Numbered from the stretch's first letter, positions 1 to 62,146 are shown. The stretch: 62,146 nt of DNA from a virus (IMGVR_UViG_3300047311_000415:1-62146); one strand, 5' to 3'. Notes: a model not told the origin generated them from the letters alone. Numbers and translations: made by a program.

Positions 1-831
1 GGGGCAACTGAGGACGAGCAGTTTTTAACTGGCCTGCACTTACTCAAAACCAACTCCTGTAACCTAGTTTTGGCCAATGATACCAAGACTCGACTAAACA
101 TGATCATCACCCCAGAGCAGGCTCGTCACTGTGTCACTACTGACCGTGATATTGCTTTGGACATGCTGGCGACAATGACTGTCTCCCGTTCCAAAGGTAC
201 CTTCACCCGTTCCAAGGTGATGTCTAAACAGGGTATTGACTGGTCCAATAGTGCCATTCCAGCCTCTTTGAGGAAGGTTGTCAACCACTGTATCGACAAG
301 GGAGCTTACAAGCCATTCAATGGTGCAACGGTCGGACACTTCGCTGTCAAGCGTGACAATGAATATTTCATCACCTCCAAACGTAAGTCAGACTTCAATA
401 AGTTGGCTGAGGTAGGTATGGTAGAGTGCCGCGTCCTTGAGCCTGGACACCCACATTACACTGAAGATACGGTGTATGCCTATGGTGGGAAGCCCTCTGT
501 TGGCGGACAGTCTCAAAGGATTATCTTCAAGGAACATCCTGACATGGACTGCATTGTTCACTTCCACTGCCCTCCTAAGCCAGAAGCTAAGCTCTCTGTC
601 AGAGACCAGGCGCCTTATGAGTGCGGTAGTCATGAGTGTGGTCAGAACACCAGCCGAGGTCTAAAAGAAGAGATTCCTGGCATCAAATGTGTCTATTTGG
701 ACAACCATGGCCCTAACATTGTGTTCAACCGTAACATTGAGCCTGAGAAGGTAATCAAGTTTATCGAAGACAACTTCGACCTAACTAAGTCTACTGACGG
801 AGTAGATAGGAACAAATCAGTGGTAGTATAA
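1..831 (+). CDS. 5'-truncated protein: CoaB-like (phosphopantothenoylcysteine synthetase C-terminal-like) segment fused to a class II aldolase/adducin-like domain
   Basis: Frame 1 is open from base 1 (GATEDEQFLTGLHLLKTNSCNLVLANDT). LVLAND resembles the CoaB 'IVAND' motif. The C-terminal part has 'KPSV...RIIFKEHPDMDCIVHFHC...LDNHG', typical of class II aldolase Zn-binding His motifs. Confidence 0.55.
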   Translation, partial: GATEDEQFLTGLHLLKTNSCNLVLANDTKTRLNMIITPEQARHCVTTDRDIALDMLATMTVSRSKGTFTRSKVMSKQGIDWSNSAIPASLRKVVNHCIDKGAYKPFNGATVGHFAVKRDNEYFITSKRKSDFNKLAEVGMVECRVLEPGHPHYTEDTVYAYGGKPSVGGQSQRIIFKEHPDMDCIVHFHCPPKPEAKLSVRDQAPYECGSHECGQNTSRGLKEEIPGIKCVYLDNHGPNIVFNRNIEPEKVIKFIEDNFDLTKSTDGVDRNKSVVV

Positions 832-1154
832 TGTTCATTCACTATGACAAACAGATTCTCAATTCTGACACTATTAGGTGGATTGAGTGCTATAATTTGG
901 TCTCCGGGGGCTATATTCGTCTCTATCTTCAGGACGGCTCGTCGGAATTGGTAGAAGGTCCTGCGGCCTTTGATATAGTGATGCGGCTCTGTCCTGACGC
1001 ACTAGAGGGCGAGAATGCTAAATATAAACGCCACGCTTGGGCGATTCATAATCTTTTAGGGCACCCCTTGATGCAGATTTTTTCATGGTTAGGTTTCACG
1101 AAGCTGGGCCTCAAAATTCATGACATAACTGTACCTAACCCTATTACTAAGTAG
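831..1154 (+). CDS. hypothetical protein
   Basis: 107 aa ORF coupled to the upstream stop (TAATG); HNLLGHP...HD motif. Confidence 0.75.
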   Translation: MFIHYDKQILNSDTIRWIECYNLVSGGYIRLYLQDGSSELVEGPAAFDIVMRLCPDALEGENAKYKRHAWAIHNLLGHPLMQIFSWLGFTKLGLKIHDITVPNPITK

Positions 1155-1166
1155 ATAAGTAGATAA

Positions 1167-1706
1167 ATGGGAACCAAACTAGAAATCGAACGCAAGTACT
1201 TAGTCAAGCTTCCATCATCTTGGTCGGCACTTGCCGAGCTGTTTGATGGTATCGTGGATGTCAAACGTATCTCACAGACTTATTTGAAGCCTGAGCCTGG
1301 TGAACAGGCAGCTAGGGTAAGAAAAACGATTGAGGGGCTTAGTGGGGACACTGAAACTGTATTCCATCATAACCAGAAGAAGCCGACAGGCGATACTGGA
1401 GTCCATGAAGAAACCGAGTCAGAGATTAGTGAGAAAGAGTATAATCAGGCCCTCAAGGGAGCAAACCCTGATAAATGCGCTGTTGAGAAGACCCGCTTCG
1501 TCTTCAACTGGCACGATCAAGTTTTTGAGCTTGACCTATTCAAAGGGCACCTCAAGGGGCTGGCTATATTGGAGATTGAACTAGAAGACAAGGACGATAC
1601 AGTAGAGTTACCTCCCTTCCTCAAGATCATCAAAGAAGTAACCAAGGATAAGAAGTTTACTAATTTCAGTTTGGCTGATAAGAAATTGAAAGAGAAATGT
1701 GAGTAA
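1167..1706 (+). CDS. CYTH domain protein (triphosphate tunnel metalloenzyme)
   Basis: N-terminal EIERKYLV (ExExK), QTYL, RVRK, KTR, FELD, LEIEL. Confidence 0.9.
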   Translation: MGTKLEIERKYLVKLPSSWSALAELFDGIVDVKRISQTYLKPEPGEQAARVRKTIEGLSGDTETVFHHNQKKPTGDTGVHEETESEISEKEYNQALKGANPDKCAVEKTRFVFNWHDQVFELDLFKGHLKGLAILEIELEDKDDTVELPPFLKIIKEVTKDKKFTNFSLADKKLKEKCE

Positions 1707-1938
1707 GACAATGGCAAGTTTAAAAGACCTTTCATCAAAAATTACCGATGCTTTGGACAAAATCCTACCAGATGAAGTGCGTTGCGCTTTTGTTTTGATT
1801 GACATCAAAGAGAAGGAAGTCTCAACGGTTTCCAATATGTCGGATGAAAGCACCATCGCTTTGCTAGAAGAAGCGGTCAAAGGTCTGCAAGATCCTGAGA
1901 TTACTACGGATCCTGTGCATGATTTGAAAGTCAATTAA
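1699..1938 (+). CDS. hypothetical protein
   Basis: 79 aa ORF overlapping the upstream stop. Confidence 0.65.
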   Translation: MSKTMASLKDLSSKITDALDKILPDEVRCAFVLIDIKEKEVSTVSNMSDESTIALLEEAVKGLQDPEITTDPVHDLKVN

Positions 1939-1974
1939 CCTACCAATAATCGGATATATAATGTACCGATATAA

Positions 1975-2050
1975 GTCGCAGTACCCAATCGGATAAGGGA
2001 GCTGTCTGCAAAACAGCTATTAGTTGGTTCGACTCCAACCTGCGACTCCA
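1975..2050 (+). tRNA. tRNA-Cys(GCA)
   Basis: Acceptor GTCGCAG/CTGCGAC, anticodon arm GCTGT-CTGCAAA-ACAGC, TTCGA T-loop, ends TCCA. Confidence 0.93.
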
Positions 2051-2057
2051 ACCTTAC

Positions 2058-2147
2058 GGAGAGGTGTGTGAGTGGCTGAAACAGCAACCCTGGAAAGGTT
2101 GTGTGCTCGCAAGGGCACCGAGGGTTCGAATCCCTCCTTCTCCGCCA
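2058..2147 (+). tRNA. tRNA-Ser(GGA)
   Basis: CAACC-CTGGAAA-GGTTG, long variable arm, ends GCCA. Confidence 0.95.
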
Positions 2148-2306
2148 ATGAGTAAGAGAGTAGAGTTTTCAGAAGACTTTAATGCCACAGAATGGAAAGT
2201 TCTGGGCGTCTGGACCGAAGAAGAAGCCAAAGAAAATTGGCCGAAGCTTCAAGAGTGGATAGAGCAAACTCAAGTGTTTGGTTTCTTTAGAATGGTGGAT
2301 GAATAA
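2148..2306 (+). CDS. small hypothetical protein (MSKRVEF...)
   Basis: ATG lies immediately after the tRNA CCA; the longer ORF in the track overlaps the tRNA. Confidence 0.55.
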   Translation: MSKRVEFSEDFNATEWKVLGVWTEEEAKENWPKLQEWIEQTQVFGFFRMVDE

Positions 2307-2507
2307 ATGTGCTATCTATGTTTACAGGATAATCCATTCGCAATTCCAGAGGATCATAGTCAATTAAGTCTTCAAAAGAAGAAGGCAAGAGCGGCTTTGG
2401 TCAAAGAACTTCTAAAGGACCTAGAGTCTTATAGTCCTTGTGAAGATGGTGTCAAAGAAGTTGAAGCTCTAAAAGAAGAGCAGTATAGGTTGTCTAGAGA
2501 GTTGTAA
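2307..2507 (+). CDS. hypothetical protein
   Basis: 66 aa ORF abutting the previous stop; N-terminal CxxC. Confidence 0.65.
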   Translation: MCYLCLQDNPFAIPEDHSQLSLQKKKARAALVKELLKDLESYSPCEDGVKEVEALKEEQYRLSREL

Positions 2508-2512
2508 CATAC

Positions 2513-2602
2513 GGAAACTTGGCCGAGTGGTTTAAGGCGCTAGTCTTGAAAACTAGAGTAGGTGAAAGCCTGCCGGGGGTTCGAATCCCTCAGTTTCCGC
2601 CA
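2513..2602 (+). tRNA. tRNA-Ser(TGA)
   Basis: CTAGT-CTTGAAA-ACTAG, long variable arm, ends GCCA. Confidence 0.95.
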
Positions 2603-2624
2603 GATTATATATTCAAATAGGTAA

Positions 2625-3065
2625 GTGTCAATGAAGCGTATTGGTGTAGCCGGAATGATTAGGAGTGGTGGATTCCACTCTGAGCATCTTCTATTAGGTC
2701 GCAGGGGAAAAGATCCCAATCGCGGCCTTTATGTTTTACCAGGTGGCGGCGTTGAAGATGGAGAGACTTTAGAAGAGGCTTTCTGTCGAGAAGTGATGGA
2801 AGAAACAGGTCTAAAGATCATAGAAGACCCATACCGTTGGCAGTATTGTCCAGACCTTATTGAGCTACCAGACCGCATAATTCTTGTTACTCATGCATCA
2901 GTAGACTTTGATAGCCTTCATGAGTACAACGACAAGCCACGAGATGGCAGCGACCTCTACAACGTGGGATGGTATTCGATATATGATCTACCATGGGATG
3001 TATCACCAGTTATCAAGCCCGTTCTACAAAGATATAACTTTATAGTTAGAAACAAGCCAGAATGA
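2625..3065 (+). CDS. Nudix hydrolase
   Basis: Nudix box GGGVEDGETLEEAFCREVMEETGL; adjacent to an ADP-ribosylglycohydrolase. Confidence 0.92.
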   Translation: MSMKRIGVAGMIRSGGFHSEHLLLGRRGKDPNRGLYVLPGGGVEDGETLEEAFCREVMEETGLKIIEDPYRWQYCPDLIELPDRIILVTHASVDFDSLHEYNDKPRDGSDLYNVGWYSIYDLPWDVSPVIKPVLQRYNFIVRNKPE

Positions 3066-3982
3066 ATAAGATTGCTACACTAGTAGGTTGCGCCATTGGA
3101 GACGCATTAGGGAATCCATTTGAGATGTGGAGCGTCACTGAACCAGTGCTCAAAGCCTGGGATGGACAGTTCAAAGCCGGTGGAACCTTTTGGAAAGGTG
3201 AGGCCGGTCAATACACTGATGACACCCTAATGAGCATCGCTTTGGCCACTTCTTTGATTGAGAAGGGTGGGTTTGACCAAGAGCATGTTGCTCAGCAATA
3301 CTTAGCTTGGATGGAGTCTGGTAACACCCGAGGCATTGGCGGTACAACTCATAAAGCTTTGACGAGACTTAAGCTTGGCGCGTCCTCTCTTGAGAGTGGA
3401 GTAACTCACAATGATGGTAAGCCTGCTTCCGGTAACGGAACGGCTATGCGCGCCTCTCCAATTGGCATCTTTTACCGTGGAGACCCTGGTAAACTGATTG
3501 AGGTTGCAATGAATGATGCATCCATTACTCACAACTCCTTTGAGCCTAAGATGGGTTCGGTGGCAGTTGCATTGGGTACAGCGTTGATTGCTAATGGTGC
3601 AACTGACATGATTGAGGTTGTGAGAGAAGTCTCAGAGGTTATCTCTGACTCCATCGTGAAAGAGAAGTTACTGCTAGCACTAACCCATATAGAAATGGGG
3701 ACGGACGTATTCGAGGCCCTTGCGCAGATCGGCGTCAATGGCTATGTTCCTGAGACGGTTGGCGCAGCTTTCTATTGTTTAGGTGCCAACGTAAACTATA
3801 GAGACACTGTAGTGTTAGCTGTTCAGGCTGGCGGAGATACAGATACTACTGCTGCGATTGCTGGAGCAATGGCCGGAACTTTGTATGGATTAGATGGTAT
3901 CCCGGCGGAATACAAGGATAAAGTAGAGAATTTCGAGTTATTGCAGTCATTGACTGATGAACTTGTCAATAACGAGATATAA
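3062..3982 (+). CDS. ADP-ribosylglycohydrolase (DraG/ARH family) 1
   Basis: GCAIGDALG, YTDDT, GNGTAMR, GGDTDTTAAIAGA motifs. Confidence 0.93.
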   Translation: MNKIATLVGCAIGDALGNPFEMWSVTEPVLKAWDGQFKAGGTFWKGEAGQYTDDTLMSIALATSLIEKGGFDQEHVAQQYLAWMESGNTRGIGGTTHKALTRLKLGASSLESGVTHNDGKPASGNGTAMRASPIGIFYRGDPGKLIEVAMNDASITHNSFEPKMGSVAVALGTALIANGATDMIEVVREVSEVISDSIVKEKLLLALTHIEMGTDVFEALAQIGVNGYVPETVGAAFYCLGANVNYRDTVVLAVQAGGDTDTTAAIAGAMAGTLYGLDGIPAEYKDKVENFELLQSLTDELVNNEI

Positions 3983-3993
3983 AAGATACGTAC

Positions 3994-4085
3994 GGAGATT
4001 TGGCAGAGAGGCCGATCGCGTCAGTTTGCTAAACTGAAGAGGGTGTAAAAGCCCTCCGGGGGTTCGAATCCCCCAGTCTCCGCCA
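3994..4085 (+). tRNA. tRNA-Ser(GCT)
   Basis: TCAGT-TTGCTAA-ACTGA, long variable arm, ends GCCA. Confidence 0.94.
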
Positions 4086-4089
4086 CACT

Positions 4090-4174
4090 GGAAGATAAAC
4101 CAATCTGGGATTGGCACTGTTTCGAAAACAGATGGCCCCTTCGGGGTGGAGTTCGATTCTTCTATCTTCCGCCA
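4090..4174 (+). tRNA. tRNA-Ser(CGA) with non-canonical 8/4 fold
   Basis: 8-bp acceptor GGAAGATA/TATCTTCC, 4-bp T stem GGAG/CTTC, long D stem CCAATC/GATTGG, loop TTCGAAA, variable arm, ends GCCA. Confidence 0.85.
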
Positions 4175-4253
4175 CTCGGGTGTTTTAAGCTCTTGTTTTG
4201 ACCTTGCTAGGCTATTCAATGCGTGGAACGTAGCTAAACAAAACAAGAAATAT

Positions 4254-4324
4254 AGGGTCGAGTATAGGATACAACGGAGCCTCCAAAACTCCGGAAGAGG
4301 GTTCGATTCCCTCCGGCCCTGCCA
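4254..4324 (+). tRNA. tRNA-Trp(CCA), compact D arm
   Basis: Acceptor AGGGTCG/CGGCCCT, loop CTCCAAA, T arm GAGGG-TTCGATT-CCCTC, ends GCCA. Confidence 0.87.
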
Positions 4325-4346
4325 ACCATTATAGATTGAACATTAC

Positions 4347-4598
4347 ATGAAAAGATGCGCGGCCGTTCTTGAGCGTAATCAAGAAACTGGTAAAGAGGAA
4401 TGGCGTTTCTATCACAACCCAACCATTGGGGACATTCGCAGGCTTCGGCAAAGGGGCGCTATTGTTATGCGCCAACTCGTTGAGCGTTATGGGAATGAAG
4501 TCCATAAACGTTGGGTAACTGATTCTGGAGTAGTAGTGGTTCATAGAACTGACTACTTATCCTATGAGCAATTAAGGAGACTCAACGATGGATATTAA
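4347..4598 (+). CDS. hypothetical protein
   Basis: 83 aa ORF in the gene-dense run. Confidence 0.65.
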   Translation: MKRCAAVLERNQETGKEEWRFYHNPTIGDIRRLRQRGAIVMRQLVERYGNEVHKRWVTDSGVVVVHRTDYLSYEQLRRLNDGY

Positions 4599-5121
4599 TG
4601 AAGGTATGGAGTATCTTAGGAATCTATACAAAGACAAAGAGTGGTATCATTCTGTTGGTCTGGATCAATACGGCCGCATCGTGGTATACATTCACTTCTC
4701 GACTCACGAGACACTTCGTGACATCCCTGACCGTGTAGCTAACAAGCAAGTGCTTACACATTTCGCCGCTAGTTTATGTCTAGACCCAGATAAGTACGTC
4801 AATCGACCTACTTCAAGGCTCTTTCCAGTGGCTACGGGAACCTTACCGCCACCTATTGAAGATCAAATTGTTGATGTGGTAGGATCATTGTCGGGCGGCA
4901 CAGATACTCAAGAGTTGAGTATTCGTTATCTAGAGAATGAACTAGATAGACTTGAGCGGGCCTGCGGCAGCAATACTCTCCAAGATATCTTCTACGAGAT
5001 CAAGGATGCGCACAATGCTGTGACTAATCTCTCAGCCCGCTATCCTGAAGTTCGTACAGCCCTTGAGAGGTTGTTTGACCAGTATGGCTTCGATGTCATC
5101 TATGAGAACCTAGATGGGTAA
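4588..5121 (+). CDS. hypothetical protein
   Basis: 177 aa ORF with an AGGAG SD sequence. Confidence 0.8.
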   Translation: MDINEGMEYLRNLYKDKEWYHSVGLDQYGRIVVYIHFSTHETLRDIPDRVANKQVLTHFAASLCLDPDKYVNRPTSRLFPVATGTLPPPIEDQIVDVVGSLSGGTDTQELSIRYLENELDRLERACGSNTLQDIFYEIKDAHNAVTNLSARYPEVRTALERLFDQYGFDVIYENLDG

Positions 5122-5126
5122 TTTCT

Positions 5127-5459
5127 ATGAGCAGCGAGAAGAAAGTAATCCGAAAATTATTCCGTGATGCTTGTTACAAGCGTGATGGGTTTCGTTGCGC
5201 CATGTGTAATATGAAGTCGTCCAGGGATAACGCTGAGAACGAATTAGACGCCCACCACATTACTGATCGTAATAAAATGCCAAATGGTGGTTATGTTAAA
5301 GAGAATGGCATCTCTTTGTGTCCAGATTGCCATCAAAAGGCAGAAGTCTACCACTCGACCGGGACCGCTTTAGAAGGTTTTGCGCCGGACGATCTCTATA
5401 AGAAAATCAATTCCAGTTATGAAAAGGCAGTTGAAGCCAGCAATAAATTGAGTTCCTGA
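5127..5459 (+). CDS. HNH endonuclease
   Basis: RDGFRCAMC...DAHHI...ENGISLCPDCH. Confidence 0.85.
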   Translation: MSSEKKVIRKLFRDACYKRDGFRCAMCNMKSSRDNAENELDAHHITDRNKMPNGGYVKENGISLCPDCHQKAEVYHSTGTALEGFAPDDLYKKINSSYEKAVEASNKLSS

Positions 5460-5573
5460 TATATGCTATAATGGGTGCCATCTTCTAATAAGATCGCATA
5501 TAGATATTATCCCATAGCCCTTTAGGAGGTACTCGATTCATTGAAATTACTTTAACGCTTTCACTTTACATAA

Positions 5574-5945
5574 ATGGAGTTAAAAATGACTCTTAACGAA
5601 TTTGAATCTCTCACCGAAATTGAAACCTCAACCTCAGAAGAGAAGGATGAAGAATTCAGCATCCCTCTAGATATCTCTGATATCATCAGCATTTGCAGAG
5701 ACTTTAATAGTCTCGGTTGGCAAATTCAGCAACAAGTAGAGAATATACTAGAAGTCGGCGTGGAAGAATCCATTAAAAGCGGTAATGTCAAGAAAGAATC
5801 GTTGCCTTACGTCAAACACTTCTTACGCAAGATTTGCGACAATGCCTACTTCGGTGACGCGGTAAGCCAGGCGCAAGACTGCATAAGACTCATTCAAGAC
5901 TACGAAGAGGCGCATCATATCCGATACGTTTCTAACTACAACTAA
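5574..5945 (+). CDS. hypothetical acidic protein
   Basis: 123 aa ORF; the real start may be the next Met, which has a GGAG SD. Confidence 0.75.
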   Translation: MELKMTLNEFESLTEIETSTSEEKDEEFSIPLDISDIISICRDFNSLGWQIQQQVENILEVGVEESIKSGNVKKESLPYVKHFLRKICDNAYFGDAVSQAQDCIRLIQDYEEAHHIRYVSNYN

Positions 5946-5955
5946 ACACTTAATT

Positions 5956-5985
5956 ATCGGGGGCGTAACAGCCCCCGATTCATTT
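5956..5985 (+). terminator. GC-rich hairpin, probable intrinsic terminator
   Basis: ATCGGGGGC-GTAACA-GCCCCCGAT followed by TCATTT. Confidence 0.6.
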
Positions 5986-5987
5986 CC

Positions 5988-6404
5988 ATGGATAACACTT
6001 TAGATAAAGAAGAGTATGCCAAGAACATTTATGTCATTCGACATAAGTTAGCTTTGCTGAAGCCGTGTGCTGGTCGTGGTGACCGCTGGGAATATCGGGT
6101 TGGTAATTTCAATGTTGTCATGTTCGCATATGACATTGGTGATGTACCACCCCATATGGATTCTATTCTTAGATTTAAAGAAGTTGATGTGATATTGAAT
6201 GAGTACAGTAAGAATGATACTGTCTCAAGCGTTTCTCTTAGAGATGACCCGCGATTCAAAAGTTACGAGCCAATCCAATACAATGTGATTGAGTCCCCCA
6301 ACGGAAAGATTAATATAAGCAATGGGGACAAGATGCCCATTCTTCATTTGTGTGAACTTATTCGTTACCTTCATCGCCTATCCAATCTAACAGCATTCAT
6401 GTAA
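5988..6404 (+). CDS. hypothetical protein with C-terminal tail motif (...RLSNLTAFM)
   Basis: 138 aa ORF; tail resembles those of other ORFs in the window. Confidence 0.8.
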   Translation: MDNTLDKEEYAKNIYVIRHKLALLKPCAGRGDRWEYRVGNFNVVMFAYDIGDVPPHMDSILRFKEVDVILNEYSKNDTVSSVSLRDDPRFKSYEPIQYNVIESPNGKINISNGDKMPILHLCELIRYLHRLSNLTAFM

Positions 6405-6414
6405 GAGGTGTATT

Positions 6415-6639
6415 ATGGACAGCACTCATGTATATGTCATCAAGACGCTCATCAATGAGTATGGCGCACAAGAAGCCTTGCGAGGGTTCCGCCAGGCATT
6501 AATAGAGTGCGCAGATGAATACTCTGACCTGGGACTCAAGGGTCGAGCCTATGAAGCAGCCGAAGTAGCTGAACTACTTTCAGATGTCGAAGATGTCTCA
6601 GGGGCAGGTAGCCCCGCTGAAACCGATGATATAGTTTAG
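6415..6639 (+). CDS. hypothetical protein
   Basis: 74 aa ORF with a GAGGTG SD. Confidence 0.75.
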   Translation: MDSTHVYVIKTLINEYGAQEALRGFRQALIECADEYSDLGLKGRAYEAAEVAELLSDVEDVSGAGSPAETDDIV

Positions 6640-6641
6640 AC

Positions 6642-7142
6642 ATGCTGGCCATTTTTCTCACAGCGCTTGTCGCATTCTTCATCTCTAGCCTTTTTGGCTA
6701 TGTAGTCCATCGATCGCTCCATCAAAAGTGGACTGGTCGCCTCAATCAAAAACATATGACTCACCACCTGATTCTCTATCCTCCGACAGATTACCTTTCG
6801 GAGAAGTATAGACAAGCAGGTGCTGATAATACTGTTGTCACTTTTACAATAGCAGCTATACCTTTGGTACTAATCCCCATACTCTTAGGAGTTTTGGGGA
6901 TTCTACCTTTACCATTGGTCATAACTGCCTTAATTGTAATGGGTCTTATGGGATTCTTTCATGATTACCTTCATGACTCATTCCACATAAAAAATCATTT
7001 TCTTAATCGAATTCCGGGAGTTAGGAATATCTTTGCATACTGGAACCGACTGCACTACCTACATCATATAGATATGCAGAAGAACTTCGGCATCTTCCTA
7101 TTTCATTGGGATCACGTATTCAAAACCTATTGGAAGCAATGA
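6642..7142 (+). CDS. fatty acid hydroxylase / sterol desaturase family membrane protein
   Basis: His boxes HRSLH, HMTHH, HDYLH, HYLHH; NFG...WD motif; transmembrane segments. Confidence 0.88.
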   Translation: MLAIFLTALVAFFISSLFGYVVHRSLHQKWTGRLNQKHMTHHLILYPPTDYLSEKYRQAGADNTVVTFTIAAIPLVLIPILLGVLGILPLPLVITALIVMGLMGFFHDYLHDSFHIKNHFLNRIPGVRNIFAYWNRLHYLHHIDMQKNFGIFLFHWDHVFKTYWKQ

Positions 7143-7375
7143 TGGAAGAAAAGACATATCCGTGTCGCACCGAAGAGATTAGTGGAACTAGATACCACAT
7201 CAAATGGTTTCTAAACGGAGAGCTTAGAGCATCAACTTCCTGTGAAGGTAAGGAAGAGACAGATAGATATACGGCGAGCATGTCAACAGCATTGCCACCT
7301 GGTTACACCTTCACGGTAACCGAACACCCTTGGACAAATAACGTCTGCATAGAATGTGGAAGAGAGGAGTATTAA
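7139..7375 (+). CDS. hypothetical protein
   Basis: ATGA overlap with the upstream stop; C-terminal CxxC. Confidence 0.65.
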   Translation: MMEEKTYPCRTEEISGTRYHIKWFLNGELRASTSCEGKEETDRYTASMSTALPPGYTFTVTEHPWTNNVCIECGREEY

Positions 7376-7377
7376 AC

Positions 7378-7710
7378 ATGTCAACTTGGATTGTACCAGA
7401 TTTGTGCATCAACTGCGGCGCATGCGAACCCGTATGCCCCAATAAGGCCATTTCTGATGGCTCAGATGTCGGCATGGATGTTTACTTCATCAAGCCAGAC
7501 TTATGCACTGAATGTGTCGGTGAAGCCGCCCATGAACAATGCCAAGCAGTTTGCCCTGTGGAATGCTGCTTGCCAGACCCAAAACATTTAGAGGACGAAG
7601 CTACATTAGCTGCCCGAGCCCTCCAGCTCCATCCTGATGATGAAGAGCTAAAAGTCAAGATTGAATCGGGTAGCTTCCCAAGTTTAAAGAGGAGGTTGCC
7701 AATAGCTTAA
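7378..7710 (+). CDS. 2x[4Fe-4S] ferredoxin, YfhL-like
   Basis: CINCGACEPVCP and CTECVG...QCQAVCPVEC; GAGGAG SD. Confidence 0.9.
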   Translation: MSTWIVPDLCINCGACEPVCPNKAISDGSDVGMDVYFIKPDLCTECVGEAAHEQCQAVCPVECCLPDPKHLEDEATLAARALQLHPDDEELKVKIESGSFPSLKRRLPIA

Positions 7711-7720
7711 GGATACGGTT

Positions 7721-9814
7721 ATGAAAAACGTTAGCATTGAAAGATATCGCAACATTGGAATTATGGCTCACATTGACGCTGGTAAGACCACAGTAAGCGA
7801 ACGAATTCTCTTTTATGCCGGACTCATTCATGTTATGGGTGAAGTCCATGATGGTGACACAGTGATGGATGATGACCCTCGCGAGAAGACTCGTGGCATC
7901 ACTATCAACTCGGCAGCCACCACTCTGTACTGGAAAGGTTCTGATAACTCTCAACCCGACCATCGCATCAACCTAATTGACACCCCAGGCCATATTGACT
8001 TCACTGTTGAAGTGGAAAGGTCCCTCCGCGTTCTTGACGGAGCCGTCTGTGTATTGGACGGATCCCAAGGCGTTGAACCTCAAACCGAACAAGTGTGGCG
8101 TCAAGCTGACCGCTACAACGTAGCCCGTATCTGCTTTGTCAACAAGATGGATAAGGCCGGCGCTAATTTCAATATGTCCGTTGACTCTCTTCGTGAGAAG
8201 CTAGGAGTCAAGGTTGTTCCTATTCAGCTTCCTTATGGGGAAGAGGAGCAGTTCAATGGCATCATTGACCTTATCAATATGAGAGTCGTTAGGTTTGACG
8301 ACTCTACTAAGGGCAAGTCATTTTCATTTATGACTATGGATTACCTTCCCGATAGTTTGATGTGTCATATTCATCGGGCTAGGGAACGTATGCTTGAAGC
8401 TCTAGCTGATGTCAGCGACTCCATCATGGAGAAGTTCCTAGAAGGGAGACTGAATGATATCTCTGTTGAAGAGATTCATGCGGCCCTCCGTAAGGGAACA
8501 GTGTCTCGCACTCTCTATCCAGTTCTTTGTGGCTCTGCTCTAAAGAACAAGGGCGTGCAGATGCTCCTTGATGCTGTCCTAGCCTATCTACCATCTCCGG
8601 TTGACCTTCCTCCTGTGTCTGGTATCAATCCAAACAATGATGAACAAGTCAATCGCCGATTGGTTGATGAGGAACCGTTGTCTGCTTTGGTGTTCAAAAT
8701 CATTAGCGAAGACACTGGTAACCTAACCTTCATCCGAGTTTACTCGGGCGTTCTGCGTTCTGGTAGCTATGTTTACAATGCTACCCGAGACGATGATGAA
8801 CGTGTCTCTCGCTTAGTGCTCATGCACTCCAGTGATAGACAGAAGATTGATGAGGCCAGAGCGGGTGACATTGTAGCTGCTATTGGCTTGAAGAATAGTT
8901 ATACTGGCGACACCTTGTGTGAGGGAAAGAATCCTATCATCCTAGAGAAGATGGACTTTCCTGATCCAGTGGTGGAGCTTTCTATTGAGCCGAAGACCTC
9001 GGCCGACTATGACAAGCTGGCCATTGCTCTACAGAAGATGCTGCTTGAAGACCCAAGCCTCAAGGCTTACACTGACCCAGAGACTGCTCAGACTATTCTG
9101 AAAGGTATGGGTGAGCTTCACCTTGAGATTGTAGTTGACAAGCTGCGTACTGACCGTGGTGTAGGTGTTACGACTGGGCAACCTCGTGTTTCCTATCGTG
9201 AGACTATCACCAAGGAAAGCGGCGCTGACTATAAGCATAAGGCACAGAATGGTGGTAAGGGAGTCTACGGACATGCCGTTATCTCCGTCAAGCCAGGCGC
9301 TAGAGGATCTGGATTTGTTTTCAAAGACCAAGTGGTCGGAGGAAAGATTCCAAGGGAGTTCATCCCATCCGTCGAGAAAGGCATCAAGAATGCTCTTCAA
9401 AACGGAATCTACTCTGGCAATCCAACGGTTGACATTGAGGTTACTCTCTTAGATGGTAGCACTCATGCAGTCGATGGTTGTGCTTTTGGTTTTGAGTTGG
9501 CTGGTTCTAAAGCTATCCAAGAAGCTGTCCTAGCTGCGGGTCCAACTGTGTTGGAACCAATCATGGCAGTGGAAGTGGTAGCACCAGGGGATTACATGGG
9601 CGATGTTATCGGTGTCTTGTCTGCGAGAGCAGGTCAGATTACTGACACATTGTCTCGTGGTAATGCGAGAGTTATACAGGCCAACGTGCCATTGAGGAAT
9701 CTCTTCGGAGTAACTACTGACCTTCGTGGTCGTACTCAAGGCAGGGCGGTACCTAGTATGGTCTTCTCTCACTACGATTACTGTTCTCTGAAACCTTCGG
9801 AGCTTGATAAGTGA
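7721..9814 (+). CDS. fusA: elongation factor G
   Basis: RNIGIMAHIDAGKTT, RGITI, DTPGHIDF, NKMD, GMGELHLEI, YRETI; 697 aa. Confidence 0.97.
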   Translation: MKNVSIERYRNIGIMAHIDAGKTTVSERILFYAGLIHVMGEVHDGDTVMDDDPREKTRGITINSAATTLYWKGSDNSQPDHRINLIDTPGHIDFTVEVERSLRVLDGAVCVLDGSQGVEPQTEQVWRQADRYNVARICFVNKMDKAGANFNMSVDSLREKLGVKVVPIQLPYGEEEQFNGIIDLINMRVVRFDDSTKGKSFSFMTMDYLPDSLMCHIHRARERMLEALADVSDSIMEKFLEGRLNDISVEEIHAALRKGTVSRTLYPVLCGSALKNKGVQMLLDAVLAYLPSPVDLPPVSGINPNNDEQVNRRLVDEEPLSALVFKIISEDTGNLTFIRVYSGVLRSGSYVYNATRDDDERVSRLVLMHSSDRQKIDEARAGDIVAAIGLKNSYTGDTLCEGKNPIILEKMDFPDPVVELSIEPKTSADYDKLAIALQKMLLEDPSLKAYTDPETAQTILKGMGELHLEIVVDKLRTDRGVGVTTGQPRVSYRETITKESGADYKHKAQNGGKGVYGHAVISVKPGARGSGFVFKDQVVGGKIPREFIPSVEKGIKNALQNGIYSGNPTVDIEVTLLDGSTHAVDGCAFGFELAGSKAIQEAVLAAGPTVLEPIMAVEVVAPGDYMGDVIGVLSARAGQITDTLSRGNARVIQANVPLRNLFGVTTDLRGRTQGRAVPSMVFSHYDYCSLKPSELDK

Positions 9815-10038
9815 GTGAAGAGAAAATGATGGGAAAACTCACCAGGGTCGCTACCGAAACTGGTGGTCTCTCTGGTGAGTCTTCCTGGTCATTTTTTAAA
9901 GGCGATATGTTCATCTGTAAGATGACTCTTACAGAATGCCAAGTAAGTTTCCCTTACCTATCGTTTGACGATATGAACACTAAAGAGTTCGGGCTTCTCA
10001 TGATGAAGAAGCTCAAGTATATGAAAGCGTTTTGGTAA
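9811..10038 (+). CDS. hypothetical protein with C-terminal tail motif (...KLKYMKAFW)
   Basis: 75 aa ORF with a GTGA overlap. Confidence 0.7.
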   Translation: MSEEKMMGKLTRVATETGGLSGESSWSFFKGDMFICKMTLTECQVSFPYLSFDDMNTKEFGLLMMKKLKYMKAFW

Positions 10039-10796
10039 TGATTCTAATTACACAACAGAGAGTGGGTCAGGCTTACGGCGAGATCCTAGCCATGCAGATT
10101 GCTGCAAGGGAGAAGGGCTGGGAAGTCCTCACTGCGCCCTCTGGCTGGCGTTTGGATGAGTCTTTGACTCAATCAGGCATCAAGGGCGTGCCCTACGGCT
10201 CTCAGACGTTCTGCGAGGTTATAGCGCAGCAGATGGGCTGGACTTTGAAGCAGAACAGTTTTGACTGGCTGTCCAGGCTACATCCCTACTATTTGAAGCG
10301 TAAAGTTGAGTTCATGACCTTGGATGAGGCCAAGAAACTCACGGAGACCAAGTTCATCAAGCCGGCTGACGACAAAGTCTTCACGGCTGGTGTGTATGCT
10401 CCTGGCACTCTCATTACTCATGAGGTTGTTCCGGGCGACACTCCTACTCTGGTTTCAGAGGTAGTGGAGTGGGATTTGGAATATCGAACCTTCGTTGACA
10501 AGAGGGTCCGCACTTGGTCCAATTATGTTTGTTTCGACCACATCGCTGACCATAGATTCTGGAATATGGTTCCGCTTGAGGAGGATCGTTACCCTCACGA
10601 CTTCGTTGATGATCTGCTTCATGATATGGAGTTTCATGACATGGGCGGACTTGTTACGGTCCCGAGCGTTATAGATGTCGGTAGAATCAAAGGAAAGGGT
10701 TGGGCCATCATCGAGACCAACCAAGCTTGGGCTTCCGGTCTTTATGGCTGCGGACCAATGCAAGTCCTGAAAGTATTGGAGCAAAGCTGTGAGTGA
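10032..10796 (+). CDS. ATP-grasp domain protein (DUF4343/R2K-like) 1
   Basis: FIKPADDKVF, EYRTFV, VIDVG, WAIIETN, SGLYG. Confidence 0.8.
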   Translation: MVMILITQQRVGQAYGEILAMQIAAREKGWEVLTAPSGWRLDESLTQSGIKGVPYGSQTFCEVIAQQMGWTLKQNSFDWLSRLHPYYLKRKVEFMTLDEAKKLTETKFIKPADDKVFTAGVYAPGTLITHEVVPGDTPTLVSEVVEWDLEYRTFVDKRVRTWSNYVCFDHIADHRFWNMVPLEEDRYPHDFVDDLLHDMEFHDMGGLVTVPSVIDVGRIKGKGWAIIETNQAWASGLYGCGPMQVLKVLEQSCE

Positions 10797-11295
10797 AGAA
10801 AGAGAAGATCCTTCTGCTGGGTTGTTTACGGTAACTTGTGAGGCTTGCAAGAATGTTTTTCCTGCTGAAGATAGGAAGTGTTCTTGCGGCCTCAGCAAGG
10901 GAGAACTTAAACTAGACATAGACAAGATGCTGAATCGCATTTATGAGAAGTGTGCTAGTGGTAAACGAGCTGATGGCTTGGACACTGTGTTTGACGTATT
11001 CTGGAACCTTCATGCCAAGTGGGATCTCATGAATGAGATTCTGACCAAGGCTGATGTTACCAAACTGAACGAATCTCTAATGGTTGGCTTCATGGTACAG
11101 ACTTTCAAGTACATCAAGCAGGTCCCGGCTCATCTTGAGTTCTGTGATAGGGTTGAAGCCCAAATGAGAGTTCTAGGTAAGTCTGATGAAGAGATTGAAG
11201 ACTTGGTAGGCAACTACCGCGAGACCGGAGACTACTGGGAGAGCATGAAAGCTTATGGCGCTCCTGAATGGTTGTCTGGCCCTAAACCAGAGTAA
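10789..11295 (+). CDS. hypothetical protein with N-terminal Zn-ribbon
   Basis: CEAC...CSC; 168 aa. Confidence 0.75.
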   Translation: MSEEREDPSAGLFTVTCEACKNVFPAEDRKCSCGLSKGELKLDIDKMLNRIYEKCASGKRADGLDTVFDVFWNLHAKWDLMNEILTKADVTKLNESLMVGFMVQTFKYIKQVPAHLEFCDRVEAQMRVLGKSDEEIEDLVGNYRETGDYWESMKAYGAPEWLSGPKPE

Positions 11296-11306
11296 AAGAG
11301 GAAGTT

Positions 11307-11567
11307 ATGGATAAAGAAATGGTGAAGCATCTGTTGGATGCTCCTGATAGTCAATTGGACGCGGCCATGAAACCACTCATCGAAAAGTGGGGAGACCCCG
11401 CAACACCTACACAGATTCTGGAAGTGTTGGATCATTGTATCCACGGCTCGTTGGCTAGTGGATTTGTTGTATCTTTACTTCAAGTCATGTATGACATGTC
11501 TTGCAAGGTTCACAATACCACCCACGAAGAAGTGGTGAAGACCGCAACTTGGCGCAACACGGTATAA
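11307..11567 (+). CDS. hypothetical protein
   Basis: 86 aa ORF with a GAGGA SD. Confidence 0.75.
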   Translation: MDKEMVKHLLDAPDSQLDAAMKPLIEKWGDPATPTQILEVLDHCIHGSLASGFVVSLLQVMYDMSCKVHNTTHEEVVKTATWRNTV

Positions 11568-11581
11568 GATAGTATGGGGTT

Positions 11582-12001
11582 ATGAGCAACCTACTAATTT
11601 TTCTTTGCATTCTATTGTGGGGAGTAAGCTCGTTCCTCAATAGATTATCTGTCGAGCGTATGCCACCACTGTTGATGCAAGTCATAGTGGGATCAGTTTT
11701 CTTTTTCTATATTCCTGTAGCCTTGAAGCTCACTGGAGTAAACAACCCGCTCCATTACAAATGGTCCTGGTATAGCGTAACTCTAACTGTGTTTGCAACA
11801 CTGTGCTCAATTACTGCTAACATTCTACTGTATACTAGTATAAAGGGTAGCGCCACATCAGGATCATCCACTATGATGGTCTCACTGTACCCAATAGTTA
11901 CATTCATACTCTCCATATTCATATTGCATGAATCATTTTCAATTATGAAGATAATTGGAGTGGCGGTAATGTTAGCTGGTGCCTACATGATGACGAAGTG
12001 A
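11582..12001 (+). CDS. EamA/DMT family membrane protein
   Basis: Five hydrophobic helices; LWG, SLYPIVT, ILHESF...KIIG motifs. Confidence 0.85.
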   Translation: MSNLLIFLCILLWGVSSFLNRLSVERMPPLLMQVIVGSVFFFYIPVALKLTGVNNPLHYKWSWYSVTLTVFATLCSITANILLYTSIKGSATSGSSTMMVSLYPIVTFILSIFILHESFSIMKIIGVAVMLAGAYMMTK

Positions 12002-12313
12002 TTACTTCTTCTTTTTCTTAGCTGGCTTGCCGCCCATCTTGCGGTATACATCATAGACTACTGCCCAAGGCTCTTCGTAGCCTTTCCAGTATTTCTTGAC
12101 GGCTTTCTTCGCGCGCTTCCAAACCTTTTCATCAATCAGGTTCACATCTTGGGCCTGATTATTATCTTTTTTAGAGAGTGATTTGATGAAGGCAGCTTCT
12201 TCTGGACTGAAATCAGAAGCCTTCTTATCAGCCGGTGCCTTGTCGGCAAGCTGATGTTCAGCAATCTTGATTGTGAATTCTGAGGCTAATTCAGCCACTT
12301 TTTCGAAGCTCAT
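12002..12313 (-). CDS. basic hypothetical protein with N-terminal 'KVAELASEF' motif
   Basis: Fills the gap between plus-strand genes; WKRAK...YRKMGG tail. Confidence 0.8.
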   Translation of the reverse strand: MSFEKVAELASEFTIKIAEHQLADKAPADKKASDFSPEEAAFIKSLSKKDNNQAQDVNLIDEKVWKRAKKAVKKYWKGYEEPWAVVYDVYRKMGGKPAKKKKK

Positions 12314-12335
12314 ACCTTAATGTAAGGATATTAAT

Positions 12336-12980
12336 ATGATAGACAAGCCTATAATCGTTGGCTGTGATGAAGTTGGGTATGGCTGCTTGGCTGGCCCGCT
12401 AGTTGTGGTCGGGGTGAGAGCGCCCAAGGATTGGAAGATAGACGGCCTAAACGATTCCAAGAAATTGTCCGCCAAGAAGCGTGAGGCGTTGCTCCTCCCA
12501 CTGATGAAACTCGTTCAGAGCAAAGATATAAGTTACCACCTAGCCGAGCGTAGCAATACCGAGATTGACAAAGTAGGAGTTGCTGTTGCCCTCAAGGATG
12601 CTTATGTTGAATGTTTCAAGGCTTTGTATCAAGAAGATTGCCTGATAATTAGCGACGGAATCTTAAAATTTGACGGCCTGGGCGTCGATGATTACGATAA
12701 AGTTTCAGTCATCAAAGCCGATACCAAGTACGCCGCTGTAATGGCGGCCAGTATCATTGCTAAGACTTATCGTGATGATAAGATGCACCAATTGCATCAC
12801 ACCTATCCTAACTATGGTTGGGATCATAATGTAGGATATCCAGCCACAGATCATCGAGAGGCTATTGAAAAGTATGGGCCTTGTCCATTGCATCGCATGT
12901 CATATGCCCCAATGAGGTATATGAAGATTGCTGACCCAAGGCAACTACCATTGGACTTTAAAAATGGAAAATCTATATAA
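12336..12980 (+). CDS. rnhB: ribonuclease HII
   Basis: GCDEVGYG, AGPLVV, DSKKL, IKAD, AASIIAK, GYP...H...GPCPLHRMSY. Confidence 0.94.
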   Translation: MIDKPIIVGCDEVGYGCLAGPLVVVGVRAPKDWKIDGLNDSKKLSAKKREALLLPLMKLVQSKDISYHLAERSNTEIDKVGVAVALKDAYVECFKALYQEDCLIISDGILKFDGLGVDDYDKVSVIKADTKYAAVMAASIIAKTYRDDKMHQLHHTYPNYGWDHNVGYPATDHREAIEKYGPCPLHRMSYAPMRYMKIADPRQLPLDFKNGKSI

Positions 12981-13665
12981 TTCCAACGGATTAGTGTTCT
13001 GGTTCGAAGAAGAAATTCGAATCCGTGAAATGCTCAAGCAGCATTTTGTGGCAGCAGTTTCTTCCAATCTGAAAATTCAGAACCGCGGTTTCGAAATTCT
13101 TCAAGTAGAAGCTCCTTTGATTACTCCTCGTAGACTAATTAATGCTAATTACACGGCACTTGATGTTTATGAGCTGGATGAAGTGGATCAGTTCGCTGAG
13201 AATGCCGAACTAGTGTTGCGACCAGAAACCACTATGGGATCCTACAAGGCCCTAGAGTATTTACTAAACACTCACAATGACCGCAAGATCAAGTTGCCTC
13301 TTTGTGTCTGGCAGCATGGAAAGAGTTTTCGTAGGGAACAAGACCAGCCGACTAAGTTCATGAGGCTAAAGGAATTCTATCAGTTAGAGTTTCAGATTGC
13401 CTACAGTGCTAGTACGGCCAATGACTACTCTATTAGTTTGGTCCCAGCCGTTCAACAGGCCATCTCAGAAATGATTGGGCCGTGTCGAATCGAACCTAGT
13501 GACCGCTTACCGGACTATTCTGAATCAACAACCGATATTATCTGTAATACTAACGATATGGAAGTCTGTTCTATTTCTAAAAGAAAAGACTTCCCCGATG
13601 CAAAGATTCTAGAAGTCGCTATTGGAACAGATCGTTGTGTGTATAATTTTCTACAACGAAGGTAA
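12964..13665 (+). CDS. class II aminoacyl-tRNA synthetase catalytic core, glycyl-tRNA synthetase (alpha2 type)-like, no anticodon-binding domain
   Basis: LRPETTMG, QHGKSFRRE (motif 2), MRLKEFYQLEFQ, LEVAIGTDR (motif 3); the protein ends a few residues after motif 3. Confidence 0.8.
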   Translation: MENLYNSNGLVFWFEEEIRIREMLKQHFVAAVSSNLKIQNRGFEILQVEAPLITPRRLINANYTALDVYELDEVDQFAENAELVLRPETTMGSYKALEYLLNTHNDRKIKLPLCVWQHGKSFRREQDQPTKFMRLKEFYQLEFQIAYSASTANDYSISLVPAVQQAISEMIGPCRIEPSDRLPDYSESTTDIICNTNDMEVCSISKRKDFPDAKILEVAIGTDRCVYNFLQRR

Positions 13666-13667
13666 AA

Positions 13668-13877
13668 ATGGAATCCGATTATCAAAAGAAGGTTAGGCAT
13701 ACCTGTGCTCGCATCGCATTTCTAATGGAGCATCAAACGATTGTTCCAGATTTGAAAGAGATGGTTTCAGAAATCAATCCTGAAGGCAATAGCTTTGCCG
13801 ATTCTGGAGAATATCTGAAGGGCGCACAAGACGCTTTGAACTATCTACTAGGATTCTTAGAGCAAAAGGGATCATGA
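13668..13877 (+). CDS. hypothetical protein
   Basis: 69 aa ORF. Confidence 0.7.
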   Translation: MESDYQKKVRHTCARIAFLMEHQTIVPDLKEMVSEINPEGNSFADSGEYLKGAQDALNYLLGFLEQKGS

Positions 13878-14149
13878 TGAAGACAGATATCGCAACCCTA
13901 ATCTTTTCTATAAGGAAAGCTTTTAGGGATGATTTCAAAAAGCTTGGGACACTAACCGGCGAAGATCATTCTAATCTTCTTGATATGATAGAGCAGGGAT
14001 CATTAAAAATGATTCTCGATGCGGGCTATACCGAATCAGAATTCTATGAAGAGCAAGGGAAATGCTTTATGGATTTTTCTTCAAGCAATCCAGATGAATG
14101 GATTGTCAAGCTCGACCCAGAGAATGCTCATGTAATTTCAGACAATTAA
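13874..14149 (+). CDS. hypothetical protein
   Basis: 91 aa ORF with an ATGA overlap. Confidence 0.7.
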   Translation: MMKTDIATLIFSIRKAFRDDFKKLGTLTGEDHSNLLDMIEQGSLKMILDAGYTESEFYEEQGKCFMDFSSSNPDEWIVKLDPENAHVISDN

Positions 14150-14182
14150 CTATCAATAATGTGTGATATATAGCACACATAT

Positions 14183-14257
14183 CGTGGTGTAGCAAATCGG
14201 ATATGCAACGGTTTCATACGCCGTCCCAAGTGGGTTCGACTCCCACCACCACGACCA
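14183..14257 (+). tRNA. tRNA with CAT anticodon (elongator Met or Ile2)
   Basis: CGTGGTG/CACCACG (1:72 is paired, so not an initiator), ACGGT-TTCATAC-GCCGT, ends ACCA. Confidence 0.9.
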
Positions 14258-14259
14258 AA

Positions 14260-14655
14260 TTAGTTCGCAGCAACCCCTGCGCCTGGAGTTCTTCCAGAGT
14301 ATTGCAGAGTCGTAGTTCCCGGATACACTTGAGGAAAGTCCTTAATGTGTCTATCAAGATACTTCTTAATTTGTGCTGGCAATCTAGCATAGTTACCTGC
14401 AACTTGTGCTGGTTCAACTGATGGAGCCGATACTTCAACATTCGTGCCACCCATCATTCCTGAAGAAATGGTGACGCTAATACTCAAATCAGCCTGATCT
14501 CTCTTTAGTTGGGCAGGGAAATCCATAATACCATTAGCACTGCTTTCGCCATAACCGGCGGCATTTTGAATGATTTCCTGAAGGTTCTGCGATTGAGCGT
14601 ACTTGTTTTGGAATTTGTTGGCTAGTTTTAGAAGTAGGGCTTGAGACTTTTTCAT
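14260..14655 (-). CDS. hypothetical protein with N-terminal 'LLKLANKF...KYAQ' motif
   Basis: 131 aa ORF that fits exactly between tRNA genes. Confidence 0.8.
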   Translation of the reverse strand: MKKSQALLLKLANKFQNKYAQSQNLQEIIQNAAGYGESSANGIMDFPAQLKRDQADLSISVTISSGMMGGTNVEVSAPSVEPAQVAGNYARLPAQIKKYLDRHIKDFPQVYPGTTTLQYSGRTPGAGVAAN

Positions 14656-14696
14656 ACAAGATATATGGCTTTAGTGGTATATAAGATACCGAAAAT

Positions 14697-14771
14697 GGTC
14701 GATTAACTCAGCGGTAGAGTGATGCCCTTACAAGGCGTAAGTCGGGGGTTCGAATCCCTCATCGACTACCA
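14697..14771 (+). tRNA. tRNA-Val(TAC)
   Basis: ATGCC-CTTACAA-GGCGT, ends ACCA. Confidence 0.94.
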
Positions 14772-14776
14772 AATAT

Positions 14777-14850
14777 TGGAGATTAGCTCAATGGTAGAGC
14801 GTCGGTTTTACACTCCGAAGACCAGGGTTCGATTCCCTAATTTCCAACCA
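14777..14850 (+). tRNA. tRNA-Val(TAC), second copy
   Basis: TGGAGAT/ATTTCCA, loop TTTACAC, ends ACCA. Confidence 0.88.
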
Positions 14851-14857
14851 ATACCAT

Positions 14858-14931
14858 GGGCGGTTATCTCAATGGTAGAGTGGTAGCATGACTCGCTATC
14901 TACGTGGGTTCGATTCCCTCACTGCCTACCA
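14858..14931 (+). tRNA. tRNA-Val(GAC)
   Basis: GTAGC-ATGACTC-GCTAT, ends ACCA; atypical A32 and U37. Confidence 0.85.
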
Positions 14932-14939
14932 GGAGAACA

Positions 14940-15215
14940 ATGATAATTAGAGGCGTTGGTAGTCATAGGAATCTAAAAGGCCAAGAAAAGATTCATGACG
15001 GCCCGTCGCACGGCAATGTTGCTCATGGCCATGCAAATTCTGGCCAGGTACACGTCCTAACAGTGGATGGCATTGAATACTTTATGTGTCAACCAGATGG
15101 TATTCTAGAAGGTAATTCATTTTTCGCCGGCATCAACAATAAGACTATTGATGTAGAAGGTGAATTTGTTGCTGGCATTATAGTTGTTACTTCATGGACC
15201 AAAGTCGGCCCATAA
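14940..15215 (+). CDS. hypothetical protein
   Basis: AGGAG SD overlaps the tRNA 3' end; begins MIIRGVGSH. Confidence 0.7.
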   Translation: MIIRGVGSHRNLKGQEKIHDGPSHGNVAHGHANSGQVHVLTVDGIEYFMCQPDGILEGNSFFAGINNKTIDVEGEFVAGIIVVTSWTKVGP

Positions 15216-15228
15216 CATTAATATACAC

Positions 15229-15456
15229 ATGCAAAAGTTAAGCATCTTTGATGATGGCAATTTTATTGCCCGGATTTCATTCATGGACGGGATTAGTTTC
15301 CTATTTGCCCGCACTTCAAGACAGTGGTCAGATATGAAGAGACTATTAGATTCTGTGGAGAAGTTATATGAGGCTGACTCAACTGTTGATGTGGTTAGTA
15401 GTCTAGTCAAGATGCTTCATAGTTTCAACTACAGTACGGAGCTAATTAATGAGTAG
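15229..15456 (+). CDS. hypothetical protein
   Basis: 75 aa ORF beginning MQKLSIFDD. Confidence 0.6.
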   Translation: MQKLSIFDDGNFIARISFMDGISFLFARTSRQWSDMKRLLDSVEKLYEADSTVDVVSSLVKMLHSFNYSTELINE

Positions 15457-15670
15457 TACAGAAAATTTTGATGGACTCTGCGGTATCATTGCCGAGTTTG
15501 CATCATCTGGCAACCAAATACGTTGTCATTACGAATTGGGCCATGGTGGCCCCTGCTCATTCAAGAAATATAGTAATCCACATAGAGGATTTGCAGGTTG
15601 TTTTTCAAGACCTGATCCTGAACGTGGATTCATTGAGTCTGTCATTTATCACAATGACGACGACAAATAA
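15449..15670 (+). CDS. hypothetical protein
   Basis: 73 aa with C...C.YELGHGGPC, possibly Zn-binding. Confidence 0.6.
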   Translation: MSSTENFDGLCGIIAEFASSGNQIRCHYELGHGGPCSFKKYSNPHRGFAGCFSRPDPERGFIESVIYHNDDDK

Positions 15671-15685
15671 ACAGGAAAATCAGGA

Positions 15686-15976
15686 ATGATTGATGAAAAT
15701 AAATTCTGGGATTTAGTTCGCCAGTGGGAGTTTGATACAAGAACCAGCTCCTCAGCAAACCAAATCCTTGGCCATCCATCTGTGGCCGGTATAGTTCGGA
15801 TGGGACAAGAAGTAATTCCACTAGTGTTGAAGGCAATGAAAGAGAACTACCACTTCACTTACATCCTACATCAGCTAACTGGCGAGTGGCCAGTCAAAGA
15901 GGAATACAAGGGCAATGGTCCGAGGATCATTGACTGCTGGCGGCAGTGGGCTAAGAAGCACGGCTACCAAGCCTAA
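15686..15976 (+). CDS. hypothetical protein
   Basis: 96 aa ORF with an AGGA SD. Confidence 0.75.
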   Translation: MIDENKFWDLVRQWEFDTRTSSSANQILGHPSVAGIVRMGQEVIPLVLKAMKENYHFTYILHQLTGEWPVKEEYKGNGPRIIDCWRQWAKKHGYQA

Positions 15977-15980
15977 AAGC

Positions 15981-16016
15981 AAAAACGCGAGGTGTTTAGC
16001 CTCGCGTTTCGTTTTT
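15981..16016. terminator. bidirectional intrinsic terminator
   Basis: AAACGCGAGG-TGTTTAG-CCTCGCGTTT flanked by A and T tracts, between convergent genes. Confidence 0.8.
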
Positions 16017-16036
16017 GATTCAAGTAAAGTTACTGA

Positions 16037-16960
16037 TTAGAGTAGAGTCCAGGTGGTTCCGTTCCAAGACCAAGTCTGCTGTGAAGCATAGTTGTCTGTG
16101 GCGCTGAATCCGCCGAACAATAGGACTTTGCCGCTCTGAGCGTCCCAGCACATCTGGCCATAGGTTAGTCCTGGTGGGGAGGTTGCTGGAGCCTTCTGGA
16201 GCCAAGTAGAGCCATCATAAGTCCAGGTCTCTGGTAGACGATAGTATTCATTCATACCACCGAAGAGAACCCAAACGTTGTTTGTTTGGTCATAAGCCAT
16301 TGTGGCGCCTGCTCTAGCTGAAGGAGAGGTAGCTGGAGCTTGCAAAGTCCAGGTAGTACCATCATACTTCCAAGTATCATTTTTGAATTCACCGCTGCTG
16401 ATATTGCCGCCGAACATTACTAAGTAAGAAGGTCCGCCTGCCATACAGTGGTTGATTCTAGCTGAAGGAGAAGTTGCTGGGGCCTGGAGAGTCCAAGTCT
16501 GAGCATTGCCATCCCACTTCCAAGTCTCATTGATGTACTTAGCGTTTCCACCATAACCACCAAACATTGTAACGTTTAGAGCGGTAAGGGTTGAACGACA
16601 AGCTTGAGCATCAGTACGGCCAAATGGCTTAGTAGCTGGAGACTGTCTAGCCCAGAATGTACCATTCCAAAGCCAGGTATCATTTAGATAGCCGACAGTG
16701 GAAGAGTCACCTTGACCGCCGAACAACATTACGTTGTAGCCGTCATAGCCATCAGCCATGTTAAGACGACCTGGTAGGGGGCCATTGGCGTCAATTAAAG
16801 TAGTTCCGGTGTTGGTCCAGTCAGTACCGTTCCAAGTCCAAGTTTCATTTAAGAAATTAGATTGACCTGGGTAGGCTCCTGTGTCCATCAAAACTACTTC
16901 GTTTGGCCCACGTTGGACCATAAAAGAATTTGCGCAACGAAGTGGAGTGTGAGTTGTCAT
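16037..16960 (-). CDS. Kelch/galactose oxidase-type beta-propeller protein
   Basis: About six repeats of P(S)AR...LFGG...TW.(W/Y)DG..WT; AGAGGA SD. Confidence 0.85.
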   Translation of the reverse strand: MTTHTPLRCANSFMVQRGPNEVVLMDTGAYPGQSNFLNETWTWNGTDWTNTGTTLIDANGPLPGRLNMADGYDGYNVMLFGGQGDSSTVGYLNDTWLWNGTFWARQSPATKPFGRTDAQACRSTLTALNVTMFGGYGGNAKYINETWKWDGNAQTWTLQAPATSPSARINHCMAGGPSYLVMFGGNISSGEFKNDTWKYDGTTWTLQAPATSPSARAGATMAYDQTNNVWVLFGGMNEYYRLPETWTYDGSTWLQKAPATSPPGLTYGQMCWDAQSGKVLLFGGFSATDNYASQQTWSWNGTTWTLL

Positions 16961-17042
16961 ATTATCCTCTTTAAGTGAATCAAAAACTTAAAAGCTTATT
17001 TGTATGGCATATAAGTGATAGAATAATTGTAAGGAAAAAGCT

Positions 17043-17318
17043 ATGCATTATCACATTTTTTGGGGATTAAGGACATCCGACGAGCCCTTTATTCTAAATT
17101 TTTCGAATAAAAATGAGGCCATTGACAAGTTTATCGCGCTGGTTAAAGATGTAGAAGGTGACAGCGTGAAGGACGGCCCTCCGCCTTGGGATGAGAAGAC
17201 TTATGACAATGATACTCACGTCTTCCGAATCATTAGCCCTCAGTACAAATACCTGCTAGTCTACTGTAAAAATAAGTGTAATACTGAAAAGGCCGCCTAC
17301 CCTTTGAATGTAAATTGA
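17043..17318 (+). CDS. hypothetical protein
   Basis: 91 aa ORF with an AAGGA SD. Confidence 0.7.
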   Translation: MHYHIFWGLRTSDEPFILNFSNKNEAIDKFIALVKDVEGDSVKDGPPPWDEKTYDNDTHVFRIISPQYKYLLVYCKNKCNTEKAAYPLNVN

Positions 17319-17351
17319 TTTGGGCATAAGGTGATATAATTATTACCGTAA

Positions 17352-17426
17352 GCGAATGTAACTCAATGGTAGAGTCTCTGCCTTCCAAGCAGATGGTTGA
17401 GGGTTCGAGCCCCTTCGTTCGCTCCA
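17352..17426 (+). tRNA. tRNA-Gly(TCC)
   Basis: TCTGC-CTTCCAA-GCAGA, ends TCCA. Confidence 0.94.
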
Positions 17427-17527
17427 GATGATAGTTCTTAAGTTCCTCAAAGCGGTTGTGTTGTGGGCTGTTCTAGATGTTCTGCATATGCAGGATTTGG
17501 TAGACAGACTTAAGAAGCTATAATTAA

Positions 17528-17602
17528 GCAGACTTAATTCAGTGGTAGAATGATTCGTTGCCAACGAATATGTCACGGGTTCGAGCCCCGTAGTCTGCTC
17601 CA
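17528..17602 (+). tRNA. tRNA-Gly(GCC)
   Basis: ATTCG-TTGCCAA-CGAAT, ends TCCA. Confidence 0.93.
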
Positions 17603-17702
17603 AGACGAATGCTGATGTGGATTACATTGGTAAAAGGTCAGGAGCAATCCTGATTCGAGAAGGTTCAAATCCTTCATAAAAATCTCATCGTTTTAGTCGT
17701 CT
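17603..17702 (+). ncRNA. putative tRNA-like structured RNA with no anticodon and no CCA
   Basis: Terminal stem AGACGA/TCGTCT, inner GATG/CATC and GATT/AATC pairings, D-loop-like TTGGTAA, TCAGGA-GCAA-TCCTGA hairpin, T arm GAAGG-TTCAAAT-CCTTC. Confidence 0.6.
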
Positions 17703-17706
17703 ATTC

Positions 17707-17780
17707 GCGGTTATGGTCCAATGGTAGAATTTCTGTTTGCCGAACAGAGGACGAGGGTTCGATTCCCTCTAACCGCTCCA
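17707..17780 (+). tRNA. tRNA-Gly(GCC), second copy
   Basis: TCTGT-TTGCCGA-ACAGA, ends TCCA. Confidence 0.92.
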
Positions 17781-17804
17781 GGTAAGTACAAAGCAGTTAA
17801 AACT

Positions 17805-17883
17805 GCGGGTGTGGCTCAGTGGCGACGGCATCTGCCTTCCAAGCAGAATATCAACGTGAGTTCGACTCTCACCACCCGCTCCA
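17805..17883 (+). tRNA. tRNA-Gly(TCC), second copy
   Basis: GCGGGTG/CACCCGC, loop CTTCCAA, ends TCCA. Confidence 0.93.
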
Positions 17884-17887
17884 AATT

Positions 17888-18190
17888 ATGATCAACGCAT
17901 GTAAGTTCTGCGAAAATCCAATTCCTATTCCACAGCTTGGTGATGACTGGTGGTGTCCCAAGTGCCAGAAGTATTCTATTGTCTGTTTAGATAACAGCAT
18001 TGTAGAATCAGAGACATTGCGTAACGGCAATTTCTATATTGTATTCTTCCCAGCTTACAAGACAGCCAGCATTGCATCAACTGATGATGCTGATAAGAAA
18101 ATTCTCAAATCTTTTGAGATGGATGAATTGACTCATGAGCAAGCGCTCTATTGGGCCAATAAACTGAAAACATATGTTATTTTTCAGTAG
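17888..18190 (+). CDS. Zn-ribbon protein with C-terminal tail motif (...NKLKTYVIFQ)
   Basis: CKFC...CPKC; ATG just after the tRNA. Confidence 0.75.
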   Translation: MINACKFCENPIPIPQLGDDWWCPKCQKYSIVCLDNSIVESETLRNGNFYIVFFPAYKTASIASTDDADKKILKSFEMDELTHEQALYWANKLKTYVIFQ

Positions 18191-18260
18191 AATCCATAGA
18201 AAAGTTATATGACGTAGAGCGGAAAAGATACGCAGGCATTTTGTAAAAATGCGTGCCGTC

Positions 18261-18288
18261 TTGACTTACAATCTCTACGATTTACATT
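18261..18288 (+). promoter_or_regulatory. sigma70-like promoter upstream of tsf
   Basis: TTGACT-N16-TACATT. Confidence 0.65.
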
Positions 18289-18309
18289 TTTGGACAGAAG
18301 GATAGTATA

Positions 18310-19206
18310 ATGAGCAACACGGAACTAATCAGGGAGCTAAGAGCATTAACATCAGCCGGCATGAAAGATTGCAAGGATGCCCTCGAAGAGGCAAGCTGGG
18401 ATTTGCAAAAGGCCGTTGATATCGTCAAGGTAAAGGGCCTCAACATTGCTGACGGCCGTACTGGACGTGTAGCTGCTGATGGACGTGTAGCTGTCGATCA
18501 CTTCAGTGCCGGTGCTGCCCTAGTTGAAGTCAATTGCCAAACTGATTTTGTTGCTGGCAACCCTGATTTTGTGCAGTTTGCACAAGATGTTGCTACTGAT
18601 GTTATTATTGCCCATGTCGCTCGGGAGCCATTCACGGCTGACCGGGTTGAGGCTGCGCGTCAAGCAATCGTCTCTACTATCAAAGAAAACATTGTAGTTC
18701 GTAGATGGTGGCTCGAAGAGGCCATTGATCCAACTGTAAGGGTGTTCAGTTATGTTCACTCTAATGGTAAGATTGGAGTTCTTCTAACTTTGAAGGCACC
18801 CACTGTGGACGCCAAGCGCGACTCAGCATTCGTTGAGTTGGGTAGTGACCTTGCCATGCAGATTGCTGCTATGAGTCCTTTGGCTGTTGATTCCGATCGT
18901 CTTCCAGTTGAAGAGAAGGATCGTCAGAAGGCTATCTTCCAGACTCAGCTCAAGGAAGAGAATAAACCGGAGAAGATGTGGGACAAGATCCTTGAGGGCA
19001 AGTTCCGCAAGTGGAACACAGAAGTTTGTTTGCTAGAGCAGGAGTCAGTGGTTCTTCCTAAGACGGCTGTGAAGCAAGTGATTAAGAATGTCGGAACCAA
19101 GTTGGGCGGAGAGATTCAAGTTGTGAATTTCGTTCGTTGCCAGGTTGGTGAGGGCATTGAAAAGAAACAAGACAACCTCGCAGAGGAAGTCGCTAAGATG
19201 ATGTAA
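18310..19206 (+). CDS. tsf: elongation factor Ts
   Basis: IRELRALTSAGMKDCKDAL, EVNCQTDFVA, AMQIAA..P, FVRCQVGEGIEK. Confidence 0.96.
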   Translation: MSNTELIRELRALTSAGMKDCKDALEEASWDLQKAVDIVKVKGLNIADGRTGRVAADGRVAVDHFSAGAALVEVNCQTDFVAGNPDFVQFAQDVATDVIIAHVAREPFTADRVEAARQAIVSTIKENIVVRRWWLEEAIDPTVRVFSYVHSNGKIGVLLTLKAPTVDAKRDSAFVELGSDLAMQIAAMSPLAVDSDRLPVEEKDRQKAIFQTQLKEENKPEKMWDKILEGKFRKWNTEVCLLEQESVVLPKTAVKQVIKNVGTKLGGEIQVVNFVRCQVGEGIEKKQDNLAEEVAKMM

Positions 19207-19214
19207 GGTGCAAG

Positions 19215-19508
19215 ATGACCAGTGATGTAACCCAATTGATCGATAAACTAACGAATGCAGTGTCCTTTAAGTATAAGGAGGATGCAACTTCTCCCAACCT
19301 AACCATTTCCAGGCTTCGTAACGGCCATTACTACTGTTCAGTAGTTCGTTACGCCAAGAGTGGCGGCACCCAGAAGAAGGTTGTTGTCTGCAAGTCAGAG
19401 ACTGCAAATCTGGAAGATTCTGTCAAAAATGTTGTCAATGCTTTCCTCAAGATTGCTCAACCTCAACCAGATCCGCTCCAAGAGTTGGATAAGCTCGCTA
19501 ACGGATAA
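19215..19508 (+). CDS. hypothetical protein
   Basis: 97 aa ORF with an AAGGTG SD. Confidence 0.75.
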   Translation: MTSDVTQLIDKLTNAVSFKYKEDATSPNLTISRLRNGHYYCSVVRYAKSGGTQKKVVVCKSETANLEDSVKNVVNAFLKIAQPQPDPLQELDKLANG

Positions 19509-19517
19509 GGGAGGAAT

Positions 19518-19880
19518 ATGGACCGCAAGACCTTACTAAAAGAGATGAGAGAATCAATTGGAACGAGAGAACCAATTGTTTTCTTTGAGAAGATGGTTGA
19601 TGTCCTCACCCTTCTTTTTGATCAAAATGATAAGTTAGAAAAAGATTTGACGGCAGCTCGCAAAGAAGTAGCCTTGGCCATTCAATGGGAACCAAAGGTG
19701 GCTCGTGCGATGATTACCAAGCAAATCGATCTTCTTCGAGAGAGTAAAGACACTTACGTAGAAGAAATCTCTAAACTGAAGAGAGCCTTCATAGAAGACA
19801 AGGTAACTCAAAACTATAACGAATTCTGCGCTTTCTGGGAAGAAACGCTAGGATTCCACCCATTTTTGGATTACAAGTGA
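19518..19880 (+). CDS. hypothetical protein (helical/coiled-coil)
   Basis: 120 aa ORF with a GGAGG SD. Confidence 0.8.
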   Translation: MDRKTLLKEMRESIGTREPIVFFEKMVDVLTLLFDQNDKLEKDLTAARKEVALAIQWEPKVARAMITKQIDLLRESKDTYVEEISKLKRAFIEDKVTQNYNEFCAFWEETLGFHPFLDYK

Positions 19881-20158
19881 GCGCTAAAGATATTTTCCAA
19901 AGGCTTATCGAAAGAGCAAGCTGCTGGTCATTACTAAGCTCTATGCGTAATAAACCTGGCTGGGGAAACGGTAAACCAGGAGAGCTTATCGAAAAGCTTC
20001 CTCCTGAAGAACGTGAAGAGCTAAAGAACCTTTCTTCTGAAGATGTAGAAAACCACGCTGACCGTCATGTCCTAACATACATGATTGGTCAGTATCCCGA
20101 ATCGACTGTAACAGTACACAAACTCTTTCCAAATAAGAAAGACGGAGATGAAACCTGA
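19877..20158 (+). CDS. hypothetical protein
   Basis: 93 aa ORF overlapping the upstream stop. Confidence 0.7.
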   Translation: MSAKDIFQRLIERASCWSLLSSMRNKPGWGNGKPGELIEKLPPEEREELKNLSSEDVENHADRHVLTYMIGQYPESTVTVHKLFPNKKDGDET

Positions 20159-20909
20159 TAACCCGATTATCCTAGCTCTTGATTTTTCTGAATTGCAAGA
20201 GGCTAGGACAGTGCTGGAGCGAGTACGCCCCCACATTGGAATGATTAAGATTGGCCTAGAGCTATTCACGAGCCACGGGCGAGAAGCTCTGGAACTGTCA
20301 AGCGACTACACAATCCCAATCTTTTTGGATCTCAAGCTATATGATGTGCCAACCACAGTAGCCAAAACTACTTCTAGTGTTTGCTCGTTGCTAGCGCAGC
20401 ATCCTGGTCCCCATTTCCTAAGCATTCATTGTTTAGGCGGGCGGGATATGTGTAAAGCTGCCCTTGAAGCTTCAATGGGCTCTAACGTAACGATTGCCGG
20501 AGTCACGGTTCTTACCTCGCTTACTGAGAGAGATTTCTCTCGGCTAGGATATTCGGACCGGCGACCAGGCCCTCGTACTATAGATTCTGCTGATATTGGT
20601 ATTGATTGCATGAATACGCAAGCTCAATATGATGCTCAGAATAAACGAATCTACAATGGTTTGACCCACTTCATTTGTGCTCCGAATCAGGTCCCACTGA
20701 TGAAGTCTCATTTCGAAGATGCTATTCTTATTACGCCAGGCATTCGTGCCGAAGGTGATGAGACCAATGATCATGCTAGAACTAAACCAGCAGGCTTTGC
20801 CCTCAAGAGCGGAGCAAGTTGGATTGTGGTTGGCAGGCCAATTACCAAGGCAACAGACCCGCGAGATGCGGCGTTCTATTTCGAACAACAGGCAAAGAAA
20901 TATGGATGA
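20148..20909 (+). CDS. pyrF: orotidine-5'-phosphate decarboxylase
   Basis: ILALD, KIGLEL, FLDLKLYDVPTTV, VTVLTS, TPGIR, IVVGRPIT. Confidence 0.93.
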   Translation: MKPDNPIILALDFSELQEARTVLERVRPHIGMIKIGLELFTSHGREALELSSDYTIPIFLDLKLYDVPTTVAKTTSSVCSLLAQHPGPHFLSIHCLGGRDMCKAALEASMGSNVTIAGVTVLTSLTERDFSRLGYSDRRPGPRTIDSADIGIDCMNTQAQYDAQNKRIYNGLTHFICAPNQVPLMKSHFEDAILITPGIRAEGDETNDHARTKPAGFALKSGASWIVVGRPITKATDPRDAAFYFEQQAKKYG

Positions 20910-21165
20910 AGATTTAGAGAATATGAATATCGATCAGGTTCGTGAAGAGGCTAAGAGGCTTCGTGAAGCGATCCGCTATCATCGTAATCAAAAAGGTGAT
21001 GATCGTTGTTGGGTGGATGATATTCGATTGTATGAAGCGTTGCCGGAAGGCCCCGTCAATTATGATCCAACATTGCCTCCCGAAGATGTTTTCCTCGAAA
21101 ATTGCAAGCGATTTTGCAAAAGTAGGCAAACGCCAGTCGGTCAGCCCTTCAAAAAAGATTGGTAA
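20902..21165 (+). CDS. hypothetical protein
   Basis: 87 aa beginning MDEDLEN; GDDRCWVDD motif. Confidence 0.7.
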   Translation: MDEDLENMNIDQVREEAKRLREAIRYHRNQKGDDRCWVDDIRLYEALPEGPVNYDPTLPPEDVFLENCKRFCKSRQTPVGQPFKKDW

Positions 21166-21205
21166 AAAGGGCGCTGCATAGCGCGGTATATGTTAGGTGA
21201 GTCAT

Positions 21206-21279
21206 TCAGGGCTCGTCTAACGGCAGGATAGAGGACTCCGACTCCTCTGATATTGGTTCGAATCCAATGCCCTGAACCA
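21206..21279 (+). tRNA. tRNA with CCG anticodon (nominally Arg), Gln-like body
   Basis: TCAGGGC/GCCCTGA, GAGGA-CTCCGAC-TCCTC, ends ACCA. Confidence 0.88.
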
Positions 21280-21290
21280 ACAAGGCTATC

Positions 21291-21689
21291 ATGAAGTTTG
21301 ATTTACAGCTTCATTCTAATGAAGACCTAGAGTATTTCAAAGTGCTGTTTCTCCGTAATATCGGAGATGAGCAAACTCTTTATCATTTTCATGCTGATAA
21401 CATGCAGGTACGCGTTCAGGTCTCCGGATTGAGTGGCTACCAATTAGTTAGTGTCGGATTCTTTGATTGTATCAAAGAAGGGGCAACGACCTCAATAAAT
21501 CAGTTCTGCCCACTTGCTGACAGCAGGTATAAGAACTATGATGTAATCCAAGATTTTTGGTATTACGACTCTAGTAAAGCTTGGGGCTCATTTTCCCACG
21601 CTCCAGAAGAAGTAGAATGGGCCCTAGAAAAGGTTGCCGATATACTTCGTATCGTTTACAAAGTCAACAATTTGAAAGCATTTCTGTAA
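21291..21689 (+). CDS. hypothetical protein with C-terminal tail motif (...KVNNLKAFL)
   Basis: 132 aa ORF. Confidence 0.8.
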   Translation: MKFDLQLHSNEDLEYFKVLFLRNIGDEQTLYHFHADNMQVRVQVSGLSGYQLVSVGFFDCIKEGATTSINQFCPLADSRYKNYDVIQDFWYYDSSKAWGSFSHAPEEVEWALEKVADILRIVYKVNNLKAFL

Positions 21690-22093
21690 TGAAGTCAATG
21701 GGAAAGTTAGTGTACAATCCAAGAACGCACTTAGCTTCTTCGGATCGCTGGCTAGTTTTGATGTGTGATGATGAAATCTCACGCTACTATCGTCACCTGT
21801 ATACTAAGGAATACCCTTACCTAAATGGTGACAAGACTGGTAAACTAACTCGTCCTGTATGGGGAACGCACATCTCGATCGTTCGAGGTGAGTTCATCCC
21901 AAACTTCAAGCTTTGGCGAGCCGATGAGAATAAGTTGGTTGAATTCAACTATGAGTCGGGCGTTATAGACAACGGTGAATACTACTGGCTAAAGGTTACT
22001 TGCCCATATCTTCTGGATCTGCGAGAGAAGTATGGCCTGACTCGTGAACCGCGTTTCGGCCTGCACCTAACCATTGGAAGAACAACAGAATGA
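21689..22093 (+). CDS. putative 2H phosphoesterase
   Basis: Two Hx(S/T) motifs (GTHISIV, LHLTIG); coupled start (TAATG). Confidence 0.6.
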   Translation: MKSMGKLVYNPRTHLASSDRWLVLMCDDEISRYYRHLYTKEYPYLNGDKTGKLTRPVWGTHISIVRGEFIPNFKLWRADENKLVEFNYESGVIDNGEYYWLKVTCPYLLDLREKYGLTREPRFGLHLTIGRTTE

Positions 22094-22173
22094 AAAAGAT
22101 AGTATTCGATCAATCATTTGTCGCTGTCGCTTTGATTGTTGGTATTGTTGTATGGTTAATCCTTAAGAGATAA
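22090..22173 (+). CDS. 27 aa membrane microprotein
   Basis: MKKIVFDQSFVAVALIVGIVVWLILKR; ATGA overlap. Confidence 0.5.
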   Translation: MKKIVFDQSFVAVALIVGIVVWLILKR

Positions 22174-22293
22174 ATGAATCAAAAAGAATTTCAAGAGTAC
22201 TGCCGGAAAACGGCAATCCCGCCCATCATATGGATTCCATTGGTGCTGTTTGCGGTTATTGTGATAGGAGCGTGTATCAGTGCTAGAATATAA
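22174..22293 (+). CDS. 39 aa membrane microprotein
   Basis: MNQKEFQEYCRKTAIPPIIWIPLVLFAVIVIGACISARI; abuts the previous stop. Confidence 0.5.
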   Translation: MNQKEFQEYCRKTAIPPIIWIPLVLFAVIVIGACISARI

Positions 22294-22948
22294 TGAATTT
22301 TACCTCTATCTTGTTCGTCATGGCCAAACGCCAACCAATTTAGATGGAAACACTGTCGGTCAGACGGGCGATTCGCCCCTGACTGAAAAAGGTCGTGAGC
22401 AAGCGCATCTCTTAGGAGAAAGGCTAGCTTACAAAGAGCCGGTAACCTTTGATAAGGTTTTCTCATCTGACTACACTAGAGCGCATGATACTGCCAAGAT
22501 TGCTACTGGTAACAACCAGAACATCATTCTGGCCCCAGAGCTTAGAGAGTATAGTGCAGGTGATTGGACAGGCAATAATCGTAACGAGACATACAATGTC
22601 CCCGCATTGCTGCGCATGGCGGCTATGACTAGTGCTTTCTTACCGCCTAACGGTGAGTCGTTACATATGGTAGAGCGCCGAGCCTCTAAGTGGCTTGAAG
22701 ACAACGTCTTGTACAATAAGTTAGTTCAGGAGGAAGCTGATAGGCGACACGTCAAAAAGTTACCACCACAGAACATCTTTGTATTCTCTCATGGGATGAC
22801 TATCAAATGTCTCCTTCACTACGTTATGGGGTTTGATCAGAGTTTTACCTGGAAGGTTACACTGGAGAATACTTCAATCTCAAAACTCTACTTTGACTAC
22901 AAAGGCTGGCGCTTACTTTCTATCAACGACCATGCGCACTTACTATAA
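22280..22948 (+). CDS. histidine phosphatase (phosphoglycerate mutase-like) family protein
   Basis: YLVRHGQT, LTEKG, SSD..RA..TA, LRE...G.W.G, GES, FSHG. Confidence 0.92.
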   Translation: MLEYNEFYLYLVRHGQTPTNLDGNTVGQTGDSPLTEKGREQAHLLGERLAYKEPVTFDKVFSSDYTRAHDTAKIATGNNQNIILAPELREYSAGDWTGNNRNETYNVPALLRMAAMTSAFLPPNGESLHMVERRASKWLEDNVLYNKLVQEEADRRHVKKLPPQNIFVFSHGMTIKCLLHYVMGFDQSFTWKVTLENTSISKLYFDYKGWRLLSINDHAHLL

Positions 22949-22957
22949 GAGGTCATC

Positions 22958-23476
22958 ATGGGAGCCCAGGAACGAAAACGACAAAAACGTATCAAAGAAT
23001 ACGTTGTCAACCGCGATGGTATGCTTTGCTGCTATTGCGATAAGGTACTAACCACCGAAACTGTTACTATGGAGCATATCGTTCCAGACAGCAAGCGTGG
23101 CACTTTCAATACGACCAATCTCACTGTATCATGCTCTGACTGCAACAACAGACGAGGCAACAAGCCCTTCTTTGATTACTGCAAGCAGTTTAGTTGGTCC
23201 GAAGATAAGATGAACAAATACAAGAGGTTGTACTTTAACAATCTACGAATCAAAGTCCTCAACATTGCCAAAGAAGAGTGCATGAAAGAGGATACAGTAA
23301 TGCCGGCGGCCATCATAAAGCATGCTTGTCAAATTCTCAAAATTAAGGGGATGGACTTTTCAGAATATGAAAAGACATACCAATTTGAAATTAGATTCGA
23401 TGAAACATGCGACCGCAAAAAGATTAAGTATTGCTTTGAACAATTGATAAGAATTATTGAAGCTGATAGCGCTTGA
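22958..23476 (+). CDS. HNH endonuclease domain protein
   Basis: RDG..CCYC, MEHIVP.S.RG, NL..SC..CN..RGNK. Confidence 0.85.
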   Translation: MGAQERKRQKRIKEYVVNRDGMLCCYCDKVLTTETVTMEHIVPDSKRGTFNTTNLTVSCSDCNNRRGNKPFFDYCKQFSWSEDKMNKYKRLYFNNLRIKVLNIAKEECMKEDTVMPAAIIKHACQILKIKGMDFSEYEKTYQFEIRFDETCDRKKIKYCFEQLIRIIEADSA

Positions 23477-23501
23477 TATATTTGGTATCAAGGAGAGCAT
23501 T

Positions 23502-23789
23502 ATGAGCTTACAACCACTGAGAGATTTTATTGTCGTGACCGTTCCAAAGCAAGCCGAAGAAAAAGTAGGTCTACTTTACAAGCCTGCCACTGTAGAGCAG
23601 AAGATTGTTACTGGCACGATTGTTGCAGCAGGTTCGGGTTACTTGACAGATGGCGGAACGATTGTACCTTTGGAGGTCAAGGCTGGCGATACTATCTTGT
23701 TTAGCAAGTCAATGTCCGTTGAAGTTTCCCATAATGGTGAGACTATGTTTCTTCTACGTGAAGAGCATGTCCTCAGCGTTATTAGATAA
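23502..23789 (+). CDS. groES: co-chaperonin GroES
   Basis: LQPLRDFIVV, GTIVAAGSG, PLEVKAGD.ILF, LLREEHVL; AAGGAG SD. Confidence 0.92.
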   Translation: MSLQPLRDFIVVTVPKQAEEKVGLLYKPATVEQKIVTGTIVAAGSGYLTDGGTIVPLEVKAGDTILFSKSMSVEVSHNGETMFLLREEHVLSVIR

Positions 23790-23815
23790 CATCAACACTA
23801 AAAACTATAGCAATG

Positions 23816-23838
23816 AGCCGCTCTTATGGGCGGCTTTT
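23816..23838 (+). terminator. intrinsic terminator after groES
   Basis: AGCCGCTC-TTAT-GGGCGGCT followed by TTT. Confidence 0.7.
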
Positions 23839-23845
23839 GTATTAC

Positions 23846-24526
23846 ATGGATATCAAACATAAAACTTATCAGCCCGCACTAAATTGTCCGCGCTGCAAGA
23901 TTAGATTTTTACAATCACAATATTTCATGAGCAAAGAACATAATTACGTAGATTGCGATCGTTGCGGCCACTGGCAAGATGATCGAAGGCGCAAAGAAGT
24001 GTGTGAGCAGTGTAACAACACCCGCACGACTATTGACCCCAAAGAGATTTTATGTAATCGCTGTGGTGGTTATCAACGCCCTATTGGTTCTCATAATGAG
24101 CAGTATGCTCATGGTTTAGAAGACGCCATCATAACTGGTGGATATGATTCATACCATCTGTTTGATATGACTTCTTACAAGTTTTCTATCTGTGAGAAGT
24201 GCCTTCGTGAAATGTTCAATCAGTTTGCCATCAAACCGATTGTCATAGATCGACTTGGAAGTGTTGAAGGTCCAGCGGACCCTTGGGCCGAAGATCAAGA
24301 ACAGTATGAATACCGTGTCTGGAAAGATACTGGCGGCCATCATCAAGCCTATCTGAATCGCAAATGCAATTTCGTAAAAGATTGCCTCAATAGAGCAGAG
24401 TATACCCAGCTCATTAGTAACGACTTCACAGAAGGTTGTTGCTGCGAAGAGCACAAAGAGTTATGGGGCTACGGCAATAGTAAGCTAACCAAATTCATCC
24501 CCAATGTATTGAAACCATTCCTATGA
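23846..24526 (+). CDS. Cys-rich multi-Zn-finger protein ending ...NVLKPFL
   Basis: Multiple CxxC pairs; start placed after the terminator. Confidence 0.75.
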   Translation: MDIKHKTYQPALNCPRCKIRFLQSQYFMSKEHNYVDCDRCGHWQDDRRRKEVCEQCNNTRTTIDPKEILCNRCGGYQRPIGSHNEQYAHGLEDAIITGGYDSYHLFDMTSYKFSICEKCLREMFNQFAIKPIVIDRLGSVEGPADPWAEDQEQYEYRVWKDTGGHHQAYLNRKCNFVKDCLNRAEYTQLISNDFTEGCCCEEHKELWGYGNSKLTKFIPNVLKPFL

Positions 24527-25140
24527 AATCCTACCCCTCCATTACCAAAGAAGTCAGGCAAGACATTTACATCTATGCTTTCGATAAGCTAGATGGGTCT
24601 AATATCCGTGCTGAGTGGAATAGCAAGAAGGGTTTCTATAAGTTTGGCACTCGTACTCAGTTGACAGATGAGAAGACTATGCCGTTCGGCCGAGCTATCC
24701 CGTTGATTAGAGAAAAATACGAGGAGGACTTGACGGCAGTTTTTAAAGAACAAGGTTACAAGGACGCATTGTGCTTCTTCGAGTTCTGGGGGCCAAGTTC
24801 TTTCGCCGGCAACCACAATTTTGAAGAAAAAATGGATGTGACGTTGATTGATGTCAATCCATACAAAGAGGGTATATTAGTCCCTACCGAGTTCATCAAG
24901 TTATTCGGCCACCTCGACCTACCTAAAATCTGTTATGAGGGGCATGTAACAACAGAGCTGTTTGATAAGGTAAAGCAATCAACACTTGAAGGAATGACTT
25001 TCGAAGGTATAGTCTGTAAAGGCGCAAACGATAAAGCAACAAGAATGCCGATTATGTTTAAAATCAAATCGAAGGCATGGTTAGAAAAGTTGCGAGAGTA
25101 TTGCAAAGGCGATGAGAAGCTATTTGAAAGGCTACAATGA
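24523..25140 (+). CDS. RNA ligase-like nucleotidyltransferase
   Basis: YPSI, DKLDGSN (motif I), FFEF.G (III), FEGIV (IV), MFKIK (V). Confidence 0.8.
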   Translation: MKSYPSITKEVRQDIYIYAFDKLDGSNIRAEWNSKKGFYKFGTRTQLTDEKTMPFGRAIPLIREKYEEDLTAVFKEQGYKDALCFFEFWGPSSFAGNHNFEEKMDVTLIDVNPYKEGILVPTEFIKLFGHLDLPKICYEGHVTTELFDKVKQSTLEGMTFEGIVCKGANDKATRMPIMFKIKSKAWLEKLREYCKGDEKLFERLQ

Positions 25141-26324
25141 AAAAGAATGATATGGATATGTGGAAAGACTCAGAGTTTGTCAAATTGTTTGAGCAAGTCG
25201 AGCTGAGTGCTACCACGATTGGCGCTCCCGCCCTATTCAAGGCGATGTTCAATAAGACTTCAGGTCACGTTTCAGAGTATTCCCATGAAGGAATGCTGAA
25301 GCAAATCGAAGATGATGCCGAAGATGCCACCAAGATTGAGTCAGTGAACGATAAGCTTCATAAGCGTATGCTTGAGAAGGGCGGTCGCCTGATCTATCGC
25401 AACATCAGGGCGTCTGGTGATAGCACCATCTATTTGTGGAAGGACGGCATTGTTGACCTCCAGATTACTGGAGATTATGTTAGCGTGCAGACTCTGTCAC
25501 TATCTCAGGCTTTCGTTGAGGAAGTGCGCGAGTACTTCAAGCCACAATGGTTGCCAGCCGAGAAGAAGGGGCACATCTATGCTATCGTTCGCCAGGGTAT
25601 GCACCTTAGCTTGAGCAGCATTGGTAATGCCGGCATTCCTTTGGTAGCTGATAACTACACCCAGAAGATTCAGGATGATTACAGGTTCGTCATCAATGAT
25701 TTGAATTCTGAGAGCCCATCTGGTCGCATCGTTATCATGCGTGGTCCTGCTGGAACTGGTAAGACACACTTGATTCGCGCCATGTTGTTGCAGGTCCCAG
25801 ACGCAATGTTCGTCTTGATCTCCCCCGAGGTTGTTACCAACTTGGCCGGCCCCGAGCTGTTGCCTTTGCTAATGAACTATCGTGGTGGTTCTACTGGACC
25901 AATCATTTTGGTTCTAGAAGATGCCGATCGTTGCTTGGTTACCAGAGCAGGCGAGAACATGAGCCTAATTCAATCTCTTTTGAATTTGGGTGACGGTATT
26001 TTGGGTTCGTTGCTAGATGTTCGCATCGTGGCAACAACCAATGCGGATGAGTTGAATCTGGATAAGGCCATCACTCGTCCAGGCCGCTTGTCCAAGATGT
26101 TGGATGTCAATTCTTTGGATCCATTGACGGCACAACAGATTTTCAGGCGCCTATTGCCTGATGCAAAGTTCCCAGTAGAGATCAATGGAAGCACTAATCC
26201 AAAGGATTTCAAAGTTACTCTGGCCGAGGTCTATTCATTGGCTCGCCAGAATGGTTGGAAGGCATCGCCTCGCAAAGTAGAGGATACTACTGAGGAAGAT
26301 GAGATGGAAGATTGGGATGAATAA
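25137..26324 (+). CDS. AAA+ ATPase (classical AAA clade)
   Basis: GPAGTGKT, LVLEDAD, LLNLGDG, ATTN, LDKAITRPGR. Confidence 0.92.
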   Translation: MKKNDMDMWKDSEFVKLFEQVELSATTIGAPALFKAMFNKTSGHVSEYSHEGMLKQIEDDAEDATKIESVNDKLHKRMLEKGGRLIYRNIRASGDSTIYLWKDGIVDLQITGDYVSVQTLSLSQAFVEEVREYFKPQWLPAEKKGHIYAIVRQGMHLSLSSIGNAGIPLVADNYTQKIQDDYRFVINDLNSESPSGRIVIMRGPAGTGKTHLIRAMLLQVPDAMFVLISPEVVTNLAGPELLPLLMNYRGGSTGPIILVLEDADRCLVTRAGENMSLIQSLLNLGDGILGSLLDVRIVATTNADELNLDKAITRPGRLSKMLDVNSLDPLTAQQIFRRLLPDAKFPVEINGSTNPKDFKVTLAEVYSLARQNGWKASPRKVEDTTEEDEMEDWDE

Positions 26325-26371
26325 TTATGCATAAAGGGGCAATCTAATACATAGGATTGTTCAGGAGTGTT

Positions 26372-26620
26372 ATGCAATCAGGTCAACTAATCGTAACAGG
26401 AAAAGATGAAGCTACAATTCCATTAAGTGGAATTCCTTGCGAAGTCAAAGTTCATTTCAAACATGAGCTTGAGGTAACTCCTTGCAATCCGCATCACAGA
26501 GACTGTCTAGAATATGAAGTCCATGTAAACCATCACCATAACCATCATAACAAGTTTAAGTTGGTTATCAAGTGGGAAGTATCTGGCGTACGTGAAATCA
26601 CTTGGAAAGTCTCTTACTAA
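26372..26620 (+). CDS. His-rich small protein A
   Basis: MQSGQLIVTG...PCNPHH...HHHNHHN; AGGAG SD; paralog of the next gene. Confidence 0.8.
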   Translation: MQSGQLIVTGKDEATIPLSGIPCEVKVHFKHELEVTPCNPHHRDCLEYEVHVNHHHNHHNKFKLVIKWEVSGVREITWKVSY

Positions 26621-26629
26621 GGATAACGT

Positions 26630-26920
26630 ATGCAAACTGGAATTCTAACTGTAACTGGAGAAGGAAAGACCGAGCTACCACTACGTGGTTGGCCTCGTGA
26701 AGTGATCGTGTTTTTCAAACCAGACCACGATCCAGTCCCTTGCGACCCACATCACCACCACCATCACAACGATCATTTGTCTCATCATGTCGAACATGAG
26801 GACGAAGATCGCAGAGAGCATCAAAGACCAGGCCACCACCACCACGATCGTAAGTTCTTCTTAGAGATCAAGTGGAAGGTGTCGAGTGTTCGTGAAATTG
26901 AATGGATTGTTTTTTACTAA
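26630..26920 (+). CDS. His-rich small protein B
   Basis: MQTGILTVTG...PCDPHHHHHH...KWKVSSVREIEW. Confidence 0.8.
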   Translation: MQTGILTVTGEGKTELPLRGWPREVIVFFKPDHDPVPCDPHHHHHHNDHLSHHVEHEDEDRREHQRPGHHHHDRKFFLEIKWKVSSVREIEWIVFY

Positions 26921-26929
26921 GGTGTTGTA

Positions 26930-27892
26930 ATGAAAGTTCTTGTATATGGATGGTATCATCAGCTTAATATTGGTGATGAGCTATTCGTGAACGCTTTTAG
27001 GAAGTTGTTTCCTGATTTTGAGTTCTCTTTTCGCGAGAACATTTCTGTCAAACATTTAGAAGGTATAGATGCCGTCTTCTTCGGAGGCGGCTCTTTTCTT
27101 TTGGGCAAGCCTCAAATCTCAGAAGACGCCTTACAGATTATCAAAGCCAAACCAATTTTCTATCTTGGTGTAGGTATTGAGTCAGACATACATCCTATTC
27201 ATCAGGAATTGATTGGGCGAGCAAAACTGATTGCCACACGATCTTTGGACCAAGTGGATAGAATTAGGGCCCTGAATCCCAGCGTCATGTGGATACCTGA
27301 CCTAGTATACTGTTTGCAGGATGACATCGTTCTGTCACCCAAAATTAACCGCTCGGTGTTAGTTCTCCCTAACATTTCAGTGGTTCCACATCATCTCGAT
27401 GCAAATTGGATGCATGCCTCCTGGGCCCATTTCAAGTCTGAGTTCTCTCAGTTCCTAGATGGCTTGGTCATAGAAGGCTATAAATTAGACTTTATGTCCA
27501 TGTGTCGTGGGGCTAAGGTCAATGATGATTGGCCGGCTGGAGAGATCATCGGACATATGACCCGTCGTGATAAGTATCTTCTGAAGGACCAGCCCGTAGG
27601 TATTGAGCAGGTCACACGCCTCATGTCCCAGTATAGTTTAGTCATTACCCAGAGGTTCCATGGCATCGTTCTATCCGAAATGGTTAAGGTGCCCTATATC
27701 GCCCTCCACCATCACGATAAATTGAAATTCACCTATCCACGTAATGGGGCCTTCATATCCTATTATAATTGTTCAAAACAACTTCTTAATGACACATTTG
27801 ATCATACCATTAGAATGAATTTTGGTGATGAGCTGCCAATAGAATCCAATATCTTTAGGACTCTTGTTGAAGAGGTACGAGGTCTTCTATGA
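26930..27892 (+). CDS. polysaccharide pyruvyltransferase family protein
   Basis: YGWY..LNIGDEL, FGGGSF, LGVGI, PDLV, TQRFHGIVLS. Confidence 0.88.
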   Translation: MKVLVYGWYHQLNIGDELFVNAFRKLFPDFEFSFRENISVKHLEGIDAVFFGGGSFLLGKPQISEDALQIIKAKPIFYLGVGIESDIHPIHQELIGRAKLIATRSLDQVDRIRALNPSVMWIPDLVYCLQDDIVLSPKINRSVLVLPNISVVPHHLDANWMHASWAHFKSEFSQFLDGLVIEGYKLDFMSMCRGAKVNDDWPAGEIIGHMTRRDKYLLKDQPVGIEQVTRLMSQYSLVITQRFHGIVLSEMVKVPYIALHHHDKLKFTYPRNGAFISYYNCSKQLLNDTFDHTIRMNFGDELPIESNIFRTLVEEVRGLL

Positions 27893-27904
27893 TGGCTGGT
27901 ATAA

Positions 27905-29185
27905 ATGGCACGTTTTATTGGAGTGAAGCACAACAGAATCTGTGTAGTGTCAGACAACATATTCAATAATTCTGGGTTGGATGTTATTGAGATCCCGCCT
28001 GAGCTGGCGCACGTCTCTCCAGCCGACCTGCTAACCTCCTGCGTTGTGAGGAATGGGCAGATTAAATGTAAATGTTCTAGAAAGTCCGCTAAGCAATTAA
28101 GAGTAGCATTAGTGGGTAATTGGAAAATGAGATGTGGAATAGCCACATACTCAGAAAACTTATGGCCAGAAGTTGCTAAGCACGTTGGAGATTTCAAGCT
28201 CTTCATTGAGCAAAATGATATTGCGACCGGAGACGTTCATCAATTTGGTGACGTGACCCTCTCAGACGCTCAGGTTAGCGTTTGTTGGAAGCGAGGCGAA
28301 TCGTTACAAAAGTTAGTTCAAGAATTGAAGGATTATGACCCGGATATTATCTGGATTCAACACGAGTTTGGTTTGTGGCCCAATGCTAGTTACTGGTTAT
28401 CAATGATGAGTCAGTTGTCTGACTATCGTGTTATCGTAACCATGCATTCTATTTTTCATCACAGGGATAAGACAATCGTAGAAGCAGCTATGCCTGAGAT
28501 TATCTCTCACTTAGAGGGTGGTCGTAAACTTCTCAAGGAAGAGAAGGGTCTTAGCTCTAAAGTATATGTGATCCCTCACGGCTGCTACAAGTTCGATAAC
28601 CAGCGCCTTTGGAACTTCTACAAGTCAGAAAAAACTTTCATGCAGTTTGGCTTCGGCTTCCGCTACAAGGGCTGGGAGAATTCTATAAGAGCTACTGCCA
28701 TTCTAAAAGAAAAGTATCCTGACGTTTTCTTTACTGGGCTTTTCTCGGAGTCACCATACGCTAAGCTGGAACACCAAATATATTACAACGAACTAATGAA
28801 TCTGATTGGTGAGCTTGGAGTTCAAGAGAATGTTGCTATCCTACGTGGCTATCAATCAGACGAAGTCCTAGATAGTTTCTTGCGTACTAACCAAGCAACC
28901 ATCTTCCCATATGTCTCACATCCGGCCCATGAAGTATTTGGAGCATCAGGTGCAGCTCGTATGGCTATGTCAAAAGGATTGCCAGTAGTTACCTCTTCTG
29001 TCAACCACTTCTCTGATTTGCCAACTATGAAAGCTGATACTCCAGAAGATATTGCTACGGCCCTAGAAACTATTTTCACGGTCCCAGGTGCTAAAGAAAA
29101 GCAACTACAGGACCAAATGAGCTATCTAGATGAAAACACTTGGGAAAACATCGGCCTACGCTACATTCAAGTATTCGAGGAATGA
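27905..29185 (+). CDS. GT-B glycosyltransferase (GT4-like) with N-terminal extension
   Basis: RCGIATYS, QHEFGL, TMH, IPHG, FGF...YKG.E, SGA...AM..G.PVV.S. Confidence 0.88.
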   Translation: MARFIGVKHNRICVVSDNIFNNSGLDVIEIPPELAHVSPADLLTSCVVRNGQIKCKCSRKSAKQLRVALVGNWKMRCGIATYSENLWPEVAKHVGDFKLFIEQNDIATGDVHQFGDVTLSDAQVSVCWKRGESLQKLVQELKDYDPDIIWIQHEFGLWPNASYWLSMMSQLSDYRVIVTMHSIFHHRDKTIVEAAMPEIISHLEGGRKLLKEEKGLSSKVYVIPHGCYKFDNQRLWNFYKSEKTFMQFGFGFRYKGWENSIRATAILKEKYPDVFFTGLFSESPYAKLEHQIYYNELMNLIGELGVQENVAILRGYQSDEVLDSFLRTNQATIFPYVSHPAHEVFGASGAARMAMSKGLPVVTSSVNHFSDLPTMKADTPEDIATALETIFTVPGAKEKQLQDQMSYLDENTWENIGLRYIQVFEE

Positions 29186-29265
29186 AATTACTGATAAAAA
29201 ACGATATGACCTATGAAATTAATGATATATAGGGTGATTGACAGCATTTTACACAAGGAGCATGA

Positions 29266-30231
29266 ATGTCAAACACTAATTACACCCTCGAAATCATTAG
29301 CCACCATCCAAAGTTCAACAACAAATCGTTGCGCAAATACTATGTAGATGGAATCGAAACGGTCGGCGCTTGGGGTGATGAGCCTTTTGAGATCCGTTTC
29401 AAGAACAACACCTGGCAAAAAGTTCAGGTAAAGATTACATTAGACGGAACTGATATCTTGAGTGGTAAACCAGGAGATACTCAGGTGTCCAAAGATATGT
29501 GGGTCGTCAACGGTTACGGTACACTATCTCTCAAGGCTTGGCCAGAAACTAACAATGGCGGAGCCGCTTTCGTTTTTACGGGCGCTGCTAATAGCGTTGC
29601 AGTTCATACTCATGGAGACCTCTCTAGCCGTGGTATCATTGCTGCCGCCGTCTTTACTGAAGGCCATGTAGAACCAATTAGAATCCCACCAGTACATCAC
29701 CATCACCACTATAAGTCACGGGAGAGGCGTAGCATCTCTCCATTGCCGTACTACGGAGGCACTTCAATTGGTGGAGGAACGTTTGGTTCTGGCGGAGTCA
29801 TTTACTCTGGCGACTCTTTCACTCTTGGTGGAACGCTTGGTGATACTACTGTCAGCTACAACAATGTTGCCCCTGGTGCTGCTTCTGCCTCTAATTATAT
29901 GAATGAAGTTAGCGATAGTGATAGTCGAGGTGAAGTTGCTACTTTTGACAGTTTGGTATCAGTAGGTGCTGGAGAACATGTTGATCAAAAGATCGTAGAA
30001 GTGGCCGGGTTAATCAAACCAACCTTTACTGAGACTGTTAGGGTCAAGTATCTATGGTGGGATGATCTAACTGCCAAGCTACGTACTGAAACTCATGCTA
30101 AGCCACAACCTTCTGGCTTTCCAGGTGACGATGATAGAAAGAACATTGACCTCAAATGCACTCCAAGAGTTGGAGAGAAGCAAGGAACATTTCGTCGAGT
30201 AGAACAACCACAAGTGTTTGATCGATTCTAA
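29266..30231 (+). CDS. hypothetical protein (beta-rich N-terminal domain, Gly/His-rich linker)
   Basis: 321 aa; AAGGAG SD; GATATATA element upstream and a hairpin downstream. Confidence 0.85.
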   Translation: MSNTNYTLEIISHHPKFNNKSLRKYYVDGIETVGAWGDEPFEIRFKNNTWQKVQVKITLDGTDILSGKPGDTQVSKDMWVVNGYGTLSLKAWPETNNGGAAFVFTGAANSVAVHTHGDLSSRGIIAAAVFTEGHVEPIRIPPVHHHHHYKSRERRSISPLPYYGGTSIGGGTFGSGGVIYSGDSFTLGGTLGDTTVSYNNVAPGAASASNYMNEVSDSDSRGEVATFDSLVSVGAGEHVDQKIVEVAGLIKPTFTETVRVKYLWWDDLTAKLRTETHAKPQPSGFPGDDDRKNIDLKCTPRVGEKQGTFRRVEQPQVFDRF

Positions 30232-30239
30232 TCGACTCG

Positions 30240-30270
30240 GAGGTAGATAATTCTTTCTACCTCATTTTAT
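30240..30270 (+). terminator. probable intrinsic terminator
   Basis: GAGGTAGA-TAATTCTT-TCTACCTC followed by ATTTTAT. Confidence 0.6.
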
Positions 30271-30279
30271 AGGCGCGTC

Positions 30280-30307
30280 TTGACAACGCATCCGTAGAAA
30301 TTATGTT
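30280..30307 (+). promoter_or_regulatory. sigma70-like promoter
   Basis: TTGACA-N16-TATGTT. Confidence 0.7.
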
Positions 30308-30330
30308 GTGAGCGAACGGGAGAACTGCTC

Positions 30331-30471
30331 ATGATTATCAGTCTAATTTTCGCAATTGCCAACTTCTATTTCGCTTATAAAGCTCTTAGAGAAAAGCGCT
30401 GGGGCTGGTGCGCGTTTTCTGTTCTTTTGGGCGGGTTTTGTGCCTATCAAGTTGTTGCTACAATCTTGTAG
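30331..30471 (+). CDS. 46 aa two-helix membrane microprotein
   Basis: MIISLIFAIANFYFAYKALREKRWGWCAFSVLLGGFCAYQVVATIL; GGGAG SD. Confidence 0.6.
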   Translation: MIISLIFAIANFYFAYKALREKRWGWCAFSVLLGGFCAYQVVATIL

Positions 30472-30493
30472 GCATAACGATATATACGTTTAT

Positions 30494-30539
30494 GAACCCA
30501 GTGAGGGTTCTTGAAAATTGACACACGGAGAGTGTAATT
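30494..30539 (+). promoter_or_regulatory. twin-hairpin leader of nadM
   Basis: GAACCC-AGTGA-GGGTTC and ACAC-GGAGA-GTGT (SD in the loop). Confidence 0.55.
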
Positions 30540-31547
30540 ATGGAAGAATATCAGTATTGCGTTTGCATTGGTCGTTTCGAGCCATTTCACCTTGCACATC
30601 ATGAGCTTATCAAAGACGCTCTGAGTCATGCAAAGACTGCGCTAGTTGTTATTGGTAGTGCTCATAAAGCCCGTACCATTCAGAATCCTTGGACCGCTGA
30701 TGAGCGAGAGGCAATGATTGTCGCCGCTCTTACAGAAGAGGAAAGGGCACGAGTCAAGTTCTATCATGTTCGTGACTACTTCTACACCAACAACCGTTGG
30801 TTGTCTGAAGTTCAGCGAATTATTACTGAAGCCACTGATGGAATTGAAGATGACCAGATTTGCCATATCGGTGAGAAAGAGAACGATGAATGGTTCCCTC
30901 AGTGGGACTTCTTCGAGATGCGCAATCTAGATCGAATGCCACATGCAACTCGCATTCGCACCTTGTATTTCACTCACGATATTGCCTATAAGAACCATCT
31001 GGACTCCCCAGTTGTTGAAATCTTAGAGAACTTCAAAACAACTCCGGCCTTCAAAATCTTGAAAGATGAGTATGATCATATCAGAAGTTATCGTACTGCC
31101 TGGGATGGTGCGCCTTTTGCTCCAACTTTCGTTACAGTTGACTGTGTGGTTATTCGCAGCGGTCATGTACTGACAGTTCGTCGAAAGGGCAGTCCTGGTC
31201 GAGGTTTGATTGCTCTTCCTGGTGGATTCTTGAACCAGAAGGAAACTATTCTTGAGGGAGCCCTTCGAGAATTGAAGGAAGAGACTGGCATCAAGGTTTC
31301 CAAAGAGGAATTGGAAAAGTCTATCACCGAACAGAAAGTGTTCGACTATCCCGATCGTTCCCTGCGTGGCCGAACGATTACACATGCGTTTCTTATCGAT
31401 CTTGCTAACGGCCCACTTCCTGTTGTGAAAGGTATGGATGATGCCGATAAGGCATGGTGGATGTCTCTAAGCGACTTGGCAACGAGAGAAGCTGAGTTCT
31501 TTGAAGATCATTTCCACATCATTTCACACTTCGTCAACAAGTTCTAA
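30540..31547 (+). CDS. nadM: bifunctional NMN adenylyltransferase / Nudix (ADP-ribose) hydrolase
   Basis: IGRFEPFHLAH, IGSA...QNPWT..ER, PTFVTVD, Nudix box GGFL...ETILEGALRELKEETG, SLRGRTIT, FFEDH. Confidence 0.95.
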   Translation: MEEYQYCVCIGRFEPFHLAHHELIKDALSHAKTALVVIGSAHKARTIQNPWTADEREAMIVAALTEEERARVKFYHVRDYFYTNNRWLSEVQRIITEATDGIEDDQICHIGEKENDEWFPQWDFFEMRNLDRMPHATRIRTLYFTHDIAYKNHLDSPVVEILENFKTTPAFKILKDEYDHIRSYRTAWDGAPFAPTFVTVDCVVIRSGHVLTVRRKGSPGRGLIALPGGFLNQKETILEGALRELKEETGIKVSKEELEKSITEQKVFDYPDRSLRGRTITHAFLIDLANGPLPVVKGMDDADKAWWMSLSDLATREAEFFEDHFHIISHFVNKF

Positions 31548-31556
31548 GGAGGTCTT

Positions 31557-31763
31557 ATGGAAAATTATGTTTGTTCAGTTTGTGGAGCAGCCGCCTACTA
31601 TGACGGCCGCTGTGGAGATGGCCCAATCCTAATGTGTGGTTGTAACAAAGGGCAATGGATTAATGATGGCCGTGGCGGCTATTATGACAATCCAAGGAAT
31701 GCGCAACCAGTTCCAGAACCACCTTTTGTGGATTATGGTTCCAGAGATCGTCGTGACTGGTAA
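31557..31763 (+). CDS. small Cys/Gly-rich protein
   Basis: CSVC...C...CGC; AGGAGG SD. Confidence 0.7.
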   Translation: MENYVCSVCGAAAYYDGRCGDGPILMCGCNKGQWINDGRGGYYDNPRNAQPVPEPPFVDYGSRDRRDW

Positions 31764-31807
31764 AATTCCCAGAGAGGGAATTCCAAAACAAATACGGAGA
31801 GTATATC
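31764..31807 (+). promoter_or_regulatory. twin-hairpin leader of nadV
   Basis: AATTCCC-AGAGA-GGGAATT and ATAC-GGAGA-GTAT (SD in the loop). Confidence 0.55.
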
Positions 31808-33223
31808 ATGAATACAACATACACCGAGGAAAACTTCCTCATTGACACCGATAGTTATAAAGTAAGCCATTACCTACAGTACCCGCCCGGCACAACTTCG
31901 ATGTTTAGCTACATCGAATCCCGTGGTGGAGACTACAAGAAGACAGTGTTCTTCGGTTTGCAGTATTACCTCAAGAAGTACCTCAGTCACCGTGTGACGG
32001 TTGAGGAAGTTGAGGAAGCCAAAGAGTTCTTCGAGGCTCATGGTGAACCCTTCAACTACGAAGGTTGGATGTATATCGCCAAGGATCTTGGTGGTAAGTT
32101 GCCGGTTCGTATTCGAGCTGTGCCCGAGGGTAGCGTAGTTCCTACTCACAATATCTTAGTCAGTATCGAATCTACTGATCCCAAAGTCTTTTGGGTGGTC
32201 TCCTGGGTCGAAACAATGCTACTTAGGGTCTGGTATCCTATCAACGTAGCAACCAGGAGTCACAAAATTAGACAGATCATCTTAGAAGCCTTGCAAGTCT
32301 CGGCAGATGATCCAGAAGCAGAAATCAATTTCAAGCTGCACGATTTCGGTAGTCGAGGCGTTTCGTCTCAGGAATCGGCAATGATTGGTGGCGCTGCTCA
32401 CTTGGTCAACTTCATGGGTTCTGATACTGTCGTTGGTGTGCGATGCGCCAACAAATTCTACAACACCAAGATGGCGGGTTTCAGTATCCCGGCCATGGAG
32501 CATAGCTCTGTTACCTCTTGGGGTAAGGACCATGAAGCAGATGCCTATCGCAACATGCTTCAGAAAACTGCTAAACCAGGCGGCCTAGTTGCCTGCGTAA
32601 GCGACTCCTACAATCTGTGGAACGCTTGCTCTAACCTATGGGGCAAAGAACTGAAGGATGAAGTTATCAAGTCGGGAGCCACTGTGGTTATTCGTCCTGA
32701 CTCTGGAGATCCTTCCAGTGTGGTACTCCGTACCGTTCAGTTGCTTGAAGAAAAGTTTGGGTCCACTGTCAACAGCAAGGGATTCAAAGTTCTCAACAAC
32801 GTGCGCGTTATCCAGGGAGACGGCATCAATGAAGACTCCATCCAGGAGATTCTGAACAATTTGTTGGACCATGCTTACAGCGCCAGCAACATTGCTTTTG
32901 GTATGGGTGGTGCTCTATTGCAGCAGCACAATCGTGACACCTTGAAATTCGCTATGAAGTGCAGCCACATCTACCGTACGGTACATGGTGAGCAGGTTTC
33001 AGTGGATGTTTTCAAGGACCCGATTACTGACCATGGTAAAGTCAGCAAAGCTGGTCGTTTGGACCTCATTCGTGATATGTCAGGCAACTGGTCTACTGTT
33101 ACTTTAGGTGACCGAGATCATCACCTCTTGACGGTAATGGAGACGGTATATGAGAATGGTGAGGTTCTGGTGAACGAGACGTTTGATCGTATTCGCGCCC
33201 GGGCCATGGGAGAAAATGTATGA
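31808..33223 (+). CDS. nadV: nicotinamide phosphoribosyltransferase (NAMPT)
   Basis: DTDSYKVSH, YIESRG, LHDFGSRG, PAMEHS, VSDSY, IRPDSGDP, IQGDG, FGMGGALLQ..NRDT. Confidence 0.96.
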   Translation: MNTTYTEENFLIDTDSYKVSHYLQYPPGTTSMFSYIESRGGDYKKTVFFGLQYYLKKYLSHRVTVEEVEEAKEFFEAHGEPFNYEGWMYIAKDLGGKLPVRIRAVPEGSVVPTHNILVSIESTDPKVFWVVSWVETMLLRVWYPINVATRSHKIRQIILEALQVSADDPEAEINFKLHDFGSRGVSSQESAMIGGAAHLVNFMGSDTVVGVRCANKFYNTKMAGFSIPAMEHSSVTSWGKDHEADAYRNMLQKTAKPGGLVACVSDSYNLWNACSNLWGKELKDEVIKSGATVVIRPDSGDPSSVVLRTVQLLEEKFGSTVNSKGFKVLNNVRVIQGDGINEDSIQEILNNLLDHAYSASNIAFGMGGALLQQHNRDTLKFAMKCSHIYRTVHGEQVSVDVFKDPITDHGKVSKAGRLDLIRDMSGNWSTVTLGDRDHHLLTVMETVYENGEVLVNETFDRIRARAMGENV

Positions 33224-33498
33224 AGGTCGTATCATCACCCGACATTACTGGATGGAAACAGACATGCAAGTGTTTTGTTTGCTCCTCTGAACTAGAAGTG
33301 GGAGCTGATGATCTTCGTCACAGAATAGAGAAGAAATGGTATAGTGGCCGTGATTTTGATGACGGATACTATAGCGATTACGATTATTGGTATGTTGATT
33401 GCCCAATGTGCAAAAAACAAGTCGCTGTAAGAGAAGGCGACATACCTTATCTTCTCAAAGAGAAAGTCCGAGAAAGATCAAAAGTCAAATCCAAATGA
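33220..33498 (+). CDS. Zn-ribbon protein
   Basis: CFVC...CPMC. Confidence 0.75.
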   Translation: MKVVSSPDITGWKQTCKCFVCSSELEVGADDLRHRIEKKWYSGRDFDDGYYSDYDYWYVDCPMCKKQVAVREGDIPYLLKEKVRERSKVKSK

Positions 33499-34061
33499 TC
33501 TATGCTGTAAGTTTCAAGCATACCATCCCTGAAGATGCCTTGTCCATGGACGTGACCTCTAGGTCTAATACTTGGGGAAGGCACCTCAGTCCTTTCAATC
33601 TGGGGCCGGTAGACCTCTATGATGGATACGTAGCGAAAAACATTGAGAACGCATTTCAATTCTCAAGAGTTTATCCAGAGTATTCTACAGTAGATGGTTT
33701 GCCGTCCTCTCATTATTGGGAGTGGGCGAAGACTGGTTGGGCCGAATCTAAACCCATCAAGTATCCAATGGGTGTCTGGAACAAACATTTGTATCATTGG
33801 TGGGATGGCAAGAAGATTAACGGGATAGAAGCTCAAAACCAAATCTTCTTACCGCTTTATAAGAAGGCCGTTATCAAGATACCGGCGTTTGAGAAGCTAA
33901 AGTATTTTTACGAAAACTCAAAACAAGACATTTACTTGATCGATTTTGAGGGGTATAATCATCGTTATCTGGAGAAAACCTGGGATCAGGTTGTCAACGA
34001 TCCTGACCGTCCTGTAGGGCAGGCGTTTGCTCTCTGCATGATATTAGAGGGTTATCTATGA
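33495..34061 (+). CDS. hypothetical protein, possibly a divergent NADAR-like fold
   Basis: DVTSRS, LSPF, ENAFQFSRV motifs; located in the NAD/ADP-ribose cluster. Confidence 0.6.
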   Translation: MIYAVSFKHTIPEDALSMDVTSRSNTWGRHLSPFNLGPVDLYDGYVAKNIENAFQFSRVYPEYSTVDGLPSSHYWEWAKTGWAESKPIKYPMGVWNKHLYHWWDGKKINGIEAQNQIFLPLYKKAVIKIPAFEKLKYFYENSKQDIYLIDFEGYNHRYLEKTWDQVVNDPDRPVGQAFALCMILEGYL

Positions 34062-34360
34062 AAAAGACTAAGACCTGGCATGAACAACTAGATGAGATTG
34101 TAATTGACAACATCTTTGGGCACAACGTAGAGTGGGATGTTAAAGATGTACGAAAGTATATTCTTGGATTAGAAGAACTCGGTGCCGCCAATATCAAGAT
34201 TATGGATTTGGACAGCATGCGATTTGAATTGCCGGCCGAACAAAATCAAGCCGAACTCCTAATGTTCATTCTGACAGGTGGAGGCCGCAATGGCCGAATG
34301 CCATCTTCTGTTGATCATAACAAAAAGAAGAGTACTCTAACTCTGAATTTTGATTGGTAA
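34058..34360 (+). CDS. hypothetical protein
   Basis: 100 aa ORF. Confidence 0.7.
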   Translation: MKKTKTWHEQLDEIVIDNIFGHNVEWDVKDVRKYILGLEELGAANIKIMDLDSMRFELPAEQNQAELLMFILTGGGRNGRMPSSVDHNKKKSTLTLNFDW

Positions 34361-34670
34361 TCCAATGATGACCATTGACGAAGAAGTTGAGCGTTTGATT
34401 GCTTTCTTATCGCATCCAGCAGGATTCGATGTAGATTTGGGTGGGACTCTTTGTATTCGCCCTATAGATGAATGTTCTCCGCCTGAGCACTGGGAAGTTG
34501 ATTGGATAGAAAATCCTTATGCTGAAGTTTCCCCAGCATTCGCTTATGAATACCATAAAGCATTCCCTTCTTTACAAGAAGCGGCCCAATTCTTTGTAGA
34601 AAAAAGACGATATTTGTGTTGTGGATTAGATTTTGAAGCTGAACAAATGAAAGAAGAAACGCATGAGTAG
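34350..34670 (+). CDS. hypothetical protein
   Basis: About 100 aa ORF; start uncertain. Confidence 0.65.
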   Translation: MIGNPMMTIDEEVERLIAFLSHPAGFDVDLGGTLCIRPIDECSPPEHWEVDWIENPYAEVSPAFAYEYHKAFPSLQEAAQFFVEKRRYLCCGLDFEAEQMKEETHE

Positions 34671-35580
34671 CGTATTACTTGGTACTGCGATTGGTGACGC
34701 CTTGGGTGTTCCGTTTGAAACTAAGCTGGCCAACTATGAGCTGCTTGTTGGTTGGGACGGTGAAACATTCTTAGGTAGCGAACATCATCGGCTCAAGCCT
34801 GGGCAATATTCTGATGACACTCAGATGAGTCTGATGGTAGCTGAATCTCTGATTGAGAATCATGGATTCAACCCAGATGACTTGGCAGAGCGCTATGTTG
34901 AATGGATTACCTCTGGACGAGCTAGGGGGTATGGTAAAACTACTATGTTGGCCATTCAGAATCTTCTCAAGGGTAAACACTGGAGCGAATCTGGTATTGC
35001 TGGTTCATATGGAAATGGTACCGCTATGCGTGCCGCACCATTTGGAGTTTACTTCCGCAATGATTTAAAGTCGCTTGTTAGTATCTGTAAGATGGATAGT
35101 GGAATTACTCATGCTTCTGATGAGGCTGAGGCCGGTTCGATTGCTATTGGTTTAGCGGCAGCTTATGCAGTCAATAGAGAGAAGGAAGGTTTGCTGGAAG
35201 AATTGTGGAAGATTTTGCCGGACAGCAAAGTTAAAAGTATCGTTTACAGCCTTGACTCTTTGATCGATTCTCCTTACATTACGCCGGAGCAGGCACTTCG
35301 TGTGATTGGAACTAAAGCCGATGTTCGACAAACTGTTCCAGCCGCCCTATATTGCTTCCTCAAATTCCAAACTTATGGAGAAGCAGTAGAGGCCGCCATT
35401 AGAGCTGGTGGCGATACTGATACTACTGCTGCTATTGTAGGCGCATTGTTTGCTGCTAGAGATGGCACGACAGATATTCAGGAATCTTGGATTAGTGGCG
35501 TAGAAGAATCCAGCAGACTTATTGAGCTAGATAGCCAGCTTTACAACAGATCAAACGACTCATTTCTCAAACGAGGTTAA
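34663..35580 (+). CDS. ADP-ribosylglycohydrolase (DraG/ARH family) 2
   Basis: GTAIGDALG, YSDDT, GNGTAMR, GGDTDTTAAI; paralog of 3062..3982. Confidence 0.93.
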   Translation: MSSVLLGTAIGDALGVPFETKLANYELLVGWDGETFLGSEHHRLKPGQYSDDTQMSLMVAESLIENHGFNPDDLAERYVEWITSGRARGYGKTTMLAIQNLLKGKHWSESGIAGSYGNGTAMRAAPFGVYFRNDLKSLVSICKMDSGITHASDEAEAGSIAIGLAAAYAVNREKEGLLEELWKILPDSKVKSIVYSLDSLIDSPYITPEQALRVIGTKADVRQTVPAALYCFLKFQTYGEAVEAAIRAGGDTDTTAAIVGALFAARDGTTDIQESWISGVEESSRLIELDSQLYNRSNDSFLKRG

Positions 35581-35582
35581 TC

Positions 35583-35867
35583 GTGGAAAAAAGAAGTTCT
35601 GAACCCAAAGAAACAACATTGCAAATCAAGTTCGCTAATGAGGCAGCCGCTGCCCATTTTGCGTTATGGTTGTGCGAATCCGGCGAACAGCAATACTGGG
35701 ACTGGATGGAATACCGCGAGGACGATGAAGAGGGTGATATTACTGCCACCAGTTTCCATTACCATGGCGAAGAAGATGAAACCAAAGAGCGGACTGATCC
35801 AGAGCGCTACGGCGAATTCATGTGTGATAATATCATCAGGACAACTACTGGTCGTTTGGACAGATAA
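35583..35867 (+). CDS. hypothetical acidic protein
   Basis: 94 aa; WLCESGEQQYWDWME. Confidence 0.7.
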   Translation: MEKRSSEPKETTLQIKFANEAAAAHFALWLCESGEQQYWDWMEYREDDEEGDITATSFHYHGEEDETKERTDPERYGEFMCDNIIRTTTGRLDR

Positions 35868-37360
35868 TGCCAAAGAAGGTAAGCAAATTCCCACCTAAGA
35901 AGCCCGACAATTCTCATCTCCGCATAGCTGCGCCTAAAAGGAATTGGTCGAAGTTTCAGAAAGACATTTTCCGAGACATCAATAGTGGTGTCGGGCATAC
36001 TGTTGTTATCGCTAGGGCTGGATCTGGAAAGACCTCTACCATTGTAGAAGGTTTCAAGTATCTACCTAAAGGTAAGAAGACTTTGATGGTGGCCTTCAAC
36101 AAGGCTATTGCTGAAGAACTAAAGCAACGCGCCCCATCCTACGTGGATGTCATGACCCTTCACTCTTTGGGTTTCCGCGCTATCAAGCTGGCTTTTGGAG
36201 CTGATGTTATCCTAGAGAATGACAAGTGCAGCGAACTAATCAAGACACTCATTGGTGACGACTACGATATGTGGGAAGTCAATCAGAGTATTGCTAAGTG
36301 CGTTTCTCTGTGCAAAGGATTTCTAGTAGATACTCCAACTAGAATTGGCGACTTGATTGATAAGTTTGGTATTGAGATATTTGACTATTCTCGTGAGAAG
36401 TTTATCGAATTAGTCATCAAAACTTTAGGACTGTGCAAAGCTAAGAAAAACGTCATTGATTTTGACGACATGATTTGGTTCCCGTTTGTTTATCGATTGA
36501 ACGTTGGAAAGTTTGATGTTGTCTTTGTTGACGAGGCTCAGGATTTGAATGCGGCTCAGATGGCAATGGTTCTTTCCGCCAATAAAATGGATGGCAGGAT
36601 TATTGCTGTAGGTGACCCGGCCCAGAGCATTTATCAGTTCCGAGGAGCTGATAGTGAGGCCATGCCCAATTTTGTCACCAAACTGAATGCTAAGACCCTG
36701 CCACTGTCGGTGACCTACCGTTGCCCGAAGAAGGTGGTAGCACTAGCTCAGGAAGTTGTACCTGACATTGAGGCGGCCGATGGCGCCCCTGATGGGCTGG
36801 TAGAGGAGGTGCCAGCAGAACAAATTCTTAAATTGGTACAGGCGGGCGACTTCGTTCTTTCTAGGACCAATGCCCCACTTATCAAACACTGTATGGCCCT
36901 GCTACGAGCCGGCATCCCTGCCAATATCCAAGGAAGAGATGTTGGGTCCAATCTACAATACTTTATCAAAAAGTCCAAAGCAAAAACCATAGTTCAATTC
37001 ATAGCATATGTAAATGCCTGGAGAGAACAAGAGGTTAAAAGACTTTTAGGTGAAAAGAAAGACCCAATTGCAACAGTAGATAAAGCGGAATGCTTACTGA
37101 ACCTCTGTGAAGGAACCCTTACAATTAAGGGCCTGAAAGAGACAATAGAAAAGCTTTTCAATGATACTGATGATCATGCTAAAGTTATATTTTCAACGAC
37201 TCATAAAGCCAAAGGTCTGGAACGCAATCGTGTCTTTATTCTCACCAGCACCTACCGATACGGACCGGGAGTAGAGGGCGAAGAGGCTAATTTGTGGTAT
37301 GTAGCGGTAACTCGTAGCAAAAATGAATTGTATCTGGTAAAGAAATACTTGAAGCAATAA
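35867..37360 (+). CDS. superfamily 1 (UvrD/Rep-like) helicase
   Basis: ARAGSGKT, AFN, VDEAQD, VGDPAQSIYQFRGA, STTHKAKGLE, YVAVTR. Confidence 0.95.
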   Translation: MPKKVSKFPPKKPDNSHLRIAAPKRNWSKFQKDIFRDINSGVGHTVVIARAGSGKTSTIVEGFKYLPKGKKTLMVAFNKAIAEELKQRAPSYVDVMTLHSLGFRAIKLAFGADVILENDKCSELIKTLIGDDYDMWEVNQSIAKCVSLCKGFLVDTPTRIGDLIDKFGIEIFDYSREKFIELVIKTLGLCKAKKNVIDFDDMIWFPFVYRLNVGKFDVVFVDEAQDLNAAQMAMVLSANKMDGRIIAVGDPAQSIYQFRGADSEAMPNFVTKLNAKTLPLSVTYRCPKKVVALAQEVVPDIEAADGAPDGLVEEVPAEQILKLVQAGDFVLSRTNAPLIKHCMALLRAGIPANIQGRDVGSNLQYFIKKSKAKTIVQFIAYVNAWREQEVKRLLGEKKDPIATVDKAECLLNLCEGTLTIKGLKETIEKLFNDTDDHAKVIFSTTHKAKGLERNRVFILTSTYRYGPGVEGEEANLWYVAVTRSKNELYLVKKYLKQ

Positions 37361-37377
37361 TCTAGCATTTAGCTGAG

Positions 37378-38622
37378 ATGACTCGCTATAAAATGGTTGC
37401 CAGGGATTTCAATTCTAATCCCACACAATATCGTACTTGGGTAGTGGATGGTACGCCTGATTTTGACGGATATTACTATACCGGCTACAAATCAGGCCCT
37501 AGCCAGTTTACTGAAGTAGTAGCCTATGCTATTAACGACGGGTATGCTGTAGTAGATTTCAATCTACCAAATCCCACTTCTTGGACGGTAATAACCGACC
37601 AATTAGGTTGGGATTTTCCTGTTCGTAAGGTTTTGCCATTCCCTCCAGACGACTCAGCTATGTGTATCCTCGATGGGTACATCTATTTGTTTGGTGGAAA
37701 AATCACCAATAAGATTTTCCGTGCCCGAGTTGAAAATCCAGCCGACTGGATTGATACCGGAGCTACCCTACCAAACAATCTGTATGGTTCCTCCTTAGCC
37801 GTTATTGATGGCTACATTTACCTTTTTGGTGGCAACACAGGCGCCTTCTTGGGTCTTGATGCGCTAGATAACATCTACTCCGCTCCAGTCAATGATCCTC
37901 TTACTTGGACCGACCATGGGTCGCTATTGCCACGTAAGTTACATTACTCGGCACTAGGTATGGATGGCTATCAGCTATATCTATTTGGCGGTAAAGGAAT
38001 CAATAGAGCTTTAGATACCATTTTTACAGCCTCTACTACTGATCCTCTTACCTGGACTGACACCGGAGCCACACTACCATACGACGTATATGGCGCTATC
38101 CTGGCGGAAGTCAATAACAACTGGATGTTGTTCGGTGGGTTACTAGATCCAGACTCTCCAACTAACACTATTATTTCGGCTCCTGTCAGCACCCCATTAG
38201 TCTGGGGACTAACTGGCCTGTTACCGGGGTCTACCGCTTTTGGTCAGTTCGTTAATGTTGGTGGAGATGGTTACATCTTCGGACCAGTAGTAGGAACAGG
38301 AACCACTTTCACCCCTATATTGCAGTGTAACCTAAGCGATCCTAATGCTTGGGTGTATACTCAAAAAACAATTCCTGGAGTCATATCTCATTCTTCGTTG
38401 GCCGTCATTTACGATAGACTTTGGTTATTTGGTGGAAGCGGATTGACAGCAATATTTACCTGCAATCAGATTTTGAAATATGTGCCAAGCGCTCCTAAAG
38501 CAGCTAATTATGGAAACATAACTCGCACTACTGTTCAATCTACAGACAATTTGCACAGCCCATATCAGGCACTATGTATACCATGGTGGTGCACTGATTT
38601 TCCATTCTTCAATCGCCCGTAA
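37378..38622 (+). CDS. Kelch-repeat beta-propeller protein
   Basis: Repeated DGYIYLFGG...I..A....P..WTD.G..LP units. Confidence 0.85.
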   Translation: MTRYKMVARDFNSNPTQYRTWVVDGTPDFDGYYYTGYKSGPSQFTEVVAYAINDGYAVVDFNLPNPTSWTVITDQLGWDFPVRKVLPFPPDDSAMCILDGYIYLFGGKITNKIFRARVENPADWIDTGATLPNNLYGSSLAVIDGYIYLFGGNTGAFLGLDALDNIYSAPVNDPLTWTDHGSLLPRKLHYSALGMDGYQLYLFGGKGINRALDTIFTASTTDPLTWTDTGATLPYDVYGAILAEVNNNWMLFGGLLDPDSPTNTIISAPVSTPLVWGLTGLLPGSTAFGQFVNVGGDGYIFGPVVGTGTTFTPILQCNLSDPNAWVYTQKTIPGVISHSSLAVIYDRLWLFGGSGLTAIFTCNQILKYVPSAPKAANYGNITRTTVQSTDNLHSPYQALCIPWWCTDFPFFNRP

Positions 38623-38642
38623 TTTAGCAAATAGCGCGGGGG

Positions 38643-38670
38643 TTGACTTCACGCTGACAATGATTAGGAT
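38643..38670 (+). promoter_or_regulatory. sigma70-like promoter, probably producing a leaderless pth2 mRNA
   Basis: TTGACT-N16-TAGGAT; ATG 7 nt downstream. Confidence 0.6.
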
Positions 38671-38677
38671 TTGTATT

Positions 38678-39169
38678 ATGAAAGACCACAACTCCCCCGA
38701 AGCCGTTGCTGAACGCGCTGCGCAAGAAGACCCTATTGTCATGTACTTAATTGTTCATGAGACATTGGGCATGAGTACGGGTAAAACTGCCGCTCAATGT
38801 GCGCATGCTTCTCAAATGCTCACGCTGGACTACTTTGAAACGAAAGATAAGTCGCGTGCTTTGCAAAAGAAAATCATGGAGACCACAGACGAAGATGAGG
38901 TTCATGTTATGAAGGCTCTCTATGCTGAACAGAATAGAAAGCTTTCCGTTTTTGGTGAGTGGTTACAAGGCTCCTTCCGCAAGGTAGTCCTTCGTGCTGA
39001 CGACAAAGAATGGGCCAAAATTCAAAATGATTATGGCAACCATATGATAATGGTTGTCGACGCTGGTTTGACGGAGATTGCGGCTGGTAGTGAAACGGTT
39101 ATCGGTCTTTGGCCAATGCGCAAGAGTCAGCGCCCCAAGACAATTCAACGACTTCAAGTACTAAAGTGA
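38678..39169 (+). CDS. pth2: peptidyl-tRNA hydrolase, Pth2 type
   Basis: LGMSTGKTAAQCAHA, KVVLR, VVDAGLTEIAAGSETVIG. Confidence 0.9.
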   Translation: MKDHNSPEAVAERAAQEDPIVMYLIVHETLGMSTGKTAAQCAHASQMLTLDYFETKDKSRALQKKIMETTDEDEVHVMKALYAEQNRKLSVFGEWLQGSFRKVVLRADDKEWAKIQNDYGNHMIMVVDAGLTEIAAGSETVIGLWPMRKSQRPKTIQRLQVLK

Positions 39170-39172
39170 AGC

Positions 39173-39550
39173 ATGCAAAAACTCGTGGTCAAACAAACCC
39201 AGAGTCGTGGTTTAGGGGTCTTTGCCACTGAACGCATCGAGAAGGGTGACCTTATCGAATGCTGTAGGGTTATTGTTGTGCCTCGTGGGCAGGTCTCAGT
39301 TGAACTGACAACTTCTGTCATGAGACATTACGTTATTGAGTGGGGTACCAAGATAGCTATTCCTACTGGATATGGTTGCTACTATAATCATTCTTACCAG
39401 CCCAATGCTATCCATTACAAACATCTGGATTTGAATGAAATACACTTTCATGCTTTGGTAGATATTTTGCCGTTTGATGAGATTACATTCAATTATGGTG
39501 GGTTCCCCACTTACAATGGACCGATATGGTTCGAAGTGAAGAGTTCATGA
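39173..39550 (+). CDS. SET domain methyltransferase
   Basis: GLGVFATERIEKG, YNHSYQPN, EITFNYG. Confidence 0.9.
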   Translation: MQKLVVKQTQSRGLGVFATERIEKGDLIECCRVIVVPRGQVSVELTTSVMRHYVIEWGTKIAIPTGYGCYYNHSYQPNAIHYKHLDLNEIHFHALVDILPFDEITFNYGGFPTYNGPIWFEVKSS

Positions 39551-40200
39551 AAAAGCCGTTCGTTATCAAAGAAGTCCGGCCCCGGATTTTCTTATTTGAA
39601 TTCAGTAATCATTACGATATGTGTATGCACTTCTTGCGTTATCAAGAATTCTACGAATCGGCTTCCCCACAATTCAGGGGGAAGAGTTTTGAGATTCTAG
39701 ATTTCATGAAGTGGTACACTTTTAAATACGGTAACGGATCTTTTACCTATCCCAATGACTGGAATGGCTTCAATATTCCTGGCGACATCATTCAGGAAGT
39801 TTGGAAACTCGGAATCAATGATAGAAACGCCTATGATTACGAAATGCAAATGGCCTGGAAAGAATGTCAGACCAAAGCTAATGGCGAAAAGTTCTACATT
39901 ATTGGCGTAGTAAGGGGCAATAAAGCATTGAACCATGAGATTGCTCACGGTCTGTTTTATCTAAACCCTACATACAAAAAAGAATCCAAGCAATTAGTAA
40001 AGGCATTGCCGGATGATATGAGAAAAATCATCAATGAAGCTTTGAAGAAGCTCGGATATACTCCAAAAGTCTATGTAGATGAGACTCAGGCTTACATGGC
40101 GACTGGTCTGACGGAGGCTTTTGGGAAAGTAGACCAGTGGAAAGATGAGCGTGCTCCTTTTGAGGCATGCTTCAAAAAATTTGCAAGGAAAGTAAAATGA
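39547..40200 (+). CDS. HExxH (zincin-like) domain protein
   Basis: LNHEIAHGLF...DETQAY; RYQEFYES and WNGFNIP motifs. Confidence 0.65.
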   Translation: MKKPFVIKEVRPRIFLFEFSNHYDMCMHFLRYQEFYESASPQFRGKSFEILDFMKWYTFKYGNGSFTYPNDWNGFNIPGDIIQEVWKLGINDRNAYDYEMQMAWKECQTKANGEKFYIIGVVRGNKALNHEIAHGLFYLNPTYKKESKQLVKALPDDMRKIINEALKKLGYTPKVYVDETQAYMATGLTEAFGKVDQWKDERAPFEACFKKFARKVK

Positions 40201-40994
40201 GTAGCGATAGTCTTGGCGATAGAATGAAGTCTTATGAAGATGTTTTCAGACTTCATCTGCCTATTAGAATGCCCGTCATTATGCGTATTGATGGCAAGGC
40301 ATTCCACTCCTATGTAAAAGGAGAAGGAATTGACGGTAAAAAAGTCGAAAAGCCAGTTGATAAAGGTTTGGTTGAGTGTATGAACGATACCGCCATTGCA
40401 CTTTGTAAAGAAGTGCAGGGCTGCCGTTTAGCTTATGTTCAGTCAGATGAAATTTCTCTGCTGTTGACGAACTACGATACCGTAGATACCCAATCTTGGT
40501 TCGATAATAACTTGCAAAAGATGGTTAGCATCTCGGCTGCTGTGGCTTCGGTCACATTTACCCACAACTCTTACAAGATTTGGGGCGTAGATTATTCTAA
40601 CGAAGACCCGTTCTATCTAACTAAGGAAGCTTATTTTGATAGTAGGATTTTTGTTCTTCCCAAGGAAGATGTAACCAACTATTTCTTGTGGCGCCAGCAG
40701 GATGCTACAAGAAACTCTGTGCAGATGTTGGCTCGCTCTCTGTATTCTCACAAGGAATTGGATAGCAAGAACAACTCAGAGCTTCAGGAAATGTGTTTCC
40801 AAAAGGGAATCAACTGGAATGACTGCCCGACTTCTCAGAAGCGTGGGCGTTGTATAGTCAAAAAGACTACTCAACACACCGCACTCAACCCCAAGACAAA
40901 AGAATATATCAAATCTGAGCGTAGTGCCTGGGTAGTTGACGATGAAATCCCTATTTTCTCTGTAGATAGGAACTACATTGACCAGCATCTCTAA
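40197..40994 (+). CDS. thg1: tRNA-His guanylyltransferase Thg1-like protein (3'-5' polymerase)
   Basis: RMKSYE, RIDGKAFH, YVQSDEISL, FDSR, YFLWRQ.DA.RN, GINWN. Confidence 0.93.
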   Translation: MSSDSLGDRMKSYEDVFRLHLPIRMPVIMRIDGKAFHSYVKGEGIDGKKVEKPVDKGLVECMNDTAIALCKEVQGCRLAYVQSDEISLLLTNYDTVDTQSWFDNNLQKMVSISAAVASVTFTHNSYKIWGVDYSNEDPFYLTKEAYFDSRIFVLPKEDVTNYFLWRQQDATRNSVQMLARSLYSHKELDSKNNSELQEMCFQKGINWNDCPTSQKRGRCIVKKTTQHTALNPKTKEYIKSERSAWVVDDEIPIFSVDRNYIDQHL

Positions 40995-41322
40995 AAGAGA
41001 GATCAGGAAAGAGCGTAAAGCAAAGCGCTATAAACAAAAGAAGATAAACGTAAAGCTTAAAAAGAGGCTGTTTGGTCATTTGTTTATGGCGCCTTGCTGT
41101 TACTGCAAGCACGTCTTCCTGGTTGACACACTAACTATTGAGCACGTTACCCCACTCTGTCTTGGTGGAACCAATGATCCCAGTAACATTGCATTGGCTT
41201 GCGAGCCGTGCAATAACGATCGTGGCAGAGATGCTTGGTTTCAGAGACGATTAATCAATAAGAAATACTATGAACAATATCACTCGCAGCATCGAAACGA
41301 AAATCGGGAAAGCACTGTATAG
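40978..41322 (+). CDS. HNH endonuclease domain protein
   Basis: CCYC...TIEHVTP...GG.N..SNIALACEPCN. Confidence 0.82.
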   Translation: MTSISKREIRKERKAKRYKQKKINVKLKKRLFGHLFMAPCCYCKHVFLVDTLTIEHVTPLCLGGTNDPSNIALACEPCNNDRGRDAWFQRRLINKKYYEQYHSQHRNENRESTV

Positions 41323-42337
41323 GAAAACTGAGCACCCCCTGTGTATTGTTAAAGAGAAAGTATTTGCGTATTTCGATGACTTGGCTCGAATTGAAATAGA
41401 AAATCCCTATGTTCCTATTGAATACAACTTCGATAGGCTACGTGTTCCTACTGATCATCCATCCAGACGCCCCACTGATACCTATTACAAGAATGAAAAG
41501 GAGTGCCTTCGCACTCATATGACGTGCTATCTGTATCCATTGGGCAAGTCAGAGACGGGAAATAGTAAGCTCAAGTACATTACTTGTGGTGATGTCTATA
41601 GGAAAGACACTATCGATGCTACCCATTACCCAGTATTCCATCAAATGGATGCTTTCTGTATGGTTCCAGATGACGTAGATGTCAAGAAAGACCTGCGAGA
41701 CCGCCTTGCCGGCCTTGTTAAACACCTATTTGGCCCCAATGTTGACCATCAATTCTTAGAAGACGCCGAGTATGAGGAGGTTTACTTCCCATTCACGGTA
41801 GATTCTTTGGAAGTTAGCGTGTCTTTGCCAGATGAAAATGGCAAAATTAGGCAGCTAGAGATTCTAGGAGCGGGTACTGTTCATCCTGACATCATGAGTG
41901 ACCTTGGTTTGCCTGGTAAAAAGGCATGGGCATTCGGTGTTGGACTGGAAAGATTGGCTATGGTCATGTTCGGCATTCCAGATATTAGACTATTCTGGAG
42001 TACAGACAAGAGATTCATCAACCAATTCACACCGGGCCAGGTAACTCAGTTCAAATCGTACTCGAAATACGAGTCCTGTTACAAGGATATCTCATTTTAT
42101 ACAAGCCCCAAGTTCTCGTACAATGATTTGTGTTCAATCGCTAGGGACGAAGACGAGACCAACACGATTGAATCTATTACATTGATTGATGAATTCCAAA
42201 ACAAAGGACGCACATCGCAGTGTTATAGAATTACATACCGTTCCATGGACGGTACCTTACGCAATTCTGATGTGAATAAGATTCAAAAATCCATTCGCGA
42301 TAGAATCATCAAAGAACTAGAGGTTGAGGTTAGATGA
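41270..42337 (+). CDS. monomeric (mitochondrial-architecture) phenylalanyl-tRNA synthetase
   Basis: HPL, NFD.L..P.DHPSR..TDTYY, LRTH, GDVYR.D.ID.THYPVFHQ, YFPFT, FGVGLERLAM..F.IPDIRLFWS, then a C-terminal ferredoxin-fold anticodon-binding domain (KDISF...YRITYRS). Confidence 0.92.
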   Translation: MNNITRSIETKIGKALYRKTEHPLCIVKEKVFAYFDDLARIEIENPYVPIEYNFDRLRVPTDHPSRRPTDTYYKNEKECLRTHMTCYLYPLGKSETGNSKLKYITCGDVYRKDTIDATHYPVFHQMDAFCMVPDDVDVKKDLRDRLAGLVKHLFGPNVDHQFLEDAEYEEVYFPFTVDSLEVSVSLPDENGKIRQLEILGAGTVHPDIMSDLGLPGKKAWAFGVGLERLAMVMFGIPDIRLFWSTDKRFINQFTPGQVTQFKSYSKYESCYKDISFYTSPKFSYNDLCSIARDEDETNTIESITLIDEFQNKGRTSQCYRITYRSMDGTLRNSDVNKIQKSIRDRIIKELEVEVR

Positions 42338-42801
42338 AAACTATCTATATCATTTTTGGAGAAATGGGCTGCGGTAAAACTTACTGGGGCTCTCGATTTG
42401 CCGAGAGCCGGGGCTTCAAGTTTTTCGATGGTGACAGTGTAGTTACCCCCAGAATGATAGAGAAGGTCGAGAAATTCCGGCCAATTACTCGCGATATTAT
42501 CGAGGAGTATCTTGATGTTTTAGCGGACGCCATTGCTGATGAAGCTGAAGGCGTTGACAACTTAGTTGTATCACAAGCTCTCTATAATGACGCTGATAGA
42601 GAATCAATTAAAGTATTCTTAGAGGCATTAGGCTACGAAGTTAAAATGTGGTGGCTTCAAAATAGGCTATGGAGAAACTTTGAGAACCTGCTTACCCGTA
42701 AAGACGGTTGGAAGTGGGTTCTTTATTGGCTCTTCAATAAGCCTTGGTTCCAGAAGCCAACCCATGAACATCAGATAGCCTACAATATATACGAAGAGTG
42801 A
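42334..42801 (+). CDS. P-loop kinase (gluconate/shikimate/nucleotide kinase-like)
   Basis: IIFGEMGCGKT, FFDGD. Confidence 0.8.
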   Translation: MKTIYIIFGEMGCGKTYWGSRFAESRGFKFFDGDSVVTPRMIEKVEKFRPITRDIIEEYLDVLADAIADEAEGVDNLVVSQALYNDADRESIKVFLEALGYEVKMWWLQNRLWRNFENLLTRKDGWKWVLYWLFNKPWFQKPTHEHQIAYNIYEE

Positions 42802-42805
42802 TATC

Positions 42806-43438
42806 ATGGAGAACAAGGAATCCTTCCAGGCCAGAATTCAACCCTACTTTAGTCCATCGGATCAGTTGGACGTTAAGCTGGCATATTGCCTTGCCAAGTT
42901 TGGGCACCGAGCCCAGACCAGGAAAGAGCTGACAGAAGGAAAGCCAACTCGTTACTTCGAGCACGTTCGAAGAGTGGCCCTTATTCTAATGGATGAGATG
43001 AAAATTATTGACCGTGATATGATCATTACGGCTTTACTTCATGACTCGGTTGAAGATACAGTTGATCTGACACCTGAACTTCTAGAACATAGTTTTGGTT
43101 CAGATGTAATAACTATGATAAAGGTACTTAGCAAAGTTCCAAAAGAAGGATACATTGAAAGATTGAATAACTGCCACAACTGGAAAGTGTTAGCCATCAA
43201 GGCTTGCGATAGATTAGATAATCTTCGCTCCTTGATGATACCAGGAACCAGTTTGGAATTTCAAAAGAAACAAATCAAAGAAACAAAAGAAAAGTATTTC
43301 CCTATATTCGACAGACTGGTTAGTACTCTATGCCCTCAGGAACACGTTGAAAACGTAACTAAGGTTAGAGATGAAATCAGAAGATTAATTGAGCGATATA
43401 GTACCATTATCGAACTTCAGGAAGGAAAAACTGCATGA
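42806..43438 (+). CDS. HD-domain hydrolase, SpoT/Mesh1-like small alarmone hydrolase
   Basis: H..Q.RK...YFEHVRRVA, ALLHDSVEDT, IKACDRLDNL. Confidence 0.85.
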   Translation: MENKESFQARIQPYFSPSDQLDVKLAYCLAKFGHRAQTRKELTEGKPTRYFEHVRRVALILMDEMKIIDRDMIITALLHDSVEDTVDLTPELLEHSFGSDVITMIKVLSKVPKEGYIERLNNCHNWKVLAIKACDRLDNLRSLMIPGTSLEFQKKQIKETKEKYFPIFDRLVSTLCPQEHVENVTKVRDEIRRLIERYSTIIELQEGKTA

Positions 43439-44028
43439 CATGCATTGTAGGCTTAGTTCACGACGGTGACGTATACATTGGTGGAGATAGTGCTGGCGTA
43501 GCTGGACTATCTATTTCTATTAGGGCAGATGAGAAAGTTTTCGGTAATGGTCCTTTTATTATGGGTTTTACAACCTCTTTTCGTATGGGACAATTGTTGA
43601 GATATAAGCTGGCGCCTCCAGCACAGACTGTTCACCAAGATGATATGGAATACATGGTCACTAGTTTCATTGATGCTGTCCGTCAGTGTTTTGCTGGAAA
43701 CGGATTTGGTGACAAGGATGCCTCCGTTGGTGGTAACTTCCTAGTTGGCTATAAAGGCAAACTGTACAATATTGAATCTGACTATCAAGTAGGTGTGCCA
43801 AGGCTAGCTTATGATGCAGTTGGATGTGGAACTGATCTTGCTCTTGGGGCTATGTTTGCCACTGAGGGTTTGAGTCCAGAACAAAGAATCAATGCGGCTT
43901 TATCTGCCGCCTCTAATTTCAGTGGTGGCGTTGCTCCTCCATTCACCATTCTTAGGTTAGAAGGTGATGAAAAGAAGAACAAACCAAAGCCTAAGCCAAA
44001 GAAGAGGGTCAGAAGGCGAGCAAAGTAA
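43435..44028 (+). CDS. Ntn-hydrolase, proteasome beta/HslV-like peptidase
   Basis: M-T-CIVG (N-terminal Thr), GGDS, EKVF, AVGCG...ALGA; basic C-terminal tail. Confidence 0.8.
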   Translation: MTCIVGLVHDGDVYIGGDSAGVAGLSISIRADEKVFGNGPFIMGFTTSFRMGQLLRYKLAPPAQTVHQDDMEYMVTSFIDAVRQCFAGNGFGDKDASVGGNFLVGYKGKLYNIESDYQVGVPRLAYDAVGCGTDLALGAMFATEGLSPEQRINAALSAASNFSGGVAPPFTILRLEGDEKKNKPKPKPKKRVRRRAK

Positions 44029-44043
44029 GAAATTGACGCGCCC

Positions 44044-44071
44044 TTGACATGCCACGCTCCAGCCTTACGTT
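44044..44071 (+). promoter_or_regulatory. sigma70-like promoter upstream of ligA, inside a long hairpin
   Basis: TTGACA-N16-TACGTT. Confidence 0.6.
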
Positions 44072-44153
44072 GTGGATAGGCCGACGGGAGTGGTGTGTCC
44101 TGGGCGTGCCCTTTTAACTGGACCGCACTTACCCAACCTAAATAGGTAGTATA

Positions 44154-46028
44154 ATGAATGTGAATCGTACCAAAGAGCTGGAAACCAAGATTTTCCAAGC
44201 CCGCAATGACTATTACAACGGTACTTCAACCGTTTCCGACAAAGCGTATGATGCCTGGGTCGATGAATTGCGTCTGTTGGACCCAACCAACAAAGCCGTT
44301 ACTGCTATTGGTGCTCCCGTTGTTCCATCTGAATGGACCAAAGCTAAGCATCAGATCCCGATGGGGTCTTTAGATAAGGTCAACATCCCTACCGAGCTGA
44401 CCAAGTGGGCCAACGATATGGCCGGCAAAGAGCACCTGTTCGTAACTGAGAAGCTGGACGGCTTGTCCATTGAGGTTATTTACGAGTATGGTAGTTTGGT
44501 TCAGGCCATTACCCGTGGTGATGGTGAGATTGGTGAGGACATTACGGTCAACGTTGCTAAGATGGGCGGCGTTCATTCGCACCTCAAGCACAAGTTCACT
44601 GGTTCTCTGCGTGGTGAAATCATCATGACCAAGAGTAACCACAAGCAATACTTTGCTGACAAGGCTAATCCTCGCAATGCTGCCTCTGGTACCTCCAAAC
44701 GTTTGGATGGTGTCGGGGTTGATAAGCTTAACATCATCTATTACCAAGTGCTGGGTGATGTAGATTTCAAAACGGAAGAGGCTCAGTTCCAATGGTTGCT
44801 CAAGCAGGATTTGGATACGCCTAACTTCTGGGTTTTCAAAACGGCTGCTGAAGTTAATGACCATTGGCGCACGTATCAGGATACTGACCGTGAAAAGCTG
44901 GACTACGACATTGACGGGTTGGTTATTCGACTCAACAATATGGATAAGCAGCTTGCCCTGGGCGATAAGGACCTCCGACCCAAGGGAGCCATTGCCTTCA
45001 AGTTCGACAATGAGGCTCGTGAGTCGGTTCTCCGAGACATCATTTGGCAGGTGGGTAACTCGGGCCGCCTGACCCCTGTGGCAACGGTTGACCCTGTAAC
45101 CCTAGTTGGGGCCACTGTGACCCGCGCAAGCCTCTATAACCTCGCCTACATCGAGGAATTGGGCTTGGACATTGGAGCTACGGTCCTGGTGGCTCGTGCC
45201 AATGACGTTATTCCTCGTATCGAAGAGGTAATCAAGGGTACCAAGAGCGTTGCCAAGCCTCCTAAGAAGTGTCCTGAGTGTGATGGTGCGGTCCGAATGG
45301 ATGGTGAGAACCTCGTTTGTACCAACACCGAGCACTGTCGAGCCCAGATCATTGGTCGAATCAAGAACTGGATCAAGGAATTGAACCTCCTGGAGTGGGG
45401 CGATACCCTAGTTGAGAAGCTTGTTGACGCTAAGAAGGTTAAGAACATTGCCGATCTCTACCTTCTCAAGGTGGATGACATCGCGAATCTGGATCGTCTT
45501 GGTGACAAAACGGCTAAGAAGGTCTTGGAAATCCTCTGGGCTAACAAAGAAGTGAACCTGGAAGTGTTCTTGGGGGCTCTTAGCATCCCAATGATTGGTC
45601 AAAGTACCATCAAGGCCATCATGAATGCTGGTTGCGATGACCTTACCAAGTTCGGACAGCTAGGGGCGGCTCAGTTTGAGCAGGTTCCTGGTGTTGGTCC
45701 GACCAAAGCCAAGTTCCTTGCTGATGGTTTGAAGCACAACCAGACGCTTATCACTACCTTGCTTGACAACGGAGTTGAGATTAAGGGAAAGATCATTGGC
45801 ACTATGACTGGCAAATCGGTCTGCTTCACTGGTTCTATGAAGAACAAGCGTCCAGTTTTGGAGAAGATGGCCGCTGAGCAAGGCGCAGATGTCAAAAATT
45901 CTGTTGGCAAAGGCTTGACCTACTTGGTTATTGCTGATCCATCCAGCACTTCGTCCAAAGCACAAGCTGCTCGTAAGCTAGGAACGAAACTTATCTCAGA
46001 AGAAGACTTCCTCGACTTGGTGAAGTAA
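44154..46028 (+). CDS. ligA: NAD-dependent DNA ligase
   Basis: YY..., EKLDG, TRGDG..GEDIT, RGE, NPRNAASG, DGLVI, AIAFKF, CPEC Zn finger, HhH repeats, C-terminal BRCT (FTG...SSKA.AA). Confidence 0.97.
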   Translation: MNVNRTKELETKIFQARNDYYNGTSTVSDKAYDAWVDELRLLDPTNKAVTAIGAPVVPSEWTKAKHQIPMGSLDKVNIPTELTKWANDMAGKEHLFVTEKLDGLSIEVIYEYGSLVQAITRGDGEIGEDITVNVAKMGGVHSHLKHKFTGSLRGEIIMTKSNHKQYFADKANPRNAASGTSKRLDGVGVDKLNIIYYQVLGDVDFKTEEAQFQWLLKQDLDTPNFWVFKTAAEVNDHWRTYQDTDREKLDYDIDGLVIRLNNMDKQLALGDKDLRPKGAIAFKFDNEARESVLRDIIWQVGNSGRLTPVATVDPVTLVGATVTRASLYNLAYIEELGLDIGATVLVARANDVIPRIEEVIKGTKSVAKPPKKCPECDGAVRMDGENLVCTNTEHCRAQIIGRIKNWIKELNLLEWGDTLVEKLVDAKKVKNIADLYLLKVDDIANLDRLGDKTAKKVLEILWANKEVNLEVFLGALSIPMIGQSTIKAIMNAGCDDLTKFGQLGAAQFEQVPGVGPTKAKFLADGLKHNQTLITTLLDNGVEIKGKIIGTMTGKSVCFTGSMKNKRPVLEKMAAEQGADVKNSVGKGLTYLVIADPSSTSSKAQAARKLGTKLISEEDFLDLVK

Positions 46029-46318
46029 TGTTTTTGTACAATAAATTCCCTATTTATACAAAGTTTATGTTCTTTCATCCCGATGGAGATGTAGGAAAAT
46101 CTTTCAACTTCTCTACTGACTTGAATAAGGTTGGTTTGGAGTGGGATGTAGCAATTCGAAATGGGACAGGAGTAGATGTAGTATCTGAGCCTGTCACAAT
46201 TAACCATGCCAAATATGGCGCGATTACTTTGATTAAGATCAAAGCTGATGTCGCCAATGACTATCATACTGTAATTAAGGAATTCTGGGTACCAACTAGT
46301 TGCATTATTGAGACATAA
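46028..46318 (+). CDS. hypothetical protein
   Basis: 96 aa ORF with TAATG coupling. Confidence 0.65.
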   Translation: MFLYNKFPIYTKFMFFHPDGDVGKSFNFSTDLNKVGLEWDVAIRNGTGVDVVSEPVTINHAKYGAITLIKIKADVANDYHTVIKEFWVPTSCIIET

Positions 46319-46322
46319 ATGC

Positions 46323-47129
46323 ATGAGAGACAAATACCTGTGGTTTACCGATACCCATTTAGATAAAGTGGGTCCGATTAGGTTGTTCAAATTCATTCGA
46401 CACCTTCTCAAAGAGAAGCCAAAAGGTATATTCCTGACTGGCGACATCTCTAATGGTTGGCTAACTATGTGGCATTTGCGAGTAATTGCCACTTTTGTCA
46501 AGTGTCCAATCTACTTTGTGCTCGGAAATCACGATTATCACTTCTCTTCTATTGAGAAAACGCACCAAAAGCTTCGTGAGCTATGTAAAGAGTTCCCGAA
46601 TCTCATCTGGATGACAGAGGCCGGTGTAGTTCACTTAGACGAAGAGGTGTGCCTTATCGGCACAGAAGGTTGGTATGATGCTGATAATGGTAAACCAGAG
46701 TATCTTCAGTTCACTCTTGATTGGTTTTTGACGGAAGATTTCCGAAAACTACCTAACATGCAGGCGAGAATTGAGCTTTGGCGTTCGATGGCAGACCAAA
46801 GCGCTAACGATATCGTTGATAAATTGGAGAAAGCCATCGAACAGGGATACAAAACCATCTATGTGCTGACACATTTCCCTCCTTGGAAGGAAGCAACTCG
46901 TGATGTCGGCACATTTTTGGAACAGTTTTGGCTTCCATATAACGTCAATTTGCGTATGGGCAGAGCAATCAAGCATGCCATGCATGACCATAAGAAGAAA
47001 CATGTCACAGTGTTAGCTGGTCATACCCACACGGACTGCTGGATTCACGTGGCTCGTAACGTAGATTGCAAAGTTAGTAAGGCAAAATACTATGGCGAAC
47101 TACGTAACGAAGAACATATTTTCATTTAA
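46323..47129 (+). CDS. calcineurin-like metallophosphoesterase 1
   Basis: TDTH, TGDIS, LGNHD, THFPP, AGHTH. Confidence 0.92.
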   Translation: MRDKYLWFTDTHLDKVGPIRLFKFIRHLLKEKPKGIFLTGDISNGWLTMWHLRVIATFVKCPIYFVLGNHDYHFSSIEKTHQKLRELCKEFPNLIWMTEAGVVHLDEEVCLIGTEGWYDADNGKPEYLQFTLDWFLTEDFRKLPNMQARIELWRSMADQSANDIVDKLEKAIEQGYKTIYVLTHFPPWKEATRDVGTFLEQFWLPYNVNLRMGRAIKHAMHDHKKKHVTVLAGHTHTDCWIHVARNVDCKVSKAKYYGELRNEEHIFI

Positions 47130-47376
47130 CGCTATCTGTTTGATATTGTTGTGCAGCGCTATTGCAATAGCATCACCACCGGGCTATTGTGTCCTGCCAC
47201 AAAAAGATGTGACGACTGAAATAGGCAAGATTGCTCGCAGTATGCTTGACAATCCTATGGGAAGTTGTACTCCATTCAGTATTAGCGGAACAAACTACCA
47301 AGGTTGTGTTGAATATCACTGGGATAAAGTGAGAGGCAAGCACACAGGTGTAACCGTTTACAGAGAGTGTAAGTAA
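47092..47376 (+). CDS. putative secreted Cys-containing protein
   Basis: Hydrophobic signal-like segment; several Cys residues. Confidence 0.6.
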   Translation: MANYVTKNIFSFNAICLILLCSAIAIASPPGYCVLPQKDVTTEIGKIARSMLDNPMGSCTPFSISGTNYQGCVEYHWDKVRGKHTGVTVYRECK

Positions 47377-47795
47377 TGGATGACGATCTGTTTGATGATG
47401 GAATCAATGGAGAAGGCTGGGAAAGTCAGTCCGAAGTTTGGGCAGATGATTACTACGAAGACGAAAATTACCGTGAGTCTTATGATATCCATATCGCAAA
47501 TGGATTAGAGATTCAAGGCTGGCCCACCTATGGTAATTGTACGATCGTTACTGATATGTTCCATATCTATTATTGGTTGGGCTCTAATTCATTAGAAATC
47601 TATGATAAAAGAATTCCTGATGAAAAGTTTGCCAACTGTCATAAGTGTGTTCTAACGATCAAAAACCAAGACCTGTATTTCTTTGGAGACAAAACTATTC
47701 AGCGTGAAGATGGTAAATGGGAAATAGCTTGGTATACTGGTGAGCAAGTAGATCAAAAAGTTCAACGTTATCTTAATTTGAAAGCGTTTGTATGA
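47376..47795 (+). CDS. hypothetical protein with acidic N-terminus and C-terminal tail motif (...RYLNLKAFV)
   Basis: 139 aa ORF with TAATG coupling. Confidence 0.8.
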   Translation: MDDDLFDDGINGEGWESQSEVWADDYYEDENYRESYDIHIANGLEIQGWPTYGNCTIVTDMFHIYYWLGSNSLEIYDKRIPDEKFANCHKCVLTIKNQDLYFFGDKTIQREDGKWEIAWYTGEQVDQKVQRYLNLKAFV

Positions 47796-48031
47796 TGTTA
47801 AAGATAGTTACTAACCATAATAAACAAGACGTTACCTATTCCTATACTGTCGGGCAGAATTTCCCAGACATTCAGGGTAAGTTGTTGCGAGTAGAGCTTA
47901 GCGGCAATGAGTTGGCCAAGCTTATTCAGGAAAAAGAAATTCCTATCTGTGCTATAGATACTTCGTACCTGATCTGGCAAGGAAAAAATGCCGGGCATGT
48001 ACTAAAAATGCTGCGTGAGATTCTATGCTAG
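47792..48031 (+). CDS. hypothetical protein
   Basis: 79 aa ORF. Confidence 0.65.
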   Translation: MMLKIVTNHNKQDVTYSYTVGQNFPDIQGKLLRVELSGNELAKLIQEKEIPICAIDTSYLIWQGKNAGHVLKMLREILC

Positions 48032-48333
48032 AAACAATCATCATACTATTTGCAATCTATGGTTTGGCTTTCCTAATTAAGGAGAGTGCCGGGCCGTTTG
48101 ATATCATGGATAAGACCCGTTCGTGGCTTATGAGAAATAAGTACGTCGGGGTCTTCTTCTTCAAATTGTTAGATTGTTACTTCTGTGTAGGTTGCCATTG
48201 TGGATGGATTGTTTATCTACTGAGCCACGAATCTTACAAGTGGCAATTTTTTGTATTGTGGACCCTTGCGGGCGGCTCCGTCAGCCTTATATTGAACGGG
48301 GTCACAGCGAAGCTAAATTCTTCGCACAGCTAA
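48025..48333 (+). CDS. membrane protein, DUF1360-like
   Basis: Hydrophobic helices; GPF...R...LLDCYFC.G motif. Confidence 0.7.
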   Translation: MLETIIILFAIYGLAFLIKESAGPFDIMDKTRSWLMRNKYVGVFFFKLLDCYFCVGCHCGWIVYLLSHESYKWQFFVLWTLAGGSVSLILNGVTAKLNSSHS

Positions 48334-48353
48334 TACTTTTTGTGCATAAGTAG

Positions 48354-48560
48354 GTGAAATACTTACTTTTGCTGTTGTTTCTATTGACCGGATGCGTCAA
48401 ATTCGACGGCCCGCTACCTTGGAAACAGCCAGATAACGCAACCATAAAATGCAACAGCGATACTTGCTGTTATCCTTCGTCTCCTGGTATTATGGAGTGC
48501 GTTCAAAGTACGCCTTATAATGGAACTGTAATAGTTTTTGTTAGGGTAATCGAAAACTAA
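48354..48560 (+). CDS. putative lipoprotein
   Basis: MKYLLLLLFLLTGC lipobox. Confidence 0.7.
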   Translation: MKYLLLLLFLLTGCVKFDGPLPWKQPDNATIKCNSDTCCYPSSPGIMECVQSTPYNGTVIVFVRVIEN

Positions 48561-48670
48561 TTTGTCGAGAAAAAGTTCGCTTTTCATCATTTACTATTGA
48601 GTTCGAAAGAACGTCCGATAATTTATCAAACTGACTAAAAATAGTCGTCTGAACTACGATAAGAGGAAAA

Positions 48671-50167
48671 ATGTCGCTACCCGTTATTAAGGATCAGTCT
48701 GTTATTGACAAGATCAAAGTTGTGGAATCTGTCAAGCGCTGGACACTGAACAAAACAGACTTGGGTGAAAACAACAACAAATTTTACAATCTTGAGATTG
48801 TTCAATCCTCAGACCAGAAGTTTTACCTGTATACGGTATATGGTCGAGTCGGCGCTAATGGTGCCAAGGAATATCGATCTACTTCTTCTCAGTCTGAAGC
48901 GGAGAAGGAAGCAGAGAGCATCATCAAGGCCAAAACCAAGAAAGGCTATGTCGAAGTCAAGCTCGCCAAGTCTGATGTTGGTTCTGAGATTGGTAAGACC
49001 AAGGTTGATGCAACGGTTACCGTTGAATCTCTCAAGAAAGCCGGTGTGAAGATCACTGAGGAGCCGCAAGCGGTTTCCAAGCTGCATACTGAAGTGCAGG
49101 ATCTTGTTCGCGTTTGGTTCGGTGCAACCCAAGAGTTCCTTGAGTTGAATCTTGACACCAAGAAGTGTCCGCTCGGTCAACTATCTCTTGATCAGATTGA
49201 TAAGGCGAAACAGATTCTTGAAGAGGCACGTACCCTTGTGGCTGATAAGAAGAAGAGTGTTGAGGAGCTGAACAAGCTAACCAACGCATACTACTCCAAC
49301 ATCCCCCACGTTCTTCCACGATTCCCGGACATCAACCTCTTGAGGTTCGATGATAACCCGAAGATTGATAAGGCGTTCGACATTCTTGACGTTTTTGCTG
49401 ATGCAAAGAACGTTCAGGCGGTTATTTCCAAGAAGAGCGCTGTCGATTCTCAGTATGCCACGTTGAATGCGGGTTTGGAATACGTTGATCCCAAGGATCC
49501 TACTTTCAAGTGGCTTGAGGCAATGGTTCTTGAGACTCGCGCCAGCAATCACTCTGGTTTGGGTAACCTGAAGATTCATAAGGTCTTCAAGCTCGCTCGT
49601 GCCAATGAAGACAAATACTTCATGGAAACGGCGGAAAAGATTGCCAAGGAGTGCGGCAAGTTCGTTCCTTCTCCAGTCTACTCCAATTTGGTCAAGAAGC
49701 GCCCGGATCTCTCCAAAGAGATGCAAGAGCTTTACCAAAAGGCCAATATTCTTCCTGGTTGGCACGGCACTCGTCGTGCAAACATGATTGGTATCACCAC
49801 CAAGGGACTTCTGATTCGTCCTTCTGGCGTCATCCATGCAGGATCTATGTATGGTGACGGTATCTACTGGGCTGTTCATAGCACCAAGTCCATCAACTAC
49901 TGTGACGTTCGTGGTTCTCACTGGGCTCAGGGTAACAACAAGACTGCGTATCTCTTCTTGGGAGACGTGGCCTTTGGTAACCAGGAGATGGCCGGTGGCT
50001 CTCGTATGTATACCAAGAAGAACATCTCACCGAACCACTCTGTGTGGGCAAAGTCTGGTGGTAACTCTGGATTGTACAATGACGAACTGATCACCTATAC
50101 TGCCTCTGGTCCTGGCCAGCAGCATGCTCTTCGCTACATTATCGAGTTTGAAACCCAGGCAAAGTAA
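48671..50167 (+). CDS. poly(ADP-ribose) polymerase: WGR + PARP regulatory + PARP catalytic domains
   Basis: NNNKFY...YGRVG...KKGY (WGR); PLGQLS.DQI...LTNAYYSNIPH (regulatory); WHGT, GSMYGDGIYWA, KSINY, NDELITY (H-Y-E triad). Confidence 0.93.
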   Translation: MSLPVIKDQSVIDKIKVVESVKRWTLNKTDLGENNNKFYNLEIVQSSDQKFYLYTVYGRVGANGAKEYRSTSSQSEAEKEAESIIKAKTKKGYVEVKLAKSDVGSEIGKTKVDATVTVESLKKAGVKITEEPQAVSKLHTEVQDLVRVWFGATQEFLELNLDTKKCPLGQLSLDQIDKAKQILEEARTLVADKKKSVEELNKLTNAYYSNIPHVLPRFPDINLLRFDDNPKIDKAFDILDVFADAKNVQAVISKKSAVDSQYATLNAGLEYVDPKDPTFKWLEAMVLETRASNHSGLGNLKIHKVFKLARANEDKYFMETAEKIAKECGKFVPSPVYSNLVKKRPDLSKEMQELYQKANILPGWHGTRRANMIGITTKGLLIRPSGVIHAGSMYGDGIYWAVHSTKSINYCDVRGSHWAQGNNKTAYLFLGDVAFGNQEMAGGSRMYTKKNISPNHSVWAKSGGNSGLYNDELITYTASGPGQQHALRYIIEFETQAK

Positions 50168-50409
50168 TGGAAGTCTTCGAACTTAAAAAAGTTATCCGGC
50201 CTAACCGGCATATGCCGACCGCTGTCCAGAAAGCCTTCTTTGAAGGAACGCGGTCATGGGAAATGGCTAACGATAGTTTCGTCGAATGGACAGTCGGCGA
50301 ATATGAAGATTGCGATGAAGAAGAAGATGCTCTTCTCAAAGAAGTTGACGATTGGGCGCTGAAGAATTTCACAAAAGGCGAATCAATCATTATCCTACAT
50401 TGGTGGTGA
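50167..50409 (+). CDS. hypothetical protein
   Basis: 80 aa, coupled to PARP; ends IIILHWW. Confidence 0.75.
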   Translation: MEVFELKKVIRPNRHMPTAVQKAFFEGTRSWEMANDSFVEWTVGEYEDCDEEEDALLKEVDDWALKNFTKGESIIILHWW

Positions 50410-50410
50410 A

Positions 50411-50569
50411 ATGTTTTACGTTGAATATGAAGTCAATGGGTTTGATGGCATTCAAAAGGCCGGCCCCTATTCTCAAAAAGAAGTTCAATATCAACGCGAT
50501 GATATTGCGGGATACGAAGGTGTCTGCAATGTCCGGGTTGTACCTGCTGAGACAAAAGAGGACGAATGA
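50411..50569 (+). CDS. 52 aa hypothetical protein
   Basis: MFYVEYEVNGFDG...; fills the gap with a GGTG SD and an ATGA overlap. Confidence 0.6.
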   Translation: MFYVEYEVNGFDGIQKAGPYSQKEVQYQRDDIAGYEGVCNVRVVPAETKEDE

Positions 50570-51045
50570 TTGAGATCGTAACGGGAGACCTCTTCGAAGC
50601 AACAGAGAAATATCTGTGCCATCAGTGTAATTGTGTAACCAATAAGGCTGCACATTTAGCCGCTGATATGTTCGAGAGGTTTCCTCATTCCGATATCTAC
50701 GCTCCACGAACCGAACCAGATGTGCCCGGACATATCATCGTTCGTGGTAATGGTACTGATCAACGATACGTGGTAGCGCTGCTTGGACAATACTATCCAG
50801 GCCGCTCTAAGTATCCAAAATCAACTTTAGACGGCATCCCGATTCGCGAGAAATACTTTCACCGCAGTCTGCTCCGCCTGGCCAAGGTGGAGGACCTAGA
50901 AAGTGTAGCATTCCCCTGGCGCATTGGCTGCGGGGCGGCAGGTGGGGATTGGGAGCATTACCTTGGAACTATCACCAATTTCGCCCAATACGTTGGGGAC
51001 AAGGGTGTCAAGGTTCGCATTTACCGCCGTGAAGGAGACGAGTGA
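50566..51045 (+). CDS. macrodomain protein (Poa1/TARG1/DarG-like)
   Basis: GDLF...HQCNCV, A......FP, SVAFP.RIGCG.AGGDW. Confidence 0.88.
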   Translation: MIEIVTGDLFEATEKYLCHQCNCVTNKAAHLAADMFERFPHSDIYAPRTEPDVPGHIIVRGNGTDQRYVVALLGQYYPGRSKYPKSTLDGIPIREKYFHRSLLRLAKVEDLESVAFPWRIGCGAAGGDWEHYLGTITNFAQYVGDKGVKVRIYRREGDE

Positions 51046-51242
51046 TGTCTGACAAAAAAGATTATCTATACTACGAATTCGAAGAGTTTAAGAAGCAAAT
51101 GGCTGAGGCCACCGCTCTTCTAAAGAAGATGAACGAAGCTGCTAACTATATGCGCTGGCAGTACGAAATGGATGAAACCATGAAAGAGTTCGAGCGAGAA
51201 GTATCTGATGCAAGTGGCTGGCTATCAAGCTGGTGTGGGTGA
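51042..51242 (+). CDS. hypothetical protein
   Basis: 66 aa helical ORF ending W.SSWCG. Confidence 0.7.
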   Translation: MMSDKKDYLYYEFEEFKKQMAEATALLKKMNEAANYMRWQYEMDETMKEFEREVSDASGWLSSWCG

Positions 51243-51249
51243 GGGATAA

Positions 51250-51681
51250 ATGGCAATTAAGTTTTACAAGACCAGAGACCCTTATGGGTTTATGAGCAAC
51301 TACTATAAGAGTAGGTTTTTTGTTTTCGGACGTTGGTGGACCTGGAGTGAAGCTCCTTACCAAGCGGCTAAGACCAGTGTTGAATCCGAAATTGATGAGA
51401 TTCATTCGGCAACCAAAGCCAATGACACTAGACTTCTCGGTCAGAAAGTGACCATGCGTTCCGATTGGGATGAAGTCAAGTATGAGGCAATGAAGGTTGT
51501 CTTGACGGCCAAGTTCCTACAGCATCATGATCTGCGTAAGCAGCTTATGGATACTGGCACTGAGGAACTTATCGAAGACTCTCCAGTTGACTATTACTGG
51601 GGTTGCGGAGCTGATGGTTCTGGCAAAAACATGCTGGGCAAGCTCCTCATGGAACTTCGAGAGGAGTTGAAAGGTGAGTAA
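51250..51681 (+). CDS. NADAR (YbiA-like) family protein
   Basis: YGFMSNY, SEA.YQA.K, R.DWD.VK, KF.QH, L..TG..ELIE.SP.D.YWG, GKNMLGKLLME.R. Confidence 0.93.
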   Translation: MAIKFYKTRDPYGFMSNYYKSRFFVFGRWWTWSEAPYQAAKTSVESEIDEIHSATKANDTRLLGQKVTMRSDWDEVKYEAMKVVLTAKFLQHHDLRKQLMDTGTEELIEDSPVDYYWGCGADGSGKNMLGKLLMELREELKGE

Positions 51682-52018
51682 GAAACCTTTAGTCATTTGG
51701 TTTGAATCAAATGGCGATATGTCAGATCAGTCTGTTGTGAGTCACTTGGCGCCACAATACGGTTACAAGTCTGAAGAGGCTAAAGATTTTGATGACCAGA
51801 TGGAATACATCGGGATTCAAGAGTTTCGTAAAAGAGCTGGACGAGTTTACTTTAAGTCAACAACTAATGGCCGAAAGTACACCATGTACCTTGATGATTT
51901 CCACATGCTCATCAAAGCGGGGAAGTTCAACCACAATCAAGTTGAAGGAACTTTCCACTTCATAAAGAAGAGTTCCGGTCAAGCAGTTCAATTGGTTTTA
52001 CCAAAGGTTAATCCATGA
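51674..52018 (+). CDS. hypothetical protein, paralog A
   Basis: YFKS...GRKY.M.L.DFH...EG.F.F.KK shared with the next ORF. Confidence 0.8.
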   Translation: MSKKPLVIWFESNGDMSDQSVVSHLAPQYGYKSEEAKDFDDQMEYIGIQEFRKRAGRVYFKSTTNGRKYTMYLDDFHMLIKAGKFNHNQVEGTFHFIKKSSGQAVQLVLPKVNP

Positions 52019-52344
52019 GTAAAAATAAGGGTATTTTCAAAGTCTATTTCGATCTCCAAGGCAACTTGCTTCATCGAGTGTATGGCTGGCAAATCAATCA
52101 GGGTAACTTCAAGGAAGAAGATAACCACGTCTTTTCCGATAAAATGGAGTACGATGATTATGGCGGTTCCCACATTTACTTCAAGTCAGTAGTAACTGGT
52201 AGAAAGTATCACATGTTTCTTTCTGATTTTCATGCTATGATGAAGATGAAAAAGATGCAAGACAATATCATCGAAGGCGAATTTACCTTTACCAAAAAGG
52301 GGCGGGTGTTAGGCTTCAAGATGATTCTTCCGCCCAAGCCCTAA
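52015..52344 (+). CDS. hypothetical protein, paralog B
   Basis: Tandem paralog of 51674..52018. Confidence 0.8.
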   Translation: MSKNKGIFKVYFDLQGNLLHRVYGWQINQGNFKEEDNHVFSDKMEYDDYGGSHIYFKSVVTGRKYHMFLSDFHAMMKMKKMQDNIIEGEFTFTKKGRVLGFKMILPPKP

Positions 52345-52357
52345 TTTCACGAGGGCC

Positions 52358-52385
52358 TTGACTCTAATTTTTCAAAATATAGGTT
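52358..52385 (+). promoter_or_regulatory. sigma70-like promoter, probably leaderless
   Basis: TTGACT-N16-TAGGTT; ATG 7 nt downstream. Confidence 0.6.
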
Positions 52386-52392
52386 ACGTGTG

Positions 52393-52890
52393 ATGCCAGC
52401 TTATAGTAAATCGTCCCCCGAGTATCTGTTCCAAAAGAAAACAGGTTTGACTCTCGGCAAGTTATTGAAAAACGGTAACGGCAAAGTCTACAGCCTCAAA
52501 GACTATCCTAATCGGGTAGCAAAAATTGATGGCACTCTTGACGCAGATGACCGCCAACATTTGATGAAAATCATCAAGTATTTGAAGAGGAGTAAGAATT
52601 CGGTTGTAGTCAAACTCTATCAAACCGGCATTCTTAGGGGCGGGTATCATTACTATGTAATGGATAAGCTTAAGCCTCTCAAAGATAAGTGGAATACTGG
52701 AGACCGCCTTACTCTCTTTATCTATGAAGAGGGCGCTCCAGCAACCGCGACAAAACAAGTAAAAGACTTTGTCAAAGGCACTATCAAACTCAATAATCGT
52801 TATCACTATGGCGATTTACATGGCGGCAATATGATGTTGGACAAAGATGGCGCCATCAAACTCGTGGATTTAGAATCATTTACCTACTAA
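52393..52890 (+). CDS. minimal protein kinase-like (PKL fold) protein
   Basis: G.GKVY, RVAKI, YVMDKL, GDLHGGNMM, KLVD. Confidence 0.8.
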   Translation: MPAYSKSSPEYLFQKKTGLTLGKLLKNGNGKVYSLKDYPNRVAKIDGTLDADDRQHLMKIIKYLKRSKNSVVVKLYQTGILRGGYHYYVMDKLKPLKDKWNTGDRLTLFIYEEGAPATATKQVKDFVKGTIKLNNRYHYGDLHGGNMMLDKDGAIKLVDLESFTY

Positions 52891-52902
52891 GGAGAAACAG
52901 CA

Positions 52903-53418
52903 ATGTCTAATTTGGAAGATACAGTTCGTTCAGTTGTGCAGGATTTCATCAGTCGTGATGTGCTCTTCACGGCATTGGATGTCAGCAATTCGGTTAAGAG
53001 CGCTTTGCCGAACACCAGGCATCGTGAAGTTAGAGATGTGGTTCGAACCATGTTCTCTTCGGATATCGAGTCTCAGGGCTGGGCACGCACGCCCATTACT
53101 GTCACCTTGGGTGATGGTACTACGGCAGAAGCTTTGCTGTATCATCCCTTGACTGACTCATGGGATCTGGACAACAAGTACAACACTCAACAGCGTGCTG
53201 CTACTTCGGTCCGTCTGCATCAGTCTCCTCAAATGGCAGCCGTTGGCGCACCCGCTATTGCGGTGCCAGCTTCTTTGCCAATTCCTGTAACTGCAACCCC
53301 TATGCCGAAGATTGTTCCTTCTGCTCCGGTTCCTGCCCCCACTGCTCCATTGCCTACGGCTCGTAGCCTTTGGGACCAGATGTTTCAGGTCCAGCCTTCG
53401 CTATTCCCTCGTAAGTAA
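52903..53418 (+). CDS. hypothetical protein with Pro/Ala-rich C-terminal region
   Basis: AAGGAG SD; FTALDVS motif. Confidence 0.8.
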   Translation: MSNLEDTVRSVVQDFISRDVLFTALDVSNSVKSALPNTRHREVRDVVRTMFSSDIESQGWARTPITVTLGDGTTAEALLYHPLTDSWDLDNKYNTQQRAATSVRLHQSPQMAAVGAPAIAVPASLPIPVTATPMPKIVPSAPVPAPTAPLPTARSLWDQMFQVQPSLFPRK

Positions 53419-53420
53419 TT

Positions 53421-53870
53421 ATGTCTGACAAACCATTATACTACGAAGCTCACGTAACTATTGAGCCAGTATTTGATGATAAGTTAGATAAGTTCATTGC
53501 AATTTGTAAAGCACATAAGTTTTATGTGGCCACCTTACTTATGCAAAAACGAGAAGAGGACACCAAAGAGAGATCGAAATATGACTCTTTTTGCACAAGT
53601 CACGGCCAAGATCAAAACGAATTGAAGAAGAGAATGTTTTCTCTGCTTGATGATTTGAAAGAATCATTCCAAATTTGGAGATACAAGATTGAAATCATTT
53701 CTTTGGATTCGCGCTATAACGACAAAGAATATCCTTTAGACAAATCTAAGTGTCCGGAAAAGGAAAGAAACCCACGTCCTCTTGTTGAAAAAGTATGCGA
53801 ACATCGTTGGGTAATGGACGGCCATAATGCCGGCGATCCCATCTGTTCAAAATGCTACGCCAGAGAATAA
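53421..53870 (+). CDS. hypothetical protein
   Basis: YEAHVTI...RYKIE; C-terminal CEH...CSKC. Confidence 0.75.
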   Translation: MSDKPLYYEAHVTIEPVFDDKLDKFIAICKAHKFYVATLLMQKREEDTKERSKYDSFCTSHGQDQNELKKRMFSLLDDLKESFQIWRYKIEIISLDSRYNDKEYPLDKSKCPEKERNPRPLVEKVCEHRWVMDGHNAGDPICSKCYARE

Positions 53871-53874
53871 TCAA

Positions 53875-54675
53875 ATGCGCAACATCATTCTGTATCGCGG
53901 CTCTGAATTTGAAAAAGAAGAGCTAAGCGAAGCCAATCAACTCTTTGAGTGTACCGATCGTAGACCAGACATCCAAGAGGGTGATCTTGTTATCGGTAGG
54001 TATTCGCTTTGGCCATTCTACGCAGACCAGGCCAAGGATATCGAATATGTTGGCGCTAAGTTGATTAACAACTATCAGCAGCACCGTTACATTTCTGATC
54101 TTCAGAACTATGTAATGGACCTTCGAGAACTGACCCCTCGGACCTGGCGGGACATTACTGACCTTCCAGATAAGGGGTCGTTCATCTTGAAGGGTGAGAC
54201 TAACTCTCGTAAATCCAACTGGAAGAGAGATATGTTCGCACCCGATAAGAAGTCTGCAATCGAGATTTATGCTCGATTGATGGACGATAGCCTAATTGGA
54301 CAGCAGAACATTTACATCCGTCGGTATGAGCCAATGGTTACATACATGGAAGGTGTCAATGGCATTCCAATTACTAAAGAGTTTAGATTCTTCGTTGCCT
54401 ATGGACAGATTCTGAGCGGTGGTTACTATTGGCAGAACTATGTCGATGAGTTGCCGGAAGTGCCGTCTCCAGATGAAGTCCCTCGTGAATTCTTGAATGA
54501 TGTTATCGAGAGAGTGGGCAATCAATCCAACTTCTACACTATTGATGTGGGTCAATCCATCTCAGGTAAGTGGTTTGTGGTTGAATTGAATGAGGGGCAA
54601 CAGGCAGGCTTGTCTTGCAATGACCCGTTCACAATGTATAAGAATCTAGACAAGGCTATCAGAAATCAGAAGTAA
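53875..54675 (+). CDS. ATP-grasp domain protein (DUF4343/R2K-like) 2
   Basis: FILKG..NSRK, EFRFFV, YTIDVG, WFVVELN.GQ.AGL. Confidence 0.8.
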   Translation: MRNIILYRGSEFEKEELSEANQLFECTDRRPDIQEGDLVIGRYSLWPFYADQAKDIEYVGAKLINNYQQHRYISDLQNYVMDLRELTPRTWRDITDLPDKGSFILKGETNSRKSNWKRDMFAPDKKSAIEIYARLMDDSLIGQQNIYIRRYEPMVTYMEGVNGIPITKEFRFFVAYGQILSGGYYWQNYVDELPEVPSPDEVPREFLNDVIERVGNQSNFYTIDVGQSISGKWFVVELNEGQQAGLSCNDPFTMYKNLDKAIRNQK

Positions 54676-55311
54676 TCATTCTTTCTGTTTGGCCATCGGT
54701 CCCGCTGGGTTAGTTTTATCTTCCTGTCCAACTCTAAAGTCCGGAACGGCTGGTACGTTCTGCTCTAAACGAGGTGGAGGCAAGCTAGATTGACCCGGCG
54801 GAACAATTAGAGGGTGTTCTGCCATAATCTTTCTAAGACGAAGCGCCATTTTCTTTAGATCGTCAATGCTAGTAATTTCAGGGTGCTTTAATACTGAGGT
54901 TGGCTTGAAATCAACATTGGTAACTTGAATGTGATTTTTGGCTAAAAAGTTTAGATTTTCCAAAATACTGCTACTTGGCTTGTCCAAAACGTAGTGAACC
55001 AATTTTTCAGCCGCTATATACGGCTTGTTCTTTTTGATCTCTTTAGAGATGTCAATGAGGTTCTGATAGACTTTTGCGAACATTTTGAACATCTTACTAT
55101 CGAAACCTCTCTCTTTTAGGGTAAAGAGGTCCCCTCCCATCCCGCCGATAAGAGCACGTAATTCCCAAGTAAAACGTTCATAAAAGTCAGATAGTCTATT
55201 GCGCTGATCCTGGTACTCTAGATTGTGCGGGGTATTGATAACAGTTCCCTTGCCCTCTTCTGCTAGAGCAATAAACATATCAGCCATTTCTAAGACTTTT
55301 TGATTAGACAT
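54676..55311 (-). CDS. hypothetical protein with N-terminal 'KVLEMADMF' motif
   Basis: 211 aa from MSNQ; AGGGA SD; fills the gap between plus-strand genes. Confidence 0.8.
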   Translation of the reverse strand: MSNQKVLEMADMFIALAEEGKGTVINTPHNLEYQDQRNRLSDFYERFTWELRALIGGMGGDLFTLKERGFDSKMFKMFAKVYQNLIDISKEIKKNKPYIAAEKLVHYVLDKPSSSILENLNFLAKNHIQVTNVDFKPTSVLKHPEITSIDDLKKMALRLRKIMAEHPLIVPPGQSSLPPPRLEQNVPAVPDFRVGQEDKTNPAGPMAKQKE

Positions 55312-55330
55312 TTGGTTCCCTGAGAGTAAT

Positions 55331-55951
55331 ATGAAAATATTCAATACTGTTCAAGAACTATGGAGCTATTGTGAGTATTGCCCCATTTGTGTGCGAAATT
55401 GCCGAGAGGTCTTCGTATCAGTTGGGCCAGACGGAGCATTTACCCAAGTCTATTCTCAAAAGAAAGATAATAATCTATTTTTGCAATGTACCTACAAGAA
55501 CAAGCGATCTATCTATACTGTTGAATATAATATCAACTGTTTAGACAATTCTTTTCTTGTAGAAGTGCCTAATGTGGTAGAATTACCACAAGGCGAAACA
55601 GCCAAGCAACAAAAAGTTAAAGAGGCTTTCTTTTTCTTCTTTGTTGAAGGCATGTGTAAAGAATGTCATTGCGCTTCCGCGCACAGCATGGATTTAGAAC
55701 TCGACATAGTGGATCGTAAAATCTCTAACATTGGATTAGAGCGAGAAAGTTTTTACCTCTTCGAAGGCAAAGACAAGTTTCACGTCTCTCCCATTCATGA
55801 CCGAAACGTCATGCTGGTGAGTCGCTGCTATGAAGAAGGATTAGGCTTCTCTGAAAGTGATAAAACTATCGAGTTGCCCCTGGTTAAACTTGATCTTTCA
55901 GATCAAGAAAAAGCTACTAATAAAATTAAGACACTAATTCTATTTAGTTGA
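55331..55951 (+). CDS. Zn-binding hypothetical protein with C-terminal tail motif (...NKIKTLILFS)
   Basis: CPIC...CKEC; 206 aa. Confidence 0.8.
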   Translation: MKIFNTVQELWSYCEYCPICVRNCREVFVSVGPDGAFTQVYSQKKDNNLFLQCTYKNKRSIYTVEYNINCLDNSFLVEVPNVVELPQGETAKQQKVKEAFFFFFVEGMCKECHCASAHSMDLELDIVDRKISNIGLERESFYLFEGKDKFHVSPIHDRNVMLVSRCYEEGLGFSESDKTIELPLVKLDLSDQEKATNKIKTLILFS

Positions 55952-55960
55952 GAGGAATCC

Positions 55961-56164
55961 ATGTCTACTTTCAGTGATGCAAACCAGGTCCGCCTTGCGT
56001 TAAAAATGAAACTGTCTATGTACTCGTGGTATAGCTCCAGTACTGTCATCTCCACCGATGATGGGTTTGGCGTCATTGTGGGCGTCAAACATATGGACAA
56101 CGGTATTCGGAAACTGGTTCCCCCGGTTGTCGATGGTGTGTCCGTGAAAGCGGAAGTAGAATGA
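55961..56164 (+). CDS. hypothetical protein
   Basis: 67 aa ORF with a GAGGA SD. Confidence 0.75.
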   Translation: MSTFSDANQVRLALKMKLSMYSWYSSSTVISTDDGFGVIVGVKHMDNGIRKLVPPVVDGVSVKAEVE

Positions 56165-56874
56165 AGATTAAGCGTATCTCAGATCAATCTGTTAGGAATT
56201 TCAAAATGCGACTCTGTCATGTTTCAGATACCCACGGCAAGTTTCCTCGACTGTATGGTCGATATGATGCCGTTATCCACACGGGGGATCTGTTTCCTAA
56301 CAGCCATCACGTTTTCTCTGGAAACCGAAACCTTGAGATGGCATACCAGCTCAAGTGGCTTCGTGAGAGTATGGGCGAGATTAAGTCTTGGCTTCAGGGC
56401 CACCCCTTTCTCTATGTCCCTGGCAATCACGATTTTCTTGATTCCAATCTAATGGAATTCGAAATGCGCCAAATTGGTCTGGAAGCATTCAATCTGACGG
56501 ATAAGACGCTTATGTTCAGGGGAGTCAACTTCTATGGTTTCCCCTATGTGCCAGAAATCAACGGCATGTGGAACTATGAGCGCCGGCTCCCGGAGATGCA
56601 GAAGGAAGTCGACAAAATGGTTGCAGTTGTCAACAAAGAATATGTCGATGTTCTGGCTTGCCATGCTCCGCCCTACAAACAACTTGACCTAACGATGGGC
56701 AATGAGATTGTCGGGTGCCAGGTGATGTCTACGGCTCTGGACTACAAAATCAATAAAGATATGATGCCTTCCTATTTCCTGTGTGGACATATCCATGAAG
56801 CTAATGGTATGTCTGTACGCAATGGGATGATGATCAGCAATGCTGCCACCACGCGCCATATCATCGAGGTCTAA
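56161..56874 (+). CDS. calcineurin-like metallophosphoesterase 2
   Basis: SDTHG, HTGD, PGNHD, HAPP, CGHIHE. Confidence 0.92.
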   Translation: MKIKRISDQSVRNFKMRLCHVSDTHGKFPRLYGRYDAVIHTGDLFPNSHHVFSGNRNLEMAYQLKWLRESMGEIKSWLQGHPFLYVPGNHDFLDSNLMEFEMRQIGLEAFNLTDKTLMFRGVNFYGFPYVPEINGMWNYERRLPEMQKEVDKMVAVVNKEYVDVLACHAPPYKQLDLTMGNEIVGCQVMSTALDYKINKDMMPSYFLCGHIHEANGMSVRNGMMISNAATTRHIIEV

Positions 56875-56875
56875 T

Positions 56876-57334
56876 ATGAAAGTCAAACCGAAAGAAGTAT
56901 TAGTTAATCTCCCAGTGGCTCTCCTTTTCGATGAGCCCTGGGAGATTTCCTCCTTTGCCGCCAATATCAATGCCATTCTTCATGGTAAGGTCAGGCTCAA
57001 GGCAGAGGAGCTGGGAACGCTCGGAGGAAGGCACGTAGGGCTGTTTTACCTCCAGCGCAATGGTGAGTCCCAGCAAATCCATGACGAATTTATAAGATTG
57101 ATTGAGCAGGAAGAAGTTGAAGCCGCTGGCGGTACTCCCGAACCTGAATGGATCGATGACGCCCATCCTAGAGATGAAGACAACTATGCTCATGGTCTTT
57201 GCCAAGATTGCTTAGAATATTCTATGCTTCACATAAAAGGTGAAGAGCATTGCCGTTGTGGCGGTCAAATGGACAATGGTGTATGCAAACTACTAGGAAA
57301 GATTAGGAATCCAAAATGCGTAAACACCAAGTAA
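56876..57334 (+). CDS. hypothetical protein with C-terminal Cys cluster
   Basis: GAGG SD; begins MKVKPKE. Confidence 0.7.
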   Translation: MKVKPKEVLVNLPVALLFDEPWEISSFAANINAILHGKVRLKAEELGTLGGRHVGLFYLQRNGESQQIHDEFIRLIEQEEVEAAGGTPEPEWIDDAHPRDEDNYAHGLCQDCLEYSMLHIKGEEHCRCGGQMDNGVCKLLGKIRNPKCVNTK

Positions 57335-57822
57335 CATTCTATAGTCCGGGGACTTTGTTCTCCGAATCATCCAGCCACGATATCGAAAGCTGGGATACCG
57401 TCAAAGCGGTGGAGATGGCTGAGAAGATTCTGGAGCGATACAACGCCAAACCATACGGTTTCGTTTTTGAAACTCTCATTGTAGCTCAGGATGTCCCTGA
57501 TGGCGAGGGCGGAACACTCAGAGTGGAATCCAAGCGTGTTGAAAGGTCAGGAGTTCATTTCCTGGGCGGTAAGCTAGAAACCTACGATGATGTCGTTACC
57601 CGCAATGATGAGAAGGAAAGTATCCTTCGTTCCAATATGCGCGGCAATGAGCAGTGGATTGTTTGTATTAATACCAATAGCTTCCGTTCTACCATGCCTT
57701 TCGATGAGGATGATTGTATTGTGGATGCTAAGGGAATCATTGTTGAACGTGGTAATGATCCTAAATATGTAGCCTATCGAGCTGAACAGCTTGCTAAGCG
57801 TAAGGCTGAGTCAGGTTACTGA
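57316..57822 (+). CDS. hypothetical protein
   Basis: 168 aa; F.SPGT.FSE motif. Confidence 0.8.
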   Translation: MRKHQVTFYSPGTLFSESSSHDIESWDTVKAVEMAEKILERYNAKPYGFVFETLIVAQDVPDGEGGTLRVESKRVERSGVHFLGGKLETYDDVVTRNDEKESILRSNMRGNEQWIVCINTNSFRSTMPFDEDDCIVDAKGIIVERGNDPKYVAYRAEQLAKRKAESGY

Positions 57823-58289
57823 TGATAGTGGCATTTACCGGCCACAGGCCCGACAAACTGGGTGGTTACAAACTTCCCAATGATACATACATCCGTGTGT
57901 GTCAAAAGATTGATACAACTCTCAAAGAGTTTAAGCCAGAGAAAGTAATCACTGGTATGGCTTTGGGGATTGATCAGTGGGCAGCTTCAATTGCTCATAA
58001 GCTTCACATCCCCTTTCTAGCGGCTATTCCTTTTGAAGGTCAAGAGAATGCTTGGCCCGAATCTAGTAGAAAGATTTACCGGATTCTGCGCAAACTGGCT
58101 ACTGAAGAAGTAATTGTCAGTCAGGGCGGGTACTCGGCTGACAAGATGCAGGTTCGCAATATCTGGATGGTTGACAACTGTGATAAGCTCATTGCAGTTT
58201 GGGATGGCACCAAAGGTGGTACGGGTAATTGTATAGAATATGCGAAGTCCGTGAAAAAGGATATTTATTACATTGACCCGCGAGCTTGA
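57822..58289 (+). CDS. SLOG family protein (YspA/DUF1273-like)
   Basis: AFTGHRP, ITGMALG.D.WAA, PF.GQ..W, RN.WMVD, VWDG..GGT. Confidence 0.88.
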   Translation: MIVAFTGHRPDKLGGYKLPNDTYIRVCQKIDTTLKEFKPEKVITGMALGIDQWAASIAHKLHIPFLAAIPFEGQENAWPESSRKIYRILRKLATEEVIVSQGGYSADKMQVRNIWMVDNCDKLIAVWDGTKGGTGNCIEYAKSVKKDIYYIDPRA

Positions 58290-58315
58290 CATGCCAATCT
58301 CCCGGCATTAGATTT

Positions 58316-58438
58316 ATGGCTGAATCAATCGTACAAATGCTTGTTGGCGTGGGAGAATTAGTCCTAATTATGGGCGCTTCTGCGGGGATTATGTTTATTG
58401 TTTGGGCAATTAAGCAATCATTATCTAACAAGCAATAA
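58316..58438 (+). CDS. 40 aa membrane microprotein
   Basis: MAESIVQMLVGVGELVLIMGASAGIMFIVWAIKQSLSNKQ. Confidence 0.45.
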   Translation: MAESIVQMLVGVGELVLIMGASAGIMFIVWAIKQSLSNKQ

Positions 58439-58461
58439 CGTGACATATAGATTACCACATT

Positions 58462-58547
58462 GCCGATGTGGCGGAATGGCAGACGCGGAAGTTTCAAAAA
58501 CTTCTGTCCGCAAGGACGTGTGGGTTCGAGTCCCTCCTTCGGCACCA
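58462..58547 (+). tRNA. tRNA-Leu(CAA)
   Basis: GAAGT-TTCAAAA-ACTTC, variable arm, ends ACCA. Confidence 0.92.
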
Positions 58548-58548
58548 G

Positions 58549-59019
58549 ATGATTCTCCCTATTGATAAGCTCGTCAAAGAGCTAGCGGATTTTAGAGATT
58601 CACACAAGATAGTTGTGACCTCTGGCGGATTTGACCCAGTACACATTGGGCATATACGCTGTATCCAAGAGTCAGCATCCATTGCAACTCCGCACGGAGT
58701 TTTGGTTGTGATAGTCAACGGAGATGGTTTCCTTACTCGTAAGAAGGGAAAACCGTTCATGTTACACCAAGAGCGTATGGAAATCATTGATGCTCTTCGT
58801 GGCGTTGATTATGTCACTGGTTGGGATGATGGAAGTCAAACTGTAGTGGGAGCATTGGCGCTTTTGATGCCCAATGTCTTTACTAAAGGTGGAGATCGTT
58901 CTTCAGCCAATAGAGTCCCTGAAGTTGATATTTGTGAAAAGATCGGTTGCCGTATTTCCTACGGGGTTGGTGGTACCGATAAGATTCAGTCGAGTAGTGA
59001 TCTAATCAAGAATATGTAA
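58549..59019 (+). CDS. HIGH-type nucleotidyltransferase (RfaE-II/TagD-like cytidylyltransferase)
   Basis: SGGFDPVHIGH, VNGD..L.RKKG.P, ER.EI...L..VD, KGGD, SSS. Confidence 0.88.
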   Translation: MILPIDKLVKELADFRDSHKIVVTSGGFDPVHIGHIRCIQESASIATPHGVLVVIVNGDGFLTRKKGKPFMLHQERMEIIDALRGVDYVTGWDDGSQTVVGALALLMPNVFTKGGDRSSANRVPEVDICEKIGCRISYGVGGTDKIQSSSDLIKNM

Positions 59020-59024
59020 GAGCT

Positions 59025-59486
59025 ATGAATCTAAAAAATTTGTTGACCTTGACGGTTCGTACTGTAGACTTTAACTTAGTTGCGCGCCAGCCAGAGCTGT
59101 TGGCAGAACTAAGGAAATTGACGCTCTCTCCATACTCTGGATTGAACCATGAACTCAATCGGATGTTGAGTGATGTAGAAACTCGTTCGGTCAATTGCCA
59201 AGTGCTTTTGGCTTATCGGTTCCGCAAGTTAGTGGGTTGGGGTATTCTTTCCAAAGAAACTACCGATTACAATTTCTCTCGGTCTGATACGGGGTTTGAT
59301 GCCGAAAATGGTATGATGTTTCAGGTTTTCGTGGATCCTACTTATCGGCGGCAGGGAATTGCCTCTGAAATCTATAAGAAGGCTCAAGAGTTAACAAATA
59401 GTGAAATTCTTCATGTTTGTCCTTGGGATAATAGAAGTACAAGTTTTTACTTGAAGACTTCGCAAGTGCAAACAAAATGGCTGTAA
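59025..59486 (+). CDS. GNAT acetyltransferase
   Basis: FVDP.YRRQGIAS motif A. Confidence 0.85.
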   Translation: MNLKNLLTLTVRTVDFNLVARQPELLAELRKLTLSPYSGLNHELNRMLSDVETRSVNCQVLLAYRFRKLVGWGILSKETTDYNFSRSDTGFDAENGMMFQVFVDPTYRRQGIASEIYKKAQELTNSEILHVCPWDNRSTSFYLKTSQVQTKWL

Positions 59487-59518
59487 AATCAGGTAATAAC
59501 TTGATATATACAGCATAC

Positions 59519-59602
59519 GCGATCGTGGCGGAATGGCAGACGCGCTGGTCTTAGAAGCCAGTGCCGAAAGGCGTGAGGGTTCGAGTCCCTCCGATCGCAC
59601 CA
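59519..59602 (+). tRNA. tRNA-Leu(TAG)
   Basis: CTGGT-CTTAGAA-GCCAG, variable arm, ends ACCA. Confidence 0.95.
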
Positions 59603-59605
59603 TAT

Positions 59606-59682
59606 GCTCAGGTGACGGAATTGGCATACGTACGAGTCTCAGAAACTCGGTTTTGAGGGTTCGACTCCCTTCTTGAGCACCA
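59606..59682 (+). tRNA. tRNA-Leu(CAG) lacking the long variable arm
   Basis: CGAGT-CTCAGAA-ACTCG, 5-nt variable loop, ends ACCA. Confidence 0.9.
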
Positions 59683-59683
59683 A

Positions 59684-59938
59684 ATGATTAAGTTATCAAA
59701 AGCAATTGTAATAGCTAATACAAGTGAAGAACTAGTTGCTTTAGAGGAACTGTTAGCCACTTCATATCCAGAGTTTATCTTTTCTATTGAAGATAACGTT
59801 GGAGAAGAGAAGGAAACGTTCCCATTCAGATTGCTAGTCGAGATAGACAATAGCGTTCCTGATATGACGATTCCTTCAATGCCAGAGTTTTTCATTTTAC
59901 TTATGGCTAAGATTGATAAGCTAAATCAAACGACATAA
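59684..59938 (+). CDS. hypothetical protein
   Basis: 84 aa ORF between tRNA genes. Confidence 0.65.
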   Translation: MIKLSKAIVIANTSEELVALEELLATSYPEFIFSIEDNVGEEKETFPFRLLVEIDNSVPDMTIPSMPEFFILLMAKIDKLNQTT

Positions 59939-59940
59939 TT

Positions 59941-60027
59941 GTCATCGTGGTGGAATGGTATACACACTAGGCTGAGAACCTAGGTCCCTAACGGGACGTG
60001 AGGGTTCGAGTCCCTCCGATGACACCA
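59941..60027 (+). tRNA. tRNA-Leu(GAG)
   Basis: CTAGG-CTGAGAA-CCTAG, variable arm, ends ACCA. Confidence 0.95.
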
Positions 60028-60029
60028 AT

Positions 60030-60656
60030 ATGGGTAAGTATATTCCTATTCACAAACGCTCGATACATGAGCAGATTTGTCATCAAGAAGATTTACATTT
60101 CTTTAAAGAGATACGAAAAATAATCCCAAAGGAAGACGAAGTTATGGAACTGAGTTTGCATCAGTGTGTTTTCGGTCCAGTTCTGATTGGTTCCGATGAT
60201 CAGGGACGTTTAGTCTCTGTAGAATTCGGTACTGATGTTGAGGATTGCTATCGCAATTTCATCAACACTTGGGGACATAAGGGCAACGATTATAACACAT
60301 CAGTTTCGGTTGAACCCCGCAAGAATGTGCAGATTGTGGATAAGGTTCTCAATTCCATCAACACTGGGATTATTGATCCTTCGGTTGAAATCAACCTACA
60401 CAAACTCGGCACCTATTTTCAGCGACAAGTATGGGAAGGCATCAAAGCCATCCCCTATGGCGAGACGATGAGCTACCAGCAATTAGCTGTTGCAATCAAA
60501 CGCCCCAACTCCACACGAGCAATTGGAAATGCTTGTGGCATGAATCCAATTGGCATTTTCGTTCCATGTCATCGAGTTATTCGAGCCGATGGTAAAAATG
60601 GTGGCTATAGATGGGGCGATGATATCAAAGCTAAGTTGCTAAATCGAGAGGTTTAA
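60030..60656 (+). CDS. ogt: methylated-DNA--protein-cysteine methyltransferase
   Basis: GT.FQ..VW....IPYG.T.SY, RAIG.A...NP....VPCHRV; start uncertain. Confidence 0.92.
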   Translation: MGKYIPIHKRSIHEQICHQEDLHFFKEIRKIIPKEDEVMELSLHQCVFGPVLIGSDDQGRLVSVEFGTDVEDCYRNFINTWGHKGNDYNTSVSVEPRKNVQIVDKVLNSINTGIIDPSVEINLHKLGTYFQRQVWEGIKAIPYGETMSYQQLAVAIKRPNSTRAIGNACGMNPIGIFVPCHRVIRADGKNGGYRWGDDIKAKLLNREV

Positions 60657-61783
60657 CCGTAAGGTTTGTCGTTAGTCATTGGCTTTGGTATTGTGGCCAA
60701 AAACTTATTCCAGGCAGCAATGTCGTCATTGAGCTTCTTAGCTTTTTGAGCAAGCTGTTGTGCAAGTTGTTTTTCTTGTGGTGACGATCTCTGATCGGCC
60801 AAAGCATCATTAATGGCTTTTGTGGCTGGAGCTACACTGTTTGTGTATTGAGCGAGTTGTTGTTTGATTTGTTCAACATTCTTAGGAAGAATTTGTTTCT
60901 GTCCTTGCCAAGCTTGTAGCTGAGTTAAATAGGCGCTAACAGTGTTTAGCGTATCATTTGCTCCCTTATGATCAAAAGTAGTAGTCTTGTTTTCACCAGA
61001 CGCATCACGCTTGATCATTTCATACATAAGCTCTTGGCTAACTGGTTGGCCATGGATATCAACGGCTCTATCTTTGTTCTTAGCTCTATATTGGTCTAAA
61101 GCGAATTGAGTAATTGGGCCTAGCTGTCCATCGCCTTTTCCATCAGCCCTAACAACTGACTCACCTTTTTGTCCCTTGTATTCTAGTTTGGCTAATGCCT
61201 CTTGAACATCAGCGGGAACGGCTTTAAATCTTGGCTGTGGAGTACCGCGCTGAAATGATGTTGGTTGACGAACGCCGCCACCACTTGGTGGTGGATCATC
61301 AAGCTCTCCACCGTCAGTTGGTGCAGGATCACCAAGTTCTCCTTCTGTCCATGGATTTCCTGGAGTGCCCTTTGGGGCCTTTGGTTCTCCTTGTCCTAAT
61401 TTGTTCAATAGGGTATCATAATACTCAGAAGACTTCTTTTTAGAATCTTTCCCGCCTACATTGATGCCTGGGTACTTGGACTTGACTTTGCGAGCTACTA
61501 AAGCCTTTAAGCCTTCCAAAGAACCTTTGTACCATGGTGCAGAGGTTAGCTGTTGGACGCGGGCCAAAGCATTACGAGCTTGCGCTTCGTCATTAATTGG
61601 GAAATGGTCCTTTTTGTCCTTGGCTTGTTCGGCTGAAACGCATACCGTTCCTCTATTACGAACCTTAGCCTTTGGGTCAAGCTTTTTCTTTTCTTTTTTC
61701 TTGGCAGTGACAACCAAGGCCCTCGTGGCTACATTGTCATAATCAGAAGCTATTTTTAGTAATTCTTCGGGGCTAAGGGACAT
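60653..61783 (-). CDS. multidomain hypothetical protein with N-terminal 'LLKIASDY' motif
   Basis: 376 aa; HFPI....QARNALAR segment, Pro/Gly linker, DG.LGP.T peptidoglycan-binding-like motif, Gln-rich helical C-terminus; GAGG SD. Confidence 0.82.
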   Translation of the reverse strand: MSLSPEELLKIASDYDNVATRALVVTAKKKEKKKLDPKAKVRNRGTVCVSAEQAKDKKDHFPINDEAQARNALARVQQLTSAPWYKGSLEGLKALVARKVKSKYPGINVGGKDSKKKSSEYYDTLLNKLGQGEPKAPKGTPGNPWTEGELGDPAPTDGGELDDPPPSGGGVRQPTSFQRGTPQPRFKAVPADVQEALAKLEYKGQKGESVVRADGKGDGQLGPITQFALDQYRAKNKDRAVDIHGQPVSQELMYEMIKRDASGENKTTTFDHKGANDTLNTVSAYLTQLQAWQGQKQILPKNVEQIKQQLAQYTNSVAPATKAINDALADQRSSPQEKQLAQQLAQKAKKLNDDIAAWNKFLATIPKPMTNDKPYG

Positions 61784-61849
61784 GAAAACCTCTTTTACAT
61801 ACGGTATATGAGTATATACTAATAATTAGGCAAGATTATTACCACATAT

Positions 61850-61925
61850 GGTGAGCGTTGTCATTTGGCAATGATAGGTGTCTGTGAAACATCAAAAACG
61901 GGTTCGATTCCCGCCGCTCACCCCA
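61850..61925 (+). tRNA. tRNA-His(GTG) with encoded G-1
   Basis: G-GTGAGCG/CGCTCAC-C-CCA, loop CTGTGAA. Confidence 0.9.
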
Positions 61926-61937
61926 AACCATAAATAT

Positions 61938-62013
61938 GGTGTCGTTTGTCATCTGGTGATGATGGTTGACTGTGAATCAACTAAGGCGGGTTCGATCCCC
62001 GTACGACACCCCA
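61938..62013 (+). tRNA. tRNA-His(GTG), second copy, with encoded G-1
   Basis: G-GTGTCGT/ACGACAC-C-CCA, GTTGA-CTGTGAA-TCAAC. Confidence 0.92.
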
Positions 62014-62018
62014 AGTAT

Positions 62019-62093
62019 GGGCTGTTCGTCTACTGGCTAGGACACTTGGCTTTCACCCAGGAAAAACGGGATCGATACCCGTACGGCTCACCA
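62019..62093 (+). tRNA. tRNA-Glu(TTC)
   Basis: CTTGG-CTTTCAC-CCAGG; atypical T loop ATCGATA; ends ACCA. Confidence 0.88.
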
Positions 62094-62097
62094 AAAA

Positions 62098-62146
62098 TGA
62101 AAAAGTATCTCGCACTTCTAATTTTCACACTCGCTATCATTAGTTG
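62098..62146 (+). CDS. 3'-truncated ORF with signal/lipoprotein-like N-terminus
   Basis: MKKYLALLIFTLAIIS... runs off the window. Confidence 0.5.

What the first reader, a model, noticed from the sequence alone, without database searches (positions are those of the whole stretch)
5988..55951. Seven unrelated proteins share a C-terminal basic-helix + hydrophobic-Phe-X tail: candidate modular docking/adaptor system
Seen in sequence: the C-termini are LHRLSNLTAFM (5988..6404), KKLKYMKAFW (9811..10038), NKLKTYVIFQ (17888..18190), KVNNLKAFL (21291..21689), IPNVLKPFL (to 24526), QRYLNLKAFV (47376..47795) and NKIKTLILFS (55331..55951). All have a penultimate Phe preceded by a K/R-rich amphipathic stretch. 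They fall into two subtypes, LKAF-X and K(L/I)KT..(I/L)F-X, while the N-terminal domains are otherwise dissimilar (several are Zn-binding). Established knowledge: free C-terminal aromatic tails mediate docking in proteasome activators (HbYX), T4 sliding-clamp partners and SSB. Inference: these are interchangeable target-binding modules that plug into one common hub, or are routed by a shared C-terminal signal. The window also encodes a proteasome-beta/HslV-like Ntn hydrolase (43435..44028) and an AAA+ ATPase (25137..26324), which are candidate hubs.
Basis: partly seen in the sequence, partly recalled or inferred. Interest (0 to 1): 0.85.

Follow-up and report, generated by a model that had tools for sequence, protein, structure and literature searches.

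The report
Shared C-terminal Phe tail, huge phage
Many otherwise dissimilar small proteins of a group of half-megabase phages end in the same short, strongly conserved tail with a next-to-last phenylalanine, which looks like a common address or docking tag whose reader is still unknown.

Summary
All seven C-termini are as stated. [LMIV][KT][AP]F[LIVMFW] occurs 5 times in 19,723 residues of 114 ORFs, always at the very end (0.005 terminal matches expected).

- **Conservation:** The tails are the best-conserved part of each ortholog family. The Phe is always followed by exactly one variable residue, and tail codons vary synonymously.
- **Scale:** A complete 480-kb relative carries 46 such tails among 716 ORFs (5.1 expected). 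They include a tandem array of about 25-30 zinc-ribbon paralogs whose only invariant residues are three Cys and that Phe.
- **Homology:** With tails removed, only 5988 and 21291 stay detectably homologous.
- **Structure:** AlphaFold2 places the tail at the end of a C-terminal helix on two different folds.

I read it as a clade-specific C-terminal recognition tag on hypervariable proteins (confidence 0.45). Rivals are a structural core element of very divergent paralogs, or a membrane-targeting helix. No receptor was identified, and the HslV-like and AAA+ hubs remain untested guesses. I found no description in print.

The parts
5988..6404 (+). 138-aa protein of the 'D-x-R-F' alpha/beta family, ending ...LCELIRYLHRLSNLTAFM (tail codons about 6351-6401).
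   Evidence: Translation. All 99 of 99 word-search homologs end ...AF/VF-x with one variable last residue. A search with the tail removed found 24 representatives: 23 keep the penultimate Phe and 1 is cut short. Paralog of 21291 by hhalign (87% probability, E 3.7e-6, 98 columns). No Pfam or PHROG family.
9811..10038 (+). 75-aa protein ending ...KKLKYMKAFW. Its GTG start overlaps the EF-G stop, and an R2K ATP-grasp gene follows directly.
   Evidence: Translation. Orthologs in G001 and G004 (2 of 2 full-length matches) and in L007/L008 end ...KAFW. The body resembles residues 581-654 of a 1242-aa protein of G001 (BLASTP E 3e-6). Neighbours identified.
17888..18190 (+). 100-aa zinc-ribbon protein (CxxC...CxxC) ending ...NKLKTYVIFQ. 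An alternative GTG start lies at 17819.
   Evidence: Translation. Orthologs in 3 of 5 related records all end KKLKTYVLFQ, with no match in G003 or G005; L005 and L015 have it too. Same architecture as the G001 array.
21291..21689 (+). 132-aa protein of the 'D-x-R-F' alpha/beta family, ending ...YKVNNLKAFL.
   Evidence: Translation. All 17 of 17 aligned sequences (window protein plus 16 of the 17 hits; the window's own entry P0001 left out) keep YKV..LKAF-[LI]. AF2 gives pLDDT 92.6 with helix 105-131. Three more distant orthologs (46-48% identity: L003, L004, L005) have lost the Phe and/or the terminal register.
23813..24526 (+). 237-aa Cys-rich (multiple CxxC) protein ending ...KFIPNVLKPFL.
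   Evidence: Translation. Four of 4 intact orthologs in G001-G004 and 2 of 2 in L002/L004 end ..N[VI]LKPFL. The G005 copy is interrupted by a stop. Only sub-threshold zinc-ribbon Pfam hits.
47376..47795 (+). 139-aa protein with an acidic disordered N-terminus, an all-beta body and a C-terminal helix ending ...QRYLNLKAFV.
   Evidence: Translation. All 19 of 19 aligned sequences (window protein plus 18 homologs) keep Y..NL..F-x, and the last residue varies. AF2 gives pLDDT 81, eight strands and helix 122-138. Only the last 7-9 residues align with the 5988 and 21291 profiles.
55331..55951 (+). 206-aa zinc-ribbon-type protein ending ...NKIKTLILFS.
   Evidence: Translation. Five of 5 orthologs in G001-G005 (35-84% identity) end NK[IL]KTL[IL][LV]FS. 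A weak paralog lies in the G001 array.

Best explanation
The seven tails are instances of one clade-wide, protein-level C-terminal signature. It is a basic, amphipathic C-terminal helix that ends ...[KR]-h-x-x-h-x-x-F-X-COOH, with exactly one freely variable residue after an invariant Phe. I read it as a recognition tag. The penultimate Phe and the free carboxylate would dock into a pocket of one common reader, phage- or host-encoded and not yet identified. The proteins carrying the tag are mostly small, fast-evolving domains: a large zinc-ribbon expansion, an alpha/beta 'DxRF' family, and several single-copy families.

Shown here:
- the motif and its strictly terminal position;
- its conservation against hypervariable bodies;
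- its presence on at least two different predicted folds;
- its genome-wide scale;
- its loss from one ortholog lineage while the body and the other tails persist.

Inferred:
- that it is read by a partner;
- that there is one reader;
- what follows from binding (tethering, delivery, turnover or packaging).
For: 1. Position. Five of 5 matches to the strict pattern are terminal and 0 are internal in 19,723 residues. In the complete relative G001, a looser 9-residue pattern matches 32 C-termini and 7 other positions in 151,162 residues. A loose classifier finds 46 of 716 ORFs against 5.1 expected from its internal rate, and 20 of 2206 shadow ORFs. The excess replicates in G003 (15 of 433, 3.1 expected) and G005 (8 of 302, 2.4 expected).
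2. Selection on the peptide. The mean majority-residue fraction of the nine residues before the last one, against the rest of the protein, is 0.99 vs 0.75 (A1), 0.90 vs 0.60 (A2) and 0.96 vs 0.72 (A3). The last residue itself scores only 0.88, 0.62 and 0.53. Tail codons differ synonymously among 12 orthologs, so this is not a DNA element.
3. Fixed register. There is exactly one residue after Phe in 99 of 99 sequences and 23 of 23 untruncated hits of a tail-less query. The same holds in 17 of 17 and 19 of 19. N-termini of the same families vary in length.
4. Different bodies. The AF2 topologies of 21291 (E-H-E-E-E-E-H-E-H) and 47376 (eight strands plus a helix) differ. hhalign aligns only the last 7-9 residues between the 47376 family and the other two. 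With 12 residues removed, 20 of 21 family pairs show nothing. With 16 removed, jackhmmer links only orthologs and one group of three.
5. In 17 zinc-ribbon paralogs at 15-25% identity, the only invariant columns are three Cys and the penultimate Phe.
6. The fold does not need the motif. Orthologs of 21291 at 46-48% identity end ..NLEIIFVNEINRKTDL or ..NPEVIL. The same contigs keep ..KPFL and ..YVLFQ tails on other proteins.
Against: - No reader is identified and no binding is shown.
- AF2 models the tail as the continuation of a confident C-terminal helix (pLDDT 82-97 over the tail; only the last two residues of 21291 are low, at 42). This fits an intramolecular, structural role equally well. 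I could not inspect coordinates to see whether the Phe is buried.
- Part of the sharing is by descent. 5988 and 21291 are paralogs. The zinc-ribbon bearers form a tandem array with one architecture.
- The basic helix of 9811 has a counterpart inside a 1242-aa protein, so that helix is part of an older domain.
- Conserved Cys plus one aromatic residue is also what a minimal structural core would look like.
- The classifier and patterns were defined after seeing the tails.
- The 99-hit search is word-based and favours sequences that keep the tail.
Confidence: 0.45

Rival explanations
1. The tail is a structural element: the last turns of a core helix, with the Phe packing into the protein's own hydrophobic core. 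It is inherited in very old, extremely divergent paralog families and is simply the slowest-evolving piece. There is no common partner.
For: - AF2 puts the tail inside confident C-terminal helices.
- 5988/21291 are homologous over about 98 columns.
- The zinc-ribbon bearers lie in a tandem array with the same CxxC...CxxC architecture and size.
- Both families are interleaved in one locus of G001.
- The helix of 9811 aligns with an internal helix of a larger protein.
- Hydrophobic positions at -1, -4 and -7 continue the amphipathic pattern (sequence).
Against: - The same polar-plus-apolar string N-L-K-A-F sits on two different predicted topologies with no detectable body homology.
- The end of the chain is fixed to one residue after Phe in every untruncated ortholog examined, while the last residue is free.
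- The 21291 body persists at 46-48% identity without the motif.
Confidence: 0.3
2. The tail is a membrane-targeting amphipathic helix of the MinD/FtsA type (comparison from my own knowledge). It would bring diverse phage proteins to the host inner membrane.
For: The tails are at the extreme C-terminus, rich in Lys/Arg and helical in the models. Leu/Met/Phe/Trp are spaced 3-4 residues apart, and several end in ...KAFW.
Against: - Such helices usually conserve amphipathicity, not sequence. Here Asn, Lys, Ala and Phe are near-invariant within families, and the chain end is fixed.
- The zinc-ribbon subtype (..KLYLLFS) is hydrophobic on all faces rather than amphipathic.
Confidence: 0.15
3. The resemblance is chance, or the by-product of a conserved DNA or RNA element at gene ends.
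For: Penultimate Phe alone is only about twofold enriched: 9 of 114 in the window and 67 of 716 in G001. AAAGCTTT, one way to encode K-A-F, is a palindrome.
Against: - Poisson P = 2e-14 for the strict pattern, and 0 of 1000 controls reach the observed tail similarity.
- Codons for the tail vary synonymously: GCA/GCG/GCT, AAA/AAG, TTT/TTC, CTA/TTA/TTG.
- Shadow ORFs show the background rate.
Confidence: 0.01

Closest known systems
HbYX motif of proteasome activators (PAN/Rpt ATPases, PA200/Blm10, Bpa); comparison from my own knowledge
   Same: Hydrophobic residue, then an aromatic residue, then any residue, at the extreme C-terminus. The penultimate aromatic is invariant, the last residue is free and the chain end is fixed.
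   Different: - The aromatic is Phe, never Tyr, in the seven.
- The bearers are small, diverse, mostly zinc-binding proteins, not ring ATPases.
- The conserved part is longer (about 10-18 residues, basic helix).
- The phage peptidase is HslV-like without alpha subunits.
- No docking is shown.
HslU C-terminal tail inserting between HslV subunits; comparison from my own knowledge
   Same: A hydrophobic C-terminal tail containing Phe, with an HslV-family Thr-1 peptidase encoded in the same genome and in 5 of 5 relatives.
   Different: As I recall it, the Phe of HslU is two residues from the end, not one. The bearers are not AAA+ proteins, and no link between tails and the peptidase was found.
Short C-terminal tethering or loading peptides on unrelated proteins: SspB XB peptide for ClpX, SSB acidic tip, beta-clamp and T4 gp45 binding tails, encapsulin cargo-loading peptides; from my own knowledge
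   Same: One short terminal peptide shared by non-homologous proteins and read by one hub.
   Different: - The sequences differ. The tails are basic rather than acidic, and there is no Gln-Leu-x-Leu-Phe and no Gly-Ser-Leu repeats.
- No DnaN N-domain was found in the window or in G001.
- The number of bearers (about 40 above expectation per genome) is much larger than for clamp or SSB clients.
Lineage-specific expansion of about 35 zinc-ribbon proteins in Bacillus phage G (Iyer et al. 2021, PMC7824862; passages read)
   Same: A half-megabase phage with tens of small paralogs that have an N-terminal zinc ribbon, a variable middle and a conserved C-terminal helix.
   Different: - The phage G proteins end ...YWKENDRYLAK-LSK, with no penultimate Phe.
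- tblastn found no similarity to 55331 or 5988 in GenBank phages.
- The authors suggest transcription factors or DNA-binding proteins, not a terminal tag.
- Their Supplementary S1.4 could not be read, because supplements are closed.

Membership tests
HbYX-type proteasome-activator tail | Hydrophobic-Tyr-X at the extreme C-terminus | tested here: not met
   0 of 7 tails have Tyr at the penultimate position; all have Phe. The hydrophobic-aromatic-X layout and free last residue are met.
HbYX-type proteasome-activator tail | Carried by a ring-forming activator or AAA+ unfoldase and docking into 20S alpha-ring pockets | tested here: not met
   The bearers are 75-237-aa proteins without AAA+ or any Pfam domain. 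The phage peptidase matches the HslV family PHROG, not a 20S alpha subunit. Docking itself is not testable with these tools.
Bacterial beta-clamp-binding motif (QL[SD]LF; recalled consensus) | Gln at position 1 and the Leu-x-Leu-Phe pattern | tested here: not met
   None of the seven tails has the pattern. No DnaN N-domain (PF00712) match in G000 or G001, while the control rang in 10 of 14 genomes.
SSB C-terminal tip (acidic, ...D-I-P-F; recalled) | Acidic residues and Phe as the last residue | tested here: not met
   The tails are Lys/Arg-rich and the Phe is penultimate.
MinD/FtsA-type C-terminal membrane-targeting helix | Terminal amphipathic helix with a basic face and a hydrophobic face | tested here: inconclusive
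   Helical in two AF2 models, and the LKAF-type tails have 3-4-residue hydrophobic spacing. The zinc-ribbon-type tails are not clearly amphipathic. No hydrophobic-moment or membrane test was run.
MinD/FtsA-type C-terminal membrane-targeting helix | Binds membrane | not testable with these tools
   Needs localisation or liposome assays.
   Met for 5988/21291 (hhalign 87%, E 3.7e-6, 98 columns; still E 1.2e-3 over 55 columns without tails). Not detected for the other 20 of 21 family pairs or by jackhmmer on tail-less sequences. A shared zinc-ribbon architecture suggests descent for that subtype. Profiles are shallow (Neff about 1.9), so absence of signal does not exclude distant homology.
Phage G zinc-ribbon expansion (Iyer et al. 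2021) | Sequence homology, including the conserved C-terminal ...WKENDRYLAK motif | tested here: not met
   The phage G proteins translated from NC_023719 carry a different C-terminal motif. tblastn with 55331 found only two E = 6 matches in cyanophage records.

The most novel reading that the evidence does not exclude
These half-megabase phages may run their own protein-sorting code. About 6% of their ORFs, mostly hypervariable zinc-ribbon and small alpha/beta binders, would carry a C-terminal 'address' (basic helix ending Phe-X-COOH). A single receptor would read it and so tether a diversifying library of target-binding adaptors to one machine, for example the phage's HslV-like peptidase or AAA+ ATPase, or a packaging or compartment gate. 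That would resemble a viral counterpart of F-box or PRANC adaptor families.
Probability: 0.15. Interest if true: 0.9.

Novelty: new variant of a known kind. Interest (0 to 1): 0.68.

Why it matters
Huge phages are full of small proteins with no assignable function. A short, strictly terminal, strongly selected tag shared by tens of them per genome gives a concrete handle on that dark matter. It groups dozens of otherwise unrelated orphan ORFs into one testable system. It predicts a single reader that can be fished out with a 15-residue peptide. If the bodies are variable binders, it also points to a phage-encoded adaptor repertoire evolving under conflict with the host. Even if the tail proves structural, it defines several new protein families and one of the largest paralog expansions seen in a phage genome.

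Tried and rejected
**Searches that found nothing useful**
- GenBank phages: no match for 25137-29185 DNA, 21291 or 5988. For 55331 there were only two E = 6 hits.
- IMG/VR and GTDB genome scans with 21291 or A1 found no relative. The metagenome scan gave 5 short loci.
- Pfam and PHROGs: no family above threshold for any tail-bearing protein, in the window or in 20 G001 proteins, nor for the 1242-aa protein.
- Fold searches of both AF2 models: no Foldseek match at E <= 0.001. The best VIA-align Z was 6.0, within the range the tool calls common.
- PDB sequence-profile searches gave only generic zinc-ribbon matches at E >= 0.006 for A5, and nothing for A2.
- The ESM Atlas search for 17888 had a best score of 0.87 with no named family.
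- Earlier notes of this scan, searched by sequence: nothing.

**Complex prediction**
- I ran three copies of the HslV-like peptidase (residues 1-178, alignment A4) with the 5988 family (A2). The tool returned 'no answer' (score 0.00 against a mark of 0.32, controls not run).

**Candidate readers looked for and not found**
- No S41 tail-specific peptidase and no DnaN N-domain in G000 or G001.
- The two Kelch-repeat proteins and the AAA+ ATPase were considered as readers but not tested.

**Other points**
- The '...CE' tail pair (1167-1706 and 10032-10796) was rejected as chance.
- Literature: searches for 'jumbo phage / paralogous / zinc ribbon / C-terminal', 'huge phage / gene family expansion / conserved C-terminal / zinc ribbon' and 'HbYX / bacteriophage' found no description of this motif. 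I read passages of PMC7824862 and of bioRxiv 10.64898/2026.10.24.761521 (about sortase signals, unrelated). Everything else I saw only as search listings. Supplements are closed, so S1.4 of PMC7824862 was not seen.

Full report
**What the window is.** The 62,146-base window is the whole record held for this genome, at about 44% G+C with genes almost all on the + strand. It encodes:
- EF-G (7721-9814), EF-Ts and an R2K ATP-grasp enzyme;
- two ADP-ribosylglycohydrolases, NAMPT and Thg1;
- an NAD-dependent DNA ligase and a UvrD-type helicase;
- two Kelch-repeat proteins;
- an HslV-family peptidase with a Thr right after the start Met;
- a classical AAA ATPase.

Homologs of its proteins lie on contigs of up to 498 kb. 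Twelve IMG/VR contigs carry a 5988 ortholog, among them one of 480,838 bp rated 100% complete (G001). The window itself is rated 14% complete. So it is a fragment of a roughly half-megabase phage. GenBank phages hold no close relative.

**Checking the observation.** All seven C-termini are as written. On my own greedy ORF set (114 ORFs of 40 aa or more; not a gene finder, so some are spurious), the pattern [LMIV][KT][AP]F[LIVMFW] occurs five times in 19,723 residues. All five are at the very end and none is internal. Composition predicts 0.0048 terminal matches, giving Poisson P = 2e-14. The pattern was defined after the fact, so I also ran a motif-free test: ungapped BLOSUM62 scores between the last eight residues of all 6,441 protein pairs. 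Five pairs reach 22 or more, against a mean of 0.35 in 1000 controls built from random internal 8-mers. No control reaches the observed count at any of five thresholds. Among the seven highest-scoring pairs, four join members of the seven, one is a full-length paralog pair (26357/26630), one ('...CE') is unrelated and probably chance and one joins 29266-30231 with 52903-53418.

**Conservation in relatives.**

| Family | Sequences examined | Result |
|---|---|---|
| 21291 | 17 aligned sequences (the window protein plus 16 of the 17 hits at 51-77% identity) | YKV..LKAF invariant |
| 5988 | 99 word-search hits | all end ...[AV]F-x; Phe in 99 of 99; last residue M, L, T, A, I, V, E, S or F |
| 5988, tail-less query (residues 1-118) against 1.84 billion representatives | 24 hits at 34-70% identity | 23 end ...F-x; the 24th stops inside the helix and looks cut short |
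| 47376 | 19 aligned sequences (window protein plus 18 homologs) | all keep Y..NL..F-x |
| 9811 | 2 full-length matches in the five large records | 2 of 2 keep the tail |
| 17888 | 3 matches (none in G003 or G005) | 3 of 3 keep the tail |
| 23813 | 4 intact copies (the G005 copy is interrupted by a stop) | 4 of 4 keep the tail |
| 55331 | 5 orthologs down to 35% identity | 5 of 5 keep the tail |

The 99-hit search collects candidates by shared 5-residue words, so it favours sequences that keep the tail. The tail-less query was run to remove that bias.

The nine residues before the last one are more conserved than the rest of each protein: 0.99 vs 0.75, 0.90 vs 0.60 and 0.96 vs 0.72 majority fraction. 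The last residue itself is the least conserved of the tail. Tail codons vary synonymously among 12 orthologs and among paralogs, so selection acts on the peptide and not on a DNA element.

There is one clear exception. Three more distant 21291 orthologs (46-48% identity; L003 and L004 are identical, L005 differs) end ..KVYNLEIIFVNEINRKTDL or ..EVYNPEVIL. They have lost the Phe and/or the terminal register. The same contigs keep ..KPFL and ..YVLFQ tails on other genes.

**Are the bearers one family?** Partly.
- Profile-profile comparison joins 5988 and 21291 over 98 columns (87% probability, E 3.7e-6). The link survives weakly without the last 12 residues (E 1.2e-3, 55 columns).
- The 47376 family aligns with either of them only over its last 7-9 residues.
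- With tails removed, the other 20 of 21 family pairs give nothing.
- jackhmmer on sequences lacking the last 16 residues links only orthologs, plus one group of three.
- The profiles are shallow, so distant homology is not excluded. For the zinc-ribbon subtype it is in fact likely (see below).

**Scale.** I fetched G001 (480,000 of 480,838 bases) and called 716 ORFs the same way.
- A loose classifier (penultimate Phe, hydrophobic residue at -4, at least one Lys/Arg in -9 to -3) marks 46 of them. Its rate at internal positions predicts 5.1. It marks 20 of 2206 discarded shadow ORFs, which is the background rate.
- A tighter nine-residue pattern matches 32 C-termini and 7 other positions in 151,162 residues.
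- Twenty-seven of the 46 lie in one locus at 403.7-417.2 kb: 25 plus-strand zinc-ribbon proteins of 107-218 aa (N-terminal CxxC...CxxC, a variable middle and an ending such as ..TP-N-I--KLK-YLLFS) and two 'DxRF'-family genes on the opposite strand. A further plus-strand member of the array ends ..LLILLS, with Leu in place of the Phe. A release-factor gene also sits inside the locus.
- In an alignment of 17 such paralogs at 15-25% identity, the only invariant columns are three Cys and the penultimate Phe.
- The excess replicates in the incomplete, more divergent records G003 (15 of 433, 3.1 expected) and G005 (8 of 302, 2.4 expected).
- In 100 kb of the unrelated Bacillus phage G, the classifier marks 4 of 145 ORFs. 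None resembles the motif by eye.

**Structure.** AlphaFold2 with the family alignments gives confident models.
- 21291 (pLDDT 92.6): strand, helix, four strands, helix, strand, then a 27-residue helix (105-131). The tail region scores 82 and the last two residues 42.
- 47376 (pLDDT 81): a disordered acidic N-terminus, eight strands and a helix at 122-138.

So the tail is the end of a C-terminal helix on two different topologies, not a floppy peptide. Neither model has a convincing match among solved structures. I could not read coordinates, so whether the Phe is buried is unknown. That the zinc-ribbon tails are also helical is my inference from their T/N-P-x-N start and 3-4-residue hydrophobic spacing.

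**Candidate readers.** The HslV-like peptidase is present in 5 of 5 large relatives, but that is expected of any core gene. Neither the window nor G001 has an S41 tail-specific peptidase or a DnaN N-domain. No clamp, chaperonin or RNA polymerase family turned up among the window proteins I scanned against Pfam. The single complex prediction I could run gave no verdict and is reported only under Tried and rejected. No reader is identified.

**Literature.** Three full-text searches found no description of this motif. The nearest published thing is the roughly 35-copy zinc-ribbon expansion of Bacillus phage G, which Iyer et al. 2021 suggested may be transcription factors or DNA-binding proteins (PMC7824862, passages read). 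I translated several of those genes. They share a different conserved C-terminus (...YWKENDRYLAK-LSK) without a penultimate Phe. It is an analogous architecture, not the same family.

**Interpretation.** The facts to explain are these:
- a short sequence that is the slowest-evolving part of otherwise fast-evolving proteins;
- a fixed chain end one free residue after an invariant Phe;
- the same N-L-K-A-F string on different folds;
- dispensability for at least one fold.

Together they fit a recognition tag, read through the Phe and the free carboxylate, better than they fit a purely structural helix end (0.45 against 0.30). The structural reading keeps real weight from the helical models, the proven paralogy of 5988/21291 and the array. 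It also gains from the homology of the 9811 helix to an internal helix of a 1242-aa protein. A membrane-targeting helix is a further possibility (0.15). Chance or a DNA element is excluded for practical purposes. What the tag does (tethering, delivery to a protease or unfoldase, packaging, turnover) is open.

Noticed in passing
window 7721-10796: EF-G (7721-9814), the 75-aa KAFW-tailed protein (9811-10038, start overlapping the EF-G stop) and an R2K-clade ATP-grasp enzyme (10032-10796) form a tightly overlapping trio. Iyer et al. [quoted passage not shown]
   Followed up: partly
window 9811-10038; L030:2566-6294 (G001 242566-246294): The body of the 75-aa protein resembles residues 581-654 of a conserved protein of about 1190-1250 aa, without any Pfam domain, that is present in all five large relatives.
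   Followed up: partly
L038 (G001 403.7-417.2 kb): The zinc-ribbon array contains a class-I release-factor-like gene with a GGQ motif (406809-407903). Flanking it are predicted exported proteins: an FGE-sulfatase-like protein, a metallopeptidase with HExxH and a trypsin-like protease. These identities are read from the sequence only.
   Followed up: no
window 16037-16960 (-) and 37378-38622 (+): Two Kelch-repeat beta-propeller proteins match the KLHDC2/KLHL20-type Pfam model. In eukaryotes this propeller type reads C-terminal degrons (my own knowledge), so they are untested candidate readers of the tails.
   Followed up: no
window 24523-25140: This 205-aa ORF between the ..KPFL protein and the AAA ATPase carries a K-L-D-G-S-N string like motif I of nucleotidyltransferase ligases. 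It had no Pfam hit at E <= 0.001.
   Followed up: no
window 1167-1706 and 10032-10796: Two proteins end ...KEKCE and ...EQSCE, the second-best tail pair in the anchored test, but they are otherwise unrelated. Probably chance.
   Followed up: yes
L063/L064 (G005 179116-179440, - strand): The G005 counterpart of 23813 is interrupted by a TAA stop. It may be a broken gene, or a split into two ORFs.
   Followed up: no
L043 (Bacillus phage G 25-35 kb): The zinc-ribbon paralogs of phage G share their own conserved C-terminal helix...YWKENDRYLAK-LSK. This is a second, independent case of 'zinc ribbon plus variable middle plus conserved terminal helix' in a half-megabase phage.
   Followed up: partly
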